Source: a virus (Duplodnaviria > Caudoviricetes). From it: a DNA stretch of 57,978 nt. How positions within the stretch are numbered: position 1 is the first letter of the stretch; every line of letters begins with the position of its first letter. The notes under the pieces were generated by a model that did not search any database, was not told where the DNA came from, and saw nothing but the letters and a program-made list of their open reading frames with translations. Below, in pieces: positions 1 to 57,978 of this stretch. The position numbers and the translations under genes are program-made. Location of the stretch: positions 1-57,978 of the IMG/VR virus record IMGVR_UViG_3300005253_000632. One strand, written 5' to 3'.

Positions 1-2
1 CG

Positions 3-1745
3 CTTGAGAAGCGTGGGAGTTGGCGTGCCGGCAAGAAGAAGAAGGAGGCCGAAGAAGCACAGAGGATCGCAGTAAAGCCGGAAACGCAAGCCTGCCGGGT
101 CACGCGGAGCAACTTCTCGGACGCCAAGATCGAACGTATCATCCGCAGCAAGATACCGGGCTATGACCCATTTCGCGACGCTGGGGACTGCGTTTTCGAT
201 TTTGATGCCGCCCGCAGCATCATTCGGTTCTTCCACTGCTCTCTCAGGCACTGCAAGGGTCCGATTGCCGGGCAGCCGTTCCTGCTTGAAGAATGGCAGA
301 TCGCCGTGCTCGCCAACGCGTTCGGCTGGAAGCGTCCGAACGGCAGGCGGCGGTATCGCAAGATATTCCTGTTCGTGCCCCGCAAGAATGGGAAGAGCCC
401 GATAGCGGCGGGGGTTGTGCTGTACTTGATCATGGAGGATGGCGAGCGTGGCGCCGAGGTGTACGGTGCCGCCCGCGTATACAAGCAGGCATCCGTCATA
501 TGGTCATACGCCAGCGGCATGGTGAAACAGGACCCGGCGCTGGACGAGAAGTGCAGCATCTTCAAGGGGCAAAGCAGGTCGATTGAGTATGTGGACCCGG
601 ATGGCTTTCAGAGCATCTATCGAGTTCTGGCTGCTGATGCACTGTCGGAGCATGGTCAAAACACGTCCGGATATGTGATTGACGAAGTACATGCTTTGGC
701 CGATGGCGAGATGATCGACGTGCTTGAGACCTCGACCGGAGCGCGCCCGCAACCTCTGGGCTTCTACATCTCGACCTCAGATTTTGAGCGTCCGGTCTCG
801 CCCTGCAATGACATGCACAAATACGCCAGCGGGGTTCGCGATGGGCTGGTCGATAATCCGTATTTCCTGCCGGTGATTTTCGAGGCTGGCCGAGATGACA
901 ATTGGGCTGATCCTGCCGTTTGGGCACGAGCTAATCCGAACCTGGGCATCAGTCTGACGACCGAGTACATGGAAGAGCAGTGCAAGAAGGCACAAGCTAC
1001 CCCGGCCTTTGAAAACACCTTCAAGCGACTCAATCTGAATATCCGCACTGAGCAGGACGTGCGCTGGATCGTCAAAGGGAAATGGGATGCTTGTGTCGGC
1101 GAAGTCGATGCCAAGGCCCTGGAGAAACAAACCTGCTACGGCGGGTTGGATTTGGCGACTACGAGCGATATCACCTGCCTCGTGCTGGCCTTCCCGCAGG
1201 ACAGGGGCATCAAGCTGCTGGCGTTCTATTGGGTTCCCCAAGAGACGGTCGCCATCCGCGACAAGCGCGACAGGACGACATATCAGAAGTGGGTTGACCA
1301 GGGCATCATCCGCACCACGCCCGGCGACATGACCGACTACGGCTTTGTCCGCAAGGACATCAACGAACTCGCAGATACCTATGGAATCAAGCAAATCGCA
1401 GTGGATCGCGTGTTTCAAGGGGCACAGCTGTCCCATGAGCTTGAACAGGACGGCATGGATGTGTTGGCCTTTGGCCAAGGCTTCAGGTCGATGGCGGCAC
1501 CAACCAGCGAGTTCGACCGGCTGATCCGTGCCGGAGAACTGGAGCACGGAGGTTGCCCAGTGCTGTCTTGGCACGCTAGTAACGTCTCAGTAAGGCTCGA
1601 CGATGCAGGTTGCATGAAACCATCGAAGGTGAAATCAACCGAGAAGATCGACGGCATTGTGTCCGCCATCATGGCCGTGGGCCTGTGCATGGCCCACGAA
1701 GAGAAGAAAAGCGTCTACGCGACGCGCGGGGTGATTGCGCTATGA
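3..1745 (+). CDS. terL: Terminase large subunit (5' truncated; frame is open from base 3, not 306)
   Basis: Walker A VPRKNGKS, Walker B VIDEVH, nuclease GGLDLA and KIDGIVS; upstream in-frame IPGYDPF...FLLEEWQ is a typical TerL N-terminus. Confidence 0.95.
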   Translation, partial: LEKRGSWRAGKKKKEAEEAQRIAVKPETQACRVTRSNFSDAKIERIIRSKIPGYDPFRDAGDCVFDFDAARSIIRFFHCSLRHCKGPIAGQPFLLEEWQIAVLANAFGWKRPNGRRRYRKIFLFVPRKNGKSPIAAGVVLYLIMEDGERGAEVYGAARVYKQASVIWSYASGMVKQDPALDEKCSIFKGQSRSIEYVDPDGFQSIYRVLAADALSEHGQNTSGYVIDEVHALADGEMIDVLETSTGARPQPLGFYISTSDFERPVSPCNDMHKYASGVRDGLVDNPYFLPVIFEAGRDDNWADPAVWARANPNLGISLTTEYMEEQCKKAQATPAFENTFKRLNLNIRTEQDVRWIVKGKWDACVGEVDAKALEKQTCYGGLDLATTSDITCLVLAFPQDRGIKLLAFYWVPQETVAIRDKRDRTTYQKWVDQGIIRTTPGDMTDYGFVRKDINELADTYGIKQIAVDRVFQGAQLSHELEQDGMDVLAFGQGFRSMAAPTSEFDRLIRAGELEHGGCPVLSWHASNVSVRLDDAGCMKPSKVKSTEKIDGIVSAIMAVGLCMAHEEKKSVYATRGVIAL

Positions 1746-1752
1746 GGAGCCC

Positions 1753-1932
1753 ATGAAGACCGCCATCGAAATCTCATTTCTGATCGGCGCGGGGATATTC
1801 GCCGTTGGACTATGGTGGCTGGCTCCGTGGCTATCGCTTGTCATCACGGGCTTGCTCATCATGCTCGGCGCCGGCGTCGCCTACTTTAACGAACCCGCCA
1901 AGAAGTCCGCCAAGCCTACCAAGACAAGCTGA
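1753..1932 (+). CDS. Small two-TM membrane protein between terL and portal
   Basis: GAGGAG before ATG 1753; two hydrophobic stretches; common position in HK97-like phages. Confidence 0.7.
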   Translation: MKTAIEISFLIGAGIFAVGLWWLAPWLSLVITGLLIMLGAGVAYFNEPAKKSAKPTKTS

Positions 1933-1960
1933 CCGCTGACCCGCCTGGAGGGGTGGATAG

Positions 1961-3667
1961 TTGATACTAGACCGCATTTTGCCGACCAAGTTGGCGGCTA
2001 CGTTCAAGAATCCGCCCGATTGGTTGGTCGGGGCACTTGGCGGCAGCCTGACGACTGCGGGCGTGCGCGTTACGCCTGCGAGCGCTCTCACGCTGGCTGC
2101 CTACTTCGCCGCTATCCGTTGCATCTCTGAAGACGTGGCCAAGGTTCCGTTGATCTTGTATGAGCGCCTTGAGCCGCGCGGGAAGGAGCGCAGGCGGGAC
2201 CATCCCGTCTATCCGCTCCTAAAAGAGCAACCCAACGCCAATATGACCGCAATGACCTTGCGGGAGACGATGACACAGCACGCGCTGGGCTGGGGCAACG
2301 GCTATGCCGAGATCGTTCGCGATCGCGACCTGACCATACAGTCGCTAGAGCTGCTGACGCCGGATCGCGTGACGCCGCGCATCAACGAGAACACCGAGCG
2401 AGTAGTGTACGAAGTGCGCAATCGCCACGGCGAACAGCGCATCTTGCAGGATTTCCAGGTCTTTCACCTTCACGGGCTCGGATATGACGGGCTGACCGGC
2501 TATTCCATTGCGCATCTAGCTCGCGAAGCTATCGGGCTGGGTCTGGCACAAGAGGCCAGCGGTTCAACAGTATTCAGTAACGGTGTTCGCGCGGGTGGCA
2601 TCCTGGAAATGGATGGCGTTCTCGGTGAGGTCGAGCTACAGAATTTCCGCGAATCCTGGACACGGCAATATGCGGGCGTCGAGAACGCGAACAAGACGAT
2701 GCTGTTGGAACACGGCATCAAGTTCAAGCCCATTACGATACCTTTCAAAGAATCGCAGTTCATCGAAGGCCGCAGCTTCAGCGCCGCCGACATTGCCCGA
2801 TTCTTCAGAGTTCCGCCCCACATCATCGGCATAATGGACGCTGCGACGTTCTCGAACATTGAGCAGCAATCTATCGAGTACGTCACGCTCACGTTGATGA
2901 GCTGGTTCGTTCGTTGGGAACAAGAAGTCAAGCGCAAGCTGCTGACCAAAGTGACGGACGAAGACTTGTTCGCAGAGCACCTTGTTGACGCTCTGCTTCG
3001 CGGCGACATTGGAAGCCGCTTCAAGGCTTATGCCACCGCCCGACAGTGGGGCTGGATGAGCGCCAACGATGTGCTGGAGAAGGAAAACAGCAATCCGCTT
3101 CCAGGCGACCAGGGCGATATTTACCTGTCTCCGCTGAACATGGGCGATGCCGAGGACATCGGCGAAGAGCCGGAGCCGGATGAGCCTGCCGGTGATGAGG
3201 ACAATGACGGCGACGATCCATTCTCCGCAACCGTAATCCACGACACCACCGTCGAGTCCATCACCGAGGCCCATGCCGATGTGTTTGGCGAGCGCATTGA
3301 GCGCTTGCTGAAAATCGAGTGCGATCGCGTGCGTCGCATCATGTCCAAGGACGATTCGGGCGAAAAGTTGGCCGAATTCTACTCCGAACATACGCAATTC
3401 ATGCTTGACGGGCTTCGTCCGCCGAGCACCGCGTTGTGCGGTTCGCTGTGGGCAGCGCTGGGCGGCGGCGAAATGTCCAACGTCCTCAAGAGCACTCTGG
3501 AGGCCGGGCTAATTAGTATCGTCAACAACCACGTCAACCACGCTCGGGCGTCGCTTGATGAATCTGCCGAGCAGTTCTACGAGTGCTGGCAGGGCGGCAG
3601 GGCGGCAGAGCTGGCACAAGAAACAACCGAATTCTGCATGGCAGCAGTTCGGACATGGGGGGAATAA
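1961..3667 (+). CDS. HK97-family portal protein with C-terminal extension
   Basis: PN..MT, WGNGYA, DGLTGYS, IARFFRVPPH, FSNIEQQ motifs; position after terL. Confidence 0.95.
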   Translation: MILDRILPTKLAATFKNPPDWLVGALGGSLTTAGVRVTPASALTLAAYFAAIRCISEDVAKVPLILYERLEPRGKERRRDHPVYPLLKEQPNANMTAMTLRETMTQHALGWGNGYAEIVRDRDLTIQSLELLTPDRVTPRINENTERVVYEVRNRHGEQRILQDFQVFHLHGLGYDGLTGYSIAHLAREAIGLGLAQEASGSTVFSNGVRAGGILEMDGVLGEVELQNFRESWTRQYAGVENANKTMLLEHGIKFKPITIPFKESQFIEGRSFSAADIARFFRVPPHIIGIMDAATFSNIEQQSIEYVTLTLMSWFVRWEQEVKRKLLTKVTDEDLFAEHLVDALLRGDIGSRFKAYATARQWGWMSANDVLEKENSNPLPGDQGDIYLSPLNMGDAEDIGEEPEPDEPAGDEDNDGDDPFSATVIHDTTVESITEAHADVFGERIERLLKIECDRVRRIMSKDDSGEKLAEFYSEHTQFMLDGLRPPSTALCGSLWAALGGGEMSNVLKSTLEAGLISIVNNHVNHARASLDESAEQFYECWQGGRAAELAQETTEFCMAAVRTWGE

Positions 3668-4384
3668 ATGGCACTTCCACAGTTTATACAGACCAACGGC
3701 GTGACAACCGGCGTAACGCCGGTAACTGTCGTTCCTGCTCCGACCAATTCCAGCGTTGTGCATCGCTTGAAGTCTTTGGTAGTCACAAACAAAGACACTG
3801 TAGATGTGGTGATCATCGTACAGATGGCAGACGGTGCGACCGATCGGGAGGTGAGCCACACGAGCCATAACGCCGGCGTGGCCGCCACTGGAGTGTTGAC
3901 CTTCAGCGGCAATGCTGCGAACGCCGAAACGATAATCATCGGCGGCAAAACATACACTTGGCAGAATGCGTTGACCGATGTGGACGGCAATATTGATGTC
4001 GGGACACTTCAGGCCGATAGCGAGGACCAACTTACCGCAGCCATCAACCTTGCGGCTGGGGCTGGCACCAAATACGCCGCCTCGATGACGGCCGGCGCGG
4101 TGACCGCCGTAGACGGTGCCGGGATCGTGACGGTGACGGCGAACGTAACAGGAACGGCCGGCAACTTCATTGCCACAACAGAGAGCATGGGTAGTGGAGC
4201 CTGGGGTGCTGGCGTACTCTCCGGCGGCGAAGACCCCGGCCGATTGCTGCTTGTAGACGACATTGTTGTGGACTCTTCCACCAAAAGCATTGAACTGTTG
4301 CTCGGTTGGCCCGTGGTCACTACGGAATGTGACTTTGTTGTCACATATTCGCGCGAGGGAGCACCCGATCTAGCCTCAGTCTAG
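3668..4384 (+). CDS. Putative virion protein (beta-rich, inserted Gly/Ala/Thr domain)
   Basis: Abuts the portal gene; T/V/A/G-rich composition. Confidence 0.65.
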   Translation: MALPQFIQTNGVTTGVTPVTVVPAPTNSSVVHRLKSLVVTNKDTVDVVIIVQMADGATDREVSHTSHNAGVAATGVLTFSGNAANAETIIIGGKTYTWQNALTDVDGNIDVGTLQADSEDQLTAAINLAAGAGTKYAASMTAGAVTAVDGAGIVTVTANVTGTAGNFIATTESMGSGAWGAGVLSGGEDPGRLLLVDDIVVDSSTKSIELLLGWPVVTTECDFVVTYSREGAPDLASV

Positions 4385-4392
4385 GGGAACGC

Positions 4393-5208
4393 ATGAAAGA
4401 CGCACTTAGAAATCCGTCCAAATGGCAGCGCGGCCCAACGGCCCACGGCTTCGAGAACCTGAAGAGCAACGTCGTGCGCAGCGGCGGCGATAGCGGCGCG
4501 GGGCTCATCTCAAGGTTCAGCGTGATAACGCGCGGCGAGGCGCTGGGGCATGAGATGTGGATTGACCGAGACTTCTTGCAGCAGACTGCGGACGCCATAA
4601 ATGCAAATGGCAGACAGGGCATCAAGAGCCGATTCACGCATCCCGGCCTGTCTGGCGATGGATTGGGCCGTTTTCTAGGCCGGGTTAAGGATGCTCGCGT
4701 CATTGGCACTCAAACCTTTGCCGATTTGCACATTTCCGAGACGGCGCACGACACGCCTGACGGCGACCTGGGTTCCTTCGTCATGGACCTGGCAGAGAAG
4801 GAGCCGGACATGTTCGGCACCTCGATCGTCTTCAGCCGCAGTGAATCTGACGAGGCAGCGTTCATCGCTGACCACAAAGACAAGCGTGGCCGTTTCGTTT
4901 CGCCCGACCGCAACAATGCTCAGAACTTCGTCCACGCGCGGCTGCAAGAGTTGCGGGCCGATGACGTAGTGGACGAACCGGCGGCCAATCCACACGGCAT
5001 GTTCCATCGCGGGGACGAAATCGCTCGCGATGCCGAAGACTTGCTGTGCTATTCGCTCGGGTTGACGGAAACCGTGCCCTCGCTAACAGAACTGGACATC
5101 GACCCCACGCGGGTTGCCGAATATCTCAAGAAGTTCCTAGCCCGCCGCGGACTGCGGATAGTTTCCGCATCCGACTTGCTGGCCCGCTGCGAAGCAGCCA
5201 GAGAATAA
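4393..5208 (+). CDS. Putative prohead maturation protease
   Basis: Between portal and capsid; His in RFTHP, GTSIVF, DVVDEPAANP resembling prohead protease D-V-x-x-P-A motif. Confidence 0.7.
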   Translation: MKDALRNPSKWQRGPTAHGFENLKSNVVRSGGDSGAGLISRFSVITRGEALGHEMWIDRDFLQQTADAINANGRQGIKSRFTHPGLSGDGLGRFLGRVKDARVIGTQTFADLHISETAHDTPDGDLGSFVMDLAEKEPDMFGTSIVFSRSESDEAAFIADHKDKRGRFVSPDRNNAQNFVHARLQELRADDVVDEPAANPHGMFHRGDEIARDAEDLLCYSLGLTETVPSLTELDIDPTRVAEYLKKFLARRGLRIVSASDLLARCEAARE

Positions 5209-5331
5209 TCCCACAATTCAACTACCCATCGTCTCGGCGTGATGCCGGGCACATCGTACAGAACGCTGCGGGCGTGACGCCCGCAGCGACCTGCTGACAC
5301 ATCACATAGTCCAATCCTAGGAGGGAGAGGG

Positions 5332-6747
5332 ATGCCGCAAAAGACATCTCTGGAGTTGCTCGAAGAGCGCAACTTCCTAATCAAAACCGCAGAAAACGTC
5401 GCCAAGAAGGCCCAGAAAGAGGGCTTGGCGCTTACTGACGAGGAGGTCAAGGAAACCGATGCGATGCTCGCTGAAGCAGAGTCGCTTACAGCGGACATCG
5501 AGAAAATGCAGCGCGCCGAGAAACAACTCACGCGCATTGAAGACGCTGTTGGTTCGATACAGAATCCCGACGCCGGACGCAAGACGACCACTGCTGAGCC
5601 GGTCGATTCGCTGGCCAACATGACGCCCAGCAAGATTCCCGCACAGTACAACAAAACTTACGGGAAGCTCAAGGCGTTTACCGGCGGAGCTAGTGCCGAG
5701 CAGGACCGCTACGACGCTTTCGAGTCGGGCATGTGGATTCGAGCCACGTTCTTCCGCGATAGCATAGCGCATCGCTGGTGCGAACTCAATGGCGTGTACC
5801 ACAAGCTGGCCGCCGAAGAGGGCTCGGGCACTGCGGGCGGAAATCTCGTGCCGTCACCGCTTCTCGATCGCATTATCGTATTGCGCGATGAGTTCGGCAC
5901 GTTCAGGCGCGAATGCGACCTCGTTCCGATGGGTCGCGACACGCTGTCAATTCCGAAGCTGAGCACAGGTACCACTGCTTCGTTCTTCGCCGAGTCGGCA
6001 ACAATTGGCGAAAGCGATCCTGTATGGCTACAAGTTAATCTCACAGCCAAGAAGCTAGGGATAATTACGCGCATCAGCAACGAGCTTGCAGAGGATGCGG
6101 TAATCAACCTTGCCGACTGGCTTGCGATGGACATGGCGCGAGCGTTTGCGCTGAAGGAAGACGAAGTTGGATTTGCTGGCACGGGCGTAGCGTCTGATGG
6201 CGGCATCATCGGTGTCGCGCAGGCGTTCACCAATGGTCACTCGACATCCGCTTCTCCGTTGGCCGGCGCAGTTAATGCCAGTGCGGCTAACGACGACTTC
6301 GTTGAGCTTGATGCTACCGATATGGCTCTGATTATGGCTGCTTTGCCGGCGTACGCTCGGTCTAATGCCAAATGGTACTGTAGTTCGGTGTGTCAGGACT
6401 TGGTGTTCAATCGCTTGGCAAATGCCGGCGGCGGACAAACTGTTCAGACGTTTAGGGGTGAGCTTGGCCCGTCATTCCTCGGGCACTCCGTTGTGACCAA
6501 TGAACAGCTGCCCAGCACCACGACGGCCGCTGCGTTGAACAACAGCACCATGCTGCTCTTTGGCGATTTGCGCCTGGCTGCGGTAATGGGTGACCGCCGG
6601 GGCATTACTGTTGCTTCAAGCGCAGACCGTTACTTCGAGGTAGATCAGGTCGCCATTCGTGCTACCGAGCGCTTCGACATTGCCATCCACGGCCTAGGCG
6701 ATGCGACCACTGCCGGTCCCATCGTTGCATTGATTGGCCAAACCTAA
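5332..6747 (+). CDS. Major capsid protein, HK97 fold, with N-terminal coiled-coil delta domain
   Basis: GGNLVP, ISNELAEDAVINL, LFGDL, FEVDQVAIRATERFD; GAGGGAG RBS. Confidence 0.95.
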   Translation: MPQKTSLELLEERNFLIKTAENVAKKAQKEGLALTDEEVKETDAMLAEAESLTADIEKMQRAEKQLTRIEDAVGSIQNPDAGRKTTTAEPVDSLANMTPSKIPAQYNKTYGKLKAFTGGASAEQDRYDAFESGMWIRATFFRDSIAHRWCELNGVYHKLAAEEGSGTAGGNLVPSPLLDRIIVLRDEFGTFRRECDLVPMGRDTLSIPKLSTGTTASFFAESATIGESDPVWLQVNLTAKKLGIITRISNELAEDAVINLADWLAMDMARAFALKEDEVGFAGTGVASDGGIIGVAQAFTNGHSTSASPLAGAVNASAANDDFVELDATDMALIMAALPAYARSNAKWYCSSVCQDLVFNRLANAGGGQTVQTFRGELGPSFLGHSVVTNEQLPSTTTAAALNNSTMLLFGDLRLAAVMGDRRGITVASSADRYFEVDQVAIRATERFDIAIHGLGDATTAGPIVALIGQT

Positions 6748-6765
6748 CGAAAGGGGGAAGAGAGA

Positions 6766-7251
6766 ATGGGACTCACTGATAGTTATCAAAATGGCGTTGC
6801 TGAATGTTTTCAGCTCGGCACAATTGCCACAAACGCAACCAGCCTTACGACCGTTGACACCTTGTCGCGCGGCGCGTTTGCGATTGTTGATGTGGTTCAG
6901 AATGTGCCAGCGGCAACGAACACCTCGGCCAAGTGGACTTCGTTGGTTCTGTCGCACGGCACAACCACCGATGCCACGAATCACACGGCGATCACGAACA
7001 TGACGGGCACTACCAACACGACCGCCACTACGGCGCAGTTCGTGTTGCCCACGAACAACGATACGGCCGTGAATCAGATTTGCAGATTCTACATCGACCT
7101 GCGTAACAAGGAGCGCTTTATCGGCGTAACTAAGCAGGCTTCGGCTAACCACCAGAGCACGGCGAATACTGCTACGCTCTTCCGTCGGCCAACCTCGCCA
7201 GTCACGGATGCGGAACGCAATGTCGGCGTATCTGTTGTGAACATCGCTTAA
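6766..7251 (+). CDS. Putative capsid decoration protein (Thr-rich)
   Basis: Directly after capsid gene; YIDLR..ERFI motif typical of post-capsid genes. Confidence 0.6.
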   Translation: MGLTDSYQNGVAECFQLGTIATNATSLTTVDTLSRGAFAIVDVVQNVPAATNTSAKWTSLVLSHGTTTDATNHTAITNMTGTTNTTATTAQFVLPTNNDTAVNQICRFYIDLRNKERFIGVTKQASANHQSTANTATLFRRPTSPVTDAERNVGVSVVNIA

Positions 7252-7265
7252 CTCCAACCTGCGGC

Positions 7266-7313
7266 TTGGGGGTGGGTGGGGAACCGTCGCTACCCGCCCC
7301 CTTGCCCACTTTT
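7266..7313 (+). terminator. Probable intrinsic terminator after capsid/decoration genes
   Basis: GGGGGTGGGTGG ... CTACCCGCCCCC stem, followed by TTTT after a short gap. Confidence 0.45.
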
Positions 7314-7324
7314 GAAGGTGCTTT

Positions 7325-8578
7325 ATTGCCACAAACATCGTCCGAGATGCGGATGCAGTCCCGTCGAGACAAGAACAACTTGACGCCCTGGCTGGAGGCC
7401 GAACGGCGACGCCGTTGCGTCTGAACATCGGCGCCGGCGAAGTCAAGTTGTCGGGCTTTGTGCCCGTTGATCGTCGCGTCGGCAAGGAAGCCTACCCGCT
7501 GGAATATGACGATGATTCCGTTGACGAGATTCGTGCCAGCCACGTGCTGGAGCATTTCGCCAGCGGAATGGTCGGCGATGTTCTGGCGAACTGGGTCAGC
7601 AAGCTCAAGCCCGGCGGCGTTATCCGTATCGCCGTACCAGACTTTGAAGTCATTGCCGGCATGGTGGCCAACTCGCCACCGTCACAGCGCGGCCTGGCCT
7701 ATGCATACGCCTTCGGCGGCCAAACGGATGCAAACGATTTCCACCACGCGGCCTTTGACCCCGCCAGCCTCAAGACGCTCATGCGCCATTGCGGGCTGCG
7801 CAAGATCAAAGGATGGCAGTCTACCTTGCAGGACTGCGCCGCCCTGCCTGTGAGCCTGAACCTAGAAGGTGTCAAGCCGCACAAGCACAAGCTGCCCGCG
7901 ATTGTAGCAGCGATGTCTACGTCTCGGCTGGGATTTACCGAGAATATGTTCAGCGCTACGGGCGTGTTTCCACACAGGAACGTCGAGTTGGTCAAGCAGA
8001 CTGGGGCCTATTGGTCACAATGCCTGGATCGCGTGCTGACGCAGTTTCTCGATGCCGGCCATGATGGCTACATTGTAGTGCTCGACTACGATACGGTATT
8101 CAATGGCGACATATTCGACGAACTCTGTTACCTGATGGCTGACAATCCGCAGGCCGATGCTATCGCGCCGTGGCAAGTGAAACGCGAGAGCGACCATGCC
8201 TTAGTGTGGATGACGGATGACGATGGCAAGAAGCGAGATGAGATTACCTACGAAGAGCTTGATCGCGAACTAATGCCGGTCGATTCAGCGCACTTCGGCT
8301 TGACGCTGTTGCGCTCTAGGTGTTTTAAGTCGCTCAGGCGCCCGTGGTTCCTGGAAATCCCCGACCCTAATGGCGCCTGGGGCGATGGTCGCATTGACCC
8401 TGACATCTACTTTTGGAATAACTGGCGTGAATGCGGCAATTCGCTATTCATGGCCAACCACGTATCCATCGGCCATTGCCAACAGTTGGCAACTTGGCCG
8501 GACTGGAATTTGAAACCGATTCATCAGTACCTGCCGGACTATCAAAAGTCCGGCCCACCGAGGGGAGCGAGACTTTGA
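7325..8578 (+). CDS. SAM methyltransferase fused to a GT-A glycosyltransferase-like domain (start 7325 ATT or 7415 TTG)
   Basis: RLNIGAG, SHVLEHF, LKPGGVIRIAVPD (class I MTase); C-terminal VLDYD (DxD), HFGLTL, DIYFW, IGH (GT-A). Confidence 0.8.
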   Translation: MATNIVRDADAVPSRQEQLDALAGGRTATPLRLNIGAGEVKLSGFVPVDRRVGKEAYPLEYDDDSVDEIRASHVLEHFASGMVGDVLANWVSKLKPGGVIRIAVPDFEVIAGMVANSPPSQRGLAYAYAFGGQTDANDFHHAAFDPASLKTLMRHCGLRKIKGWQSTLQDCAALPVSLNLEGVKPHKHKLPAIVAAMSTSRLGFTENMFSATGVFPHRNVELVKQTGAYWSQCLDRVLTQFLDAGHDGYIVVLDYDTVFNGDIFDELCYLMADNPQADAIAPWQVKRESDHALVWMTDDDGKKRDEITYEELDRELMPVDSAHFGLTLLRSRCFKSLRRPWFLEIPDPNGAWGDGRIDPDIYFWNNWRECGNSLFMANHVSIGHCQQLATWPDWNLKPIHQYLPDYQKSGPPRGARL

Positions 8579-8880
8579 CAAACGCAGGAAGAGTATTACA
8601 CAAGATGATCAAGCGCGGCATCGTTGCCGAAGGCACGATACACGTGGTTATCACCATTGATCCCGAGAAGGATCATGTTCAAATCGAAGCCAAGCACGAC
8701 GGATTGGCCACAAGCAGACAAGCACAAGCCGCCGTGGAAGTAATAGCGCATGTCGCTGCTGGGCAGGGCATGAAGAACACGGTCAAGCCTGCCCCGAAAG
8801 CCAAGAAGTCGGAAGCAAGCAAGCCCGACGCAGACCGGCCCGACACAGAGAAGCCCGAGCGTCACCCGTTGAAGGGATAG
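8575..8880 (+). CDS. Hypothetical protein, Lys/Pro-rich tail
   Basis: TTG start after GAGGGGAG, overlapping previous stop. Confidence 0.55.
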   Translation: MTNAGRVLHKMIKRGIVAEGTIHVVITIDPEKDHVQIEAKHDGLATSRQAQAAVEVIAHVAAGQGMKNTVKPAPKAKKSEASKPDADRPDTEKPERHPLKG

Positions 8881-8883
8881 CAA

Positions 8884-9810
8884 TTGGCCGACCAACCAAT
8901 TCATTACAGCTTGTCCGAGCTGATCGCTCCGGCCGAAGAGCCCGTAACTACGGCGGAGGCCACATCGTGGATGAACGTGAATACGTCGGCAGACGATACC
9001 ACGATAGGCTCGATGATCACTGCTGCCCGGCAGCAGGCCGAGATCTTTACTCGTCGCCGGTTTGTTGCATCCATGTTGCGCATGAGCCTGGATAGATTCC
9101 CCACGGGCAACAATCCCATATTCCTGCGCAGCCCGCCGCTGCTGTATCTGAAACAAATTCAGTACATCGATACAAACGGCACTACTCAGGTCTGGGGCGA
9201 CGTGGCGATGGAAATAAGGGTCACGCCGGCCACCGTCGAAGTGGGCGATGTGTTCGATATCATCGCTGCGGGTGTGACCATTGCTACTTTTACGGCTACG
9301 GACGCCACTGTGGCCAACGTCACTGCCGGACTAGAGACGACGTGGAATGCGTCCACCAGCGACTATGCTACGTACGTCACCGCCACGGATCAGACCACCT
9401 ATTTGGAATTGCTCGGCGACACGGGCCAAGGCTTCGCGGTGACGACTTCCACTACCGATGGCGGCGGAGCCGATACGCAAACGCTGGTAGCCGTTGAACA
9501 AAACGACGAATCGACGGTTTATACCGTTGACGCCACGAGCATCTTGCCTAGAATTGAACCGGCGCGGACAACGGTGACCCTGACTGGGCAGGACTATCCT
9601 GACACCAATCCCGACATAAATGCAGTCCTCATTGATTATGTCGCGGGCTACGGTGCTGCGTCGGCGGTTCCCGAGATCACCAAGGCTGCAATCAAGTTTC
9701 TAGTTGCTGACATGTACGAACACCGCGAGTCGCAGAGCGAGATCAGCCTTCAGGACAATCAGACGGTTAAGGATATGCTGTGGTCACTACGAGTTCCAAC
9801 GGCGGCGTAG
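8884..9810 (+). CDS. Head-tail connector (gp6/gp15-like) with ~100 aa insertion
   Basis: EEPVT..EA, ITAAR..AE..T.R, YVAGYG...VPE..K.AI...V..MYEHRE. Confidence 0.85.
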   Translation: MADQPIHYSLSELIAPAEEPVTTAEATSWMNVNTSADDTTIGSMITAARQQAEIFTRRRFVASMLRMSLDRFPTGNNPIFLRSPPLLYLKQIQYIDTNGTTQVWGDVAMEIRVTPATVEVGDVFDIIAAGVTIATFTATDATVANVTAGLETTWNASTSDYATYVTATDQTTYLELLGDTGQGFAVTTSTTDGGGADTQTLVAVEQNDESTVYTVDATSILPRIEPARTTVTLTGQDYPDTNPDINAVLIDYVAGYGAASAVPEITKAAIKFLVADMYEHRESQSEISLQDNQTVKDMLWSLRVPTAA

Positions 9811-9811
9811 C

Positions 9812-10216
9812 TTACGGCAATTTGCAGTAATGCGGGGTGTCGACAAGGCGCTGTCGGCCTTGTTGGTCTGCATAGCAGCCGACACCCTTCAAGGAAATGT
9901 TTAAGGTAAGGCTTTTGTCGGGTCCATATTTTGCCCAGCGGTCATTGCTAACACATTCGATAGGATCGCGTTCAAGCGAGAGGGCGACGATATGAGCGTC
10001 AAGCAAACACACCGTTACCGCTGGCGCCGACGGCCATTCGATCTCAATGTCCTGCGGTCCGCCATGAAGCCGGACTTTCCCGGGCACGACGATCTGACGT
10101 TTCGGCAACACGATGGCCCGCTCGGGCATATCAGCCTCTCGCCGCGGAACACGGGCGATGATGGCGCTTGAGATAAACGCCCCGATTGATCCGCCGAGAA
10201 AGTCTCGTCTGTCCAT
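9812..10216 (-). CDS. Hypothetical antisense moron with twin-arginine-like N-terminus
   Basis: MDRRDFL start, GAGGAG RBS, own promoter. Confidence 0.65.
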   Translation of the reverse strand: MDRRDFLGGSIGAFISSAIIARVPRREADMPERAIVLPKRQIVVPGKVRLHGGPQDIEIEWPSAPAVTVCLLDAHIVALSLERDPIECVSNDRWAKYGPDKSLTLNISLKGVGCYADQQGRQRLVDTPHYCKLP

Positions 10217-10237
10217 GATGGGCACTCCTCAATGAAT

Positions 10238-10265
10238 AGCGTAACAACAAAGAGTACAGAGTCAA
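10238..10265 (-). promoter_or_regulatory. sigma70-like promoter TTGACT-16-TACGCT
   Basis: Directly upstream of the RBS of 9812..10216. Confidence 0.5.
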
Positions 10266-10324
10266 GGGGGACAACCGCCGCCGACTTTCCGAGCTGATAT
10301 CACCGCATCGCGCTGCGCCTTTCC

Positions 10325-10675
10325 CTAAGTGCCGGGTAGGCTCCTTGCCGCATGAACAACTTTGCATGCCGGGCACTCGCCAACGAGTACCGTTACGGCG
10401 AATCGCTCCATTCCGATATTCAGGGTGCGCATGTCGGGGATCTGTATTGGTCCTCTCGCTGCAATGAGACTCACAGCCTTTTGGATGTTGCACTTCCCTC
10501 GGCACGGCAACGTGAGATGGTCGTAGTGATGCTGCATAACCGTGTCATCGGCGTACCACCGCACACCGTTTTTGCGCACCGACTCGCCAAACTTGGGGTG
10601 ACAGAGAAATATGTGTTCCAACTCGTGCTGCGAGAGGATACACTCCGTTGGTGCGTGTGTGGCAAGATTGCTCAT
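10325..10675 (-). CDS. Hypothetical Cys-containing protein
   Basis: Fills the gap; C-terminal CPAC. Confidence 0.5.
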   Translation of the reverse strand: MSNLATHAPTECILSQHELEHIFLCHPKFGESVRKNGVRWYADDTVMQHHYDHLTLPCRGKCNIQKAVSLIAARGPIQIPDMRTLNIGMERFAVTVLVGECPACKVVHAARSLPGT

Positions 10676-10719
10676 TGACAAGTGCTCCCCGATCAGCATT
10701 GTAGCATCTAAAGACTCAG

Positions 10720-11529
10720 ATGATAGACAAAACCGTCGCGGATTTCCCATCGTGGTATCATCGCATCAGGTTGCCTGATGGCACTGTCACGCCGGGTTGG
10801 TTCCCGCCGCAAAACATTCCAGACATCGTTGATTGGTACGAACTGCCAGAGGACTTCACCGGCAAGCGCGTGCTGGACGTAGGAGCTTTCGACGGCTTCT
10901 GGACGTTCTTGGCACTCGAGCGCGGCGCCGAACAGGTCGTGGCTATCGAGGACTGGTCGGATCGCATCGGTGAGTATGGCGACGAGCGGCACCGGCCGTG
11001 GGACACGTTTGATTTCTGCCGGGAGGCGCTACGATATGCAAGCCCCGAATGCCAAAGGCACACTATGTCGGTGTACGATGTAGCCACGTACAGCAGCCGG
11101 CAATACCCCGGCGAACCTGATTGGCTAGCATCGTTCGATACGGTCTTCCTGCTCGGCGTGCTGTACCACCTGCGGCATCCGCTGCTGGCCCTCGATGCTA
11201 TCGCCAAAGTCTGCAAGCCCGGCGCGGAGCTGTACGTCGAATCGGCGGTCTGCGATCAATACTCGCCATACAAGCCGGGCACCCCACCGTACGATGGTCG
11301 TTGCGTGATGGAATTCTATCCAACTGACCAGCTTGGCAAGCGCGCAACTAACTGGTGGGCACCGAACCTCAAGTGCTTGATGAACATGGTGGCGGCTGCG
11401 GGCTTTGGCCAGGTGCGATGCAACCTGCTGACCAAAGACCCGCAAGCGCCGGCTCACTGCCGGGCTATGGTTCGTGCGGTCTACACTGGCAAGCCAATGA
11501 AGGCGGGGCAAGTGCTATCCGTGCCGTAA
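10720..11529 (+). CDS. Class I SAM methyltransferase (CmoB/DUF1698-like)
   Basis: WYH...G..TPG, GKRVLDVGAFDG, FDTVFLLGVLYHLRHP. Confidence 0.85.
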   Translation: MIDKTVADFPSWYHRIRLPDGTVTPGWFPPQNIPDIVDWYELPEDFTGKRVLDVGAFDGFWTFLALERGAEQVVAIEDWSDRIGEYGDERHRPWDTFDFCREALRYASPECQRHTMSVYDVATYSSRQYPGEPDWLASFDTVFLLGVLYHLRHPLLALDAIAKVCKPGAELYVESAVCDQYSPYKPGTPPYDGRCVMEFYPTDQLGKRATNWWAPNLKCLMNMVAAAGFGQVRCNLLTKDPQAPAHCRAMVRAVYTGKPMKAGQVLSVP

Positions 11530-11531
11530 AG

Positions 11532-12188
11532 TTGCCATCCCCTGAGTTCGATGAGCGCCGCCCGATCGAAACGCTGTTTCGGCTGTGCCGCCGGCCGCGC
11601 GTCATTCTCGATATCGGGGCGGGTGAGGGTTTCTATGCGATCAATTTCCGCGTCTTCTTTCCCGGCGCGGACATCTATTGCTTCGAGCCCATCGCTACGA
11701 ACTTCGAGAAGCTGGCCCACAATGCACAGGCCCTGTCGGTCACACCGGTCCCGTGGGCGCTGGGCGAACTCGCTGACGACGTAGTGATGTACCGGACAGC
11801 CACTACCGAGTGCAGTTCGGTACGACAGCCCTTGCCGCCGAATGGCGACGGCAACGACGAGCACCGCCGGGTAGTCGGCCGAGAATCGGCGCCTTGTGGT
11901 CGCCTTGACGATTGGCTTGCGGATGCAGGCGTAGATGCCTCAGCAGTTGACATCGTGAAGCTCGACACCCAGGGGTCTGAGTTAGACATCCTACGCGGCG
12001 CTCCCGAACTGCTGAAGCACCACCCGATCGTGATGATCGAGGAAACCATCCCGACATACTATGAAGGCCAGCCGACGCCCGAAGAGACTGCGGCCTTTAT
12101 GGCCGCCGCAGGTTACCGCCTGGAATGCGACCATCCCTCCGACACCATGCCCGACCTATGGCACGACGGCATCTATGTGGCGGCATGA
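11532..12188 (+). CDS. FkbM-family methyltransferase
   Basis: ILDIGAGEG, CFEP, ALG, RLDD, VKLDTQGSELDILRGA. Confidence 0.9.
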   Translation: MPSPEFDERRPIETLFRLCRRPRVILDIGAGEGFYAINFRVFFPGADIYCFEPIATNFEKLAHNAQALSVTPVPWALGELADDVVMYRTATTECSSVRQPLPPNGDGNDEHRRVVGRESAPCGRLDDWLADAGVDASAVDIVKLDTQGSELDILRGAPELLKHHPIVMIEETIPTYYEGQPTPEETAAFMAAAGYRLECDHPSDTMPDLWHDGIYVAA

Positions 12189-12823
12189 TACGCCGAGAAC
12201 TGGTCATCCCCTCCGACCCGCGAATTTGGCTGGCAAGCTGGCCGCGTTGTGGCAATACGCTACTGCGCCTGATCTTGCACCACTGCTTCGGCATCAAGAG
12301 CGATACGGCCTACGAGAATGATATTACTGGCGAGTTCTCGTCGAATACCTCCAAGCTGGTCAAGACGCACAACAAGCCGCCGAACGACTCGCCTGCTATC
12401 TACATCGTTCGCGACGGGCGTGAAGCCTGCGTGTCTTACATGCACTACATGCGGCAGACCGACCGCGACAAGAATGGCCCGCCGTTGCGATGGGTTATCG
12501 AAGGTCATCATAGCGTATGGTTCGGGACATGGAGTCAACACATTGCTCTGTGGAGTCCGCGGACCCGGACGGACACGTTACTGCTCTCCTACGAGAACAT
12601 GGTAGCATCGCCGGGCCAGGCCGTAGAGCAGATCGCTGAGTTCTTGAATGCCAACCCGACCGGCAACAGTCTACCGACTTTCGCATCATTGCACAAAGCC
12701 CTCCCGACCTTCTTTCGCTCCGGAACGAACGAGACCTGGAAAACAGAAATGATTGGCGACAACCTTGACCTGTTTTGGGCGCTGCACGGGGACGCGATGG
12801 CAGAGTACGGTTATGAACCGTAG
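12185..12823 (+). CDS. PAPS-dependent sulfotransferase
   Basis: 5'-PSB-like ASWPRCGNT, KTH, 3'-PB IYIVRDGR...VS, YENM, FFRSG...W. Confidence 0.9.
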   Translation: MIRRELVIPSDPRIWLASWPRCGNTLLRLILHHCFGIKSDTAYENDITGEFSSNTSKLVKTHNKPPNDSPAIYIVRDGREACVSYMHYMRQTDRDKNGPPLRWVIEGHHSVWFGTWSQHIALWSPRTRTDTLLLSYENMVASPGQAVEQIAEFLNANPTGNSLPTFASLHKALPTFFRSGTNETWKTEMIGDNLDLFWALHGDAMAEYGYEP

Positions 12824-13284
12824 ACAGTAGACAGCGCGTAGTAGCCCGCCATTCCAAGCAGAAAGATGAGTAATGGCCACAGGAGTTTCCATATTCGTGA
12901 GCCACGCCTCTCCGGCACAAGAAAATCGTCGGTGCTTGTCGGCTGCGACGCTTGACGGAGTTGCTCAAGAAGCTCCTGCTCTTCATCCCATTCGACCGTT
13001 TCGTAGGGAATGTGCAGTGCCACAAACTTGAGGCCTGAGTCAAGGAGATAAAGGCGGAAAAACATGCCCTTGTATCCGCGGCCCTGTGGTCCGCTGGCAT
13101 CGTGCCCGCAGCGCTCCGCCACAGCGTGACCCCACACAGTCCATCTGTCGCGCGATCGAAAACGTGATCGACGAGCCGTAGCCTTGTTTAATGCTCGCCA
13201 ATTAGTCTCGGATGTCTCTGCGGAATAAAGGCCCCACAGCCGATCAAACTCCCCCTCCGTCATGTCCGAATCAATGACTGTCAT
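12811..13284 (-). CDS. Hypothetical antisense protein with C-terminal TM helix
   Basis: ORF with hydrophobic C-terminus; start uncertain (could extend to 13386). Confidence 0.5.
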   Translation of the reverse strand: MTVIDSDMTEGEFDRLWGLYSAETSETNWRALNKATARRSRFRSRDRWTVWGHAVAERCGHDASGPQGRGYKGMFFRLYLLDSGLKFVALHIPYETVEWDEEQELLEQLRQASQPTSTDDFLVPERRGSRIWKLLWPLLIFLLGMAGYYALSTVYGS

Positions 13285-13401
13285 AGAACTGCCCCGAGAA
13301 AAGAGAACGAGCCGCAAGCCAACGAGCCAACATCGCGGCAGTATAGCAGGCCTGGGGCACTTTTCATGCTCACAATGGCGGAGCATGGCTATCGGTAGGC
13401 G

Positions 13402-13713
13402 CTACGGTTGATCGCTCTTCATCTTATCCAGGAGCGCCTTGAACTCGTCGAGCATTGTGCCGATTACGATTCGCGTTTGGACAGCCGCCATGAACCGCGA
13501 ATCTAACACTTGCCTAGCGTGCAACGGCTCAAGATGCGTAATGAATTCTCTGATCCATATCAATCGCTCTTCTTGTGTCGGTATGTGCTCATCGCTGATG
13601 AACTCGCTGTACTCAAACCTGGCATTGGCTGACTGATAGTATTCGGTGACTCCGCCTACGGCCGCATGGGCAGTGAGGATTCGGCGCTCAAGCACTTCTT
13701 CTTTTCTGGGCAT
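13402..13713 (-). CDS. Hypothetical protein
   Basis: Non-overlapping 103 aa ORF. Confidence 0.6.
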   Translation of the reverse strand: MPRKEEVLERRILTAHAAVGGVTEYYQSANARFEYSEFISDEHIPTQEERLIWIREFITHLEPLHARQVLDSRFMAAVQTRIVIGTMLDEFKALLDKMKSDQP

Positions 13714-13797
13714 AGCAATCTTTCATTTGACTCAACTCAAGACGAAACGCAAGCAAAATCCGGCACGTTTGGATTTTCTGCGAAAGGATGAGCGCCG

Positions 13798-14031
13798 ATG
13801 CATGCACTCATAGACAAATGCCAAGTTTGCCTACGTCCTGCAACTCGTTGCGTGCAGGATGTGGCTGCGGTCGGATGGTCAGAGCTTCCCGACGGCACGG
13901 CGGCTCTGCATTTCGAGCGCGCCGGGAAGCATTCGTTTTGCGGCGAACACAAGCGGCTTCCCCGGCAATACAACATGGCAGAAATAGAACGGGCACACGA
14001 TGCAAGCAGGCAAGCTCCGACACCTCGTTGA
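13798..14031 (+). CDS. Small Cys/His (Zn-binding-like) protein
   Basis: CQVC...FCGEH; AAAGGA upstream. Confidence 0.5.
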   Translation: MHALIDKCQVCLRPATRCVQDVAAVGWSELPDGTAALHFERAGKHSFCGEHKRLPRQYNMAEIERAHDASRQAPTPR

Positions 14032-14326
14032 CATTCAAACGAACACTACGGTACGCGACACCACGGGGCAGCCGGTGGCGAGCTGGGGCGATACGTCTAC
14101 CGATCAGCGAGCCTTCATTCGCCCACTGCGCGGGAACGAGCTAATGATCGCTCGGCAGGTCACGCCACAGGTCACCCACGAGATCACCATGCGCAATCCG
14201 ACACTGACCCACGATCAACGACTGCAAGAGGCTGGCGGCTCGCGGACGTTCAACATTCTGTCAATCATCAACGTCAACGAACGGGACCATGAGAAACGAA
14301 TCCTGTGCGTCGAAGAGCCAAGCTGA
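14000..14326 (+). CDS. Head closure / head-tail adaptor (SPP1 gp16-like)
   Basis: MQAGKLRH..I, IRPLRG.E, THEITMR, FNI.SI. Confidence 0.9.
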   Translation: MQAGKLRHLVDIQTNTTVRDTTGQPVASWGDTSTDQRAFIRPLRGNELMIARQVTPQVTHEITMRNPTLTHDQRLQEAGGSRTFNILSIINVNERDHEKRILCVEEPS

Positions 14327-14349
14327 TTATGCGGGGGGAGTATCCATAA

Positions 14350-14784
14350 ATGGCATTTGTCGGCGTGGAAAGAGCGGTGCGGCAAATCCTGCAAGACGAT
14401 GCCGATGTTTTTGCCTTAGTGGGCGCTCGCGTGAATCCCGCCAAGGCCGAACAGGGCCCAGCGACACCGTACGTGGTCTACCAGATGATAGCCAATGAGC
14501 ACCACGAGATGTTCGGCGGCTCGGCTGGTTTGGCTAACGCCCTGATTCAAATCAGCGGCTTTAGTACCAGCAAATCGGAGGTTCTTGATCTCAGAGAAAA
14601 GGTGCGGCTGGCGCTCCAGGGACAGACCAGCGTTGTCACGGTGGGCGCAGATACGTTCGACGTGCGAAGCATCCACCTGGAGGGCGACAGAGACATAGAC
14701 GATGACCCGCGAGACGGAAGCGATGCCGCGATATATGGGTGGGCGATGGATTTCCGAGTGGGATACCCGGAGCCGGTTCCATAA
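14350..14784 (+). CDS. Tail terminator / tail completion protein (DUF3168-like)
   Basis: V.ALVG.RV.P, PYVVY, IQIS, DF.V.Y. Confidence 0.8.
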   Translation: MAFVGVERAVRQILQDDADVFALVGARVNPAKAEQGPATPYVVYQMIANEHHEMFGGSAGLANALIQISGFSTSKSEVLDLREKVRLALQGQTSVVTVGADTFDVRSIHLEGDRDIDDDPRDGSDAAIYGWAMDFRVGYPEPVP

Positions 14785-15239
14785 TGGCAATAACTTTCAG
14801 CCTAAAAGGACTTGGCGGCACGAAAGCTGGCGCCTTCCACGTAGACGAAATCATCCACTGGGATGACAAGCTGATCATGGGGTTAGTCGAAGCTGACGTC
14901 GTGCGCGGCATCAGAAAAGCGACCCTAGAGGTCGAGCGAGACGCCAAGGCGCTGATCAGAGAGCGCGGCGCGGAGGTCCACACAGTCAGTGCGGGCGAAG
15001 GTGTTCGCGAGCCTTCCTTGCCGGGCCATCCGCCGCACCAAGTTACCGGATCGCTGTTTCGGGATGTTTCGCACGAATTCAGAAACGACGGACTGACCGG
15101 CGTTGTCGGTACAGACCTGCCCCACGGCAGGTGGCTAGAGTTCGGCACCAGCAAGATGATGGCCCGCCCGTGGCTGCGGCCTGCTTTAAGCGGGGTCATG
15201 TCTCGGGCCGAAACGTTCTTCGGCAACAGCAAATTCTGA
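14784..15239 (+). CDS. HK97 gp10-like neck protein
   Basis: S.PG.PP...TG.L, LEFGTSKM.ARPWLRPA. Confidence 0.9.
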   Translation: MAITFSLKGLGGTKAGAFHVDEIIHWDDKLIMGLVEADVVRGIRKATLEVERDAKALIRERGAEVHTVSAGEGVREPSLPGHPPHQVTGSLFRDVSHEFRNDGLTGVVGTDLPHGRWLEFGTSKMMARPWLRPALSGVMSRAETFFGNSKF

Positions 15240-15279
15240 CGCACACGCGCCGGCGCAATGCCGGCACCAAGGGGGAAAC

Positions 15280-15657
15280 ATGGCAGCATTTTACGGGGTC
15301 ACGGGCATCGTCTCGCTCGGCACCAATGACAGCAACATCAAAGGCTGGAAGCTAACGGTAACGCGCAGCACTCACGATACCACTGTATTCGAGACAGGCG
15401 GGGCGCAGAAATTCAAGACCTTCATTGGCGGACACACAGAGTGGTCGGGCTCATTCGAGGCGCTGGCGGATGATACCAATCTGCTCACGTTGGCAGATTT
15501 TGACGGCGTGGCCGCAGCTCTTTCGCTGACGGACGGGGACGGCAACACCTACACGGGCAATGTCATCCTATCCAACACTGCGATGGAAAACGATCACAAC
15601 GACGTGGCCAAGTTCACTTCCGATTTCCAGGGCACCGGCACGCTCGCTGTGAGCTAA
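15280..15657 (+). CDS. Major tail tube protein
   Basis: HDTT.F, KTFIGG..EWSGS, FQGTG.L; position after neck genes. Confidence 0.8.
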   Translation: MAAFYGVTGIVSLGTNDSNIKGWKLTVTRSTHDTTVFETGGAQKFKTFIGGHTEWSGSFEALADDTNLLTLADFDGVAAALSLTDGDGNTYTGNVILSNTAMENDHNDVAKFTSDFQGTGTLAVS

Positions 15658-15667
15658 GGAGAAATCC

Positions 15668-15982
15668 GTGATCGAAGTAACCGCAACAATCGAGAAGCGT
15701 CAGATATCAGAGCTCGGCAAGCTCAAGGGCAAGGCCAACGCACAGAAGATCACGCTTGGCGGCGAGGAGCACGATCCCGGCCACTTGCAATTTTGTGGAT
15801 TCGCCGGGCGGCGCGGGCCGGACAAGCGCTGGCACGGTGCGTTCCGTTTTGAACCCTGCGCGGGCGGCAGTTGCCCCGTCATCGCATTTGATTTCTTGAC
15901 GCCAGCCAAGCCGCGCGCGCAGGCAGCGAAGCCGCAGACGACCAAGCCAGAGAAGGGGAGAACACGCGATGAGCATAGATAA
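15668..15982 (+). CDS. Hypothetical tail-region protein
   Basis: AAGGAG RBS, GTG start. Confidence 0.6.
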   Translation: MIEVTATIEKRQISELGKLKGKANAQKITLGGEEHDPGHLQFCGFAGRRGPDKRWHGAFRFEPCAGGSCPVIAFDFLTPAKPRAQAAKPQTTKPEKGRTRDEHR

Positions 15983-16373
15983 CCTACTGAGAATCAGCAC
16001 TTCCGGCGCCGGCACGGCAATCAACAAAACGATAACGATTACGGATGAAGCCATTCTCGATCTGTCGTTCGATGTTGCGGATGGCCAGACGGACGAAGAA
16101 CACATCATTGCCGTCGATGTGTCCGAAGCCAAAAGTGTATACATCGTTTCCGACCAAGCGATTGCAATGGAATGGAATGACGGTGCGGGCACGCAGGGCG
16201 ATATGTCTTTGCTTGCAGGCGAGCCCGTGGTCTGGTGGTCTACGCAGGTTACCGATGGCGGCAACACGCTAAACCCGCTGGGCGCCACTGATATTACCTC
16301 CACTTTTTGGACAAACGCCAGCGGCTCTACTGCCAACATTAACTTCCAAGTCGTTTCAGACGCATCGCCGTAA
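15969..16373 (+). CDS. Putative virion structural protein
   Basis: Acidic, beta-rich; AGGGGAG RBS. Confidence 0.6.
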   Translation: MSIDNLLRISTSGAGTAINKTITITDEAILDLSFDVADGQTDEEHIIAVDVSEAKSVYIVSDQAIAMEWNDGAGTQGDMSLLAGEPVVWWSTQVTDGGNTLNPLGATDITSTFWTNASGSTANINFQVVSDASP

Positions 16374-16411
16374 GCGAGCTTCCCCTACATTCCAACGAAA
16401 GGCCCTCCCTC

Positions 16412-16861
16412 ATGCCCGAACAAGTAATCGCCCATTCTCTGGATCAAGTGCAGGGCAAGCCTGTCGAGATCGAAATCGGCGGCAAACAGTACAAGGCATC
16501 GCCGCTCACTTTATCGGACTTCGGCGAAATCAAGGTCCTCATTCGCAAGGGCTGGCTATTGGCTCTCAACGATTGCGGTATTGACCAGGTGGAGTTGCGG
16601 CACATTCGGGCGCTTACCGCCTCGCGGCCTGTTGATATGGACGTGATCGCCGCGGAAATGAGTTCCCCGGACATCGTTCCCTACGTGATTTGGCTGGCGC
16701 TGCGCAAGCACAACAAGATCACGCTCAAGGAAATCACGGAAGCGACGGACGATATCGGCGAGCTGGCCAACGTGGTGGCTGCTGTTAGCGGCATGTACGC
16801 CGAGGGCAATGGCGAAAACCCTACACCGCTATCGACTGGGGTTACGTCTACGGCCTCTTGA
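16412..16861 (+). CDS. Tail assembly chaperone (gpG-like)
   Basis: Immediately precedes the tape measure gene; IEIGGK.Y...PLT..D; ends ..ENP.. Confidence 0.8.
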   Translation: MPEQVIAHSLDQVQGKPVEIEIGGKQYKASPLTLSDFGEIKVLIRKGWLLALNDCGIDQVELRHIRALTASRPVDMDVIAAEMSSPDIVPYVIWLALRKHNKITLKEITEATDDIGELANVVAAVSGMYAEGNGENPTPLSTGVTSTAS

Positions 16862-16983
16862 TGGTGTTTTACCACATGTCGATTGATGAGATTGGCAATC
16901 TCAGCCTGCCTCAGCTTCAAATCCTGATGAACAAAATGGCCAAAGTCAATAAGACTTTGAACCCAGCACCCAAGGGGATGTAG
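16412..16983 (+). CDS. gpGT-like -1 frameshift product
   Basis: Heptamer A AAC CCT at 16816-16822; -1 frame reads YTAIDWGYVYGLLMVFYHMSIDEIGNLSLPQ... to TAG 16983. Confidence 0.8.
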
Positions 16984-18625
16984 TGGCCCGCAAGCTCGGT
17001 GAAGCATTTGTAGCGATCAAAGCCGATATGTCCGACCTCAAGAAAGGGCTGGACGAGGCGGCTGCTGAGACAAAAAAGGCGGTCAGGACGATACTGCGCA
17101 GCCTGAACTTGGTGGAGCGGGCGCTTGGTGGCTTGATCAAGGTCGGGGCCGGGCTGTCCGTGGGGCTGACGCTCCCGATTGTGTTGGCTTCTCGCAGCTT
17201 TGTGCGTCTAGGCTCTGCCGCAAACGAGCTTGAAAACAGGTTCAGCATATCGTTCGGCAACATGACCGAGGAAATGAACGAATGGGCCAGTCGATTATCC
17301 GACGCCGTTGGCCGTAGCGCCATTGACACTAAGGATTTCGCCGCATCGTTCAATACGATGATTGGTCCGCTCAGGCTGGGCGCAGACGCAGCGTCAGCGA
17401 TGGCCAAAGAGCTTACCAAGCTAACATTCGACTTGGGCTCTATTGCAGATTTGACGCCCGAAGCGTCGTTCAGAAAACTGCAATCGGCCCTCGCGGGGCA
17501 GTTCCGGCCTCTTCAGAGATACGCCGAGTCAATGTCTGCGGCGGCAGTAAAGACGTTTGCGCTTGACAACGGCATTATAGCACTTGGCGAAACGATGAAC
17601 GAGACACAGAAACTTGTGGCTCGTTTTGGTCTTGTTACTGAAACGCTCAAGTTCGCGATGGGGGATGCAATCAGGACCGGCCAGGGCTGGCAGAACCAAT
17701 GGGAGCGGTTGCTAGGGCAGATCAAAGACATGTCCTCCGCGATGGGGCAAATCATGATACCAACGCTGCTGGCGTTGCTGCGCGTAATGAATGTAACCAT
17801 CATCCCCCTGGCGCTGTGGGTCGTCGAGTTCGTCAAGCTACATCCCCTGCTGGGAAACGTGGCCACCGCCGTCGCGCTTCTCGTCGCCGTGCTTGGGCCG
17901 CTTCTTATCATTTCCGCCGGACTGCTGCTAATCTACATTAAAATACGTTTTGCGTTTAAGGCGGCACAGATTACGTTGGGGCTCTTTGGTATCAAAGTCA
18001 AGGGCACCGCGCTCAGCGTGTTACTGTTCACCAAGGCTTTGGGGTTCGCAAGGATAGCAGGCGGGTGGCTCAGGGTAGAGTTCATTAGGATGAGAACTGC
18101 TTTGACTGCGCTTAGTGCCAGATTTAGGCTGGCATCAATCAGCTCGATTTCATTCGCGGCCATATGGACCGGGGCGGCGGGGGTCATCGCGGGTGCGGCT
18201 GCGCTTGTGGCTGGCGCGTTTCGCCTGATGTGGGCGGCGATCCTGGGTCCAGCGGGGTTAGCCATCATAGCCATTACGGCTTTGGCGTTCCTGATTGAGC
18301 ACTTGTTAGCCAAATCGGCAATGAAGGGCCTTGCCGAAGAAACGGACGCCCTCAACAAGGCGCTCAAGGCCTCAAGGGCGGAGCGGCGGGCGGCGCTGGG
18401 GACACGGGCGGCGGGGCCGGGTTTGGGCGCACCGTTAGTACGCCGGTTTTGGGCTTGCTTGCAGGCGGTGGCGAGGGCTTCTCTCGAATCTTCGCCGGAG
18501 CGGCCGGGGCAATAGGCATCAAACCGAAGGGTGACCAACTTGTCGCCGGGAAGCTCGATCGCACCAACGAACTCTTGGCCGAGATTGCGGGCAACGGCAT
18601 GTCTCCGGCATTGGTCCTCGCCTAA
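16983..18625 (+). CDS. Tape measure protein; apparent frameshift near 18370 (frame 0 stops at 18515, -1 frame continues to 18625)
   Basis: LGEAFV.I.AD, LS.GLTLPI, helical Ala/Leu-rich; -1 frame ends KLDRTNELLAEI...LA* with stop overlapping the next ATG. Confidence 0.85.
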
Positions 18626-19572
18626 TGGCCATCACGGTTACAGAGCTCGTCCGCACCGGCCCTATCTCCTTGGACCAAAGCCAAGAGGTACGGGTCCGCG
18701 AGTTCAAGGTTGAAACTACCGATGCCGATGGGGACAACCTGTCGTTTGAGTCAGACGTCACATTCGCCGAGAACATTCCGCGAATCGGTGATCTGTGGTC
18801 CGCGCACGGCTACCAGGGCTCGGACGATCTCGAAGGCGAACTAACCCACGCCGAGCCGCGCGACATAGCCACAGAAGGCCAGCTCAGCGTCCACGGCGTT
18901 CGGGTAATCCGCTTGGCCGAATCAAGCTCGGGCGGCCTGAAAACGATTACATTCAAGGTAACGGTTCAATATGGAACCAAGAAGGTATTGTGGACCGCCC
19001 GTAAGCAAGCGGAAATCACGACCAAAACCGAGAAGATATTCTGGGATTTGGATGCAATTGAGGGGCCGCCGTTTCCGACCCCGCCGACCTACCTCGCGCA
19101 ATGTGCTACTTGGTCAAGCATCATTCAGCAGCCCTTGCCGCCGCAGTTTCCAAACTACGGCCATGAATCGGTAATCGAGAACGGCGAGGGAACCGACAAG
19201 CTCGCCCCGCAATTCGTGTTGAGCTTTCAGAAGCTCGTTTATGACCCCGACCTTGCCCAACAGCGAGAACTGTTTGACCTTGCAGCAACAACGAACGAAA
19301 CATCGGGCCAAGAAATCTTTATAGGCGAAAACCACTGGCTGTTCCTGGGCTCACAAGGCTCCGAAGTTAGGGATGACGTATTCGACTTGACCCTCAAGTT
19401 TGCCTATGACAAGTGGGATCACCGATACTTCACGTATACCACTGAGCAGGGTTCAACGTGGCCTGTGATTGCCGGAGCGGGGGCACAGGCTGTCCCGGCG
19501 TGCCGTAGCTACCGAATCTATCCTCGCACGGACTGGAATCCGATTGCAACAATACTTGGTATCACCCTGTAA
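18625..19572 (+). CDS. Putative distal tail / tail hub protein
   Basis: First gene after tape measure; aromatic beta-rich. Confidence 0.6.
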   Translation: MAITVTELVRTGPISLDQSQEVRVREFKVETTDADGDNLSFESDVTFAENIPRIGDLWSAHGYQGSDDLEGELTHAEPRDIATEGQLSVHGVRVIRLAESSSGGLKTITFKVTVQYGTKKVLWTARKQAEITTKTEKIFWDLDAIEGPPFPTPPTYLAQCATWSSIIQQPLPPQFPNYGHESVIENGEGTDKLAPQFVLSFQKLVYDPDLAQQRELFDLAATTNETSGQEIFIGENHWLFLGSQGSEVRDDVFDLTLKFAYDKWDHRYFTYTTEQGSTWPVIAGAGAQAVPACRSYRIYPRTDWNPIATILGITL

Positions 19573-22338
19573 ATGCCTCAACGATTGCCACGTTTCGAGA
19601 AGGGTCAAGCCCTCTCCCACCGCGATCTCAACGCGCTGTCTGAAGCGATCACAGAGCAAGAGCGCGGCGACTTCCAACGCGCCAAGCGTCGCAGGGCTCC
19701 GGATTATGTGTGCAAGATTGTGGCTTTCGGGCCGGGGGGCGAGCCCGACTTCCGTGACTCGCGATACTGGGTCCGCCAAGTGCGGCTCCAGACTACGCTT
19801 CCGCCCGGCCCTGTCCCGTCCGGGATGCAAGAGATCGCATTCGGCACAAGCACGCCGATATGGGCCGAAGCGATCAACTTGTCTGAGGCGATTGGCGGCA
19901 CACATTCGTTGCCGCCCGGTACAATCGTCCGCATTTTCGAGGCCCGCGACTGGGCAGGCCAGACGCACTTCGTCTTCACGATCCAAGCCGGGGTAACGGG
20001 TGCCTGTTGCTTGCCACCGGGACACAAGGACGGACCCTGTGCCGACAACTGGCCAGAAAGCAAGTGTGATGATGAGGATGGCGAATGGGTTGGGCCGAAC
20101 ACCACGTGCGATCCCGATCCGTGCAAAGGCGCCTGCTGCCTCGGGGCAAATAACGCGACTTGTGTCCCGAATCAGACACAGGCTGATTGCGAGGTTGAAG
20201 GCGGGATCTTCGTTGGCGTCGGCACGGGCTGTGTACCCGACCCGTGTGAAACAACGCCCGGAGCGTGCTGTTTCGGCGAGAGTTGCGTACGCGACCAAAC
20301 CCAGGCCGAATGCCAGGGCGAGGGCGGCGTGTGGCAAGGGCCGGGCGTGCCCTGTGACCCCAATCCCTGCCTCGATCCTGATCCTGAACCCGGTGGGGCC
20401 TGTTGCGTTGGCGAGGTATGCCACCCGAACGAGACCGAAGAGAGCTGCTGCCTGCGCGGCGGCGAATGGCAAGGCCCGGCCGTACCGTGCTTTCCCAACC
20501 CGTGCGGCGAAACGGCCGGCTCTTGCTGTACCGGCCCGAACTTCAATACCTGCGTGCCCAATGTCACGCGGGGCAAGTGTTGCGTATTCAACGGCGGGGT
20601 CGGCCACTGGAATGGTCCGGGTTCAACCTGCGGACCGCCCGATCCATGCAATATACCGCCGACGGTGGGAGCGTGCTGCTGCGGTACCACATTCCCGCAG
20701 ACCTGTACGCCCAACCAAACTAGCGAACAATGCCTGGGCGAATCAGATTGCCAATGGTATCCGGGCGAGCCGTGTACGCCACCGCAGTGCCTCGGCGAGC
20801 CGCCCACGGTCGGCGCCTGCTGTGAGCCCGGTTCATTGCCGCAGGCTTGTCACGAAGACTGGACGCAGGTTCAATGTGCGGCAATCGACGGTAGATGGTT
20901 CCCCGGACAGCCCTGCACGCCGCCCGAATGCGAGGGCGAGCCGCCCGAGACGGGAGCTTGCTGCCCGTCGCCCGGCAACGTGCCTTGCATTATAAGTACA
21001 GAAGCGGATTGCGACGGCGGCTACTTAGGCGACGGCACCAATTGCGGGCCGCCCGATCCATGCATTGATCCCACTTCCGGTATCTGTTGCATCGGCCCTG
21101 CGCCACCGGGTGGCCAAGAAACTTGCGTCGAGGCTGATAACGAGGCTTCGTGTATCGGCCAAGACGGTACCTGGCATCCCGGCATTCCCAATTGTGGGCC
21201 GCCGAATCCATGTCCGTCCGCACCCGCGCTTGAGGCGTGTTGTATGACGGGCAGCGGGGCGCCCGGCCAACCGGAAGATTGCTTCGAGTTCACGCCGCAA
21301 GATTGCGAGTTGTTTGATGGTGTCCCGCAGGGACCCGGAAGTACATGCACGCCCAATCTATGTCCGATCCATCCCTTCCACGGCGCGTGTTGCTTCCCTG
21401 AGCCGGTGCCGCCACCGGGCGATCAGCAACAATGCGTAGATGACATTCACGAGCTCGAATGCATTGCCGGCGGTGGAGTGTGGCAGGGCGACAACACAGA
21501 CTGTTTCCCAAACCCGTGTCCATCGACACCGATCGGCGCATGTTGTTTCGGGCAAGAATGCGTCTCGAATCTGACTGAGGAGCAATGCCTGAAACAAGAT
21601 GGGAGATGGATAGGCAACCCGGGAGGCCTGCGAGATCCATGCGATCCGAATCCATGCCCCACAATAGAGCCTACTCCGGGTGCCTGTTGTGCGCCGCCGA
21701 GCATTACGCCGGCGCCGGACATTTGCATTGATAATCTGAGCCGCGAGGAATGCGAGCACGGCGAGCAGGGCACCTGGCAAGGGCCGGGCAGCGTTTGTGC
21801 CATGATCGACTGCAATGAGACCGGGGCCTGTTGCTTCCCATCCGGCTCCTGTATCGACGACCAGACGGAGAGCGACTGCATCGGAGAAGGCGGTCAATGG
21901 ATGGGGCCGGGCACGCTGTGTGCTGAGGTTGTATGCGGCGGAGAGGCCATTGACTGCTGCTTGCCGGATTGCACTTGTCAGATGGTCGGCGACGATGCTG
22001 CCTGCCTTGACCTCGGCGGTGAGCCGCATCCCATTGGCTTCTGTGCTGCCAATATGTGCTGTGTAGCCTGTTGCCGATTTATTCAGCAAGATTGTGTCGA
22101 TGCTCGAACATGTTTTGATTGCGAACAGGACGGATATGCGTGCCTCGGTGAAGGCACGAGCTGCGCAACCCATGAAAACGACTGCGAAATCTGCTGCTGC
22201 TTGGGTGAGACCAATGGCGAACCCTGCGGGCCGATCGTGTGTCCGCAAATAGATTGCGCCTGTACTGGCAGGACATCGCTCGACTGCAACAAGCTCGGAG
22301 GCGTCATCTCCGTCGTCAATTGCTGTATCCTGCCCTGA
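19573..22338 (+). CDS. Tail-region protein with ~17 Cys-rich GACC repeats
   Basis: ~140 aa N-domain followed by repeats GACC-x-C-x-C-x-GxWxG-x-C-PxPC. Confidence 0.85.
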   Translation: MPQRLPRFEKGQALSHRDLNALSEAITEQERGDFQRAKRRRAPDYVCKIVAFGPGGEPDFRDSRYWVRQVRLQTTLPPGPVPSGMQEIAFGTSTPIWAEAINLSEAIGGTHSLPPGTIVRIFEARDWAGQTHFVFTIQAGVTGACCLPPGHKDGPCADNWPESKCDDEDGEWVGPNTTCDPDPCKGACCLGANNATCVPNQTQADCEVEGGIFVGVGTGCVPDPCETTPGACCFGESCVRDQTQAECQGEGGVWQGPGVPCDPNPCLDPDPEPGGACCVGEVCHPNETEESCCLRGGEWQGPAVPCFPNPCGETAGSCCTGPNFNTCVPNVTRGKCCVFNGGVGHWNGPGSTCGPPDPCNIPPTVGACCCGTTFPQTCTPNQTSEQCLGESDCQWYPGEPCTPPQCLGEPPTVGACCEPGSLPQACHEDWTQVQCAAIDGRWFPGQPCTPPECEGEPPETGACCPSPGNVPCIISTEADCDGGYLGDGTNCGPPDPCIDPTSGICCIGPAPPGGQETCVEADNEASCIGQDGTWHPGIPNCGPPNPCPSAPALEACCMTGSGAPGQPEDCFEFTPQDCELFDGVPQGPGSTCTPNLCPIHPFHGACCFPEPVPPPGDQQQCVDDIHELECIAGGGVWQGDNTDCFPNPCPSTPIGACCFGQECVSNLTEEQCLKQDGRWIGNPGGLRDPCDPNPCPTIEPTPGACCAPPSITPAPDICIDNLSREECEHGEQGTWQGPGSVCAMIDCNETGACCFPSGSCIDDQTESDCIGEGGQWMGPGTLCAEVVCGGEAIDCCLPDCTCQMVGDDAACLDLGGEPHPIGFCAANMCCVACCRFIQQDCVDARTCFDCEQDGYACLGEGTSCATHENDCEICCCLGETNGEPCGPIVCPQIDCACTGRTSLDCNKLGGVISVVNCCILP

Positions 22339-22355
22339 CCCCAGAAAGGAATCCC

Positions 22356-22940
22356 ATGTTCACCCTCAAGCAAACCCAGTCATTTCTGCGCGCCGTGCTC
22401 AGCGGCCGGGACAAGACGCTGCAAGCAGAACGCGATGCCGTATGCGACGGCTGCGATCAGTACATCGAGCGGCCCGCGAAAAACATCTGGGGCAAGCTCA
22501 AGATGCAGGGCTTCTGCAAAGCCTGTGGCTGCGGAGCGCGGTCGATGGCCGACATGAAGGGCGGCAAGAACGCCTTCCGAGACATGAAGTGCCCAATGGC
22601 CCGATGGCCGGGCGACGCAGAGAGCATGGGCCTGACACTTAAAGAGGTCAACCTGCTGTTCGGAGCCAAGGACCGGCTCGAATACAACATGGCGTCGGTG
22701 CAGAATCTCATCGACAAACAAAAGCCAATGGACCCGGCGCTGCAGGCCATGATCTTCGGCCAGCCGCTGGCAGGAAAAGCCGCGGCGGGCGTGGCGGATG
22801 CAAGCAGGCCGCAGGCCTTGCCCGCCAAACAATGCCGCCGCCCTACTCCTTGCAAGAGCCGGTCGCCGAAGCCTAAGCCATTGCGCGATCCACAGGACGC
22901 GCTGGCCAACGCGCAACACGAAAACCTCGCAAGCGCCTAA
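22356..22940 (+). CDS. Cys-motif protein (CxxC, CxxCGC, KCP..W)
   Basis: AAAGGA RBS; R..VCDGC, FCKACGC, KCPMARW. Confidence 0.7.
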   Translation: MFTLKQTQSFLRAVLSGRDKTLQAERDAVCDGCDQYIERPAKNIWGKLKMQGFCKACGCGARSMADMKGGKNAFRDMKCPMARWPGDAESMGLTLKEVNLLFGAKDRLEYNMASVQNLIDKQKPMDPALQAMIFGQPLAGKAAAGVADASRPQALPAKQCRRPTPCKSRSPKPKPLRDPQDALANAQHENLASA

Positions 22941-22970
22941 ACACCAACACAACACCCTGGGGAGGGAATC

Positions 22971-23873
22971 ATGGCCGATACATTTTGGGATAATAACGCC
23001 GGGGCTGGCGACAACACTTGGGATGGCGCAGTAAGTCAATGGAGCACGGGCGCCTTCCCGGTTACTGGCGACGATGCCCTGTTCACCGACGTGCGCTCGT
23101 CTGCAAATCTGAATGGCACCACGGTGATCGAGGCTACCTGGCCCGACAACATTTTCTTCAATCGCTACTCGGGCAATGTGGGATCGACCGGCACACACTT
23201 GATCCTGGACGATGCGGCCGGCAGCGAGACGCTTGACGAGCTGCGCATCGAGAACTGCACCGGCAAGTTTTTCATCGACTTCAATGAGGCGGCGGGTGAC
23301 AACGTAGTCACCGACACCTTTGTGAACGTGTCGGGGCAAGCGCCCGATCAAATCAACTTGGGCGGCGCGGCCGCTTTCACGAATGTCCACCTACTTCGAG
23401 GTAGAACCAACCTCGGGCAAACAGGTGTCATCACCGACCTGTGGGTAGCGCACAGCACGACACCTCGCGACGTTCATGCCGACATTTCGTCGGGCACCAC
23501 GGTCACAAATGTTCGCCAGGGCGGCGGGCGGGTTACGTGTGCGTCAGCCCAAGCCATCACGCTATGGATGCAGCAGGGCGGCACAACGCTGCTCACCGGC
23601 AGCAACACGATCACCGACTATTACGTGATGTCCGGCAACCTGCGAATCGACGGTAGCGGCACAGTGCTGGTCATCAGCAATCTTTACGTCAAATCCGGCA
23701 TGGTCGATCTGACCAGAACGGGGAACCTGCGCACGCTCACCAATATCTATGTCTGGCCGGGTGCGACGATTGACATGCGCGGCGTCGAGCCGTTCATCAC
23801 GAACACGAAGAGAGTTCAATACGGCACCGGCAAGTTTCTCGGCAATCTTCAGCCCACGCAGACCTTCGCATAA
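22971..23873 (+). CDS. Putative beta-helix virion protein
   Basis: W...A.D..W....W start; repeating Gly/Thr/Asn beta motifs. Confidence 0.6.
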   Translation: MADTFWDNNAGAGDNTWDGAVSQWSTGAFPVTGDDALFTDVRSSANLNGTTVIEATWPDNIFFNRYSGNVGSTGTHLILDDAAGSETLDELRIENCTGKFFIDFNEAAGDNVVTDTFVNVSGQAPDQINLGGAAAFTNVHLLRGRTNLGQTGVITDLWVAHSTTPRDVHADISSGTTVTNVRQGGGRVTCASAQAITLWMQQGGTTLLTGSNTITDYYVMSGNLRIDGSGTVLVISNLYVKSGMVDLTRTGNLRTLTNIYVWPGATIDMRGVEPFITNTKRVQYGTGKFLGNLQPTQTFA

Positions 23874-24205
23874 TGCCTTCACCAACCGATCCAGGTTTTC
23901 AGAAACGAGTCACTGTGTCCGAAGCGGGCAGGCCGAAACAGCTTGCGCCGGACGGGACACCGGCTGGCGTGTTTCGTGTTGTGGCGCTGAGCACCAATAC
24001 GGACAAGATCGGTCTGGGCGGTGAGCCGGACTGGTCGCTCGCCGATGACCGCCGCCTAGTTGACGGACCTATCTCGGCAGCCGCGACGCAAAATGTGCCG
24101 CTCTATGACCCGGGCTACGGCCGGACCATACGCGGCGATCTCAGTAAGTGGTGGGTAGACGTGCGAGTCGCTAACGAAGGCGTGTGCTGGGTTCGGATTG
24201 AATAA
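23873..24205 (+). CDS. Putative small virion protein
   Basis: TAATG coupling; DLSKWWVD...NEGV.W motif. Confidence 0.6.
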   Translation: MPSPTDPGFQKRVTVSEAGRPKQLAPDGTPAGVFRVVALSTNTDKIGLGGEPDWSLADDRRLVDGPISAAATQNVPLYDPGYGRTIRGDLSKWWVDVRVANEGVCWVRIE

Positions 24206-24214
24206 GGGGAGATA

Positions 24215-26281
24215 ATGGCAAAACACATGCAGGAAGAACTGACACCTCTCAATCCGATCAAGATTCAGGGCGATACCATCGGCCTAGACGAGCGGATCGT
24301 CAACCTGCTCAAGTTCTTTAACGGGACATTCTTGGAGTTCTTTGATGCGCTGGTGACCAGCGACGGCGCCACGGTCACTATGTCGCTTGAGAAATCGGGC
24401 GGCGGCGATCTGACCACCGTATTCAGCGACAGGCACCGCAACTTTGATTGCACGCCCGCCGCCACGATTGCGCTGACTCCGGGAACCGATGAAGCCCCGC
24501 AACTCAATTATGTATACATCCTGCAATCTGCGCCGGCTGTGCTGGTCAAGAGCATAAGCGATTGGCCGTCCGCAGAGCACATTCGGGTGGGTATATTCTT
24601 TGTTCCCACGGCAGGGCTGGTCAACACGGGCGCGGCGGGGAACAATTTCCTCCTAATCAACCAAAACATAAATGAGGAGGCCGCGACTGCTGACGGGCAA
24701 GGGCACTTGACACACATCATGGACAGGTTGCGACACGGCGGTGGCATGGGAGGGCTATGGCACACCGGGTGTTTGGGCACAGCCACACAAGACGGTAATG
24801 ATCTTTGGGTTGATATTGCGGCCGGAACCGTAGCACAAGTTCATCATCACGATTTCCCGGCGCTTGATTCTGACACTGCGGGTGCAGGCGATCCGATTGT
24901 CGTAGTCAATGACCCCGACGCAGCCTACGCCATCATCAATAGCCTGAACGCGATTACGAAGCTGTCTACTGGCGTCGCAATCGGGAACAACAAATTTGTG
25001 AAGTTTGTGCTCTCTGCTGTCGCGAACAAGACGGGTGCGGTTAGTCCGATGCTCCTGAAGCTGCCGGGCGGCCTATACAACACGGCCGCCGACGCAGCCA
25101 CAGACGTTGAGGGTTATGCCGACTTCTCAATTCCTGATGAATTTCTCATACAGTCGTCCACGGGTTTTCTCATTGCGTCATTCGTATGCAAGCACACGGC
25201 CACTGGGATGGAGCTTCAGTCTACGGTAGACCTGCGCGGCCAGACCCCTACATCACTGAGTATCGGCGGCTCCATTGCCGGCGGCGGCAACGTGACGGCT
25301 GCGGCGAACCTGACTGATAACGCCCTCATTCGCGGCGACGGCGGGGCCAAGGGCATCCAGGACAGCGGCTGGCTGCTGGACGATAGCGATAATATGCTGA
25401 TCCCGGCTGGAGGCAGTATTGCTTTTACGGACGTCAGTACCTCCATTTCTGCGGTCACCGGGAATCTCAATTCGTTGGTCGCCGGGGGAAATAGTTTCAT
25501 TTGGGGAATCGGGTTCACTGACGAGTTAATACTGTTTGAGAATCGCCTGGAGTTCAAGCAGGTTTTCCAGGACGTTGGATTTGGATGGGCAACCGCTTCT
25601 GAGCTTGACGTAGAAATCGACGGCGTACCCCAAGTCACCTTCACCGATGGCACGTTCGAGCCGGTGACGACGAACGATATCGACATCGGCTCGCTAACGG
25701 TGCTGTTCAAAGATGGGCACCTCGCTGGCTCGCTGTTTTTCCGCGATGCCGCCATTCACATTTCTTCGGACAACGACGGCGATCTTGACCTTGAGGCTGA
25801 CGTAAGCATCGACTTCGAGATCGGCGGCACGGAGGAAATGACGCTGACCAGTGCCGGCCTTGACGTGACGAACCTTTGTAAAGCAGAGACCTTTGAAAGC
25901 GACGTGGCGGGTGGCACGGCTCCGATCGTGGTCGCAAGCACCACAGTGGTTCCGAACCTCAATGTTGACCAAGTGGACGGCAAGGATTCGACGGACCTGG
26001 TGCTCGTTGACGGCTCGCAGCCGCTGACCGCCGATTGGGATGCGGGGGCGTTCAGCATTCGGGCGGGGGGCTTCCGCGTAGACGGCGATGGGGGCACCGA
26101 GGCGGGCACGATAACTTTCACAAATGTTGAAGCTAATGCAGGAACGGGGGGAGTTCCTACGTTTGCGGCGGGCGTACAAATAGCCACGGGCAAAGAGGCT
26201 TCGCCTGCCGGAGCGGCCCCAACAGATTGGCTGAAAATTCGCACGCCGGCCGGCGCGAAGTGGTTGTTACTGTGGACCTAA
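24215..26281 (+). CDS. Putative tail fibre / receptor-binding protein
   Basis: TDNALIR.DG...IQDSG, AP..VAS.T.V.NLN.D.VDG, DGS.PLTADWDAG fibre motifs. Confidence 0.7.
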   Translation: MAKHMQEELTPLNPIKIQGDTIGLDERIVNLLKFFNGTFLEFFDALVTSDGATVTMSLEKSGGGDLTTVFSDRHRNFDCTPAATIALTPGTDEAPQLNYVYILQSAPAVLVKSISDWPSAEHIRVGIFFVPTAGLVNTGAAGNNFLLINQNINEEAATADGQGHLTHIMDRLRHGGGMGGLWHTGCLGTATQDGNDLWVDIAAGTVAQVHHHDFPALDSDTAGAGDPIVVVNDPDAAYAIINSLNAITKLSTGVAIGNNKFVKFVLSAVANKTGAVSPMLLKLPGGLYNTAADAATDVEGYADFSIPDEFLIQSSTGFLIASFVCKHTATGMELQSTVDLRGQTPTSLSIGGSIAGGGNVTAAANLTDNALIRGDGGAKGIQDSGWLLDDSDNMLIPAGGSIAFTDVSTSISAVTGNLNSLVAGGNSFIWGIGFTDELILFENRLEFKQVFQDVGFGWATASELDVEIDGVPQVTFTDGTFEPVTTNDIDIGSLTVLFKDGHLAGSLFFRDAAIHISSDNDGDLDLEADVSIDFEIGGTEEMTLTSAGLDVTNLCKAETFESDVAGGTAPIVVASTTVVPNLNVDQVDGKDSTDLVLVDGSQPLTADWDAGAFSIRAGGFRVDGDGGTEAGTITFTNVEANAGTGGVPTFAAGVQIATGKEASPAGAAPTDWLKIRTPAGAKWLLLWT

Positions 26282-26505
26282 AGAGAACCGGCAAGTGCTG
26301 CCACAACGGCGCCTGCTGCAAATGGGAAACGGCCAAGGGGCTGGAGATGTTCAAAGACAGGCGAGACGAAAAACGCGAGTGGTGCCCGCACTATGACCCG
26401 ACAGTGAAGGTGAACCATTGTACGATTTACGATGACCGACCCGAAGGATGCCGAATGTTCCCCCGCGTGGCCGCGCACCTACTCCCCGGCTGCGGATTCC
26501 ACTGA
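26272..26505 (+). CDS. YkgJ-like (CxxCxxCC) cysteine-cluster protein
   Basis: GKCCHNGACC...CPHY...CTIYDDRP..CR.FP. Confidence 0.7.
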   Translation: MDLKRTGKCCHNGACCKWETAKGLEMFKDRRDEKREWCPHYDPTVKVNHCTIYDDRPEGCRMFPRVAAHLLPGCGFH

Positions 26506-26542
26506 TTACTGATTACCGACTACCGACTACTGGAGCCCCCCA

Positions 26543-26716
26543 ATGACACCCGATCAAGCAATCGAATTGTTGTACTCAGCGAGCACGCTGGCCAAGCTGA
26601 CAAAAGAAGATCACGTCAAATGTGAACAGGCCAGAGCGACGCTGCTCAACGCGCTGCGCACGCCGGACCAGGCCGACCAAAAGGAGCTACGAATTGTGCC
26701 CCCCGACGAAAGCTAA
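26543..26716 (+). CDS. Small hypothetical protein (57 aa, not in ORF track)
   Basis: GGAG RBS; MTPDQAIELL... Confidence 0.55.
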   Translation: MTPDQAIELLYSASTLAKLTKEDHVKCEQARATLLNALRTPDQADQKELRIVPPDES

Positions 26717-26897
26717 CGCCGCTGCCTGGCTCCCGATCATCCTAGCGTTCGGCGGCATCATTGCGTGGGGCGCGCAGACCAACAACAAAGTGGAGCGGCT
26801 GGAAACCGACATGGCCGCAGTGGCCAACGCTCTGCCCGAAATACAGGAATCGCTTACTCGAATCGAAACCGTTTTAGACATCAGGAGAACACCATGA
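26694..26897 (+). CDS. Holin-like TM plus coiled-coil protein
   Basis: AAGGAG RBS; one TM then LE.....L..I...L.RIE. Confidence 0.45.
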   Translation: MCPPTKANAAAWLPIILAFGGIIAWGAQTNNKVERLETDMAAVANALPEIQESLTRIETVLDIRRTP

Positions 26898-27006
26898 GCA
26901 CAGAGAAACTGATCGCACTTGCATTGAGCCTGTTGGGGCCGGCGTTGGCAGCAGCGGGATGCAGTATGGACCTACCGAACCTTCTACTTTGAAAGGAGCA
27001 TGAGCA

Positions 27007-27444
27007 ATGCCAAAGAATCAACCGAGTGCAGACAGCGATAGCGAACAGGCCGGGGCCGCAACGCGCGGAACAGAAGCGGGCGGGGCGGCGGAAGTCGTTG
27101 CAGCCGGAGCGGGAGCGGGCGTAGCACAGTCCGGCGCGGGCGCGCAGTACGGTGTTGCGGGCGCCGAAGGCGTATCCGATATCGGGCAAGCCGAAGCCCA
27201 GATCAGAGAAAGCGTCCGAGCTTCCCAGAACAGCGGCGATCTCGATCAGTTCGTCCGGGCACACTATGCGCGGCAACTGTCCAACGCTGAGGACTACGAC
27301 AAGACGCTCAACAGCCTCAATCAGACTCAGCGCGAAATCACTGTCAAGCATGACGACGCCACCGACACCATCACGCTGGCCCAGCTTGCCAATGCGCTCA
27401 CCGTGCTGGGGCTCAAGCTATCAACGGAGGCACTCAAGAAATGA
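27007..27444 (+). CDS. Hypothetical Ala/Gly-rich protein
   Basis: AAAGGAG RBS. Confidence 0.65.
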   Translation: MPKNQPSADSDSEQAGAATRGTEAGGAAEVVAAGAGAGVAQSGAGAQYGVAGAEGVSDIGQAEAQIRESVRASQNSGDLDQFVRAHYARQLSNAEDYDKTLNSLNQTQREITVKHDDATDTITLAQLANALTVLGLKLSTEALKK

Positions 27445-27704
27445 TGAAACGATTTTCAGCAATTCTGGCGGCCGGCCTTGTGACCTTGGCCTGCCTGGGC
27501 TGCCATACGCGCAATACAGGCGACGGCAGTTTCGCGATGACGTTCGGCACAACGCTGACGTTCTCGCACAATGGGCCGGAAGAGGGCGAATCGCAAGTGG
27601 GCATAGACGTGGAAGAGTGGATGCGACGCCCGGTAATTGAATGGCTCGTTGACGATGAGCAGTCCATCGACGACGAGCAGTCCATCGAAACGGACGTCGA
27701 ATGA
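27441..27704 (+). CDS. Putative lipoprotein
   Basis: KR, hydrophobic core, LGC lipobox; DDEQSI tandem duplication. Confidence 0.6.
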   Translation: MMKRFSAILAAGLVTLACLGCHTRNTGDGSFAMTFGTTLTFSHNGPEEGESQVGIDVEEWMRRPVIEWLVDDEQSIDDEQSIETDVE

Positions 27705-27733
27705 AAACGGGTGCCGGGCCGGACAGTCATAGC

Positions 27734-28144
27734 CCGACACCCTCGGAGGGGAGAGACTCTATTTCTGAATGAAACCTCGTTGCGATCACCAACTGCGCGG
27801 CTAACGACAGGACTTATAGCGTGACTAACAGCTCCGGGGGGCCGATGGTCGGCCAAGGTGCTTAACTAGGCCCCCGTGTTGAGACTGACTGCACGACTGA
27901 TCGCCTGACTAACTGCACGACTGATGTCTTGATCGCTTCCCGTGAACTCTTCTTTGGGAATCTTCAGGGTCATTACATATGGCATTTTGATTATCACCTC
28001 CTTTCCTGTTATCTCAAGGTTGTCATACTGGACTCGGAGGTCGGTTGTGAACCCCGCTTCTCGCATATGGTCATTCACCAGTTGTAGCATCTCAAAGAGT
28101 TTTTCCATGTGATATCCTTTCAGTTTCCGACACCCTCGGAGGGG
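27734..28144. repeat. 18 bp direct repeat CCGACACCCTCGGAGGGG (27734-27751, 28127-28144) bracketing one gene
   Basis: Exact match read from sequence. Confidence 0.85.
27866..28108 (-). CDS. Hypothetical protein between the direct repeats
   Basis: AAAGGA RBS; visibly lower GC. Confidence 0.65.
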   Translation of the reverse strand: MEKLFEMLQLVNDHMREAGFTTDLRVQYDNLEITGKEVIIKMPYVMTLKIPKEEFTGSDQDISRAVSQAISRAVSLNTGA

Positions 28145-28150
28145 GGAAGC

Positions 28151-28807
28151 CTAATAGTGCGGGCCGCGCCAACGTCCTACCCACACCCAATCATGGATAT
28201 GCTGCCATTGCGGCAAGCCCACCTCTAAAATGTCGCCGTCAAAATGTTCCCAAAAGGACGCCGGGGCATTGCAGCCGCCGTCGCCTTCCCCGATGTAAAC
28301 GAGCGGGCGTGGCCCATGCCACCTGCAAGCCTCGACTATGGCGTCGCATTCATAGGGCGGCCACGAAACGATCAGCACGTCTGCCCGATAGCGCTTGACC
28401 GCCTTGACGGCGGGCACCTTGCGAACGGGGAACACTGGCGGCGTTGGCCAGTCCTGTTCTCGATTGTCCGTGGCGATACACCGCACGCCATGCAGGCCCA
28501 GCGCCTTGCACAGCCAGCCGTTGCCGGCCATGATTTCCAGCACCGTTCGGCGGCCGATCCAATCGGCAAGCCGCGAGGTCCATTGCATGTCTACCAGCGC
28601 CCACATGCCGAAGCGAAGCGTCGCAAGGTCGCGAGCATCACAGTCGCGCATCAATATGGAGCGTTCCTCTGTGTCGAATCTTGACAAGAAGTCCGCCCGC
28701 AAACAGCCAAACTCATCGGTAGTGATCGGAATCCGATCTGGAACCCGCCGACATTCTAAGTCGTTCAAGAAGCGGGCCGTCTGGGGGCTGCGGAGCCTGC
28801 CTGTCAT
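28151..28807 (-). CDS. Class I SAM methyltransferase-like protein (start uncertain)
   Basis: VLEIMAGNGW, ATD, SWPPY, YIGE..GGC. Confidence 0.7.
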   Translation of the reverse strand: MTGRLRSPQTARFLNDLECRRVPDRIPITTDEFGCLRADFLSRFDTEERSILMRDCDARDLATLRFGMWALVDMQWTSRLADWIGRRTVLEIMAGNGWLCKALGLHGVRCIATDNREQDWPTPPVFPVRKVPAVKAVKRYRADVLIVSWPPYECDAIVEACRWHGPRPLVYIGEGDGGCNAPASFWEHFDGDILEVGLPQWQHIHDWVWVGRWRGPHY

Positions 28808-29069
28808 GTTGCTCACCATTTTCTCAGGCTGCCTGGGCGGCGCGCGCGCCAACCCGGAAAACACGCAAGAGCTGCGCGACATTGTTGCCGAAACCGTCGA
28901 GACTACCACCAACACCATCTACGGCGACGCCAAATGGGTGGTGCTGGGGATGTTGGGGCTCGTGCTCTTGGCAGCGCTGGCATGGATCGCAGAGCGCGTT
29001 CTCGCTCGGCGCCACAAGCGCGAGACGACCAGGATGCTGCAACAAATAGCGGGCGATCAACGGGGCTAA
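28722..29069 (+). CDS. Putative lipoprotein with C-terminal TM (start uncertain)
   Basis: LLTIFSGC lipobox-like plus WVVLGMLGLVLLAALAW helix. Confidence 0.5.
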   Translation: MIGIRSGTRRHSKSFKKRAVWGLRSLPVMLLTIFSGCLGGARANPENTQELRDIVAETVETTTNTIYGDAKWVVLGMLGLVLLAALAWIAERVLARRHKRETTRMLQQIAGDQRG

Positions 29070-29161
29070 TGCCACGCAACTACCTCCGCCTAAACGATAA
29101 ACAGAATATCGCCGCCGCAAGCAACACGATGCAGAGCGAGTTCGCGTCCACTTGGCTCAGG

Positions 29162-29395
29162 CTACTCAGCATCGGGCATGTTACTTCTTCTCTTCATGTG
29201 TCCATCGTTATCCGGCACATTGAATATCGCCTGCTGAAACTTGACGGGCGGCGGCTCATCTTCGCGGACTATGCCAATTTCCGGAGGGGCCACGATGCAC
29301 AAGCGAACGCTCTGGCCGCGAATGCGCCCGATCGTAACGATGATATCGGGCCCGATTTTGATTGACTGTCCCGGCTCACGCGTGATTACGAGCAT
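29162..29395 (-). CDS. csrA: Carbon storage regulator CsrA homologue
   Basis: MLVITR..G.SI.IG.DI.VT......VRL.I.AP....I.R.E. Confidence 0.9.
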   Translation of the reverse strand: MLVITREPGQSIKIGPDIIVTIGRIRGQSVRLCIVAPPEIGIVREDEPPPVKFQQAIFNVPDNDGHMKRRSNMPDAE

Positions 29396-29667
29396 TAGTG
29401 GGGCTCCTCGGCCACGAACAGCCCGGCCGTGCGGGCCGCCTCTTCAAGCTGCTGGTCGTCTTTCAGCACGTGCCAGTTCGGTTTGTGCGTGACCAGAAAT
29501 TCGGCCATGTCCTCGCAGGCTTCGTCAACCAATTTCGGAAGTCCGGCCTTGTGACCTTCAAGCCCAGCCATTGCATTGCCTAGCTTGGCGAGCAAGTCCA
29601 GCGCCTGACTTCCGGGATCATCTAATGCGTCCCGACAATTCTGGCAAAGACTCATCACAGCCTCCAA
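29395..29667 (-). CDS. Hypothetical protein
   Basis: TAATG-coupled to csrA; CQNC. Confidence 0.6.
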   Translation of the reverse strand: MEAVMSLCQNCRDALDDPGSQALDLLAKLGNAMAGLEGHKAGLPKLVDEACEDMAEFLVTHKPNWHVLKDDQQLEEAARTAGLFVAEEPH

Positions 29668-29842
29668 TCAAAAGCCGACGCGCCGCAGGTACAGCAGAGA
29701 ACCCACGGCGCGCCGGGAAAGCGGCCCGCGAATGTGGTTAGGTCACGGTGCCCCTGGAGAGAGATAGGGGTCGCGATCTGTCGCAGGCCGTTGGCATTCA
29801 ATTGATGATATGACCTAACCACGCTGAAAGACTACAACACAA

Positions 29843-30172
29843 ATGACCCGCCGTCAACTGCAAAAACGAGCACGCGACATAATTGGTCTGCACTTGGCAA
29901 TGTGCGGGCTCAGTTGGAAATGCCTGCGAATCTTTGTACGCGAGGGATTGTCAACAGATCGTGGGGCGTGCTGGGCAGCCGTGCGGGTGCTGCGTGGCGC
30001 GACTTTCACCCTATACCTTGACTCAGAGCTATTGAACGGCGAAGGCCCGCCATTGGATTCGCTGATCGGGCACGAGGTTGGCCATATCGTACTAAATGGG
30101 TGCCAATTAAAATACGGGGCCGAGGAGCGGGCCTGCGACGTAATCGGTCGCATATTGGCCCGCACGAAATAG
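29843..30172 (+). CDS. Small zinc metallopeptidase-like protein (ImmA/IrrE-like)
   Basis: HEVGH followed by EERACD. Confidence 0.55.
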   Translation: MTRRQLQKRARDIIGLHLAMCGLSWKCLRIFVREGLSTDRGACWAAVRVLRGATFTLYLDSELLNGEGPPLDSLIGHEVGHIVLNGCQLKYGAEERACDVIGRILARTK

Positions 30173-30199
30173 GGACACTACATATTGGACGCCACTTGG

Positions 30200-30223
30200 C
30201 CTGCCACATCGGCAGGTTTTTTT
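30200..30223 (+). terminator. Intrinsic terminator
   Basis: CCTGCC-ACATC-GGCAGG-TTTTTTT. Confidence 0.8.
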
Positions 30224-30247
30224 GTGCGCATTCATCTTGAATAGTGC

Positions 30248-30275
30248 TTGACAATCAAGTGGGATGTGGTAGATT
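30248..30275 (+). promoter_or_regulatory. Early promoter TTGACA-16-TAGATT with TGTGG extension
   Basis: Follows terminator, precedes AAAGGAG and ATG 30295. Confidence 0.7.
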
Positions 30276-30294
30276 GAGGGAAAGGAGAAACCCA

Positions 30295-31587
30295 ATGAGC
30301 AACACGAATGGCAGGCGTATTACGCAATTGACGGCGGAGAACGTCAAGAGGATTCACGCCGTCAACATCACGCCGGACGGCGCAATCGTGCAAATCACCG
30401 GGCAAAACGGCGCGGGCAAATCCAGCGTGCTCGACAGTATCGCCTACTGCCTAGGCGGCAAGGACGAGATTCCATCGAGACCTATTCGCGAGGGCGCGGA
30501 CGAGGCCCGGGTGGTCATTGAGTTGGACGATCTTGTGGTCACGCGGCGGTGGAAGGGGGACAAGACCTACCTCACCGTCGAGTCCAAAGACGGGGCCAAG
30601 TTCCCTAGCCCGCAAGCGATGCTCGATAAGATGGTTGGGGATTTGTCGTTCGATCCGCTGGCCTTTAGCCGCATGTCGGCCAAGGATCAGGTGGCCACGC
30701 TCAAGAGCGTCGCCGGCCTGGACTTCAGCGAACTCGATCGCAAGCGACTGTACGCCTATGATGAGCGCACCATCGTGAACCGCAAGCTGAAAGACGCCAA
30801 CGGAGCGCTGGCCAACACGCCGGCAGTCGAAGCGCCGGCCGAGGCCGTGAGCATGGCCGAACTGATCGAGCAACAGAACACGGCCATCAAACAGGACGCG
30901 ACGAATAACAAGGTTCGAGCGGATCACAAGTTATGGAAGACAGAGGCCGACAGGCTTGCCAAGGCTCGCAAGCAGGCCGCAATCGCGCTCGCTGAACTCG
31001 ACGAGGATATCCGAGAAGCGCACGCCAGTTGTACCACACTAGATAAGCAGGTCGAATCGCTTCGCGACCCCGACCTCGACGCCATCGCAACTAAGATCGC
31101 AGGCGCGGAAGAGGCACAAGAGAAGGTCCGCGCCGCCGCGCAGCGCGCCGAACTCGTGGCCCAACGCGAACAGCACGGGGAGGCCTCTGACGCACTGACC
31201 AACAGGATTGACGGGATCGACCAGAAGAAACTCCAGATGGTTCGCGACGCGAACCTGCCGGTCGAGGGCCTGGGTTTCGACGAGGACGGCATTTCATTCA
31301 ACGGTCTGCCGTTTGATCAAGCCTCGTCTGCCGAGCAGCTTCGCGTGTCCGTTGCGATGGGCACGGCGTTGAATCCCAAGCTGCGCGTGATGCTGATCCG
31401 GGACGGCTCGCTGCTGGACAAGGACAGCCTCACAGTGCTGGAGGAGATGGCCGAGAAGAGCGACACTCAAGTGTGGCTTGAGCGCGTCAGCGACGGTGAG
31501 GACGTAGGGATTGTGATCGAGGATGGTTATGTGCGCGGGGCCGAAGTCGCGTCGGAGAATCCCGAAGCGGCCGCGAAAGCGAAATGA
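30295..31587 (+). CDS. SMC/SbcC-like coiled-coil ABC ATPase
   Basis: ENVKRI, GQNGAGKSS, long coiled coil, signature ASSAEQ, LIRDGSLLD. Confidence 0.9.
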   Translation: MSNTNGRRITQLTAENVKRIHAVNITPDGAIVQITGQNGAGKSSVLDSIAYCLGGKDEIPSRPIREGADEARVVIELDDLVVTRRWKGDKTYLTVESKDGAKFPSPQAMLDKMVGDLSFDPLAFSRMSAKDQVATLKSVAGLDFSELDRKRLYAYDERTIVNRKLKDANGALANTPAVEAPAEAVSMAELIEQQNTAIKQDATNNKVRADHKLWKTEADRLAKARKQAAIALAELDEDIREAHASCTTLDKQVESLRDPDLDAIATKIAGAEEAQEKVRAAAQRAELVAQREQHGEASDALTNRIDGIDQKKLQMVRDANLPVEGLGFDEDGISFNGLPFDQASSAEQLRVSVAMGTALNPKLRVMLIRDGSLLDKDSLTVLEEMAEKSDTQVWLERVSDGEDVGIVIEDGYVRGAEVASENPEAAAKAK

Positions 31588-31832
31588 AACAATCGCAAGC
31601 ACAGCAAATCCTCGAAGCCCTGAAACGTGGCGAAAGCATCACGGCGCTGGACGCTCTCAATTGGTTCGGTTGCTTCCGGCTCGCGGCGCGGGTTCACGAC
31701 TTGCGGCAGGCCGGACACCACATCAAAAGCGGAATCCGGGTGGGCAGCGGCAAGCCGGTGATGACCTATTACATGCACATAATGCTGAGAACGCCGCAGG
31801 TCCAAAGCGAGGTGCAGAATGTCCAAGGCTGA
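31584..31832 (+). CDS. Winged-helix DNA-binding protein
   Basis: IL..L..G.SIT.LDA...FG..RLAAR..DLR..G..I. Confidence 0.8.
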   Translation: MKQSQAQQILEALKRGESITALDALNWFGCFRLAARVHDLRQAGHHIKSGIRVGSGKPVMTYYMHIMLRTPQVQSEVQNVQG

Positions 31833-32010
31833 TCCAACCTGGGGCGGGGCTCGCGAAGGCGCGGGACGCAAGCCGACCTATCCCGAATCGTCGCGCAGCC
31901 AAGTGTTCTGCCTGCCCGAGCGCCTGATCGACAAGCTCGCGCGGCTGGCCAAGCGAGAGGGCGAAACTGTCAACCGGTATTTGGCGCAGACAATTGAGGG
32001 CCTGAAATGA
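31819..32010 (+). CDS. Ribbon-helix-helix-like regulator
   Basis: WGGAREGAGRKP followed by beta-helix-helix pattern. Confidence 0.7.
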   Translation: MSKADPTWGGAREGAGRKPTYPESSRSQVFCLPERLIDKLARLAKREGETVNRYLAQTIEGLK

Positions 32011-32273
32011 ATGCTGCGGACCGCATGAAAGCGTTAGGGGCCTCGCTAGAAGCAATGCTAGAGGCGGCGACGGATCACGTTCTAAACGAACGAAAGATGA
32101 GCGCAAATGATCTGCTAGAGCTGTCGAAGCGGCTGCGAACCGAGTCAGTCCAATACGCCCGCGACTCCGAAGAGCAGCTCGTTCTAATGTTGGCGGCGGC
32201 CGGCTCCTCAGTATTGCTCATGCGAATCTTCGCAGCGAGCGAACAAGAAAACAAGGGAGGACCGACACAATGA
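32007..32273 (+). CDS. Hypothetical protein
   Basis: ATGA coupling. Confidence 0.55.
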   Translation: MNAADRMKALGASLEAMLEAATDHVLNERKMSANDLLELSKRLRTESVQYARDSEEQLVLMLAAAGSSVLLMRIFAASEQENKGGPTQ

Positions 32274-32497
32274 ACGGGTTCCCAGTGCAAGTACTCCGGA
32301 ACATGGGTCTGCGGTGTGTCGCAATGCGATACTATTGGTGGTTCAAGCATTTCCTTGAAGTTGGCCCGCTGGAAAATGCCGCGTATTTCCTATTGCTGCT
32401 CCGGAATCGAGATAAGCAATTGCCGGAGCCGTGGCAGCATTTGCGTCGCCAGTACGCACGCAAACGAATCACTGTTGCCAAAGGAGAAACGCAATGA
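32270..32497 (+). CDS. Hypothetical protein
   Basis: GGAGG RBS, ATGA coupling. Confidence 0.55.
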   Translation: MNGFPVQVLRNMGLRCVAMRYYWWFKHFLEVGPLENAAYFLLLLRNRDKQLPEPWQHLRRQYARKRITVAKGETQ

Positions 32498-32751
32498 GCG
32501 ACACGAGTCTCAAATGGATACAGGGTGACGAACCGGCCGTGCCGGCCAAGTGCGGGTGCGAGTTGCGCGGGCTGGCCGTGGTGCTGTGCCCATTGCACGC
32601 CGCAGCCCCGGACCTGCTCGCGGCGTGTGAGGATGCCGACATTTGGTTCGATCAGAACATGGCCTGCGAAACCAGTGCATCGTTTCAACGATTGCGGCAC
32701 AAGTTCACCGCCGCCATCGCCAAAGCCAAAGGAGAAACCAATGCCTCCTGA
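32494..32751 (+). CDS. Hypothetical protein with APDLLAACE...AAIAKAKGE module
   Basis: AAGGAG RBS. Confidence 0.65.
   Translation: MSDTSLKWIQGDEPAVPAKCGCELRGLAVVLCPLHAAAPDLLAACEDADIWFDQNMACETSASFQRLRHKFTAAIAKAKGETNAS
32613..32714. repeat. 102 bp exact direct repeat, copy 1 (copy 2 at 38951-39052)
   Basis: Identical CCTGCTCGCGGCG...TTCACCGCCGC. Confidence 0.9.
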
Positions 32752-33595
32752 GAACAGCATCACAATCGGCGCCTCGGAGTCGCCCGCGTTGTTCGGCCAC
32801 GGCAGCCCGATGGCCTTGTACGTACGCAAGCTGAACGGCCCGCCGCAGCACGATGGCCCAACGCCCGAGTGGCTGGAATGGGGGCTCAGGAATCAGCCCG
32901 CGATCATTGAAAAATACCGGGACGAGCACCCATTGCTCCAGGTGCGCCCAAATCACGAGCAGACGTTTCATCCGACCTGTCGCTGTATGCACGCCACGCC
33001 GGACGGGCTGATCAACGGCCACGATCGCGGGCTTGGGGTCCTGGAGGTCAAGAATGTGGCCGCATGGTTCGCGTCCGATTGGGATGACGGCGTGCCTGAG
33101 CGATATGTGATCCAGGTACAGCATCAAATGGCCTGCACCGGCCACAGGTGGGGGGCCGTCGCCGTGCTGATCGGCGGGTCACAGTATCGAGAGGGCGAGA
33201 TCGAACGAGACGAGCACCTGATCGCAGAGATTCAGAGCCGCTGCTGCACGATGGTCAAGCGTGTCGAGGCCAAGGACCCGCCGCCCGCGGACGCGAGTAC
33301 CGACTGCGGCATGGCCTTGGCCCGGCTGTACCCGCTCGAATCGGAGGACGTGATCCAGCTTCCCGGCGAAGCGATAGACTTGACGGCTCGGCTGGACGAG
33401 CTGGCGGCGGCGAAGACGGCAGGCGAAGCCGAAACCGAGGGGCTCCGCAACAAGATTAAGGCCATGCTGGGCAACTCGATTGCCGGCATTTTGCCGGACG
33501 GCCGGGCCTGGCGCTGGAAAACCGTGGACCGCAAGGCGTACAGCGTGGACGCGGGCTCGTCCCGCCAACTGCGGCTGCTGAAAGGGCTAAAATGA
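32741..33595 (+). CDS. YqaJ-like viral recombinase exonuclease
   Basis: IGASE, WG...P.I, ATPDG, LEVK, Y..QVQHQM.CTG. Confidence 0.9.
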   Translation: MPPENSITIGASESPALFGHGSPMALYVRKLNGPPQHDGPTPEWLEWGLRNQPAIIEKYRDEHPLLQVRPNHEQTFHPTCRCMHATPDGLINGHDRGLGVLEVKNVAAWFASDWDDGVPERYVIQVQHQMACTGHRWGAVAVLIGGSQYREGEIERDEHLIAEIQSRCCTMVKRVEAKDPPPADASTDCGMALARLYPLESEDVIQLPGEAIDLTARLDELAAAKTAGEAETEGLRNKIKAMLGNSIAGILPDGRAWRWKTVDRKAYSVDAGSSRQLRLLKGLK

Positions 33596-33780
33596 GCGAC
33601 ACGAAACACACGCCGGACATTCTGCAAACTATCAATGCCGATCAGGCCGCTGCGCTTGACACCCTGTGTGCCTATCTCAGCGACAAAACGTGTAGCCAGT
33701 GCGGCAAGCCGTTTTCTGCTCGTGCCTGTGGCCCGACACACGCCGCCATCGCCATCGCCAAGGCCAAGGGGGCGGAGTAA
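33592..33780 (+). CDS. Small Cys protein ending AIAKAKG
   Basis: ATGA coupling; CSQCG. Confidence 0.55.
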   Translation: MSDTKHTPDILQTINADQAAALDTLCAYLSDKTCSQCGKPFSARACGPTHAAIAIAKAKGAE

Positions 33781-33955
33781 TGCAACTCGTTGCCCCGCTC
33801 ATTTTGTGGTTTGGCGAGCGCGAGTGGCTGATTCAGCAGCGCGTGATTCAGGCCGATATCTTCTGGCCTTCCAAGCGCCTACTCGGTGTCCAATGCCAAT
33901 TGAATCCTTTGCTGGGCTTCACTGACCGTTTTCTCTATTTGCGAGGTGAATCATA

Positions 33956-34759
33956 ATGACCACCCAACTGAGCACCACACAACAGCGCATGGGCGAATTC
34001 CGCAAGGCGTTGGAGCTCACTTATGGTGAGCAGATCAAAGCGTCACTGCCCTCGCCGCGCGACTTCAATCGCTTCTGCCAAGCCATGTTGACCTGCGCCG
34101 GCGTCAATCCCAAGCTGCTGGACACGACGCTGGAGAGCCGGATTGCCTGCGCAATCCAATGCGCACACCTGGGCCTGTTTCCCGACACGGTGATCGGCTA
34201 CGCATATTTGGTGCCGTTCTACAACAAGAGGAAGGGTGCGAGCGAATGCCACTTGATCCCCGGCTACAAAGGTCTAATGCAACTGGCCCGGCGCTCGGGC
34301 GAGATTAGCGTAATACAGGCACGCGCAGTCTACAGGGATGACGAGTTCAGGGTTGTGCTCGGCACGTCGGACCATCTGACCCACACGCCCGGCCCGAATT
34401 ATGACGGCGACGCGAGCCTGATTACTCATGTCTACGCTATCGCGGCCTACACATCCGGCGGAATGCAGTTTGAAACAATGACCCGCGAGCGGGTTGAGAC
34501 CTATCGAGCCCGAAGCCGGGCCGGCCAGTCCGGTCCGTGGGTGACAGATTGGCTGCCAATGGCCCTCAAGACCGTCATTAAGCGGCTGATCCCGTTTCTG
34601 CCGAGTGCGACGGCTGCCATTCATGCTGCCCAACTCGACGATATGGACGAGCGCGGCGTGCCACAAAACCTGCATGCGCATGGCGTTAATATCATTGACG
34701 CCGCAACCGAACCGCCCGACAATGGCGATCAGGCACCTGCGGATGGTGCCGATAACTGA
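33956..34759 (+). CDS. recT: RecT-family ssDNA annealing protein
   Basis: LGL.P...G.AYLVP, GYKGL.QLARRSG, GPW.TDW..MA.KTV.KR. Confidence 0.93.
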   Translation: MTTQLSTTQQRMGEFRKALELTYGEQIKASLPSPRDFNRFCQAMLTCAGVNPKLLDTTLESRIACAIQCAHLGLFPDTVIGYAYLVPFYNKRKGASECHLIPGYKGLMQLARRSGEISVIQARAVYRDDEFRVVLGTSDHLTHTPGPNYDGDASLITHVYAIAAYTSGGMQFETMTRERVETYRARSRAGQSGPWVTDWLPMALKTVIKRLIPFLPSATAAIHAAQLDDMDERGVPQNLHAHGVNIIDAATEPPDNGDQAPADGADN

Positions 34760-34782
34760 AACGCCATTTGCGAGGATTCGAC

Positions 34783-35067
34783 ATGGCAGCACGAACGAGA
34801 GTGATCTTGAACGATGCACAACGGAAAGAGGTCAAGAGCATGTGGGCGAAGGGCAAGGGCATGTCCAAGAAGGACCTGGCGACGAAGTTCACTGTCAGCA
34901 CGAGCACGATCGCCAACATTCTGGGGCCGGCTCCGGGCTCTATGAGCGGCAAGCGAAGGCGGGCAGCGGCGACTCCCGTAACCAAGCTGCACCCGATGAT
35001 CACGCTCTTCGACGAACACGGGAGGCTCTTTGTCCCGGCCAACAGGGTCGCGACCTATCTGGTTTGA
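34783..35067 (+). CDS. HTH-like protein
   Basis: SKKDLATKFTVSTSTIANIL. Confidence 0.65.
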   Translation: MAARTRVILNDAQRKEVKSMWAKGKGMSKKDLATKFTVSTSTIANILGPAPGSMSGKRRRAAATPVTKLHPMITLFDEHGRLFVPANRVATYLV

Positions 35068-35074
35068 CGGACAT

Positions 35075-35270
35075 TGTGCGTCGGCCGGCGGCGTGGCAGC
35101 GTCGGGTAAGAGTGTTGGAGTAGCAGCCAGGTGTGAAAACTCCAGCAGTGTGGCCGCGAACCTGAGGAACAGAGAGGGCCACGAAACGGGGCAACCCGTG
35201 CTCTCGCAAGAACTGTCAAGCGAACGAGAGTGTTGGTGCCGGGTGGGGAATCCGGCCCGGCTGACGCGCA
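35075..35270 (+). ncRNA. Putative structured RNA element E1 (tRNA-mimic-like family)
   Basis: 5' TGCGTCGGCCGG pairs with 3' CCGGCTGACGC; GGCGTGGC box; 3' GCCGGG-loop-TCCGGC hairpin. Confidence 0.6.
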
Positions 35271-35385
35271 TAAAACGAGCCGCAGTCCGTCACGTAGCTG
35301 CGGCCCGCCTATGGAAAACAAGCAACATGCACCCTAGCAACCTCATTGCTGCACGTCAAGGCCGAATCTCCGCGGGAGATCCCCG

Positions 35386-35580
35386 ATGAGCGACACTAAA
35401 CCGTGCCCTGAATGCAACGGGAAGATGATTCAATGGCCCACGGGCGTCGTGTTGTGCTGTTATCCTCCCAAAACGCCGTGGATATGGAAGTGCGGTTGCG
35501 GCCATACCGAAAAGGGTGGCAAGTGGGTAGGCCAAACGGACGAACAGAGCTTTCAGGACGAATGGAAGGCAAGGCAATGA
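35386..35580 (+). CDS. Zn-ribbon-like protein, paralogue of 57378..57584
   Basis: CPEC..KMIQW...W.W.CGCGH.EKGG. Confidence 0.7.
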   Translation: MSDTKPCPECNGKMIQWPTGVVLCCYPPKTPWIWKCGCGHTEKGGKWVGQTDEQSFQDEWKARQ

Positions 35581-35957
35581 GCGACACTGTTGGCCGGTTC
35601 GCCTGGCATTGCCACCACGATATGTTGCTCGAAATCCTGGTTGAGCCCCACGAAACACGTGTGGCACACATCACGGGCTGGAAGCGGGTGAGCGAGATTG
35701 CGACCCGCCTGCGGCTATTCGAGTTGGTTCAGGGTAAACTGCCGGATGAAGTAATTGCTGCTGGCAAGAACTACATCGCCGCGCGGGAGAACTGGGTCGT
35801 CATGCAGAAGAGAGGCAAGGCTGCGCTGGAGAGATACGTCGTTGCGCGGGAGAAGTGCGCCACCGCGATTGCCGGCCACGCCGACGAGATCAACGCCCTG
35901 CACGCTGCCGAGTGCCCGGACTGCCCGTGGAATGGTGTGACGATATTCCCTGAATGA
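35577..35957 (+). CDS. Hypothetical phage protein
   Basis: AWHCHH ... LH..ECPDCPWNG.TIF. Confidence 0.65.
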   Translation: MSDTVGRFAWHCHHDMLLEILVEPHETRVAHITGWKRVSEIATRLRLFELVQGKLPDEVIAAGKNYIAARENWVVMQKRGKAALERYVVAREKCATAIAGHADEINALHAAECPDCPWNGVTIFPE

Positions 35958-36038
35958 ATGACTCAAACGGCCGCAATGTGCGTAGATTTTACCTTGAAGT
36001 TTGCCAAAATGGCAGTCCGGGCGGCGGGTAGTTGGCGC

Positions 36039-36067
36039 TTGCACTTGGCGTGCGGTCCGACTACAAT
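36039..36067 (+). promoter_or_regulatory. Promoter TTGCAC-17-TACAAT
   Basis: Near-consensus hexamers in intergenic DNA. Confidence 0.55.
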
Positions 36068-36090
36068 GCCTGCGTTCGGGAAACCGTACA

Positions 36091-36140
36091 GCCGCCCTGC
36101 GTCGCCTTTCTAGCCATTGGATCTCGCGGGGCGGTTTTTT
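36091..36140 (+). terminator. Intrinsic terminator
   Basis: GCCGCCCTGCG ... CGCGGGGCGGT stem followed by T run. Confidence 0.7.
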
Positions 36141-36144
36141 GCGC

Positions 36145-36172
36145 TTGACGGGGGCAGCGGGCGCAGTAGGAT
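36145..36172 (+). promoter_or_regulatory. Promoter TTGACG-16-TAGGAT
   Basis: Immediately after the terminator, upstream of 36243. Confidence 0.55.
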
Positions 36173-36242
36173 ATGTGAATGATTCAATGGCGTTCATCAA
36201 ACCAATTCAACCCTACAGACAGCCAAATAGACTGGGGGCGAC

Positions 36243-37031
36243 ATGGCAGTGGCAACCGCAACCAATAAGAAGATGACCGAAGCCGACTACCGGGTGCGGC
36301 GCACACAGATCGACGAACAGGTCGAAGCCAAAGAAGAGCGCGTCAAGGCCTACGGCGATCAGGAGTTGGCAAAGTTGTTCTGGGCTTCCGGCTGGCTGCA
36401 AAAGGAGCTTGCGTCGCAGGAAGGCAAGTCAGAGCCGTGGGTGTGCTGTCGTCTGAGATTCGGATCGTTCCTAAACTGGCTCGAATCAGAGAAATTTACG
36501 GCGCGTAAATTTCAGCAAGTCGTATCCAAGAACCTGACTGAATTCCGCTTCCGCTCCTACTGGGAGCAGACCTCCGGTACCAAGGACACCGCCCGGTTTC
36601 GCAATGTGTGGAAGATGATGCAGGACGAAACGCAGTTGGTTCATCCCCGCGAAAAGACCCGCGACATCATCACCAAGAAATGCGACCCGCACGAGTGGTA
36701 CGCCGGGCAAGAGATACAAGAATTGACTGGCCTGACCGAGAAACAGGTCGCGAACGCAACCCAGCGAATGTATGACCTCGGGCTTTGCGAAACGAAACAA
36801 ACAGCGCACGGGCTTGCCTATCGCATTCGCAAAGGTGAAGGCCGCACCAAGATTGATACTGCCTGGCTCAAACAACTCCGCAAAGATGCGGACGCACTGA
36901 TCCGCAGTATCATCAAAAGCGCTACGGGCGACGAGGCGCGCTACAGCGCGACCGGCGTGGCCATCGACGCCGGGAAACTGAAAGACCTTATGAACGAACT
37001 CAAGGAACGAATCACGCCCAGCTCTGCATAG
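36243..37031 (+). CDS. Hypothetical protein with HTH-like segments
   Basis: GWLQKELASQEGKS..WV..RL; second EIQELTGLT...V segment. Confidence 0.7.
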   Translation: MAVATATNKKMTEADYRVRRTQIDEQVEAKEERVKAYGDQELAKLFWASGWLQKELASQEGKSEPWVCCRLRFGSFLNWLESEKFTARKFQQVVSKNLTEFRFRSYWEQTSGTKDTARFRNVWKMMQDETQLVHPREKTRDIITKKCDPHEWYAGQEIQELTGLTEKQVANATQRMYDLGLCETKQTAHGLAYRIRKGEGRTKIDTAWLKQLRKDADALIRSIIKSATGDEARYSATGVAIDAGKLKDLMNELKERITPSSA

Positions 37032-37085
37032 GCCGTTGTTGGCCAAACGCATCCGGGCAACCTCTGCGTTTTTAGGAGTTTTGTT

Positions 37086-37946
37086 ATGGAATTGGTGAAA
37101 TCAGAAACAGTGGACCTCACCCCACGGTTGGCTCAGGAGTTTGCGTCAATGGCGCCCTCTCCAACCGAGCGGGAGTCGAGTGCCAAGAGGAAGAAGTTTC
37201 TGGAGAAGGAACACATGAGCGGACGGTTCAAGGCCGTCCACTGGGTCAAGGCCCAACTGAACGGGACAATATACCGCATGAATGGCCAGCACTCGGCGGG
37301 TATGTTGGTCGATCTCGACGGCACATTTCCGCAAGGAGCCAAGGCGCACATCGACACCTACAGCGTCGAGACGCCCAGCGAGTTGGCTCTGCTGTTCCGA
37401 ACCTTCGACTCGCGAAACTCGGCGCGGTCGGCACTCGACGTGTCCGGCGCGTACCAAGGGCTGAGTGAAGTGGCCGATGTGGATCGTCGTCTCGCCAAAA
37501 TGGCGCTAACTGGCATCGCATGGTTCAGCAAGACCATCGACAAGCAAGCCTTGCCAAGCGGGGACGATCTGTTTGATCTGTTTAGCAATGCAGATTACAA
37601 GGAGTTCATTGTCTTCTATGGGCAGGTGTGTTCGCCGCGAACCAAGACGCAAGAGCTGCAAACGGCTCCGGTGGTCGCCGCGATGTACGGGACGTTCCTC
37701 AGGAACGAGGAGCAGGCACGGGTCTTCTGGCCGGCTGTGGCCTTGAACAACGCAGCCGATGACAGCGACCCGGCCCAACTCCTCAGCACCCAACTGGTCG
37801 AGGTCCGCGAGAGCCTTGACGTTCGCTGGGGGCCGAAGACATACTACGCGAAATGTATCAAGGCGTGGAATGCTTTTCTGGGAGGCAAGCAGATCAACAG
37901 TCTCAAGGTCAACACCAAGAAGGAGCTGATCGGGATTCTGGCCTAA
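37086..37946 (+). CDS. ParB/DGQHR-like domain protein
   Basis: LTP.LA...., MNGQHS, F..FD...SARS..D; AGGAG RBS. Confidence 0.55.
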   Translation: MELVKSETVDLTPRLAQEFASMAPSPTERESSAKRKKFLEKEHMSGRFKAVHWVKAQLNGTIYRMNGQHSAGMLVDLDGTFPQGAKAHIDTYSVETPSELALLFRTFDSRNSARSALDVSGAYQGLSEVADVDRRLAKMALTGIAWFSKTIDKQALPSGDDLFDLFSNADYKEFIVFYGQVCSPRTKTQELQTAPVVAAMYGTFLRNEEQARVFWPAVALNNAADDSDPAQLLSTQLVEVRESLDVRWGPKTYYAKCIKAWNAFLGGKQINSLKVNTKKELIGILA

Positions 37947-37994
37947 ACCGCTCGCCGATGCGCCCTGCGGGGCGTATCCGCCAGGAGTTTAGAC

Positions 37995-38144
37995 GTGAGC
38001 GAGACCTGCAAATTCCCCCAATGCCGCAGCCGAGAGATCGAGCTGATCTATCTCGGCAAGCCTTTATGCTTGAAGCATTGGCGAATGTTGTGCCGCAAGT
38101 ACGATGAGCCGCAGGACATCAAGAAGGTGCTGAAGATCCAATGA
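37995..38144 (+). CDS. Small Cys/His protein (not in ORF track)
   Basis: AGGAG RBS, GTG; CKFPQC...LCLKH. Confidence 0.55.
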   Translation: MSETCKFPQCRSREIELIYLGKPLCLKHWRMLCRKYDEPQDIKKVLKIQ

Positions 38145-38334
38145 GTGTCAGCCAATCCCGCCGCGAAGATTCGCAGATTTCTGCCAGCCGGCGGCGGGCA
38201 CAACATGCGGTGTCCGGCTGGCGACGGCCGCCAAGGTCTAGTACGTCTGCCATGTGGGACTAGCCTAGTCCTATTTGTGAGTAAAAACGCCAGCACGGTA
38301 TGTTCTTGACATGTTTTGTGGTGCCGTATAATAG

Positions 38335-38472
38335 CCCAATAACCCAATGGCTTTCCCAATACCCAATCCGAAACCTGTCCATAGGACACCCAATAACCAA
38401 TACCCAATGGCCAATAAGCCCAATACCCAAGTCAGCAATCCGAGCCGCGACGGTAGCCGATTGGGTATTGGG
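38335..38472. repeat. Cluster of (C)CCAAT(A) short repeats with an inverted pair ATTGGGTATTGGG
   Basis: About eight CCAAT units within 100 bp, downstream of TTGACA-15-TATAAT. Confidence 0.75.
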
Positions 38473-38826
38473 TGTTCTGTCGAACACAAGAGAATTGGGT
38501 TGGAGTTCAGGTCAAACGGCTGGCCGCATATCACCAATGCCATGTTGCGCGATGACTTCGCGCTCGTCGGCCTGTATGATTACTACGTCAGCGCGGGGTT
38601 CATGCCTGATACTGAGGAGGGACTTCTAATCTTATTCGAGGCTGCCCAGAACGCCATTGAGCACGGCAAACGCAACAAGCCCGGCCTGTTTGTTGCACGG
38701 CTGTGTGATTGGCGAACCCACAGACTGCACAGGATCAAGCACGCGACCTGCGACCGCGCTCATGCACGGCTGAAGCGTGCGCGTGGCCATGATGCCGTTG
38801 CGCCACGGGCAAAGGAGGCGAGATGA
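38347..38826 (+). CDS. Hypothetical, possibly replication-related protein
   Basis: Repeats in 5' part; C-terminal NKPGLFV..L resembles initiator C-termini. Confidence 0.4.
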   Translation: MAFPIPNPKPVHRTPNNQYPMANKPNTQVSNPSRDGSRLGIGCSVEHKRIGLEFRSNGWPHITNAMLRDDFALVGLYDYYVSAGFMPDTEEGLLILFEAAQNAIEHGKRNKPGLFVARLCDWRTHRLHRIKHATCDRAHARLKRARGHDAVAPRAKEAR

Positions 38827-39083
38827 GCGAGCCAGGCTGTACGGTCTGTACCCATCACATTAAGCCAATGAAGTTGTCCACTTGCAACAGTTGCAATCCT
38901 AGTGGTCGCTGTTCTTGTACGATCTGTGGGCTGCAAGCCGAGAACGCCGCCCTGCTCGCGGCGTGTGAGGATGCCGACATTTGGTTCGATCAGAACATGG
39001 CCTGCGAAACCAGTGCATCGTTTCAACGATTGCGGCACAAGTTCACCGCCGCAATCGCCAAGGCAAAGGAGGCCGAACGGTGA
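38823..39083 (+). CDS. Chimeric small Cys-rich protein
   Basis: N-half matches 56813..57079, C-half identical to 32494..32751. Confidence 0.75.
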   Translation: MSEPGCTVCTHHIKPMKLSTCNSCNPSGRCSCTICGLQAENAALLAACEDADIWFDQNMACETSASFQRLRHKFTAAIAKAKEAER

Positions 39084-39322
39084 GCTACACTGATAACCGC
39101 AAACCGTGGACGTATCGAGGCTGGAACATCAGGCCCACGACGACAATCGGGTGGATGCGCGGACCCTATCAAGCCGATCGCCTTCTGCGGCAATGGGAAA
39201 TCGCGCGACCCGGACGTGGAACACGCAAGTATTCTCGCACCAAAGCGGGTGCGAGGGCTTACATCGACAAGGCCTGCGAACGCTCGGCCTGTCCTGAGCG
39301 CAGCCGAAGGGAGGCGACATGA
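39080..39322 (+). CDS. Hypothetical, paralogue of 46292..46486
   Basis: DNRK.W.YRG ... SRTKAG.RAYID. Confidence 0.65.
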   Translation: MSYTDNRKPWTYRGWNIRPTTTIGWMRGPYQADRLLRQWEIARPGRGTRKYSRTKAGARAYIDKACERSACPERSRREAT

Positions 39323-39347
39323 CCGCGACCAAACTGAAAGGACGAAC

Positions 39348-39650
39348 ATGAAGTATTCAATCAAGCCAATCACAATTGCCCCGAAGGTGTGGCTGGGCGT
39401 GGATGGAGATGGCGAGTGGCGTCTTTTTTATGCGAGCCGCAAGCCAGAGGATGAGTGGCACGTGTCTTCGGGCCGGCAGTGCTTGCTGGACTTCGCAGCA
39501 CTTGTTCTCCGAAACACAGAAGCGGTTGAACTTCTGATCATTTACCAACTGTATGGTTTGCTGCCCAGTATAGAGCAGTTCGACGACCGCGCCGTGCAGA
39601 AGCTCATCGACCGCGCGAACGAGCTGTGGACATTCGAGGTGGAGAAATGA
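39348..39650 (+). CDS. Hypothetical protein bracketed by 14 bp direct repeat
   Basis: AAAGGA RBS. Confidence 0.6.
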   Translation: MKYSIKPITIAPKVWLGVDGDGEWRLFYASRKPEDEWHVSSGRQCLLDFAALVLRNTEAVELLIIYQLYGLLPSIEQFDDRAVQKLIDRANELWTFEVEK

Positions 39651-40282
39651 CCGCGACCAAGATGAAATCCTTGTGCCTGACCGGCCCGGAGGTCCGCACG
39701 CTGCTCAAGACCGGCAAGCTCGTGCAGTTTGTGGTGATGGAAGATGGGCCGACTGGCCCGTGCCGAGTTCAGTGGGATCAGGATGCGCTAGAGTTCTCGC
39801 ATTGGGATACCGGATACGAAGAGGATGGCGTTACAGTTGCCTGCCCCTTCGCCCCCGGCGAGCGGCGCTGGGTGAGGGAGGCGTGGGCAATTGTGTGGAC
39901 CAAGCATGAGCCGGACGAAGGTCAGACGATTTGGGATGTGCCGCACCGCATTGAATACAAGGCGGACAGCGACGCAAAATACCCCGGCAACTGGCCGGAT
40001 GATTGCGGGGATGATGAGGAATGCCCACGCTGGCAATCTCCGATGCACATGCCCCGCCGCGCATCCCGCCTCACCGTCGAGGTCGTCGCTGTCGAGGCGA
40101 TGCAGATTCAAGAGGCGAGCGAGACAGATGTCAGGCAAATGGGCCTAGCGATTTTACCGGAGACGGTCCACGATCGACCGGAACTGTGGGCGGTGTTGGG
40201 AGAGTCCTGGGACGCCGCCCACGCCAAGCCGGAAGAGAAGTGGGACGCGAACCCGTGGTGCTGGAAGGTGACGCATGACTGA
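39647..40282 (+). CDS. ASCH/PUA-like phage protein
   Basis: CPF.PG.R.WVREAW, W.SPMHMPR.ASRLT.EV, W..NPW.W. Confidence 0.75.
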   Translation: MTATKMKSLCLTGPEVRTLLKTGKLVQFVVMEDGPTGPCRVQWDQDALEFSHWDTGYEEDGVTVACPFAPGERRWVREAWAIVWTKHEPDEGQTIWDVPHRIEYKADSDAKYPGNWPDDCGDDEECPRWQSPMHMPRRASRLTVEVVAVEAMQIQEASETDVRQMGLAILPETVHDRPELWAVLGESWDAAHAKPEEKWDANPWCWKVTHD

Positions 40283-40646
40283 CAAGGTGGCGAAGCCAAT
40301 TCCGCCGAAAACAGAAGATGAGCTGAAGCAACTTGTGCGCGATCTGGTAAGCGGGAGGGTGTTCGTCAACAGCATGATTCCCGAAGGCGAGACACGTGCT
40401 CTGGGCATGGTTTTCATGGTCCTCAGCCTGGGCGGGCTGGAAGGCATTGACACGTCCACGATTGGACAGATTTGCGAATATTACCACAAGGCCGGGCTAG
40501 GTAGCATCAACGGCTTCCCGATGTTCTATTCGGCGCAACTAATCAACGTCGAAGACTGGGCCAAGGTGATATCAATGGCTAATGCGATCGAGGCTGCGAC
40601 GACGGCAGTCTTGAAAGGCAATGCCCAAGGCGTGCTGAAAGGGTGA
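40275..40646 (+). CDS. Hypothetical protein
   Basis: EYY.KAG..SINGFPMF.S. Confidence 0.65.
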   Translation: MTDKVAKPIPPKTEDELKQLVRDLVSGRVFVNSMIPEGETRALGMVFMVLSLGGLEGIDTSTIGQICEYYHKAGLGSINGFPMFYSAQLINVEDWAKVISMANAIEAATTAVLKGNAQGVLKG

Positions 40647-41156
40647 GTGATGGACAAGGCTGGTTGTTGGTTAGCGGGCGTGGTCTGTGGCTTGTTGGCG
40701 TGCTTTGTGTTCTATGCTTTTGGGCTGCGGCCAGAAGCGAGAGGAATAGGCTATCGCAATGGGCAGATAGATGCGGCAAACGGCGTGATGAAGTACGAGC
40801 TACGCGAACAGGACGACGGGACGACAAGCTGGGAGCGGAAAGGCGATGATGCGAATGACTGAATTGTGGGCGTCAATCCCCGAGTGGTTGCAAGTGATGC
40901 TACTGTTGGCCGTCGTAGTGCCATTCGTTATGTTCGTCGTTTGCGAAGGGTTCTTTCGGTTTTTCGCTGGGAGGCGGTGATGCGAAATGAAACGTGCGAA
41001 TGGAATGGTGCCAGTTGGGCAACGTGGAACGTACGGACAACTAATGTAACCCCGCCCCGTCTGCTGTCGTGCTGGCACTCCTGTGTGGAGGATGACTCCC
41101 ACAAGAGGCTATTCCAGTTACGGCAGCGGCGGGGCGGATGATTCGAGGACAGTGAA

Positions 41157-41453
41157 ATGAAAACGATAACAGTAACGGAGTTCAAAGGACACAAGGAGAA
41201 AATTACAATGATTCTATGCGACAAGTGCAAAGAGAAAAACGTAGAGACTCCAATCGAAACAACCGGCGTGCCGAATGTCGATGTTGCGAGTCGCCACAAA
41301 GCCACCCTGTTTGTGACTTTCATGGTTGCTGAGGGCGACATTTGCGAAGTAAGCGATTCTGAGATGTTTGCCAAAGAATTCGAGGGCGATTGGTGCCAGA
41401 GTTGTGTTTGCGAGAAGTTGCTGGAGCTGTTAAGCGCGACCAAGGGCGGATGA
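41157..41453 (+). CDS. Cys-containing protein bracketed by 16 bp direct repeat
   Basis: CDKC...CQSC; visibly lower GC. Confidence 0.65.
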   Translation: MKTITVTEFKGHKEKITMILCDKCKEKNVETPIETTGVPNVDVASRHKATLFVTFMVAEGDICEVSDSEMFAKEFEGDWCQSCVCEKLLELLSATKGG

Positions 41454-41478
41454 TTCGAGCGGGCGCGGCCCGTGAAAG

Positions 41479-41670
41479 GTGATGGTGATGGCGAACAAAG
41501 ACCTGAAACTCCGTCCACATCGTATTCGTGGGCGCGATGATGTGTGGTGGTACGAGGACCCCAAAGGTATTGATATCTGTTACAAGCGGAATCACTTTGT
41601 CGTTCCGTGGCGAGCGATACGCAGTGCGCTTGCCCGAAAAGACAGCCACACAACGAAGAAGGCCAAGTGA
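41479..41670 (+). CDS. Hypothetical protein
   Basis: AAAGG RBS; WWYED..GI. Confidence 0.55.
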   Translation: MMVMANKDLKLRPHRIRGRDDVWWYEDPKGIDICYKRNHFVVPWRAIRSALARKDSHTTKKAK

Positions 41671-41674
41671 AATG

Positions 41675-41848
41675 ATGCGTCGGCCGGCGGCGTGGCAGCG
41701 TCGGGTTCGGGCTTGACGGGAGCGGGCCTTGCCAACCCGTGCGGGGCTGTAATGGACATGCGTCTTTGATTGATCACATTGGCGTGAGGGTCCGTTCTTC
41801 GCCTTAACAAGGTACAGCGGGAAGCCCGGCCCGGCCGATGCGTTTTTT
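41675..41848 (+). ncRNA. Putative structured RNA element E2
   Basis: First 31 nt identical to E1; 3' CCCGGCCCGGCCGATGCG closes the stem; T6 follows. Confidence 0.6.
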
Positions 41849-41857
41849 GAAAGGTAG

Positions 41858-42472
41858 ATGACGATGAGCAGCAGCAAGCCGGAAGCGAAACATGAGCCAC
41901 TAACGAATGCAGAGCTAGTTATTCTGGCCAATAGAGAATACGACGTTGAGCACATCGGCGAACGCGCCGTCGCCGAAATCCGCGAGCTAGGGAGCGAGAA
42001 GGCCGCCCTGCTCGCGGCGCTGGAGACGTACGGGGTACACTATGAAAGTTGCCCACACCTGATGCACAACGTCGTCCCGGCCGATGTGCCAGAAGGGACG
42101 CTTTGCACCTGTGGCCTCGACGCCGAGCTCGCGTCGGGCGGGAAAGCTGATAGCCATCAGCGATCAGCGGTCAGCGATCAGCCGGAAGGGGAGATAATAA
42201 ATCCCCCGGACGTGGTGACGGCCGTATATCAGATATTGGCCCGTGTGGCTGGCGATTCAGAGGGGCCTTACGGGACCGACGAATTAGTGGTCGATCTGAA
42301 CGCAATCTTAGCCGCCGTCGAACCGGCGGCTTCGGATGTGCAGGCGCAGTGCGAGAGTGAACCTGGGCCACCTTACGTTGACCCGTTCAAAGAGCCGTAT
42401 GGAGCCGAACCGGCTAGGGATGAGATGCCCGAAGCCACTCAGCCGGAGGCCCCGGCGAAGGAGAAAACATGA
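41858..42472 (+). CDS. Hypothetical mosaic protein
   Basis: EKAALLAA module, YG.H..SC...CTCGLD. Confidence 0.6.
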   Translation: MTMSSSKPEAKHEPLTNAELVILANREYDVEHIGERAVAEIRELGSEKAALLAALETYGVHYESCPHLMHNVVPADVPEGTLCTCGLDAELASGGKADSHQRSAVSDQPEGEIINPPDVVTAVYQILARVAGDSEGPYGTDELVVDLNAILAAVEPAASDVQAQCESEPGPPYVDPFKEPYGAEPARDEMPEATQPEAPAKEKT

Positions 42473-42885
42473 GCACCACATTTGTTGCCAACACAACGCT
42501 GTTTGTAGAGCACTGTTCTCAATGCGGTCTAACCTTTGCAATGCCGGAGAGTCTCGAAAGGGAACTAAGGCAGAATCACAAGATTTTCTATTGTCCCGTG
42601 GGGCACGGTATGCATTACTCAGGCGAATCCGACCTAGAGCGAGAGTGCCGGCATCGTCAAGAGATACAGAATCGCTTGACGAACGAGCTGTCATACCACG
42701 ACCAAACGCGTGCCCAACTTCGGGACACCGAGCGGAGTCGCAATGCCCACAAAGGCGCGGTTACCCGCATCAAGAACCGCGTTGCCAGCGGCGTGTGTCC
42801 ATGCTGCAAGCGAACGTTCAAGCAGCTCGCCGCGCACATGAAGACGAAGCATCCGACATGGAACAAGAGCGAGGCCCTCGCGTGA
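42469..42885 (+). CDS. Zinc-finger protein
   Basis: CSQCG, FYCP.GH, CPCC.R.F..L..HM..KH. Confidence 0.75.
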   Translation: MSTTFVANTTLFVEHCSQCGLTFAMPESLERELRQNHKIFYCPVGHGMHYSGESDLERECRHRQEIQNRLTNELSYHDQTRAQLRDTERSRNAHKGAVTRIKNRVASGVCPCCKRTFKQLAAHMKTKHPTWNKSEALA

Positions 42886-43241
42886 CCCGCAGATTTGTCT
42901 ACGCATGGACTGGCCCGTGGCCGCAATGGATGCGGATCATTCGCGCCCCATGGTTCTTCGTTCAGCAAACGCTCTACTGGCACCGGCACGGCGGGCGGTG
43001 GCTAGCGTCGGCCGCGCTGGCGTGGGCAATGGTTGTTGCACAGTGCGACGACTCGGACATTCGGCAAGATAAGAGGCGAAACGCGTGACCCGCCTGGAGA
43101 CGACAGCCGGAGGCCGCCGAGTTGTGATCCTGAGCCAATGTCCGCGAAATGAAAGGAACGCCTATGGCCAAGTGATCCTTCGGGCTGCCGGTTCCCACAA
43201 CATTTTGACCCGGCAGCCCCATTTTCACGATATAATACAGC

Positions 43242-43460
43242 ATGGCCCGCAATAAGTTCAGCCTGCCTGAACTCCTAGATTACCTCGTTTCGTACATCCA
43301 CGCCCACGGATCGCCCACGGGCATGAAGCAGGCCGCCGCAGCCCATTTTGACTGTGATCGCCGGACGATAACTCGAGCGCTGGATGAGCTTCGCCGCCAG
43401 AAGCGGCTCGGCCGCGACGCATACCGCAAATGGCGCAACTCCACCGACGCTGCAGATTGA
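43242..43460 (+). CDS. HTH protein (possibly leaderless)
   Basis: AAAHFDCDRRTITRALDEL; TATAAT 5 nt before ATG. Confidence 0.6.
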   Translation: MARNKFSLPELLDYLVSYIHAHGSPTGMKQAAAAHFDCDRRTITRALDELRRQKRLGRDAYRKWRNSTDAAD

Positions 43461-43509
43461 TGTCCCATTTCAGGCCCCCAGCACCCCCTTATAAGGTAGG
43501 GAGCGTGCT

Positions 43510-43794
43510 TTGGCCACATCCGACGAGCTACCACAATTAGATGAAGCAACGCGGAGGGCCATTGCTCGGCTGCCCCGCGATCTCCGCGAGGACGGCCGGC
43601 AGGAGGCATATTTAGCGATCCTTGATGGCCGCAGCCCTTCGGCAGCGGTGCGCGAGTTTCGCCGCCGAGAGCAATTCCGCCAAGACCGCGAAGAGGTTGG
43701 GCTGCCCCGGGACCCGGCGTCCGACAACTCGCTTCCACCATCACCATCGAATCGCCGCGTGTCAGATTGGAGATCGGATGCGCGGTCTTGTTAG
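43510..43794 (+). CDS. Sigma-factor region-2-like fragment / hypothetical
   Basis: REDGRQEAYLAIL; AGGTAGGGAG RBS. Confidence 0.4.
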   Translation: MATSDELPQLDEATRRAIARLPRDLREDGRQEAYLAILDGRSPSAAVREFRRREQFRQDREEVGLPRDPASDNSLPPSPSNRRVSDWRSDARSC

Positions 43795-43921
43795 CGGCGA
43801 TCATCCCGCTGCGCGGCCTAGAGATCCATCCAACCGCGTGGCTTTGCCGCGGTCAATTCGCGGATCGCCGGTTGCGGCGGGGTGCAATGCCTCGTCGCCC
43901 CGGCGGGGCCTTACGATATTT

Positions 43922-44077
43922 CGTGCCGATCGGCGGCGTGGCGGGTAGCGGGAATAGGCCGGTACCAGGCCGAATACCGACGGATGCCACGGCAGGGACG
44001 CCTGAAATGGGAACGGTAGTTGGGTTCGACTCCCACACCATTCGTGCCGGTGATGCAAACCCGGCCCGATTTGTACG
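43922..44077 (+). ncRNA. Putative structured RNA element E3 containing a canonical T-arm
   Basis: ATCGGCGGCGTGGC ... CCCGGCCCGAT closure; TGGG-TTCGACT-CCCA at 44021-44035. Confidence 0.55.
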
Positions 44078-44096
44078 GATTGACGCCGGCGGGGCC

Positions 44097-44240
44097 TTAA
44101 TCCTCTGCCATGTCTAACTTTTGTGGTGGCTTCGGGCTTGGCGGTGTTGGCTCGTCATCGTCTGCGTCCACGGGCGGGGCGGGCTTGAATCCGAAGCCCT
44201 TGAGTGGCTCTTCCACGATGTTGATTTTGCCAAGGTCCAT
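44097..44240 (-). CDS. 47 aa Pro/Asp-rich protein, last gene of array 1 (not in ORF track)
   Basis: ATG 6 nt after TACAAT; MDLGKINIVEEP... Confidence 0.55.
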   Translation of the reverse strand: MDLGKINIVEEPLKGFGFKPAPPVDADDDEPTPPSPKPPQKLDMAED

Positions 44241-44282
44241 CGTGACATTGTATCACAGTGTCGCTTATTCATCAAAGCGACA

Positions 44283-45179
44283 TCATGGATGCGCAGCTAC
44301 GATTCGTCTCCCGATCCATTCGGCGACTTGCGGGACGACGGCGTTGGCGAGCCCTCTAAGTCGGTCCACCCTTCGGGGAACCCCATGAGCCACTCGATCC
44401 ACGTCGGGTTCAGTTGACCACCAAGGGTCTCTGATAATCCCATTGCTCCCCGTCGCGGCGAAACATTTCCGCCCTTGATCGCGTCGGTGCTGGTTGGAGT
44501 CGGGAACCTCGCTACCGCAGTCGCCAGATCGTCGCTGCCCGTGCCCGGACGGCTGGCCCTGGCAAAGTCCGGTCCGCTGGGGCTGCTCTTGGGAATGGGC
44601 CATCGTTTGGGAATAATCCCCGCCTCGCGAAATTTTCGTATGGTATCGTGATTCGTTGTTTGTTCGTTGTAGACTTCGCCCATTGACGCTGTTGCGGTGG
44701 GCAAGAATGAAAACCCGATATCGGATATGCGGGGCACCAACGGCTGCTGCCGGAATACAATCCCATTCCGCATCGTACCCGCCATCGGCCAAGTTTCCGA
44801 GAACTCGATCCATCCCCCGAACAAGCAAAGCTGCGACGTTTTCCACGAGCACGTATCGGGGTCGTAGCTCGCAAATGATTCTGTAGAACTCAGACCACAA
44901 CCCGCTTCGCTGGCCTTCGATTCCTGCCCGCTTGCCGGCGCTGCTGATGTCTTGACAGGGGAAGCCCCCACAAATGAGATCAACGGATTCCAGATTGCGG
45001 ATACCGACTGTTCTAACATCTTCGTATCGCTCCACGGTTGGCCAGTGTTTCGCTAGGACCTGACAGCAGTAATCATCAATTTCGACCTGCCATCGACACG
45101 CCATGCCGGCTCGCTCAAGGCCAAGATCGAGCCCGCCGATGCCAGCGAATAGGCTACCAAATGTGATGGGCTGTGGCAT
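44283..45179 (-). CDS. dcm: C5 cytosine DNA methyltransferase, main (alpha) polypeptide
   Basis: SLFAGIGG, GGFPCQ, ENV, HIRYRVF, RLRGLANAV. Confidence 0.92.
   Translation of the reverse strand: MPQPITFGSLFAGIGGLDLGLERAGMACRWQVEIDDYCCQVLAKHWPTVERYEDVRTVGIRNLESVDLICGGFPCQDISSAGKRAGIEGQRSGLWSEFYRIICELRPRYVLVENVAALLVRGMDRVLGNLADGGYDAEWDCIPAAAVGAPHIRYRVFILAHRNSVNGRSLQRTNNESRYHTKISRGGDYSQTMAHSQEQPQRTGLCQGQPSGHGQRRSGDCGSEVPDSNQHRRDQGRKCFAATGSNGIIRDPWWSTEPDVDRVAHGVPRRVDRLRGLANAVVPQVAEWIGRRIVAAHP
44297..45019 (-). CDS. Overlapping-frame (beta) polypeptide of the C5 methyltransferase
   Basis: 240 codon open frame inside dcm; PTP repeats and LNP.W.EWLMGFP.GWT (motif IX-like). Confidence 0.7.
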   Translation of the reverse strand: MLEQSVSAIWNPLISFVGASPVKTSAAPASGQESKASEAGCGLSSTESFASYDPDTCSWKTSQLCLFGGWIEFSETWPMAGTMRNGIVFRQQPLVPRISDIGFSFLPTATASMGEVYNEQTTNHDTIRKFREAGIIPKRWPIPKSSPSGPDFARASRPGTGSDDLATAVARFPTPTSTDAIKGGNVSPRRGAMGLSETLGGQLNPTWIEWLMGFPEGWTDLEGSPTPSSRKSPNGSGDES

Positions 45180-45220
45180 GGTGACCATTGTACCAAGAAT
45201 GTCGCTTTTCATCCAAAGCG

Positions 45221-45520
45221 CTACTCTAACGAGATACGCTCTTCGTGCTTGAATATGTGCCCGAAGCGGCAGACAGAACAATGGCACGTATAGTGTGCCG
45301 TGAACAGTCCTGCCCGGCTCAGAAAAAACTCATAGTCTTCGCGCAGGCTTTCCTCTTGGTTGTCGGCCGTTGGTTCTGCGCCTAGGGCTTTTCGCTTTTC
45401 GTCGAACTCTGCGACAGGAATCTTCCCATAGGTATCGGCAACCTCCCGTTTGGCGGCTTCATGTTTGGCCTGAGCCGCCAGAAGGCATTTGGGGCATACT
45501 GACCAATTGTCGGCGGACAT
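45221..45520 (-). CDS. Cassette-like gene, Zn-binding
   Basis: MSADNW..CPKC ... SLREDYE ... CSVC; TAG inside the palindrome. Confidence 0.8.
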   Translation of the reverse strand: MSADNWSVCPKCLLAAQAKHEAAKREVADTYGKIPVAEFDEKRKALGAEPTADNQEESLREDYEFFLSRAGLFTAHYTCHCSVCRFGHIFKHEERISLE

Positions 45521-45547
45521 TCGATCTTCCTTTCAATGGTGTCGCTT

Positions 45548-45946
45548 TCAGCCAAAGCGCTGCTGCTTATCGGCCCATGCTTTGTGTGTCCGCGTGTAGG
45601 CGAGTCGGCGGGCCTTTCGCTGTGAACTCGCATTACCATAGAACACCGCACGCCCGTCTTGCTGAACCACATACGCCACCCATTCGCCGCGCTTGATATG
45701 GATCAAGATTGGAGCGCTGCACCACCCGTGGCCATGACGCCGACCATCGTACGGCCCGCCAACAAAGACGTACTTCTCCCGCTGGCCTCGCGCGGACAGC
45801 TCTTTCGATACTTCGGCCTTGTGGTCAGCAATCCATGATGAAACTAGGCCGGGCTTAATAGACTCCGGCTGCTGCATGATTAGTTCGCCGTCCCAATCCA
45901 GTCCGAGCTTGAAGCCGAGAGCTTCGAGGACGTCAATAACGAACAT
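45548..45946 (-). CDS. Cassette-like gene
   Basis: AAGGAG RBS; FVGGPYDG; stop in the palindrome loop. Confidence 0.75.
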   Translation of the reverse strand: MFVIDVLEALGFKLGLDWDGELIMQQPESIKPGLVSSWIADHKAEVSKELSARGQREKYVFVGGPYDGRRHGHGWCSAPILIHIKRGEWVAYVVQQDGRAVFYGNASSQRKARRLAYTRTHKAWADKQQRFG

Positions 45947-45980
45947 CGTTTCTCCTTAGAGTGTCGCTTTGTGCAAAGCG

Positions 45981-46253
45981 CTACTCTGCTCCAGCGGGCG
46001 GCTTCTCTTCGGCCTTGGCTCTCGCCAGTGCCATATCGTGCTCAAACAGGTCCTCTTCGTTCATCTCGTACAGTGACGGCTTACAGTCCACGCCCCACGT
46101 TCGATCACAGATGCGACAGAACGACTCCGTTCCTTCGTCTACGCTGTCTCTGAGTATCCACACGCTCCGGTGGTTCAGTTCGCAGTGACGCACACGGCTG
46201 CGCTCCGCCGCGATACGCCGTTCTTGTGCATCCGGCTTTGTGGTTTTTGGCAT
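45981..46253 (-). CDS. Cassette-like gene
   Basis: AAAGGAG RBS; CRIC; TAG inside the palindrome. Confidence 0.75.
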   Translation of the reverse strand: MPKTTKPDAQERRIAAERSRVRHCELNHRSVWILRDSVDEGTESFCRICDRTWGVDCKPSLYEMNEEDLFEHDMALARAKAEEKPPAGAE

Positions 46254-46291
46254 TGAGTCTCCTTTCGGAGTGTCGCTTTCATCCAAAAGCG

Positions 46292-46486
46292 CTATTCGGG
46301 TTTGTTGGCCTCGTCGATGTAGGCCCTGACCCCGGCTTTAGTGCGGGAGCTTATGGATGGCCGGCACACCAAGCGGAATTGCCATTGCAAGAAGCGTCTG
46401 TGGCCATCCCGAATCACGATTGGTGTTATCAGGTTGCCCCGGTATTCCCACGATTTGCGATTGTCGCATTGCTGTGCGTTGCTCAT
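46292..46486 (-). CDS. Cassette-like gene, paralogue of 39080..39322
   Basis: AGGAGG RBS; TAG inside the palindrome. Confidence 0.75.
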   Translation of the reverse strand: MSNAQQCDNRKSWEYRGNLITPIVIRDGHRRFLQWQFRLVCRPSISSRTKAGVRAYIDEANKPE

Positions 46487-46675
46487 TGCAGGGCCTCCTA
46501 TTCTGCCCAATCCTACCACAGGGTGTCGCTTTTGCAAGAAAGCGACATTCAAAACGACGGGCTGCAGGCTTTTACTGCGGCACGCCGCAAGGCGCAAAGG
46601 CAGGACACCCGTTCGTGTCCATCGCCGCTTGCATCCAGCAGATTGTCTATAGCCGCTCCGCTGGCATCCAATGAC

Positions 46676-46703
46676 ACTATACCACATTCGCAACGAGCGA
46701 CAA
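46676..46703 (-). promoter_or_regulatory. Promoter TTGTCG-16-TATAGT with TGTGG, facing array 1
   Basis: Same geometry as other phage promoters in this window. Confidence 0.55.
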
Positions 46704-47449
46704 GCAATAATAGTGTGATGGCAACTGCCATTGTGGCAGACAAGAACGAAACACGCTCCGAGCGGAGCTTCGGCGAATAGCCGGCCCTCTGCGTTGACGA
46801 GCGAATAGGGCGATTGGCGCAAACCTCAGGCGCGACGTACACCCGCCCGGCCGGTGCATCGGCGAAATGATGGGGTTCGCATATTGAGCCCCGGGGGTGA
46901 CTTGGCCGGGAGAGACCGGCCTCCATTTGATATGCAGCTAAATACGGACACAACTGCATGCGACCCTGGATCAGCAAGAGCGTTCTTGCACAGGCCAGAC
47001 GCGCAGGAACTGCTGACTCGACATTCCGCCAAATGCTGCTCGCACGGGGCCATCAGCACAACCTACGCTCCCTGTAATTGCGGGGCCTAAGAGAGGGCAC
47101 GGGCGCTGCTTGCCATTTTGACATGAGCCACACCAACGGATGCGAATGCCTAACTTGCAGATTGCAGGCGTTTCTCATGCGCCCGGGAATCAGACGAATG
47201 CTCACCGAACACAGTCTATTGTGTTGCTCCTATGAGGAAGCCCCAGCGGCTGAGCACTCATCGGCCCGATTGTGCGATTGCGGCGCATCCCAACGGGCCG
47301 CAGACCTAGAAGCCCTGTTCGTATGATGTTCCAACTCCTGCTCAAACCAGTGCCCGCCGGCCGCGACGGCGACGGCCGCGATCCCATTTACCGCTTGCGC
47401 GGGGCGCTCAAGGTGGCGTTGCGACGGTTCGGTTTGCGGTGCATAAGCT

Positions 47450-48013
47450 GTGAAACACTCGAAATTTCCGCCCCAGGTCTACACGAAAGACGAGCTCAAT
47501 CGCATTCTGATGGCCTGCGGCGGTCACCCAAACGGGCTGCGAAATCGGGCGATCATAATGATGGGCTACCGCTGTGGGTTGCGATGCGCAGAGGCGCTGG
47601 CGCTCCACCGATCGGACATCGCTCTGGACCAAGGCCACGTGCTGATTCAGAGGGGCAAGGGCGGGAAGTCGCGGCGAATCGGGCTGCCGGATGACGCTGC
47701 GGCTGCCGTTCGTTCCACGTGGAACGCGGAGCCCATGCGGGGCGAGTGGGCGTTCCCCACCTCGAGCGCAGGAAAGCTGTGTACCTCATACGTTCGAACC
47801 CTGTTGCCGCGGCTGGCCCGGCGGGCGAACATCGCTAAGCGCCTGCACTTCCACGGCTTACGCCACACCTTCGCCTGGGAGCTGTCACAAGAGGGGGTGC
47901 CGATGCCGATCATTCAACGGGCCTTGGGCCACAGCAGCTTGAACACCACGGCGGTCTATTTAGACCATCTGGCCCCCCATGATGTGATCAACGCGACGCG
48001 GAACCGCGCATAA
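47450..48013 (+). CDS. Tyrosine recombinase, catalytic domain only (187 aa)
   Basis: GLR, GKGGK, HGLRH, LGHS, TAVY: complete R-K-H-R-H-Y set. Confidence 0.92.
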   Translation: MKHSKFPPQVYTKDELNRILMACGGHPNGLRNRAIIMMGYRCGLRCAEALALHRSDIALDQGHVLIQRGKGGKSRRIGLPDDAAAAVRSTWNAEPMRGEWAFPTSSAGKLCTSYVRTLLPRLARRANIAKRLHFHGLRHTFAWELSQEGVPMPIIQRALGHSSLNTTAVYLDHLAPHDVINATRNRA

Positions 48014-48170
48014 AACGACCGCCGACACATCCGTGTCCCGGCGGCCGGGTCCATGATCAACCGCGAGCATACATCCCTATGCCATCCTGTCAAGCAACAA
48101 ATGCTGCAACAAAATACCGAATTTGTTGCAAGGTCGCAGGTCAAACCAAGCAGAAACCAGCGAGAAACCA

Positions 48171-48386
48171 ATGGCCGAGCTTCCCGCCAGCCACTCCAAG
48201 GCGCTGAACAAGGGCCGCACCAAGAAGCTCCAGCGCCGCCTCACGTCGATCGACGCACAGCTCCGCACCCGCCGGGCAGCGATCAGCGAACAGCAGACGA
48301 TCATCCATGGCCTGCTCAAGACGCGGGAACGCCTGGACAAGCAACTGTACGAGGTGGCCAAGCGAGGTGGCCAAGCGAAAGGATGA
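48171..48386 (+). CDS. Coiled-coil hypothetical protein
   Basis: Heptad pattern. Confidence 0.55.
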   Translation: MAELPASHSKALNKGRTKKLQRRLTSIDAQLRTRRAAISEQQTIIHGLLKTRERLDKQLYEVAKRGGQAKG

Positions 48387-48595
48387 ATATGTCCGCAACT
48401 CGACTGGATTTCAGCTTCAACATCGGTCAACAACTTCTGATTAACGCAAATGGCAGGGGGGGCAAGGTGGGCAAGGTAATCGGGCTCTATATGAATCGTG
48501 ACGGTATCCACTTCGCTGAAGTCGAGTACTTCACGGATCAGAATGATCGTCGCGAGCAAATGTTCCGGGAAGAGGATGTGAGACCCATTGGCTGA
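48383..48595 (+). CDS. Small SH3-like beta protein, paralogue 1
   Basis: VGKVIGL...RD.I.FA.VE.F ... FREED. Confidence 0.65.
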   Translation: MNMSATRLDFSFNIGQQLLINANGRGGKVGKVIGLYMNRDGIHFAEVEYFTDQNDRREQMFREEDVRPIG

Positions 48596-48680
48596 CACCG
48601 CCACACTCAACAACTGGATCACGTTTCTCGGCCTGTTGGCCTACCCCGCCGCAGTGATGGGGGGTTGTCTCGTTGGATGA

Positions 48681-48896
48681 TTGACTGAAAGGATGAAAAT
48701 GGCACACGTGCGCGTTGAATTCAAGTTCCCCCTCCTCAGCCAAGTGAAGATCAAGGCTACGGGCGCCGTGGGCAAGGTGATTGGCCTTTTCATTGATCGG
48801 GACTCGATCACCTTCGCACTCGTCGAGTGGTTCGACAAGACCGCGCAACAGCATCGGACATACTTCCGCGAAGAGGACCTCGAATCCGTTGGCTGA
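48681..48896 (+). CDS. Small SH3-like beta protein, paralogue 2
   Basis: Same motif as 48383..48595. Confidence 0.65.
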   Translation: MTERMKMAHVRVEFKFPLLSQVKIKATGAVGKVIGLFIDRDSITFALVEWFDKTAQQHRTYFREEDLESVG

Positions 48897-49230
48897 CCCC
48901 ACCGCCAATCTCGGCGAACTCGCGATCACGGGCGGCCCCGGGCGTCCGAAGGGCTCCAAGAACAAGGCCACGCGATACCGCGCCTTGATCGACGAGGCCA
49001 TGAGCCAGGATGACGAGCGGGCGATCTGGCAGGCCCTGATTGGGTTGGCCAAGGGCTGTTCCGAAGTGCCCGCCGACGTGATTGCGGCCCGCCTCATTAT
49101 GGAGTATCGTTACGGCAAGCCGCGACAGGTCATCGAGGCCGACGTGAATATCGGCCTGCAAGAGCTTGTGTTTACGGTCGTTCCGATGTCTAATGAGAGC
49201 GAGACGAACGATGGCGATCCTGACCCATGA
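48889..49230 (+). CDS. DUF5681 / terminase-small-subunit-like protein
   Basis: GPGRPKGSKNK, L...A..G, AARL..EY..GKP.Q. Confidence 0.6.
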   Translation: MADPTANLGELAITGGPGRPKGSKNKATRYRALIDEAMSQDDERAIWQALIGLAKGCSEVPADVIAARLIMEYRYGKPRQVIEADVNIGLQELVFTVVPMSNESETNDGDPDP

Positions 49231-49918
49231 AAGCTTTGGCCGCAAACAGGGGCGGACAGCGAGGTTGCGAGCGCGGCAAGCGGAATTGGCCGTGGCCCAG
49301 GCACTCAAGCCTGAAGCGAGCGACAGGCCCTGCGGGTGCTCGCCGGGCACCGTGTGCACTAAGTGTTTTGGCAAGCCGGCGCCCGCAAAGCCCAGGCCGA
49401 TCGCCCGCGAGCACCCCGAATGGGCCTATGCCGCCGATTGCGCCTGCTCGGTATGCAATGAGTTTTGGACCGCATTCAAAGAGAACCACGACGGAGCCGA
49501 TCCGCCGCCCAAGGTGCCAGCCAAGGTTGAATGCCTCGTGTGCGGGGCTGGCCTGGCAGCTCCACCCGGCGAACCTCTTGAGCACAATCTGTGTGCCGTT
49601 CATGCTTCGGCTACGCCTGACCCAATCGTCAACGAAGCCAAGGCTGCTACGCAGACCATCGAACAAATCACCGAGCGGGTCGTGACGACGTTTCGAGAGC
49701 ACAACGAGTGGTATCCTACGGGCCAACGCTACGACACAACATGCGCGTGCGATTTCTGCCTAGCCGTGCGCAACGATCCAATGTTCCCCGGCGAACCGCA
49801 TGGCGCGTTCGCGCCTGTCGGTGTTGGTTCCGTAGTCCCAGCAACGCAAAAGCAGCCCGACGCCGACGCCTTCATCCGCAAGCAACTGAACGCCAACCTG
49901 CGCGGGGTGTTCACATGA
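49211..49918 (+). CDS. Multi-Cys hypothetical protein
   Basis: CGC..C..C, CACSVC, CACDFC. Confidence 0.6.
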   Translation: MAILTHESFGRKQGRTARLRARQAELAVAQALKPEASDRPCGCSPGTVCTKCFGKPAPAKPRPIAREHPEWAYAADCACSVCNEFWTAFKENHDGADPPPKVPAKVECLVCGAGLAAPPGEPLEHNLCAVHASATPDPIVNEAKAATQTIEQITERVVTTFREHNEWYPTGQRYDTTCACDFCLAVRNDPMFPGEPHGAFAPVGVGSVVPATQKQPDADAFIRKQLNANLRGVFT

Positions 49919-50003
49919 GCGACGAATGGCGATTGGCACTGAACGTGTACGCCATCGTGATATCGGCGGTGGCGATCATTCTCGCATTGCGGCGGTCCAG
50001 AAA

Positions 50004-50330
50004 ATGACCGAACTCGCCTCCATCAACGCCAAGATCGACCGGCTGAACCGCAAGCTCAAGGCGGACCCAATAGCATTCACCCTCAAGCTTCCGGCAACCA
50101 AGGCAAACATAAACCAATTGGGCTGGCAACTAGATTGTACAGCTCGCCAGAACGGGACCATCTATGAAGGCTCGATTGCGTTTCGGTTTGATCGTCTTGG
50201 TGACTGTCTCGTGCTGTGGGATGAGGCAGAAGCCCTATTTGGCGACGAACACGCCGAGCATGTGCCATCGGATATCAAACTCTTCGCCCGCAAGATACAG
50301 CTCGCCATACTGGAGCGGCTGACGGGATGA
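50004..50330 (+). CDS. Hypothetical protein
   Basis: ATGA coupling. Confidence 0.55.
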   Translation: MTELASINAKIDRLNRKLKADPIAFTLKLPATKANINQLGWQLDCTARQNGTIYEGSIAFRFDRLGDCLVLWDEAEALFGDEHAEHVPSDIKLFARKIQLAILERLTG

Positions 50331-50678
50331 AAGACAACGACGGCTATATCGCGCTTCTGCTGGTAGCTATTGTGGTTGTCTGCATCTGCGCGATAGCACA
50401 CATCGCCGACACTACTGCACACGGGCTTTGATCGATGGCGATAGCACGAATCGGCCACAACCCATTTCTGAGGTTGCATCCAACATCTTTAGTGAATGGT
50501 GCCGCATTGGGCATTTGCCCAAGCTCTTCATTTCTCGGCTTGTGGTTGGCGATCCAGATTGCATCCGAGCGTGGCAACTGATTGACGCTCACCACGGGAT
50601 CAAGTGGACGCCACCGCCCCATCTATGCAAGGCATCACCGCCGTCGCCTGACCCGGTTTTCGCCTGAAAGGAACAATC

Positions 50679-50939
50679 ATGGCATTCCTCGCGGATGGGC
50701 TGTCGAGCCCCTTATTTCAAGAATGGTCTAAAACCTGCGATCTGCCGAAAGAGTGTCGCCGCATGGCAATAGACGTGGCAGTCGATGATGTTGTCATCGT
50801 GTACTACGAATGCTTTGGTGACGAAGAAACGCTCGCCAAAATGCCATCCCTCAAGGGCGCCAAGGTTGTTCACGTCGCAAGCCTGCGCCCGAACTGGCTG
50901 GGCCGGGCCTTGCGTTGGTTCGGCCAAAAGCCCAGTTGA
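50679..50939 (+). CDS. Hypothetical protein
   Basis: AAAGGA RBS. Confidence 0.6.
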   Translation: MAFLADGLSSPLFQEWSKTCDLPKECRRMAIDVAVDDVVIVYYECFGDEETLAKMPSLKGAKVVHVASLRPNWLGRALRWFGQKPS

Positions 50940-51244
50940 ACCAAGTCTAAATTTACACCAAGGACTCATTATGTCATTGTGCCGACCGGGCTGTTGCCAG
51001 TCCGCCAGGAAGACGGGAGCTGCGTGGATCGACCGCACGCTTGCTAATCTGTGTGTTTCCGAGCGACTGCGCCGTAAGCTGATCGACCAAGCAAGCCTGT
51101 TTCTGCTGAATGGTTTCTCCGCCGCCGACTTGAATGTGCGAGTGAGCTGTGGTGGGCGGGCAGAAGTAGTGGGCCTCGTTGGTGTGGCGCTCCGCATCGT
51201 GCCGCTGAGCATTCTGAGCGGCGGGGAATAGCCCGCAACCGGAT

Positions 51245-51472
51245 TCAAAGAATTCGGATTTTATCCTCGCAGCGCGCTATTCCAACATCAGCCCCAATTA
51301 CAAAGCACTTAAATCCATGTTCGGTGAGCCTCCCCAGAATAACCGGGCCTAGCCCATTCAGCCGGACCTCTAAAATTAGGCCGTCACGGCTGTCACGGGG
51401 TTGGCGCAAATTCGCCTCTATGGTATTGTCTGTGGGCGATTCTTGCTCTCCCTTGACTTTCCATTTAGTCAT
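51245..51472 (-). CDS. Hypothetical protein downstream of E4
   Basis: AAAGGATAAGG upstream. Confidence 0.55.
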   Translation of the reverse strand: MTKWKVKGEQESPTDNTIEANLRQPRDSRDGLILEVRLNGLGPVILGRLTEHGFKCFVIGADVGIARCEDKIRIL

Positions 51473-51490
51473 AGCCTTATCCTTTCAATA

Positions 51491-51665
51491 ATGCGTCGGC
51501 CGGGCCGGATTCCAGCGACATCCACTGCGGGCCTTTGCCGCTGCCAACTAAACCGCGAAAGTCGTACCGGCCGAGAGGTTTGATGTCTCGCCGCAGGCCC
51601 AATCGTGGTCGGGCGTTTGCCCTGCGGCGCGCGGTTCACTCACGCCACGACGCCGGCCGACGCGT
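51491..51665 (-). ncRNA. Putative structured RNA element E4
   Basis: Minus strand GCGTCGGCCGGCGTCGTGGC ... GGAATCCGGCCCGGCCGACGC. Confidence 0.6.
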
Positions 51666-51677
51666 CAATAGCATATC

Positions 51678-52673
51678 ATGTCCACCCCACTGAGTCTACA
51701 GCATATTCTCGTGACCGGCGGCAGCGGATTTCTAGGCACGGCTGTGCTGCAAAAGCTCGATGCCGCAGGGTGTCGCCATGTGTGGTCGCCGAGTAGCGGC
51801 ACGCTGAACCTGCTTGATGAGGACCTCTGTAGGAAGTGTGTTGTTGAGTTCGCGCCCGATACCATAATCCACTGCGCGGCGATATGCGGCGGCATTGGAG
51901 CCAACCAAGGCACAGAGGCCGAGTTTTGTCAGGGCAACCTGCGAATGGGGCTGAACGTGCTGCATGGTGCCCATGTGGCTCATGCCCGGCTCATCAACAT
52001 CGGCTCCGTATGCGCCTATCCCCTTGATTGCCCACAGCCCATGCGCGAAGACGACCTGTGGGCAGGCTGGCCCGAGCCTACGAATGCCTATTACGGCATT
52101 GCCAAGCGCACTATCATGGCGGCGGCCGACGCCTACAACAAACAGTACGGCCTCGAGCGCTTGAATCTGGTGCTTACGAACCTCTACGGGCCGGGCGACA
52201 ACTTCGACCTGAAGACCTCCCACGTTATCCCGGCCCTGATGCGCAGGATGGCAGAATGCGGGCCGTGCGATACGGTTGACTTGTGGGGCGACGGCACGCC
52301 GACCCGCGATTTGTTGTATGTCCAGGATGCCGCCGAAGCCATCGTTGTGGCTGCCGTCTCGCCAAGCGCGGGCGGCACGATCAACATTGCGTCAGGGCAG
52401 AGCCATAGCATTGCCAAGCTCGCTCGCATGGTCGCTGATGTTGTTGGGTTTCACGGTCAAGTAGAATGGGACAGGGCAAAGCCGAACGGTCAGCCAGCGC
52501 GGCTATTGGATATTTCGCGTGGCGCACGCTCGCTCGGCTGGAAAGCAACGACTAGCATCCAAGACGGCCTTCGGCGAACGTATGAATGGTACAAGGCGTC
52601 AACCGAGCTCTGTGGCATGAGGCTTTGTGGTACACCAGTAGAAGAGGGCGGCAAACAGCGCCATGGCCGTTAA
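51678..52673 (+). CDS. fcl: GDP-L-fucose synthase
   Basis: TGGSGFLG, AA.CGGIGAN, GS.CAYP, EPTN..YGIAK, NLYGPGDNFD..TSHVIPAL, WGDGTPTR, KPNGQP. Confidence 0.93.
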   Translation: MSTPLSLQHILVTGGSGFLGTAVLQKLDAAGCRHVWSPSSGTLNLLDEDLCRKCVVEFAPDTIIHCAAICGGIGANQGTEAEFCQGNLRMGLNVLHGAHVAHARLINIGSVCAYPLDCPQPMREDDLWAGWPEPTNAYYGIAKRTIMAAADAYNKQYGLERLNLVLTNLYGPGDNFDLKTSHVIPALMRRMAECGPCDTVDLWGDGTPTRDLLYVQDAAEAIVVAAVSPSAGGTINIASGQSHSIAKLARMVADVVGFHGQVEWDRAKPNGQPARLLDISRGARSLGWKATTSIQDGLRRTYEWYKASTELCGMRLCGTPVEEGGKQRHGR

Positions 52674-52885
52674 GCCGAATATGCTAATCATCGCGTCTCG
52701 GAACCCCTTTTCTCGCAACGCCGATGCCGACGGCAGCCCCGGCCCGTACCGGTGCGGCTGGTCCAGTGAGCCGCATCTAAACCACCGCCTGCCCCGCGCA
52801 TAAACACAAGGCCAGAATCGCCGGTGATTGTCATAGTGAATGAACGCCACGGCGAACGGGATTGAGATGTAGAGCGGGATGTCCA

Positions 52886-53797
52886 TTACACGCAACCTTC
52901 GAGTTTCAACATGATGCAGACCCAGATAAACACTCCAAACACGGCTGCGCAATTCCATAGTCCGTGCAACAGCTGAGACCACCACGAACGTGTCGGCTTC
53001 AGGAACGGGCGGAGCTTGGGCTTGGGCAATGCGCCAATGGAATAGGACGGAAGGTCGAGCAGTATGTGCAAAGGCGTGAGGCTGGATGGATCAACCTCCG
53101 GCTTGACCCTTAAATCCTTGATCTTGATCTCCGGCTCGTCCGGCGCCTCGGCTTCGGCGACCACTTTGGCAATGACCACGCGCATCTCTTTGAGCCTCCC
53201 TGAATTTGGGTGGCGTGAAAGCCGCAAGCGGTCCTCGCGAGCAGGACCTACGGCATCACCAAAAGAGGCAAAGAGCCATTTGGAGTCAGGGCAAATGTTC
53301 ACAACGACATACTCAGCGGAAGTGGACATATCGACCTCCTGCGTCTTCGTGACAACGAACTTCCCGCGGCACGCGGCGCACAGTGAAAGAGGCCCGCAGC
53401 TATCGCAGCCGCGTATGTGCGTTCGGCGTTTGCACTTGCTTGCACACAAGCCACCCCTGAGCAACAAGCCGCACGTCGAACAGTACAGTTTATTTGTATC
53501 AGCCTCCGCGAGAAGCATCCAAGGAAGCATGTCGCCTTTACCGTCGCCGCGCACAACGTCTTCCGGCACGTAAGGGGCACGGCTGACCGGATCGTATAGG
53601 ACGAGCTTCGCGTGACAGATCGGGCATAAATGGTCTGCATAGCAAGACTCGCAACCCGGAACATGCAGCGTGTACCCGCGGCACAGGCAACCATTGGGGC
53701 ACGCGCCATCAGCAAGTCTTCGGCCGCAAATGCCACAGTACACGCTATCAGCCTCCGACCAAGCAACACGCGGCGGCGCAAGCGAAACCCCAAGCAA
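52886..53797 (-). CDS. Protein with duplicated Cys-rich module and C-terminal TM (internal start 53329 possible)
   Basis: Two YC..CG..L..G.C...C ... GC.SC ... C..C units; GGAGG before in-frame ATG 53329. Confidence 0.5.
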   Translation of the reverse strand: MLGVSLAPPRVAWSEADSVYCGICGRRLADGACPNGCLCRGYTLHVPGCESCYADHLCPICHAKLVLYDPVSRAPYVPEDVVRGDGKGDMLPWMLLAEADTNKLYCSTCGLLLRGGLCASKCKRRTHIRGCDSCGPLSLCAACRGKFVVTKTQEVDMSTSAEYVVVNICPDSKWLFASFGDAVGPAREDRLRLSRHPNSGRLKEMRVVIAKVVAEAEAPDEPEIKIKDLRVKPEVDPSSLTPLHILLDLPSYSIGALPKPKLRPFLKPTRSWWSQLLHGLWNCAAVFGVFIWVCIMLKLEGCV

Positions 53798-53907
53798 CGG
53801 CCAAGATGCTCAGTTCAACCAGAAATCGCACCGTCCGCACGCGGCGCCATCGCCACGATCCGAAGGCGAAACCTACAACGAATCCGGGCAAATAGTCAAT
53901 CCACATA

Positions 53908-54261
53908 TCAGCCTCCCGGGCAAACCGCGCTATCACGAGAAGGCGCATCGGGGCGTGACGTATTGACGCCTTTCCACCTTTGCAGGAATGCCGTGCGCTT
54001 GATGGCGCATTGCGGATCGGGGTCCATAACCCGCGTGCCTTCCGGAGCGCAACCCGGCGGGAAGAGGTGTATTGCATGGCATCGCTTTGCAGCGTCGCTG
54101 GTCATCTTGTCATCGTGGTTGCGGGCACATAGAACATGCGCGATCGCCTCTTCGTCGGTGACCGCGCCACCTAGGTTGCTCATGTGCAGTACTCCCGGCA
54201 GATTGCCGTATGGAATGTCGTCAATCGTCTCATGTCGCACAACTTTGATCGCATGATTCAT
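53908..54261 (-). CDS. Hypothetical protein
   Basis: GAGGTG RBS. Confidence 0.5.
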   Translation of the reverse strand: MNHAIKVVRHETIDDIPYGNLPGVLHMSNLGGAVTDEEAIAHVLCARNHDDKMTSDAAKRCHAIHLFPPGCAPEGTRVMDPDPQCAIKRTAFLQRWKGVNTSRPDAPSRDSAVCPGG

Positions 54262-54651
54262 GGTTCACCTCGATTTTAGTACCAGCCATAGCAAGAAAAC
54301 GCACAGGCAAAAGAGTGCGCCAATCGCGATTGCGGCCTGTGTCCAAGAGTGTACTTCAATCATAGCCTCCTCAGCACTTCGATAAAGATCGCCAGGAAAA
54401 TCGCCACTACTGCGTAGACCGAAACGACAATCACCATTCCAATCCTCGCACAGCGGGAACGGTTGCGGATAATCACCGATGAGTTGTAGCGGATCATTGC
54501 GTTCCTCTCAGCGCATAGACGATTGCCATAATGGCTACGCTATTGACGATTGTCCAGCTCGCAATCAAGCAAATACAGAGGACCAACCAGCCCTGATTCC
54601 TATTATCCATTGCCCCACCCTACCCTAGCCCATGTCGGCCCGCAAGAGAAA

Positions 54652-54894
54652 ATGACCACCGCAAGCCTCGATAGCAGCACAATCCTGGAATGCCGCAAGC
54701 AGTTTTGCAACTACTGCCGAGAGGGCCACGCCCTTATCCCCGGTACATACCGGCATCGGTTCAGAGCGAGAGTCTTCGGCATTCCGCAAACGGTTGAGCC
54801 TGGGTGCCATGCATGGCAGTTGGTGAAGCTGGAACATCCCAAGAGTCGACGTGACCCGCCGCCGAACTTTCAAACCGTCATTGGGCACGCATGA
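54652..54894 (+). CDS. Small Cys protein bracketed by 11 bp direct repeat
   Basis: CNYC; ATGA-coupled to gmd. Confidence 0.55.
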
Positions 54895-55871
54895 CCACCG
54901 CCCTCATCACAGGCATCACCGGCCAGGACGGCTCATATCTTGCCGAGCTGTTGCTCGGCAAAGGCTACACGGTCCACGGCATCATCCGCCGCAGTAGCTC
55001 GATTAACACCGAACGAATTGACCACCTGTACGAAGAGCCGCATTCCGAGAGCCGAAACCTCTACCTGCACTATGGTGACCTGGCCGACGCTGCAAATATC
55101 GCCCGGCTCGTGGCCGAAATCCGGCCCGATGAAGTGTACAACCTAGGCGCGCAGTCACACGTCCGCGTCTCGTTTGACATCCCCGAATATACCGCCGACG
55201 TAATAGCATTGGGCACCCTACGGCTGCTCGAAGCTGTCAAGACGCACGCTCCAGCGGCACGGTTCTATCAGGCATCAAGCAGCGAGCTATTCGGTGCATC
55301 ACCCCCGCCGCAGAATGAACAAACGCCGTTCCACCCGCGAAGTCCGTATGCGATTGCCAAGCTGCACGCGTACTGGACAACGATCAACTACCGCGAAGCA
55401 TATGGGATGCACTGCTCGAACGGCATCCTGTTTAACCATGAATCGCCCCGGCGTGGCGAGACGTTCGTCACACAGAAGATCGCCAAGGCCGCAGTACGCA
55501 TATCCCGCGGCCTACAGCAACATGTCTATCTCGGCAACCTTGACGCGCAACGAGATTGGGGCTATGCTGGCGATTACGTTGAAGCCATGTGGCTCATGTG
55601 CCAGCAGGACGAGCCAGACGATTACGTGATCGCCACGGGCGAGATGCACAGCGTACGAGAGTTTGCCGAGCGAGCCTTCGGCTGTGTTGGCCTGGATTGG
55701 CGAAAGCATGTGCGGATAGATGAGCGATACATGCGGCCCGCCGAAGTCGATGCGCTGTGTGGCGACGCCAGCAAGGCGCGCGAGCGGCTGGGCTGGAAGC
55801 CCCACGTTGCTTTTGACGAACTGGTCAAGATGATGGTGGGCGCAGGAAGCAGATGGGATGGTGCGACATGA
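54891..55871 (+). CDS. gmd: GDP-mannose 4,6-dehydratase
   Basis: [66 protein letters not shown]. Confidence 0.97.
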
Positions 55872-56101
55872 CACAGGCTGCATACGACCGGATCGTTGAC
55901 GCCATCCAAAATAAGCCTTTGCGTAAGGCCGCACGGGCGTGCAAAGAAACGCATGATCGGCTTGCCGATCATCAAAAAACCTTTGCTCCACCCGACTACA
56001 CAGATGGCGTTGACGCGCTTTGGGACGAGCTTAGGCCCCACATCCTCAAGCTGATCGCATTCGCTGAGGCGCGGGAGGCAGATGGCATGCAAGCCCAATG
56101 A
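55868..56101 (+). CDS. Hypothetical protein
   Basis: ATGA coupling. Confidence 0.55.
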
Positions 56102-56472
56102 GCACAGATTATCAATTCACTTGCGATGACTGCAAAGAATCTGGGGGATTCTTTTCTGAGCAGGCGTGGGGCTGGGGCAACTGCGACATCTTTACGAACT
56201 TCAAGTTCCTGGTCGCCCATGTCCACTGTGCCGGCTATCGGGTGATATCCGAGCATGAAGAGATTTACGGGGATGGGCCAAGGGAAGAGAAGTTCCACAG
56301 GCGGCTATGCACAGATCAGCACCTGCGCGAAGACGTTTGGCCGCGCGCAAACGAATGGGAGTGGGCCAGAGTGGGTGATTCTGCGAAGTGTCATGATGAG
56401 TGGCTTAAACATGAAGGCTTAGACGCGCCTAAACCCAAGGCGCCCGAGGCAATAGTGGCGGCAGCCAAATAG
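56098..56472 (+). CDS. Hypothetical protein
   Basis: CDDCKE ... FL..H..C. Confidence 0.6.
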   Translation: MSTDYQFTCDDCKESGGFFSEQAWGWGNCDIFTNFKFLVAHVHCAGYRVISEHEEIYGDGPREEKFHRRLCTDQHLREDVWPRANEWEWARVGDSAKCHDEWLKHEGLDAPKPKAPEAIVAAAK

Positions 56473-56484
56473 GGCGGGCAGGCA

Positions 56485-56781
56485 GTGGCACGCAAGCCCA
56501 AGCGATTCAGCCTTAGCGGGCCAAGCCCCCAACGCGACACCCGGCCAAGCTCAGCGAAGCGCGGATACGGCGGACGCTGGCAACGATATCGAAGATGGTA
56601 TCTGAAGCGTAACCCAATTTGCGTGCATTGCAAGAAGGCAGCCGCCACAGACGTTGACCATATCAAGCGCGTTGCCGGCCCAAGCGATCCGCTGTTCTGG
56701 AAGCCGAGCAACCATCAAGCGCTGTGCCATTCGTGCCACAGTCGGAAGACGGGACGCGAAACTGGGGGGAGGATGCATTGA
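56485..56781 (+). CDS. HNH endonuclease (HK97 gp74-like packaging nuclease)
   Basis: RGYG..W...R..YL..NP.C..C, VDHI, LFW...N.QALC..CH..KT. Confidence 0.93.
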   Translation: MARKPKRFSLSGPSPQRDTRPSSAKRGYGGRWQRYRRWYLKRNPICVHCKKAAATDVDHIKRVAGPSDPLFWKPSNHQALCHSCHSRKTGRETGGRMH

Positions 56782-56788
56782 GAATGAG

Positions 56789-57123
56789 CAATGTCGCTTT
56801 TACCTAAAAGCGCTACTCCATGCGGCACGTAATGAACGCCCCCTTGACAGCGCCCTTGGCAATTTCAGGCAGCGGGCTTTCGTCGCCCATCAATATCCAA
56901 TAGGATTCCTGCATGGATGCAATCTCGGCCCGCAGCTTGGCCTTGTCGGCTTGTAGCCCACAGATCGTACAAGTACAGCAGCCACTAGGATTGCAGGTGT
57001 TGCAAGTAGATAACTTCATTGGCTTAATGTGATGGGTACAGACGGTGCAGCCGGGCTCATCTGTCGCTGGCTCGCTCATGTCATCATCCTACCACAGAGT
57101 GTCGCCTTTGCAAGGCGCTACTC
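56789..57123. repeat. Array 2 of palindromic gene-boundary sites (56789-56818, 57097-57123)
   Basis: Same consensus as array 1; second site has compensatory CCTT/AAGG. Confidence 0.9.
56813..57079 (-). CDS. Cassette-like Cys-rich gene
   Basis: TAG inside the palindrome; N-half shared with 38823..39083. Confidence 0.75.
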   Translation of the reverse strand: MSEPATDEPGCTVCTHHIKPMKLSTCNTCNPSGCCTCTICGLQADKAKLRAEIASMQESYWILMGDESPLPEIAKGAVKGAFITCRME

Positions 57124-57381
57124 CGGTTTGGCCTTGGCGAGGGCGGCGTGCGTCTTGTTGTGCCAATCCCCAAACAGGAATTCTAGTTCATCGCTGCCCT
57201 CGACAGCCCCAACAGTTCCGGCCTCCTGATGTTTCTTGAGTGCATTTGAATACCGCCCGCCCGCCTCGCACGCCGCGAGCAGGTCTTTGAATGCGTCGCA
57301 ACGAGGACACAGGTTTTCGTCCAACGAAACGCCCTCTGGCACCACAAAGTCTATGTTGCACTGGTAGCACGCGATCTTCAT
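57118..57381 (-). CDS. Cassette-like gene with DLLAACE module
   Basis: AGGAGG RBS; TAG inside the palindrome. Confidence 0.75.
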   Translation of the reverse strand: MKIACYQCNIDFVVPEGVSLDENLCPRCDAFKDLLAACEAGGRYSNALKKHQEAGTVGAVEGSDELEFLFGDWHNKTHAALAKAKPE

Positions 57382-57584
57382 TGCGTGGCCTCCTGTTGTT
57401 GTTCCCATTCAGCCTGAAAGCGCTGCTCTTCTGTCTGTCCTGTTCTAGCCCCGCCCTTTTCGCTGTGGCCGCATCCGCACCGCCAGTTCCAGGGATATTT
57501 CGCTGGCTCGGTAAGGATGACGGCGCCGGTATCCCACTGGATCATCTTTGCTGAGCATTTGGGGCATTGCTTGTTGTCGGGCAT
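57378..57584 (-). CDS. Zn-ribbon-like protein, paralogue of 35386..35580
   Basis: AGGAG RBS; CPKC..KMIQW. Confidence 0.75.
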   Translation of the reverse strand: MPDNKQCPKCSAKMIQWDTGAVILTEPAKYPWNWRCGCGHSEKGGARTGQTEEQRFQAEWEQQQEATQ

Positions 57585-57615
57585 TGGGTTCTCCTGTTCA
57601 TAAAAGCCACCACTC

Positions 57616-57643
57616 ATCATACCACATGTCCAAGAAATGGCAA
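57616..57643 (-). promoter_or_regulatory. Promoter TTGCCA-16-TATGAT with TGTGG, facing array 2
   Basis: Same geometry as the 30248 and 46676 promoters. Confidence 0.6.
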
Positions 57644-57978
57644 ACCCGCGACGGACAGATCACGCTGTACTGCGGGGATTGTCTCGACATCCTGCCCACG
57701 CTGGAGGATGGCTCGGCAGACTTCATCTTCACAGACCCGCCCTACGGGCACAACAACAACAACGGAGACCTGATCGCCAACCGGGAGGCAGCGCTCGGGC
57801 GGGGCAAGCCCGGCAAGCCGCGTCCGATCTCCAACGATGGCCACGAGGCTGCGAGCAAGCTGTTCAAGTTTCTTGTCCATGAATCTGATCGCCTGTTGAA
57901 CCGTGGAGGCTGCTGCTGCTGCTGCTGCGGCGGCGGCGGCGGCCCAGACCCGCAATTTGCACGCTGGGCTTTGTGGAT
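57626..57978 (+). CDS. N6-adenine/N4-cytosine DNA methyltransferase (3' truncated, not in ORF track)
   Basis: LYCGDCLDILP.L...S.D.IFTDPPYG. Confidence 0.9.
   Translation, partial: MSKKWQTRDGQITLYCGDCLDILPTLEDGSADFIFTDPPYGHNNNNGDLIANREAALGRGKPGKPRPISNDGHEAASKLFKFLVHESDRLLNRGGCCCCCCGGGGGPDPQFARWALW

Follow-up and report, generated by a model that had tools for sequence, protein, structure and literature searches.

The Correia repeat-enclosed elements (CREE) of Neisseria, the ERIC elements and the pneumococcal BOX elements are short (about 100–250 bp) intergenic repeats whose terminal inverted repeats pair within the mRNA, where they can affect neighbouring genes through changes in stability, processing or expression; BOX elements have conserved ends and a variable middle. 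Integron attC sites have conserved ends that pair, a variable middle and a strand-specific fold that tolerates G·T pairs, and known small ribozymes are often found in the setting of phages. In phage T7 the RNase III sites (Dunn and Studier) are present in multiple copies between cistrons and in the sense of the operon, have conserved helix segments, punctuate the mRNA and stabilise its 3′ ends. CREE binds RNase III (PMC2649163), and MITEs are defined by terminal inverted repeats of at least 10–15 bp and are present but rare in phage genomes (PMC11602168).

We describe here a family of structured elements, four of which (E1–E4) are present in a 57,978-nt stretch of DNA (the window), the record of a whole 58-kb phage that encodes terminase, portal, capsid, RecT/exonuclease and integrase. 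The phage that carries them is from marine sediment. The elements resemble the Correia, ERIC and BOX repeats in being short, intergenic and paired at their ends; those repeats, however, have a conserved core or repeated modules and are chromosomal repeats of cellular organisms, with tens to hundreds of copies (CREE with a TA target duplication), whereas in the phage family 25 of the 28 pairs of interiors are unrelated, the eight known copies are all on contigs of phages, a consistent duplication is missing and the structure is clearly biased to one strand. T7 RNase III sites are like the phage elements in being multi-copy, intercistronic and operon-sense with common helix segments, but each consists of one hairpin, about 60 nt long, that has an internal loop, whereas the phage elements have a clamp of 13–14 bp around 130–210 nt of hairpins. 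RNase III substrates have about two turns of double-stranded RNA, and stacking of the clamp on the first or last hairpin would give about 18–20 bp.

The elements and their paired ends

Inspection of the sequence bore out the four places and strands at which the sequence-only reading had put the elements (P1 is the helix formed by the two ends of each, and P2 is the first hairpin inside it):

35075–35270, plus strand: E1; P1 is 35075–35088 with 35257–35270
from 35089, plus strand: E1 P2 hairpin, CGGCGU-GGCA-GCGUCG
ending at 35256, plus strand: E1 last hairpin, GCCGGGU-GGGGA-AUCCGGC
41674–41844, plus strand: E2; P1 is 41674–41687 with 41831–41844
43900–43913, plus strand: first of the two copies of the 14-nt direct repeat CCGGCGGGGCCTTA, read from the sequence, which flank E3; this one is upstream
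43920–44079, plus strand: E3, the divergent copy; P1 is 43920–43933 with 44066–44079
44086–44099, plus strand: second copy of CCGGCGGGGCCTTA, downstream of E3
51490–51666, minus strand: E4; P1 is 51666–51653 with 51503–51490

The 5′ motif CGGCCGGCGKCGTGGC is matched exactly at 35082, 41681 and 51659 (minus strand) and with two mismatches at 43927 in E3, which carries the shorter core CGGCGGCGTGGC...CCGGCCCG; the 3′ motif is matched at 35251, 41825 and 51509 (minus strand). With up to three mismatches CGGCCGGCGKCGTGGC has 14 matches in the window, against a shuffle mean of 3.96; ten of these have three mismatches, and none of the ten reappears among the paired matches when the window is scanned for the two blocks under looser criteria. 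A composite of the 5′ block, a gap of 101–161 nt and the 3′ block occurs three times in the window and on average 0.00 times in 100 shuffles. Four additional copies are present on three of 117 metagenome stretches: two on L217 (L217a and L217b) and one each on L219 and L238. The L219 copy is the orthologue of E4, and L238 encodes relatives of the window phage's proteins (62% identity over 565 amino acids to ORF 24215–26281). No true copy was found in IMG/VR scans, among the 16 matches to the strict pattern in GTDB species genomes, or in 30 loci fetched from 401 Planctomycetota genomes. The known copies number eight, every one on a phage contig, and are 150–235 nt long; E1–E4 measure 160–200 nt and are spaced 2.2–7.5 kb apart. 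L217, L219 and L238 are contigs of related phages, and the copies are at non-homologous sites. We tentatively regard E1–E4 as a small family of strand-specific structured elements limited to one phage lineage.

At either end of each of E1–E4 is a conserved block, and the 5′ and 3′ blocks pair with each other as the G+C-rich P1 of 13–14 bp, in which the ends (A)UGCGUCGGCCGG and CCGGCCGACGC(AU) form a clamp without bulges, extrahelical bases or a central bubble. The 5′ strand of P1 runs straight into the first hairpin, whose own 5′ strand is the conserved CGGCGKCGUGGC; the last hairpin lies directly before the 3′ strand of P1, and its conserved 3′ strand CCGGC abuts P1 in seven of the eight copies and is shifted in E2. 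E1 and E2 have identical P2 hairpins and are identical at 35 of 38 nt at their 5′ ends. The last hairpins of E3 and E4 are GCCGG-UGAUGCAAAC-CCGGC and GCUGG-AAU-CCGGC, respectively. In a matrix of eight copies by 14 pairs (110 cells) P1 is paired in 95.5% of the cells, and six of the 14 pairs change on both sides (largely through the divergent E3, in a set of eight copies that includes the orthologous E4 and L219 copies). None of 500 shuffles matched the observed pairing or covariation score, and when the register is slid by 1–3 columns 28–43% is paired. Covariation of the closing stem, which had been proposed from the sequence alone, is indeed seen in the P1 of E3, where two compensatory pairs (C-G to U-A and G-C to A-U) are accompanied by one C·U mismatch.

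The P1 cells that are not Watson-Crick are nearly all G·U (about 12 G·U or U·G versus one C·A in a hand count of the first 14 positions), and opposite G the 3′ strand of P2 varies only between C and U in E1/E2, L217a and L238. In each of the eight copies the minimum free energy of the named strand is below that of its complement, the difference being 3.7–27.8 kcal/mol, and the structure is therefore specific to one strand, as RNA or as single-stranded DNA. When single sequences are folded against shuffles, E1 has a z of −3.79, E2 (−2.10) and E4 (−1.81) are weaker, and E3 (−0.89) is not significant. Some copies place the conserved GUGGC in a loop and others in a stem; this switching, and conservation of the ends beyond what the helix needs, suggest a sequence-specific partner. 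The scanned ORFs have no match to Ro/TROVE, Cas6-like, RtcB or reverse transcriptase proteins, and many of the small ORFs are family-less.

The interiors had been called unrelated, and among the eight copies only three of the 28 pairwise comparisons exceed shuffles, one of these being the orthologous pair; within the window similarity is confined to the edge of E1–E2, at a level reached by 3 of 200 shuffles. Between E4 and its L219 orthologue the interior fold is not kept in the 3′ third. The expectation that the family was undescribed also held, in that the whole window has no match in Rfam 15 at gathering thresholds, and a search of 34900–52000 at E ≤ 10 gave only three weak matches, none overlapping E1–E4.

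The proposal that the elements are tRNA mimics found no support. Their ends form a closing helix on which the last hairpin stacks, as in tRNA, tRNA-like structures and YrlA, and the interior of E3 has a T-loop-like hairpin (UGGG-UUCGACU-CCCA), but P1 has 13–14 bp rather than 7, no CCA follows it, and the T-loop-like hairpin is present in E3 only (one of eight copies). ARAGORN found no tRNA or tmRNA genes in the window in its default mode, and at 70% thresholds it drew poor, mismatched cloverleaves in six of the eight elements and none in two. Assignment to the tRNAs, tmRNAs or tRNA-like structures was rejected, since the elements lack the cloverleaf of these RNAs (acceptor stem of 7 bp; D, anticodon and T arms; T-loop of 7 nt) and have no tRNA or tmRNA match in Rfam. 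Bacterial Y RNAs (YrlA) have a closing stem that binds Ro and a tRNA-like domain, and are encoded beside an rsr (TROVE) gene; assignment to these was rejected too, as they gave no Rfam match and no TROVE match is present among the 40 ORFs scanned with Pfam.

Neighbouring genes and mosaic junctions

E1, E2 and E3 are intergenic and run in the direction of the operon around them, as had been claimed for all four; E4 is in the sense of the downstream 75-aa ORF (51245–51472, minus strand) but is in a divergent intergenic region beside an epimerase gene. The ATG of this divergently read gene, at 51678, is only 12 nt from the 5′ end of E4, so E4 fills the whole intergenic region. The L219 orthologue is antisense to both of its flanking ORFs, which are on the plus strand and have a coding GC pattern. 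Since the L219 copy is antisense and E4 is in a divergent promoter region, not every copy can act purely in cis on sense mRNA.

A same-strand stop codon lies 1–8 nt before the start of six of the eight copies (E1, E2, L217a, L217b, L238 and E3), its placement being less certain for E3 because no convincing upstream ORF was called. Thus the TGA of ORF 34768–35067 precedes E1 by 7 nt, and E2 starts 3–4 nt past the TGA (41668–41670) of a 60-aa ORF. A ribosome-binding site and start codon are found 5–25 nt past the end of four copies (E2, E4, L217a and L217b): E2 is followed by UUUUUU, the ribosome-binding site AAAGG (41850–41854) and the ATG at 41858 or 41864 of a 204-aa ORF, and E4 by AUUAUUG, AAAGGA and the ATG at 51472 of the 75-aa ORF. 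An ATG at 44110 is about 30 nt downstream of E3. No gene lies immediately downstream of E1 or L238, and an additional hairpin follows E1 at about 35279–35305.

At least four consecutive U residues are present within 2 nt of the end of P1 in five of the eight copies (E2, L217a, L217b, L219 and L238); in E4 P1 is followed by UUAUU, and E1 and E3 have no U-run after P1. Among the listed AAAGG ribosome-binding sites a T-run precedes only that of E2 (that of E4 is preceded by ATTATTG), and since it is absent before the others the U-run belongs to the element. A G+C-rich helix followed directly by a U-run, as in intrinsic terminators, is found in five or six of the eight copies, E1 and E3 being the exceptions, but the loops of such terminators are 3–8 nt long, whereas 130–210 nt separate the strands of P1. 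The terminator scan lists no P1 helix, the sigma-70 scan has no site inside or just before any element, and the 70 nt upstream of the eight copies have no promoter motif in common. E4 and the L219 copy are preceded by about 25 conserved nt, which include TATGCT, a putative −10-like promoter element, 7 nt before P1.

The window and L219 are collinear on either side of a 259-nt segment (51231–51489), which holds the 75-aa gene and starts at the 3′ end of E4, and the contigs of run X4 have a joint at 41674 (the 5′ end of E2) and joints from 41704 to 41826 (the inner edges of the conserved blocks of E2). These breakpoints at element ends, together with the antisense orthologue, point to a MITE-like origin. 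In all eight copies the two ends are complementary over 11–14 bp, in keeping with the terminal inverted repeats of MITEs, but the copies are not homologous over their whole length, as a family amplified from one source would be. The 14-nt direct repeat lies 9 nt outside P1 of E3 and could represent a target duplication or belong to a small hairpin; E4 has TATTGA (6 nt) on both sides, and the other six copies have nothing consistent. There is no transposase among 59 ORFs scanned with Pfam or PHROGs.

Possible role and origin

The position of the elements, wedged between a stop codon and a ribosome-binding site, and the frequent U-run point to a cis-acting role in mRNA. The reading to which we lean, with some reserve, is that of a lineage-specific, MITE-like intercistronic RNA module that is a leaky terminator, 3′-end stabiliser or processing site. 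The elements would act as RNA inside polycistronic phage transcripts, where the P1 clamp would fold the insert into a compact domain between the stop codon and the next ribosome-binding site. P1 and the trailing U-run could then be a leaky intrinsic terminator and 3′-end stabiliser, and termination would have to be partial because a ribosome-binding site follows at once in four copies; alternatively they could form a processing site for a double-strand RNase, like the T7 RNase III sites or the Correia elements. Either action would punctuate the operon and set the expression of the small downstream gene. The elements might have originated as MITE-like insertions or be descendants of these, with ends under selection and interiors free; such descent is suggested by the non-homologous sites in related phages and the breakpoints at element ends. 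Against this reading, the 130–210-nt "loop" is unusual for a terminator, E1 has no U-run, and E1 and L238 lack an immediately following gene.

The same terminal inverted repeats (13 bp), the size of 150–235 bp, the non-homologous sites, the antisense L219 orthologue, the direct repeat around E3 and the junctions at element ends would also fit a purely selfish, non-autonomous MITE-like DNA repeat, mobilised in trans or spread by recombination and tolerated only in the few gaps between genes of a compact phage genome, with no function as RNA, and such elements are known, if rare, in phages (PMC11602168). We consider this unlikely: MITE copies share their interiors, and here 25 of 28 pairs do not; no consistent target duplication is seen among the copies and no transposase among the scanned ORFs; the GTDB species genomes gave no true copy; and the excess of G·U over A·C, together with the greater stability of the sense strand in eight of eight copies, indicates selection for a fold of one strand, which is unexpected of inverted repeats that work as DNA. 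Strand specificity also fits a set of stable small RNAs on a common scaffold, made from the operon transcript or from their own promoter, which is the scaffold of the sequence-only reading without its tRNA part. In such RNAs P1 would protect the ends, the U-run would be a terminator tail and the variable interior would do the work, as a decoy, sponge, regulator or aptamer. Paired ends with a U-tail are like those of stable closed-stem RNAs, a conserved junction with a variable periphery is typical of protein-bound RNAs, the L219 copy is by itself on the minus strand, flanked by two ORFs of the plus strand, and is followed by UUUU with no minus-strand gene downstream, and the putative TATGCT element could be its promoter and that of E4. 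Such RNAs are nonetheless doubtful here, given the lack of a common upstream promoter motif or a sigma-70 site, the lack of a partner protein in the scanned ORFs, and an interior fold that differs even between the orthologues E4 and L219 in its 3′ third.

Conservation concentrated at the junction of P1, P2 and the last hairpin, in strand-specific copies between phage genes, would also be expected if that junction were the core of a new class of self-cleaving ribozyme with variable peripheral helices, but the elements match none of the ribozyme families in Rfam, conserved unpaired nucleotides are few, and GUGGC is in a loop or a stem depending on the copy, and we think a ribozyme very improbable. 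We give as little weight to the elements being folded single-stranded DNA sites, comparable to integron attC or the attP of CTX phage, at which the phage tyrosine recombinase (encoded at 47450–48013) would exchange cassettes. By analogy, the pairing ends, variable centre, strand-specific fold with G·T tolerated and adjoining small accessory genes might match attC, and the immediate surroundings of the E4 and L219 copies differ by the presence or absence of a gene; attC sites, however, have R and L core sites (GTTRRRY/RYYYAAC), extrahelical bases and a central bubble and form cassette arrays next to intI, whereas the phage elements have no such cores (their ends are GCGTCGGCCGG and CCGGCCGACGC), are fully paired in P1 and are 2.2–7.5 kb apart, and the recombinase resembles an ordinary phage integrase rather than one of the integron type. 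The region beside the recombinase gene, judging from its repeats, is probably an operator-rich control region.

The family of clamped elements

Four elements with conserved ends had been described in the window from the sequence alone, and all four were found:

35075-35270 (+), element E1
41674-41844 (+), element E2
43920-44079 (+), element E3
51490-51666 (-), element E4

Their 5' block is (A)TGCGTCGGCCGG followed by CGGCGKCGTGGC, and its 16-nt core has no mismatches at three of the sites and two at E3. The 3' block, CCGGC followed by CCGGCYGAYGC, is present at three sites in the window, and that of E3 is CCGGC followed by CCGATTTGTAC. The composite pattern has three copies in the window vs 0.00 expected (100 shuffles), and E1 and E2 share 35 of 38 nucleotides at their 5' ends and 19 of 24 at their 3' ends. 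When metagenome contigs were scanned for exact pattern matches, at least 117 stretches came back, most of them matching by chance in G+C-rich coding sequence; among the matches listed, true copies (full end blocks and pairing) are found on three contigs:

Contig L217, 668-846 and 1462-1696, two copies (L217a and L217b)
Contig L219, 1144-1322, minus strand, orthologue of E4
Contig L238, 10369-10516, one copy

L238 is from a relative of the window phage (62% protein identity over 565 amino acids to ORF 24215-26281), and L219 is 88.6% identical in nucleotide sequence to the window in the E4 region. The family analysed here therefore has eight members, seven of them independent. Their interiors are, as had been claimed, unrelated: 25 of the 28 pairs among the eight copies have no similarity, the exceptions being the orthologues E4 and L219, the E1/L217a pair, and an edge in E1/E2. 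The family is also undescribed: no Rfam 15 model reaches its gathering threshold, and even at E<=10 no match falls on the elements. Put most cautiously, the elements between these phage genes make up a family that is lineage-specific and undescribed, and its members are clamped, structured and strand-specific.

Searches of other collections gave the following: In IMG/VR a 16-mer scan returned at least 117 stretches and no true copy (the 3' motif is near one of 117, by chance), a 20-mer scan 10 stretches, all coding and none a true copy, a composite-pattern scan one stretch that is not a family member, and a relaxed-composite scan three stretches with no true copies. The 16 stretches from the GTDB scan (one genome per species) all lack the CGGCGKCGTGGC block, and in 50,697 phage records Megablast found nothing that matches 33000-53000. 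Related viral contigs sought by protein (RecT, the 204-aa ORF and the 138-aa ORF) yielded relatives with 31-32% identity or none. A 17-mer with one mismatch allowed has matches in 299 of 401 Planctomycetota genomes, and it is partly specific, as its backwards-read control matches too, usually less often; none of 30 Planctomycetota loci fetched has a family-type 3' block, the single nearby match reading CCGGCCCGGCTCCTGCCT. A loose scan for extra copies gave noise only. Since the IMG/VR, GTDB and phage-collection scans contain no true copies, the family seems restricted to a small lineage of phages, as seen by scans that demanded exact end-block matches and by the metagenome matches listed.

The closing helix and its strand

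The two end blocks form a closing helix of 13-14 bp (P1), which in the eight-copy alignment has 14 pairs and is 95.5% paired; registers slid from this one are 28-43% paired. In six pairs both partners change, and neither the pairing score of P1 nor its covariation score was reached in any of 500 shuffles. The covariation that the sequence-only reading saw in this stem is thus genuine, with the two-sided changes coming mostly from E3 (C-G to U-A and G-C to A-U). Single changes in P1 nearly all give G.U (about 12 cells vs one C.A, counted over the first 14 positions), and in the short form of the first hairpin (E1/E2, L217a and L238) variation opposite G is limited to C vs U. The named strand is more stable than its complement in all eight copies, by 3.7-27.8 kcal/mol, which argues that the fold is selected on one strand; that strand would be RNA, or possibly single-stranded DNA.

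The conserved CCGGC forms the 3' strand of a last hairpin that adjoins P1 in seven of the eight copies, and the first hairpin is flush with P1 in four; the conserved GUGGC is in the first-hairpin loop in some copies and in the stem of that hairpin in others. Minimum-free-energy folds have two to four additional, unrelated interior hairpins, and single-sequence fold z-scores are -3.79 (E1), -2.10 (E2), -0.89 (E3) and -1.81 (E4). The skew of G over C in E1-E3 is above the coding mean, not extreme.

An earlier suggestion that these are tRNA mimics is not supported: ARAGORN finds no tRNA or tmRNA at default settings and only poor cloverleaves at 70% thresholds, and a T-loop-like hairpin is present in E3 only. 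Among the ORFs scanned there is no match to Ro/TROVE, reverse transcriptase or transposase, and a retron was dropped for lack of the second of these. Also considered and dropped were likeness to 5S, 6S or RNase P (no Rfam match), IS200/IS605-type ends (the two end hairpins differ from each other), a hammerhead core (unsuitable motif order) and a CRISPR-repeat mimic. A restriction decoy role of the element ends was abandoned because neither CCGG nor GGCC is avoided in the window genome.

Placement between genes and possible roles

E1 begins 7 nt past the stop codon of ORF 34768-35067, E2 3-4 nt past that of a 60-aa ORF, and L217a, L217b and the L238 copy 1-5 nt past stop codons. At the other side, E2 ends 6 nt before AAAGG and then the ATG of a 204-aa ORF, E4 ends just ahead of AAAGGA, after which a 75-aa ORF starts with ATG, and L217a and L217b have GUUUUUGA(A)AGG and then a start codon downstream; AAAGG(A) is the usual ribosome-binding site of the window phage. 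With its 5' end E4 comes within 12 nt of the start of the divergently read epimerase gene. A U-run follows P1 in five or six of the eight copies, and it belongs to the element because, among the ribosome-binding sites listed, a T-run precedes only that of E2. The roughly 25 nt preceding E4 and the L219 copy are conserved between the two and include a -10-like TATGCT; no common promoter motif was seen when the eight upstream regions were compared.

A 259-nt segment, the 75-aa gene, is present in the window and missing from L219; it begins exactly at the E4 3' end. In contigs of run X4, a public sequencing run from another sediment study, homology breaks at 41674, the E2 5' end, and 41704 is joined to 41826, the inner edges of the E2 conserved blocks; this skip suggests a further copy with a different interior. 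A 14-nt direct repeat flanks E3 on both sides, and no consistent duplication was seen at the remaining copies. Comparison of contigs hints, among the matches listed, at a variant phage in which E1 and E3 change little and their flanks more.

Near-invariant ends with wholly unrelated interiors are unusual for structured RNAs and for MITEs, and imply a sequence-specific partner or a cassette-like exchange of RNA modules. We tentatively prefer, at somewhat less than an even chance, the reading that the elements are RNA in operon transcripts, with P1 and the U-run acting as a leaky terminator/3' stabiliser or as a double-strand-RNase site, and that they arose by MITE-like insertion. The RNase III sites of phage T7 are a comparison for such clamped elements. 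The L219 copy lies in antisense between two ORFs whose GC pattern is that of coding DNA (3 nt past one stop codon and 34 nt ahead of the next start), its UUUU is followed by no minus-strand gene, and it speaks against one role in sense mRNA for all copies. Correia elements, inverted-repeat elements that bind RNase III, are a precedent (PMC2649163), and MITEs are known in phages and rare there (PMC11602168). If the elements do act as RNA, they show how a tightly packed phage genome can carry non-coding operon inserts of 150-235 nt, clamped shut, with which it could grade or punctuate the expression of small early/accessory genes.

Purely selfish DNA is rather unlikely; the direct repeat at E3 speaks for it and the one-stranded fold against it. 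That the elements are stable small RNAs on a common scaffold, processed or independent, is also rather unlikely; the paired ends speak for this reading and the lack of a common upstream promoter motif against it. Folded single-stranded DNA recombination sites, which the strand-specific fold would allow, are very improbable, and we give equally little credence to a new ribozyme. Distinctly unlikely, in our judgement, is a new phage RNA class in which the clamp junction is a universal scaffold and processing signal. Here a conserved three-helix clamp (P1 with the bases of the first and last hairpins) would hold interchangeable structured RNA inserts that the phage embeds between cistrons; these would be released by host double-strand nucleases, tRNA-type nucleases or self-cleavage as stable, end-protected small RNAs, and might serve as decoys or regulators in infection. 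Such a class, if true, would be the RNA counterpart of gene cassettes. The elements may also be markers of recombination junctions in mosaic phage genomes; their general importance is uncertain, as the family is small and known from metagenomes only.

The phage genome and a second repeat family

The window record is 57,978 bp long with 58% G+C, and the public runs that contain its DNA are marine-sediment metagenomes, with no RNA run among those listed. Genes identified with Pfam and PHROGs include:

306-1745, large terminase
1961-3667, portal
5332-6747, HK97-type capsid
10720-11529, methyltransferase (auxiliary)
12125-12823, sulfotransferase (auxiliary)
30244-31587, SMC-like ATPase
32525-33595, YqaJ exonuclease
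33956-34759, RecT
44283-45287, minus strand, C5 DNA methylase
47450-48013, tyrosine integrase
51678-52673, GDP-fucose-synthase-like epimerase
54891-55871, GDP-mannose 4,6-dehydratase

The methyltransferase, sulfotransferase, epimerase and dehydratase genes (within 10720-12823 and 51678-55871) are auxiliary sugar/modification genes, and the majority of ORFs at 35-52 kb are small and have no Pfam or PHROGs family match. Portal homologues (<=41% identity) are present in 27 of the 401 Planctomycetota genomes, which does not settle the host. The integrase ORF (187 aa) has the catalytic domain alone (Pfam Phage_integrase, residues 11-174); its N-terminal part may be in the overlapping ORF 47272-47694 in another frame, implying either a frameshift or a wrongly called start. 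Inside this gene, the palindrome GTTCCACGTGGAAC (47704-47726) resembles the parS consensus, and a partial copy is at 41009-41031. Contig depth in run X1, another public run, rises about 50-fold at 44310-44424 inside the methylase gene, with many loose ends there; this looks like a methylase segment common to many other genomes of the same samples.

Near-identical ORF starts at 39310-39339 and 39638-39667 (83% identity) and at 48439-48469 and 48749-48779 (71%) belong to pairs of neighbouring small ORFs, apparently small early genes that are paralogues in tandem. The 1 kb upstream of E2 (40650-41672) has a non-coding look by GC3 and several short ORFs (40-98 aa) that have AAAGG as ribosome-binding site; many small indels are seen in run X4 at 41073-41116, and part of this region may be truly non-coding. 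Some 6-bp palindromes are strongly under-represented in the whole window (GGGCCC, 2 observed vs 16.5 expected; CTGCAG, 3 vs 15.8; GTCGAC, 2 vs 17.1; CCCGGG, 9 vs 21), which suggests that particular restriction systems of the host are being avoided.

A second repeat family consists of palindromic hairpins of about 26 nt, TGTCGCTTT-N6-8-AAAGCG(A/C)(C/T)A:

44258-44283, hairpin
45200-45229, hairpin
45960-45989, hairpin
46271-46300, hairpin
46524-46553, hairpin

Hairpins at 45546-45564 and 46271-46300 are just upstream of the AAAGGA ribosome-binding sites of minus-strand genes that start at 45520 and 46253. The family may consist of operators for a repressor or of small RNA hairpins between cistrons. 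Its half-site TGTCGC is within E4 and the L219 copy, and L219 has a full palindrome of the family, TGTCGCGACA.

Follow-up and report, generated by a model that had tools for sequence, protein, structure and literature searches.

Junction palindromes in two gene arrays of a marine-sediment phage and their likely link to a minimal Xer-like recombinase

Marine sediment yielded the 57,978-bp viral contig analysed here (hereafter the window, meaning the whole stretch of DNA). It carries exactly eight palindromic sites, with none elsewhere in a consensus scan. All eight lie at gene junctions, and all have a single orientation. Comparison with relatives indicates that the sites are most likely tied to a tyrosine recombinase encoded on the same contig, as the enzyme's own dif/lox-type sites, multiplied here. 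The gene arrays that they divide may constitute a gene-cassette platform of a new type.

Results

Eight palindromic sites at the junctions of two arrays

A preliminary description of this DNA had reported six palindromic sites. All six lie where it put them, each between two co-oriented minus-strand ORFs, and the observation proved larger than reported: two further sites (56791-56816 and 57099-57121), the variation in spacer length and a 10-bp arm core were absent from that description. Its 12-bp arms hold only if an internal 2-bp mismatch is allowed; the conserved core is 10 bp, and coordinates are given here in the 10-N-10 register. The consensus, GTGTCGCTTT-N6-AAAGCG(CT/AC)AC, is a 26-base palindrome. 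Spacers measure 6, 6, 5, 4, 6, 6, 6 and 3 bp in sites 1-8, so that five of the eight have the 6-bp form. The sites are as follows.

44258..44283, minus strand: site 1, symmetric; GTGTCGCTTA-TTCATC-AAAGCGACAT (plus strand), 10-6-10; between the Dcm gene and the 47-aa gene
45199..45224, minus strand: site 2, asymmetric; ATGTCGCTTT-TCATCC-AAAGCGCTAC, 10-6-10; TAG stop for the 99-aa gene
45539..45563, minus strand: site 3; GTGTCGCTTT-CAGCC-AAAGCGCTGC, spacer 5; the 132-aa ORF crosses the arm and stops within the spacer
45961..45984, minus strand: site 4; GTGTCGCTTT-GTGC-AAAGCGCTAC, spacer 4; TAG stop for the 90-aa gene
46270..46295, minus strand: site 5; GTGTCGCTTT-CATCCA-AAAGCGCTAT, 10-6-10; TAG stop for the 64-aa gene
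46523..46548, minus strand: site 6, symmetric; GTGTCGCTTT-TGCAAG-AAAGCGACAT, 10-6-10; first site of array 1, closest to the recombinase
56791..56816, minus strand: site 7 (new); ATGTCGCTTT-TACCTA-AAAGCGCTAC, 10-6-10
57099..57121, minus strand: site 8 (new); GTGTCGCCTT-TGC-AAGGCGCTAC, spacer 3; TAG stop for the 87-aa gene
57397..57424, minus strand: partial look-alike within the 68-aa gene (left arm and spacer, near those of site 3)

As described earlier, the four inner sites of the first array share the TGTCGC / GCGCT(A/G) asymmetry and the two outer ones are symmetric, while three inner sites supply the stop as GAR TAG (ORF ends 45221, 45981 and 46292). The pattern GTCGCTTN{3,10}AAGCG gave nine matches against 0.07 expected, a number reached in 0 of 100 shuffles, and the consensus scan of both strands returned 18 rows, compared with 0-5 (mean 0.9) in 30 Markov shuffles. 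The look-alike at 57397..57424 need not be a decayed site, because its coding stretch is conserved in a paralog of the 68-aa ORF, the plus-strand ORF 35386-35580 (59% identity).

The cargo of the two arrays consists of a Dcm methylase and eight ORFans. Array 2, a second minus-strand array with sites 7 and 8, lies 10 kb from array 1, and no recombinase stands beside it within the window. Site 7 forms its end, giving the TAG stop of the 88-aa gene and facing a convergent HNH gene.

44097..44240, minus strand: 47-aa ORF, last gene of array 1; no family match
44283..45188, minus strand: C-5 cytosine DNA methyltransferase (Dcm) cassette; PF00145, E 2.4e-48
45221..45520, minus strand: 99-aa ORF, CxxC-rich; no family match
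45548..45946, minus strand: 132-aa ORF; no significant family match
45981..46253, minus strand: 90-aa ORF; no family match
46292..46486, minus strand: 64-aa ORF, first gene of array 1; no family match
56813..57079, minus strand: 88-aa ORF of array 2; no family match
57118..57381, minus strand: 87-aa ORF of array 2; no family match
57378..57584, minus strand: 68-aa ORF of array 2, zinc-ribbon-like

A recombinase reduced to its catalytic domain

The tyrosine recombinase that had been placed on the opposite strand is indeed there.

47450..48013, plus strand: 187-aa tyrosine recombinase, Xer-like, catalytic domain only; PF00589, E 1.9e-38

The enzyme covers positions 3-169 of the 172 in PF00589. 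Columns R31/R33, K70/K73, H135, R138, H161 and Y170 are conserved in 10 close homologs, and we take them to be the catalytic R, K, HxxR, H and Y; on this alignment the catalytic domain is intact. The closest solved structures are XerA, XerD and XerH; the alignment to XerA is confined to residues 99-263, and that to XerD to residues 111-281. A core-binding (CB) domain N-terminal to the catalytic domain is absent, and the ORF begins directly past an in-frame TAA. The 120 homologs listed, of 222 at E <= 0.001, measure 151-271 aa and have PF00589 alone in every case. We know of no member of this catalytic-domain-only family that has been assayed for activity. Simple tyrosine recombinases are described as usually comprising CB and catalytic (CAT) domains (PMC8138268).

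Named families fitted the enzyme poorly. Both IntI models remained below their cut-offs (TIGR02249, 80 bits vs 265; NF011946, 55.7 vs 435) and matched in two separate stretches. All Xer models were likewise below cut-off: the best was NF040815 (XerA) with 113 bits vs 220, followed by XerC (104 vs 335), XerD (98 vs 330) and XerS (43 vs 267). A Fim-type tyrosine DNA invertase, of about 200 aa, was considered and rejected, with NF007371 at 52 bits vs a cut-off of 222; an inverted repeat pair bracketing the promoter at 46676, also looked for, was not found.

The site accompanies the recombinase in relatives

The link between sites and recombinase supposed in the preliminary description is borne out by the co-occurrence of motif and gene in relatives. 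Scanning from -170 to -10 relative to the recombinase gene, we found a 10-6-10 palindrome at 18 of 22 distinct loci with at least 39% identity, compared with 47 of 402 control windows; below 39% identity, the count was 10 of 59 loci. The relatives' palindrome is a single copy, 40-150 bp upstream of the gene. Its arm sequence varies by subgroup (GTGTGGCTAT, GTAGTGCTAC, GTGTCACTAA, GTTACGCTTT), and the end-to-end length was 26 bp in every palindrome re-registered by eye, a constancy that is, as we read it, protein-dimer geometry. Five Planctomycetota genomes have one cognate pattern per recombinase copy; in one of them, G028, all five sites lie within about 75 bp of a copy.

A scan of GTDB genomes with a 19-base motif gave 25 single matches. 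The match on contig G001:C27, from a Phycisphaerales MAG, precedes a minimal recombinase of 47-49% identity by about 120 bp, and its arms, GTGTCGCTTT and AAAGCGCTAC, are those of site 4, 2-bp asymmetry included. The rest of this 58-kb contig has no other match to the ORFs of the window: the recombinase (47-49%) and an almost identical site are all that our phage has in common with an unrelated Planctomycetota prophage.

Xer-type single recombinases and large plasmids are described as keeping their site beside the gene (PMC5357621). Against the own-site reading, the recombinase gene here has no site at the usual upstream position, the nearest being about 900 bp off. No relative bears a site array, among 119 loci scanned and five genomes.

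Expression signals at the sites and alternative readings

The promoter previously described as facing the array was recovered as a minus-strand, TG-extended sigma-70-like match at 46703..46676. It reads into array 1, yet four sites have -10 boxes of their own.

46676..46703, minus strand: sigma-70-like promoter match into array 1; TTGTCG-16-TATAGT with TG; no palindrome
57616..57643, minus strand: sigma-70-like promoter match at the head of array 2; TTGCCA-16-TATGAT with TG; no palindrome
46510..46518, minus strand: extended -10 TGGTAGGAT, 6 nt past site 6; read from sequence
45187..45195, minus strand: extended -10 TGGTACAAT, past site 2 and 7 nt ahead of a Dcm-gene ATG, read from sequence; as placed, this is a leaderless-type geometry
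44247..44255, minus strand: extended -10 TGATACAAT, past site 1 and 6 nt ahead of the 47-aa gene ATG
57086..57094, minus strand: extended -10 TGGTAGGAT, past site 8 and 6 nt ahead of the 88-aa gene ATG; read from sequence

The operator or hairpin alternative named in the earlier work stays live, since four of eight sites are just upstream of an extended -10 and all eight can fold. The main rival reading, possible though rather unlikely in our judgement, takes the sites as regulatory modules like the promoter-early stem-loops (PeSLs) of T4-type phages. Each would join a stem-loop, acting as terminator or attenuator, to an early promoter or a ribosome-binding site, thereby insulating and driving its small accessory gene; shuffling would proceed by ordinary homologous recombination between repeats, and the recombinase link would reflect a shared portable regulatory element, e.g. 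the gene's own operator. Such modules would account for the TGnTAnnAT extended -10 boxes 6-8 nt past four of eight sites, for spacers that start TTG at -35 distance in seven of eight, and for the Shine-Dalgarno sequences directly past the remaining sites. The promoter scanner calls one site-linked promoter, and two more of the same type head the arrays. Promoter parts also repeat along with the sites (6 like 8, 1 like 2), site 8 and its downstream promoter box resembling site 6. Every site folds, at -6.8 to -17.9 kcal/mol on one or the other strand, the three with short spacers included. PeSLs themselves are described as composites found where ORFans meet, made up of a stop codon, promoter, stem-loop, Shine-Dalgarno and start codon, that mediate modular shuffling and mini-circles (PMC2839356; PMC4122927).

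However, the stems are short and have no U tract, and folds beat all 200 shuffles at only two of eight sites on the sense (minus) strand and three of eight on the plus strand (z-scores of -5.4 to +0.25). The -35-like TTG is not kept in relatives' sites, and a length fixed at 26 bp across phyla, with one-to-one recombinase pairing, is unexpected of a terminator or promoter hairpin. Against the own-site reading, arms that are intact at off-length spacers, together with the folding of every site, fit a hairpin constraint better than the decay of dead sites.

Operators or roadblocks acting as stoperators do, with the recombinase or another phage protein binding the junctions to silence or time the arrays without recombination, appear improbable to us. 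The palindromes do span the -35 and spacer region of four promoters, and their single orientation relative to transcription is as described for mycobacteriophage stoperators (PMC9283540). In relatives, the site sits between a -10-like ATAGAGT and the recombinase start, and the G028 copies and L175 have an additional half-site about 50 nt upstream, a layout that fits autoregulation. Spacing that varies from 3 to 6 bp would, however, interfere with the binding of a dimer at three of the sites, promoters are absent at half of the sites, and the 20 neighbouring ORFs scanned include no repressor candidate or family.

It is very unlikely that the palindromes act at the RNA level, as intercistronic hairpins of a polycistronic transcript serving processing, stability or translational coupling. 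Their span from the stop codon to just ahead of the Shine-Dalgarno is the typical position of such elements, and sense-strand G-U pairs are retained at sites 2 and 7. Folding is about equal on both strands, though, and the right arm keeps its 10-nt sequence even at sites where the outer bases are unable to pair. Rfam gave no matches, and RNA hairpins leave unexplained why unrelated elements have this site upstream of their recombinase genes.

Spacers and the evidence on cassette exchange

All spacers differ across the eight sites. As no two are identical, the sites of this genome are not expected to undergo canonical strand exchange with one another, and spacers of 5, 4 and 3 bp (three of eight sites) are incompatible with the family's fixed 26-bp geometry. 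Contigs, in which rare variants are invisible, showed no breaks or joints at the sites in runs X1-X3, of which X1 and X2 are possible sources of the window DNA and X3 comes from the sample of X2; this counts only weakly against exchange.

In run X4, from another study, one contig carries a site with the spacer of site 5, 13 nt upstream of the 87-aa gene's homolog. Another contig, equal in depth (29.4), matches the window along 43110-44284 and diverges right at the edge of site 1. This suggests a relative with different cassette neighbours. Against site exchange, its shared sequence starts 4 nt ahead of the ATG, not within the spacer. The cassette capture or shuffling proposed earlier thus finds no contig break in X1-X3 and has its sole hint in the X4 relative; capture or exchange at the sites is plausible. 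Taken as a whole, the interpretation given in the preliminary description is partly supported.

Discussion

As a tentative explanation, to which we give somewhat less than even weight, the eight palindromes are dif/lox-type duplex core sites recognised by the phage's own catalytic-domain-only Xer-like recombinase. Each would comprise a pair of inverted 10-bp arms separated by a 6-bp centre. The usual arrangement in the enzyme family is a single-recombinase module, in which one site closely precedes the gene; this phage instead has the site multiplied to every junction of two accessory arrays and lacks one at the recombinase gene. Recombinase dimers would bind the sites, and recombination there would insert, remove or swap single-gene units. 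Because the five 6-bp spacers all differ, sites of the same genome should not recombine together; a site would instead pair with a same-spacer counterpart on a co-infecting relative or circle, giving cassette exchange and not deletion. Sites with 5-, 4- and 3-bp spacers would be dead or locked. The site would also bring expression signals, with a stop codon in the left arm, a spacer resembling a -35 box and, past the right arm, an extended -10 or Shine-Dalgarno, so that an inserted gene would be expressed.

The further step, a natural cassette-exchange platform in which mutually incompatible 6-bp spacers block intramolecular deletion and allow precise same-spacer swaps, is unlikely on present evidence. 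If true, single anti-defence or accessory genes could be swapped precisely with a co-infecting relative or a circular cassette, and an integron-like function would have arisen from an unrelated, far simpler enzyme and site.

Cre/loxP sites have inverted arms and a short asymmetric spacer whose identity decides pairing, and a gene placed between sites of unlike spacer can be exchanged without being deleted. The inverted arms around a short asymmetric spacer recur here, whereas recombinase-mediated cassette exchange with heterospecific spacers is a laboratory design, Cre has 343 aa and two domains, and loxP is 13-8-13. We know of no natural multi-site array. In the R64 shufflon, Rci and multiple inverted sfx sites flip the 3' ends of one gene. 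There too, several tyrosine-recombinase sites bound short segments near the recombinase gene; the present sites are all direct and bound whole genes.

Integrons carry attC boxes in the order R''/L''-L'/R', with the consensus RYYYAAC ... GTTRRRY. The arrays resemble them in having a tyrosine recombinase beside small genes that share one direction and mostly lack promoters, a putative promoter that reads into the array from the end nearest the recombinase, and an imperfect palindrome per junction, in one orientation, with stop codons within the site. The layout described earlier (recombinase, array-facing promoter, one site per junction, one orientation) thus resembles an integron platform. Integron identity was rejected, on the sub-cut-off IntI scores and the lack of attC boxes: the eight aligned sites contain neither GTT nor AAC core boxes, and the earlier statement that R boxes are missing was correct. 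Unlike IntI, the enzyme has no extra domain and lacks the whole N-terminal domain; the sites, at 23-26 bp and without R or L boxes, have stems too short for two monomers on a folded single strand. Classical integron parts reported in phages are a different matter (PMC9892861).

Mycobacteriophage stoperators are likewise many copies of one short intergenic site in one orientation to transcription (PMC9283540). Stoperators are 13 bp long, asymmetric and bound by a monomeric repressor, in contrast to the recombinase-linked palindromes of this phage. Single-recombinase Xer modules (XerS/difSL, XerH/difH, XerA/dif) and plasmid resolution systems share the Xer-like catalytic domain and, in our phage's relatives, the palindromic arm-6 bp-arm unit adjoining the gene (PMC5357621). 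The phage departs from them in its missing core-binding domain (187 aa vs about 290-360) and in its eight junction sites, five of them in 10-6-10 form, while the recombinase gene itself has none. PeSLs of T4-type phages are comparable in being composite motifs that recur between ORFans of plastic regions and are linked to modular shuffling (PMC2839356; PMC4122927). They occur in low-G+C myoviruses, lack a recombinase of their own and presumably recombine by homology, whereas the repeat here is of the site type that goes with a recombinase family.

Eight palindromic sites in two arrays

The six palindromes of the preliminary description were all found exactly where it had placed them. A search with the pattern GTCGCTTN{3,10}AAGCG returned nine matches, two symmetric sites being counted on both strands, against 0.07 expected, and none of 100 shuffled sequences reached nine. 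The same search supplied a seventh site at 56791; an eighth at 57099, its arms altered to CGCCTT/AAGGCG, was found by reading onward. A consensus scan allowing up to four mismatches and spacers of 2–9 bp recovered those eight sites and none elsewhere in the window, with 18 rows over both strands compared with 0–5 (mean 0.9) in 30 shuffles.

Palindromic sites (by start position) and recombinase gene
44258, site 1, array 1, spacer 6 bp
45199, site 2, array 1, spacer 6 bp
45539, site 3, array 1, spacer 5 bp
45961, site 4, array 1, spacer 4 bp
46270, site 5, array 1, spacer 6 bp
46523, site 6, array 1, spacer 6 bp
56791, site 7, array 2, spacer 6 bp
57099, site 8, array 2, spacer 3 bp
47450–48013 (+), tyrosine recombinase

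Put into one register, the sites take the form GTGTCGCTTT-spacer-AAAGCG(CT/AC)AC. The arms are unbroken irrespective of spacer length, and the five 6-bp spacers are all different (TTCATC, TCATCC, CATCCA, TGCAAG, TACCTA). All eight sites share one orientation and lie at junctions of minus-strand ORFs or at an array end; five of them (2, 4, 5, 7 and 8) provide the GAR-TAG stop of the upstream gene. The altered arms of site 8 were considered as a compensatory change proving base-pairing, an argument rejected as weak because site 8 resembles site 6 minus 3 bp beside the palindromic spacer TTGCAA, whose own symmetry is enough to preserve that of the site.

The array genes are one C-5 cytosine methyltransferase and eight small ORFs without a family match, several of them CxxC-rich. 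Array 2 (56.8–57.6 kb) lies 10 kb away from the recombinase gene and adjoins an HNH gene and a divergent N-methylase gene. Scans of the whole window for tRNAs and Rfam families gave no match, and no attP-like tRNA fragment was found. Array 1 is separated from the recombinase gene by ~900 bp (46550–47450) that hold the promoter match at 46676 and no convincing ORF, tRNA or Rfam match; a small RNA or an attP could lie there. Two exact copies of a 14-nt direct repeat, CCGGCGGGGCCTTA, lie 186 bp apart at the convergent end of array 1 (43900–43913 and 44086–44099).

Two further resemblances were noted. The 68-aa zinc-ribbon-like gene of array 2 (57378–57584, minus strand) has a paralog at 35386–35580 (plus strand; 59% identity over 64 aa), which belongs to a plus-strand replication/recombination block. 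A stretch at 57397–57424, close to the left arm and spacer of site 3, was considered as a decayed site and downgraded: it is coding sequence, conserved in the paralog, and lies within an EQxFQxEW motif common to both. Separately, an identical 11-mer, ATGAGCGACAC (Met-Ser-Asp-Thr), opens four plus-strand genes (at 32494, 33592, 35386 and 35577) and is absent from the other strand. Its last eight bases are identical to the right arm conserved among the sites (AGCGACAC), which may reflect a half-site, a translation signal or chance.

A catalytic-domain-only recombinase in a phage without close kin in the collections searched

The window, an entire IMG/VR virus record of 57,978 bp, is linear, with an estimated completeness of 84%, and is present, whole or in part, in four public metagenome runs on marine sediment that belong to two studies. 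Its plus strand codes for a large terminase (truncated where the contig begins), portal, major head protein and tape measure, followed by a RecE-like exonuclease and many ORFans. A capsid search of IMG/VR returned 31 loci at no more than 54% identity, mostly 31–38%, and identity to cultured phages reached 25% at most; the phage is therefore without close sequenced kin in the collections searched. It also carries two sugar-nucleotide enzymes on the plus strand (51678–52673 and 54891–55871) that match PHROG 540, nucleotide-sugar epimerase, the second also matching GDP-mannose 4,6-dehydratase (PF16363, E 1.4e-142); both are possibly host-surface modification genes. The contig terminates within the N-methylase gene in a run of CTG/GGC triplets (57900–57978), a repeat that may account for the assembly stop.

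The ORF at 47450–48013 encodes a tyrosine recombinase (PF00589, E 1.9e-38) of only 187 aa, which aligns with the catalytic domains of XerA, XerD and XerH and with nothing N-terminal of them. A search of 5.8 billion proteins gave 222 homologs at E ≤ 0.001; the 120 of these that were listed are 151–271 aa long with PF00589 as sole domain. Close homologs share the start KFPPQVYTKDE, and the catalytic-type columns are invariant; the protein is not a fragment. Every curated Xer, IntI and Fim-invertase model scored below its cut-off (XerA 113 of 220, IntI 80 of 265). The enzyme thus belongs to a distinct catalytic-domain-only, Xer-like family and is not an integron integrase.

As a query, the recombinase alone found one relative in IMG/VR, at 30% identity, and an alignment of close recombinases found eight loci there at up to 34%. 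Closer homologs are 69–85% identical (P0002–P0011), one of them on a 59.6-kb contig. Searched against metagenomes, the alignment returned 80 loci, only one of them close: a 1,252-bp fragment (L167) with a recombinase end 98% identical to the window's, which stops short of the array. By tblastn this fragment also matches the window ORFs at 48123–48386 and 48781–49230 at 90–92% and nothing between them, which suggests that the two differ by ~0.4 kb downstream of the recombinase, without involvement of a site.

The recombinase family carries a site of the same build

We scanned GTDB (one genome per species, 185,579 species) with a 19-base version of the motif. The scan gave 25 single matches, close to the ~35 estimated from random base composition, and 24 of them had no recombinase nearby; one, in Planctomycetales (L261), lay in coding sequence and was set aside as chance. 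The 25th comes from a Phycisphaerales MAG (G001:C27, a contig of 58,239 bp), where a minimal recombinase 47–49% identical to that of the phage lies ~120 bp downstream of it. This match has the arms of site 4, GTGTCGCTTT and AAAGCGCTAC, 2-bp asymmetry included, around a 6-bp spacer. The TAG/TGT asymmetry therefore belongs to the site itself and does not arise solely from the stop codons. This contig carries a prophage with its own serine integrase, primase, ParB-methylase and small terminase, and has no ORF in common with the window apart from the recombinase. In IMG/VR, all 80 loci listed from a loose motif scan held single matches, which was uninformative, and a stricter 18-base scan gave four single matches, none with a recombinase beside it.

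Metagenome loci at 40–47% identity have a single palindrome 60–90 bp before each recombinase gene, differing in sequence and alike in build (GTGTCACTAA-N6-TTAGTGACAC, GTAGTGCTAC-N6-ATAGCACTAC and GTGTGGCTAT-N6-AAAGCCACAC, for example). Homologs were also found in 8 of 401 sampled Planctomycetota genomes, with six copies in one genome; in the copies GTTACGCTTT-N6-AAAGCGTAAC precedes the start codon by ~40 nt, and an additional half-site often lies ~50 nt further up. When a palindrome with two 10-bp arms and a 6-bp spacer (10-6-10) was counted uniformly, with up to two mismatches, between −170 and −10 of the gene, it was present in 18 of the 22 distinct loci whose identity is ≥39%, in 10 of 59 below 39%, and in 47 of 402 control windows from the same loci. 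The co-occurrence of motif and recombinase, which the preliminary description had proposed as a check, is thus borne out among the nearer relatives. Each family palindrome that was re-registered by eye measures 26 bp end to end.

Five Planctomycetota genomes have one cognate pattern per recombinase copy, not arrayed, and in one of them (G028) each of five sites lies within ~75 bp of a recombinase copy. The constant spacing, subgroup-dependent arms and one-to-one adjacency are hallmarks of a recombinase core site. Single-recombinase Xer systems, and large plasmids as well, are known to have the site adjacent to the gene (PMC5357621). The family site could also double as an operator of the recombinase gene; TnpI with its IRS is a precedent for a recombination site serving also as operator. 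Dimer resolution and autoregulation are candidate roles for the one-site module in its usual setting.

Two features of these modules are recorded as observations. Many (L175, 3333–3350 and 3385–3412; L289–L301) have a direct copy of the left arm, preceded by ATAGAGT, ~50 nt upstream of the palindrome, which may act as an accessory site for binding or as a second promoter. The G028 genome has six recombinase-plus-site modules (L303–L307, e.g. L303 3300–7540) in repeated segments of ~4 kb that also code for a DnaN-like sliding clamp, a weak ArdC-like protein and DUF6573; from copy to copy these segments are rearranged, and every copy's site has a different 6-bp spacer.

Expression signals at the sites

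Aligned in gene sense, sites 1, 2, 6 and 8 are followed after 6–8 nt by an extended −10 box (TGnTACAAT or TGGTAGGAT), and at three of the four an ATG follows in leaderless geometry. From the −10 box through to the ATG, sites 1 and 2 are near-identical.

Stretches of leaderless-type geometry at array genes, ATG 6–7 nt after the extended −10
44238–44255 (−), array gene
45177–45195 (−), array gene
57077–57094 (−), array gene

The remaining sites are followed by a Shine-Dalgarno sequence, except site 7, where a convergent gene comes next. In seven of the eight, the spacer starts with TTG at −35 distance. A promoter scanner called one of the site-linked promoters, and also two palindrome-free promoters heading the arrays, at 57643..57616 and at 46703..46676; the latter coincides with the proposed promoter at 46676 facing array 1. 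A Fim-like invertible switch was rejected, this promoter having no flanking inverted repeats.

This anatomy fits the published description of promoter-early stem-loops (PeSLs) of T4-type phages, and regulatory modules of that kind are the main rival reading, which we consider unlikely on balance. PeSLs lie at ORFan junctions, join a stop codon and promoter boxes to a stem-loop, a Shine-Dalgarno sequence and a start codon, and are described as mediating modular shuffling (PMC2839356; PMC4122927). Each of the eight sites can form a fold on either strand (−6.8 to −17.9 kcal/mol); two sense-strand and three plus-strand folds are better than those of all 200 shuffles. That the sites act as RNA hairpins is very improbable in our view. 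A role as operators or roadblocks is improbable, less so than the hairpins, and a small share of the probability is given to none of these readings.

What sets this phage apart

The family's site is present eight times in this phage, and the usual spot upstream of the recombinase gene has none. Relative to each site, the cassette genes stand where the standard module has that gene: site, short leader, ATG. No array was found in 119 related loci, counting any repeated hairpin, or in the five genomes, and the array ORFs matched nothing in 183 other loci.

Direct evidence of shuffling is thin. In three runs (two possible sources of the window and a second run of one sample), contigs run through all sites with neither breaks nor joints, which is weak evidence because contigs drop rare variants. 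The run from the other study (X4) contains a mosaic relative that is 94% identical to the window across 1,110 bases of the recombinase region; cover is missing for 45.4–46.6 kb of the window and was not counted as absence. One X4 contig joins 57385 to ~22 bases matching site 5, with 13 other letters between, so that a homolog of the 87-aa gene is preceded by an intact site bearing site 5's spacer. At that place the window has the overlapping 68-aa gene and no site. The junction does not display a crossover within the spacer, because the shared sequence starts 4 nt before the ATG. A second X4 contig of identical depth (29.4) tracks 43110–44284 and then diverges from the window at site 1's outer edge; the equal depth suggests that both pieces belong to one contig, which would place array-2 genes beside site 1 in that relative.

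A putative cassette platform and its relation to known systems

The sites are probably bound by the phage's own recombinase. That they are cognate recombination sites forming a cassette platform is a more tentative proposal, to which we give somewhat less than even weight. If the recombinase is bound at multiple sites, recombination would be its natural function, through cassette insertion, loss or exchange, and would account for a site at each junction. This reading is weakened because the 6-bp spacers all differ and three spacers are 5, 4 or 3 bp, the arms being intact regardless; intact arms and variable spacing fit a hairpin or half-site role in expression equally well. Differing spacers would prevent recombination among sites of one genome. 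A same-spacer partner on another genome would still be permitted, and natural exchange of cassettes between genomes through such sites is the boldest reading.

If the recombinase acts on the sites, they would constitute a second, independent phage route to a gene-cassette platform, consisting of a 187-aa enzyme and a 26-bp site and far simpler than IntI with attC. It would explain the precise swapping of small accessory and anti-defence genes between phages and would offer a compact recombinase/site toolset with naturally orthogonal spacers. If the sites are only regulatory, mobile regulatory cassettes of the PeSL type would extend beyond T4-type myoviruses, to a siphovirus of high G+C content. 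The array aside, a widespread module emerges, a catalytic-domain-only Xer-like recombinase with a single upstream 10-6-10 palindrome, which ranges over prophages and other elements of Planctomycetota and soil metagenomes. In a limited literature search, we found neither such a recombinase with an upstream palindrome nor such phage arrays described.

The system resembles integrons in layout and Cre/lox and Xer/dif in site design, and is a member of none of them. With PeSLs it shares the anatomy of the sites and the kind of genes involved; it differs from them in that a dedicated recombinase family stands behind the repeat.
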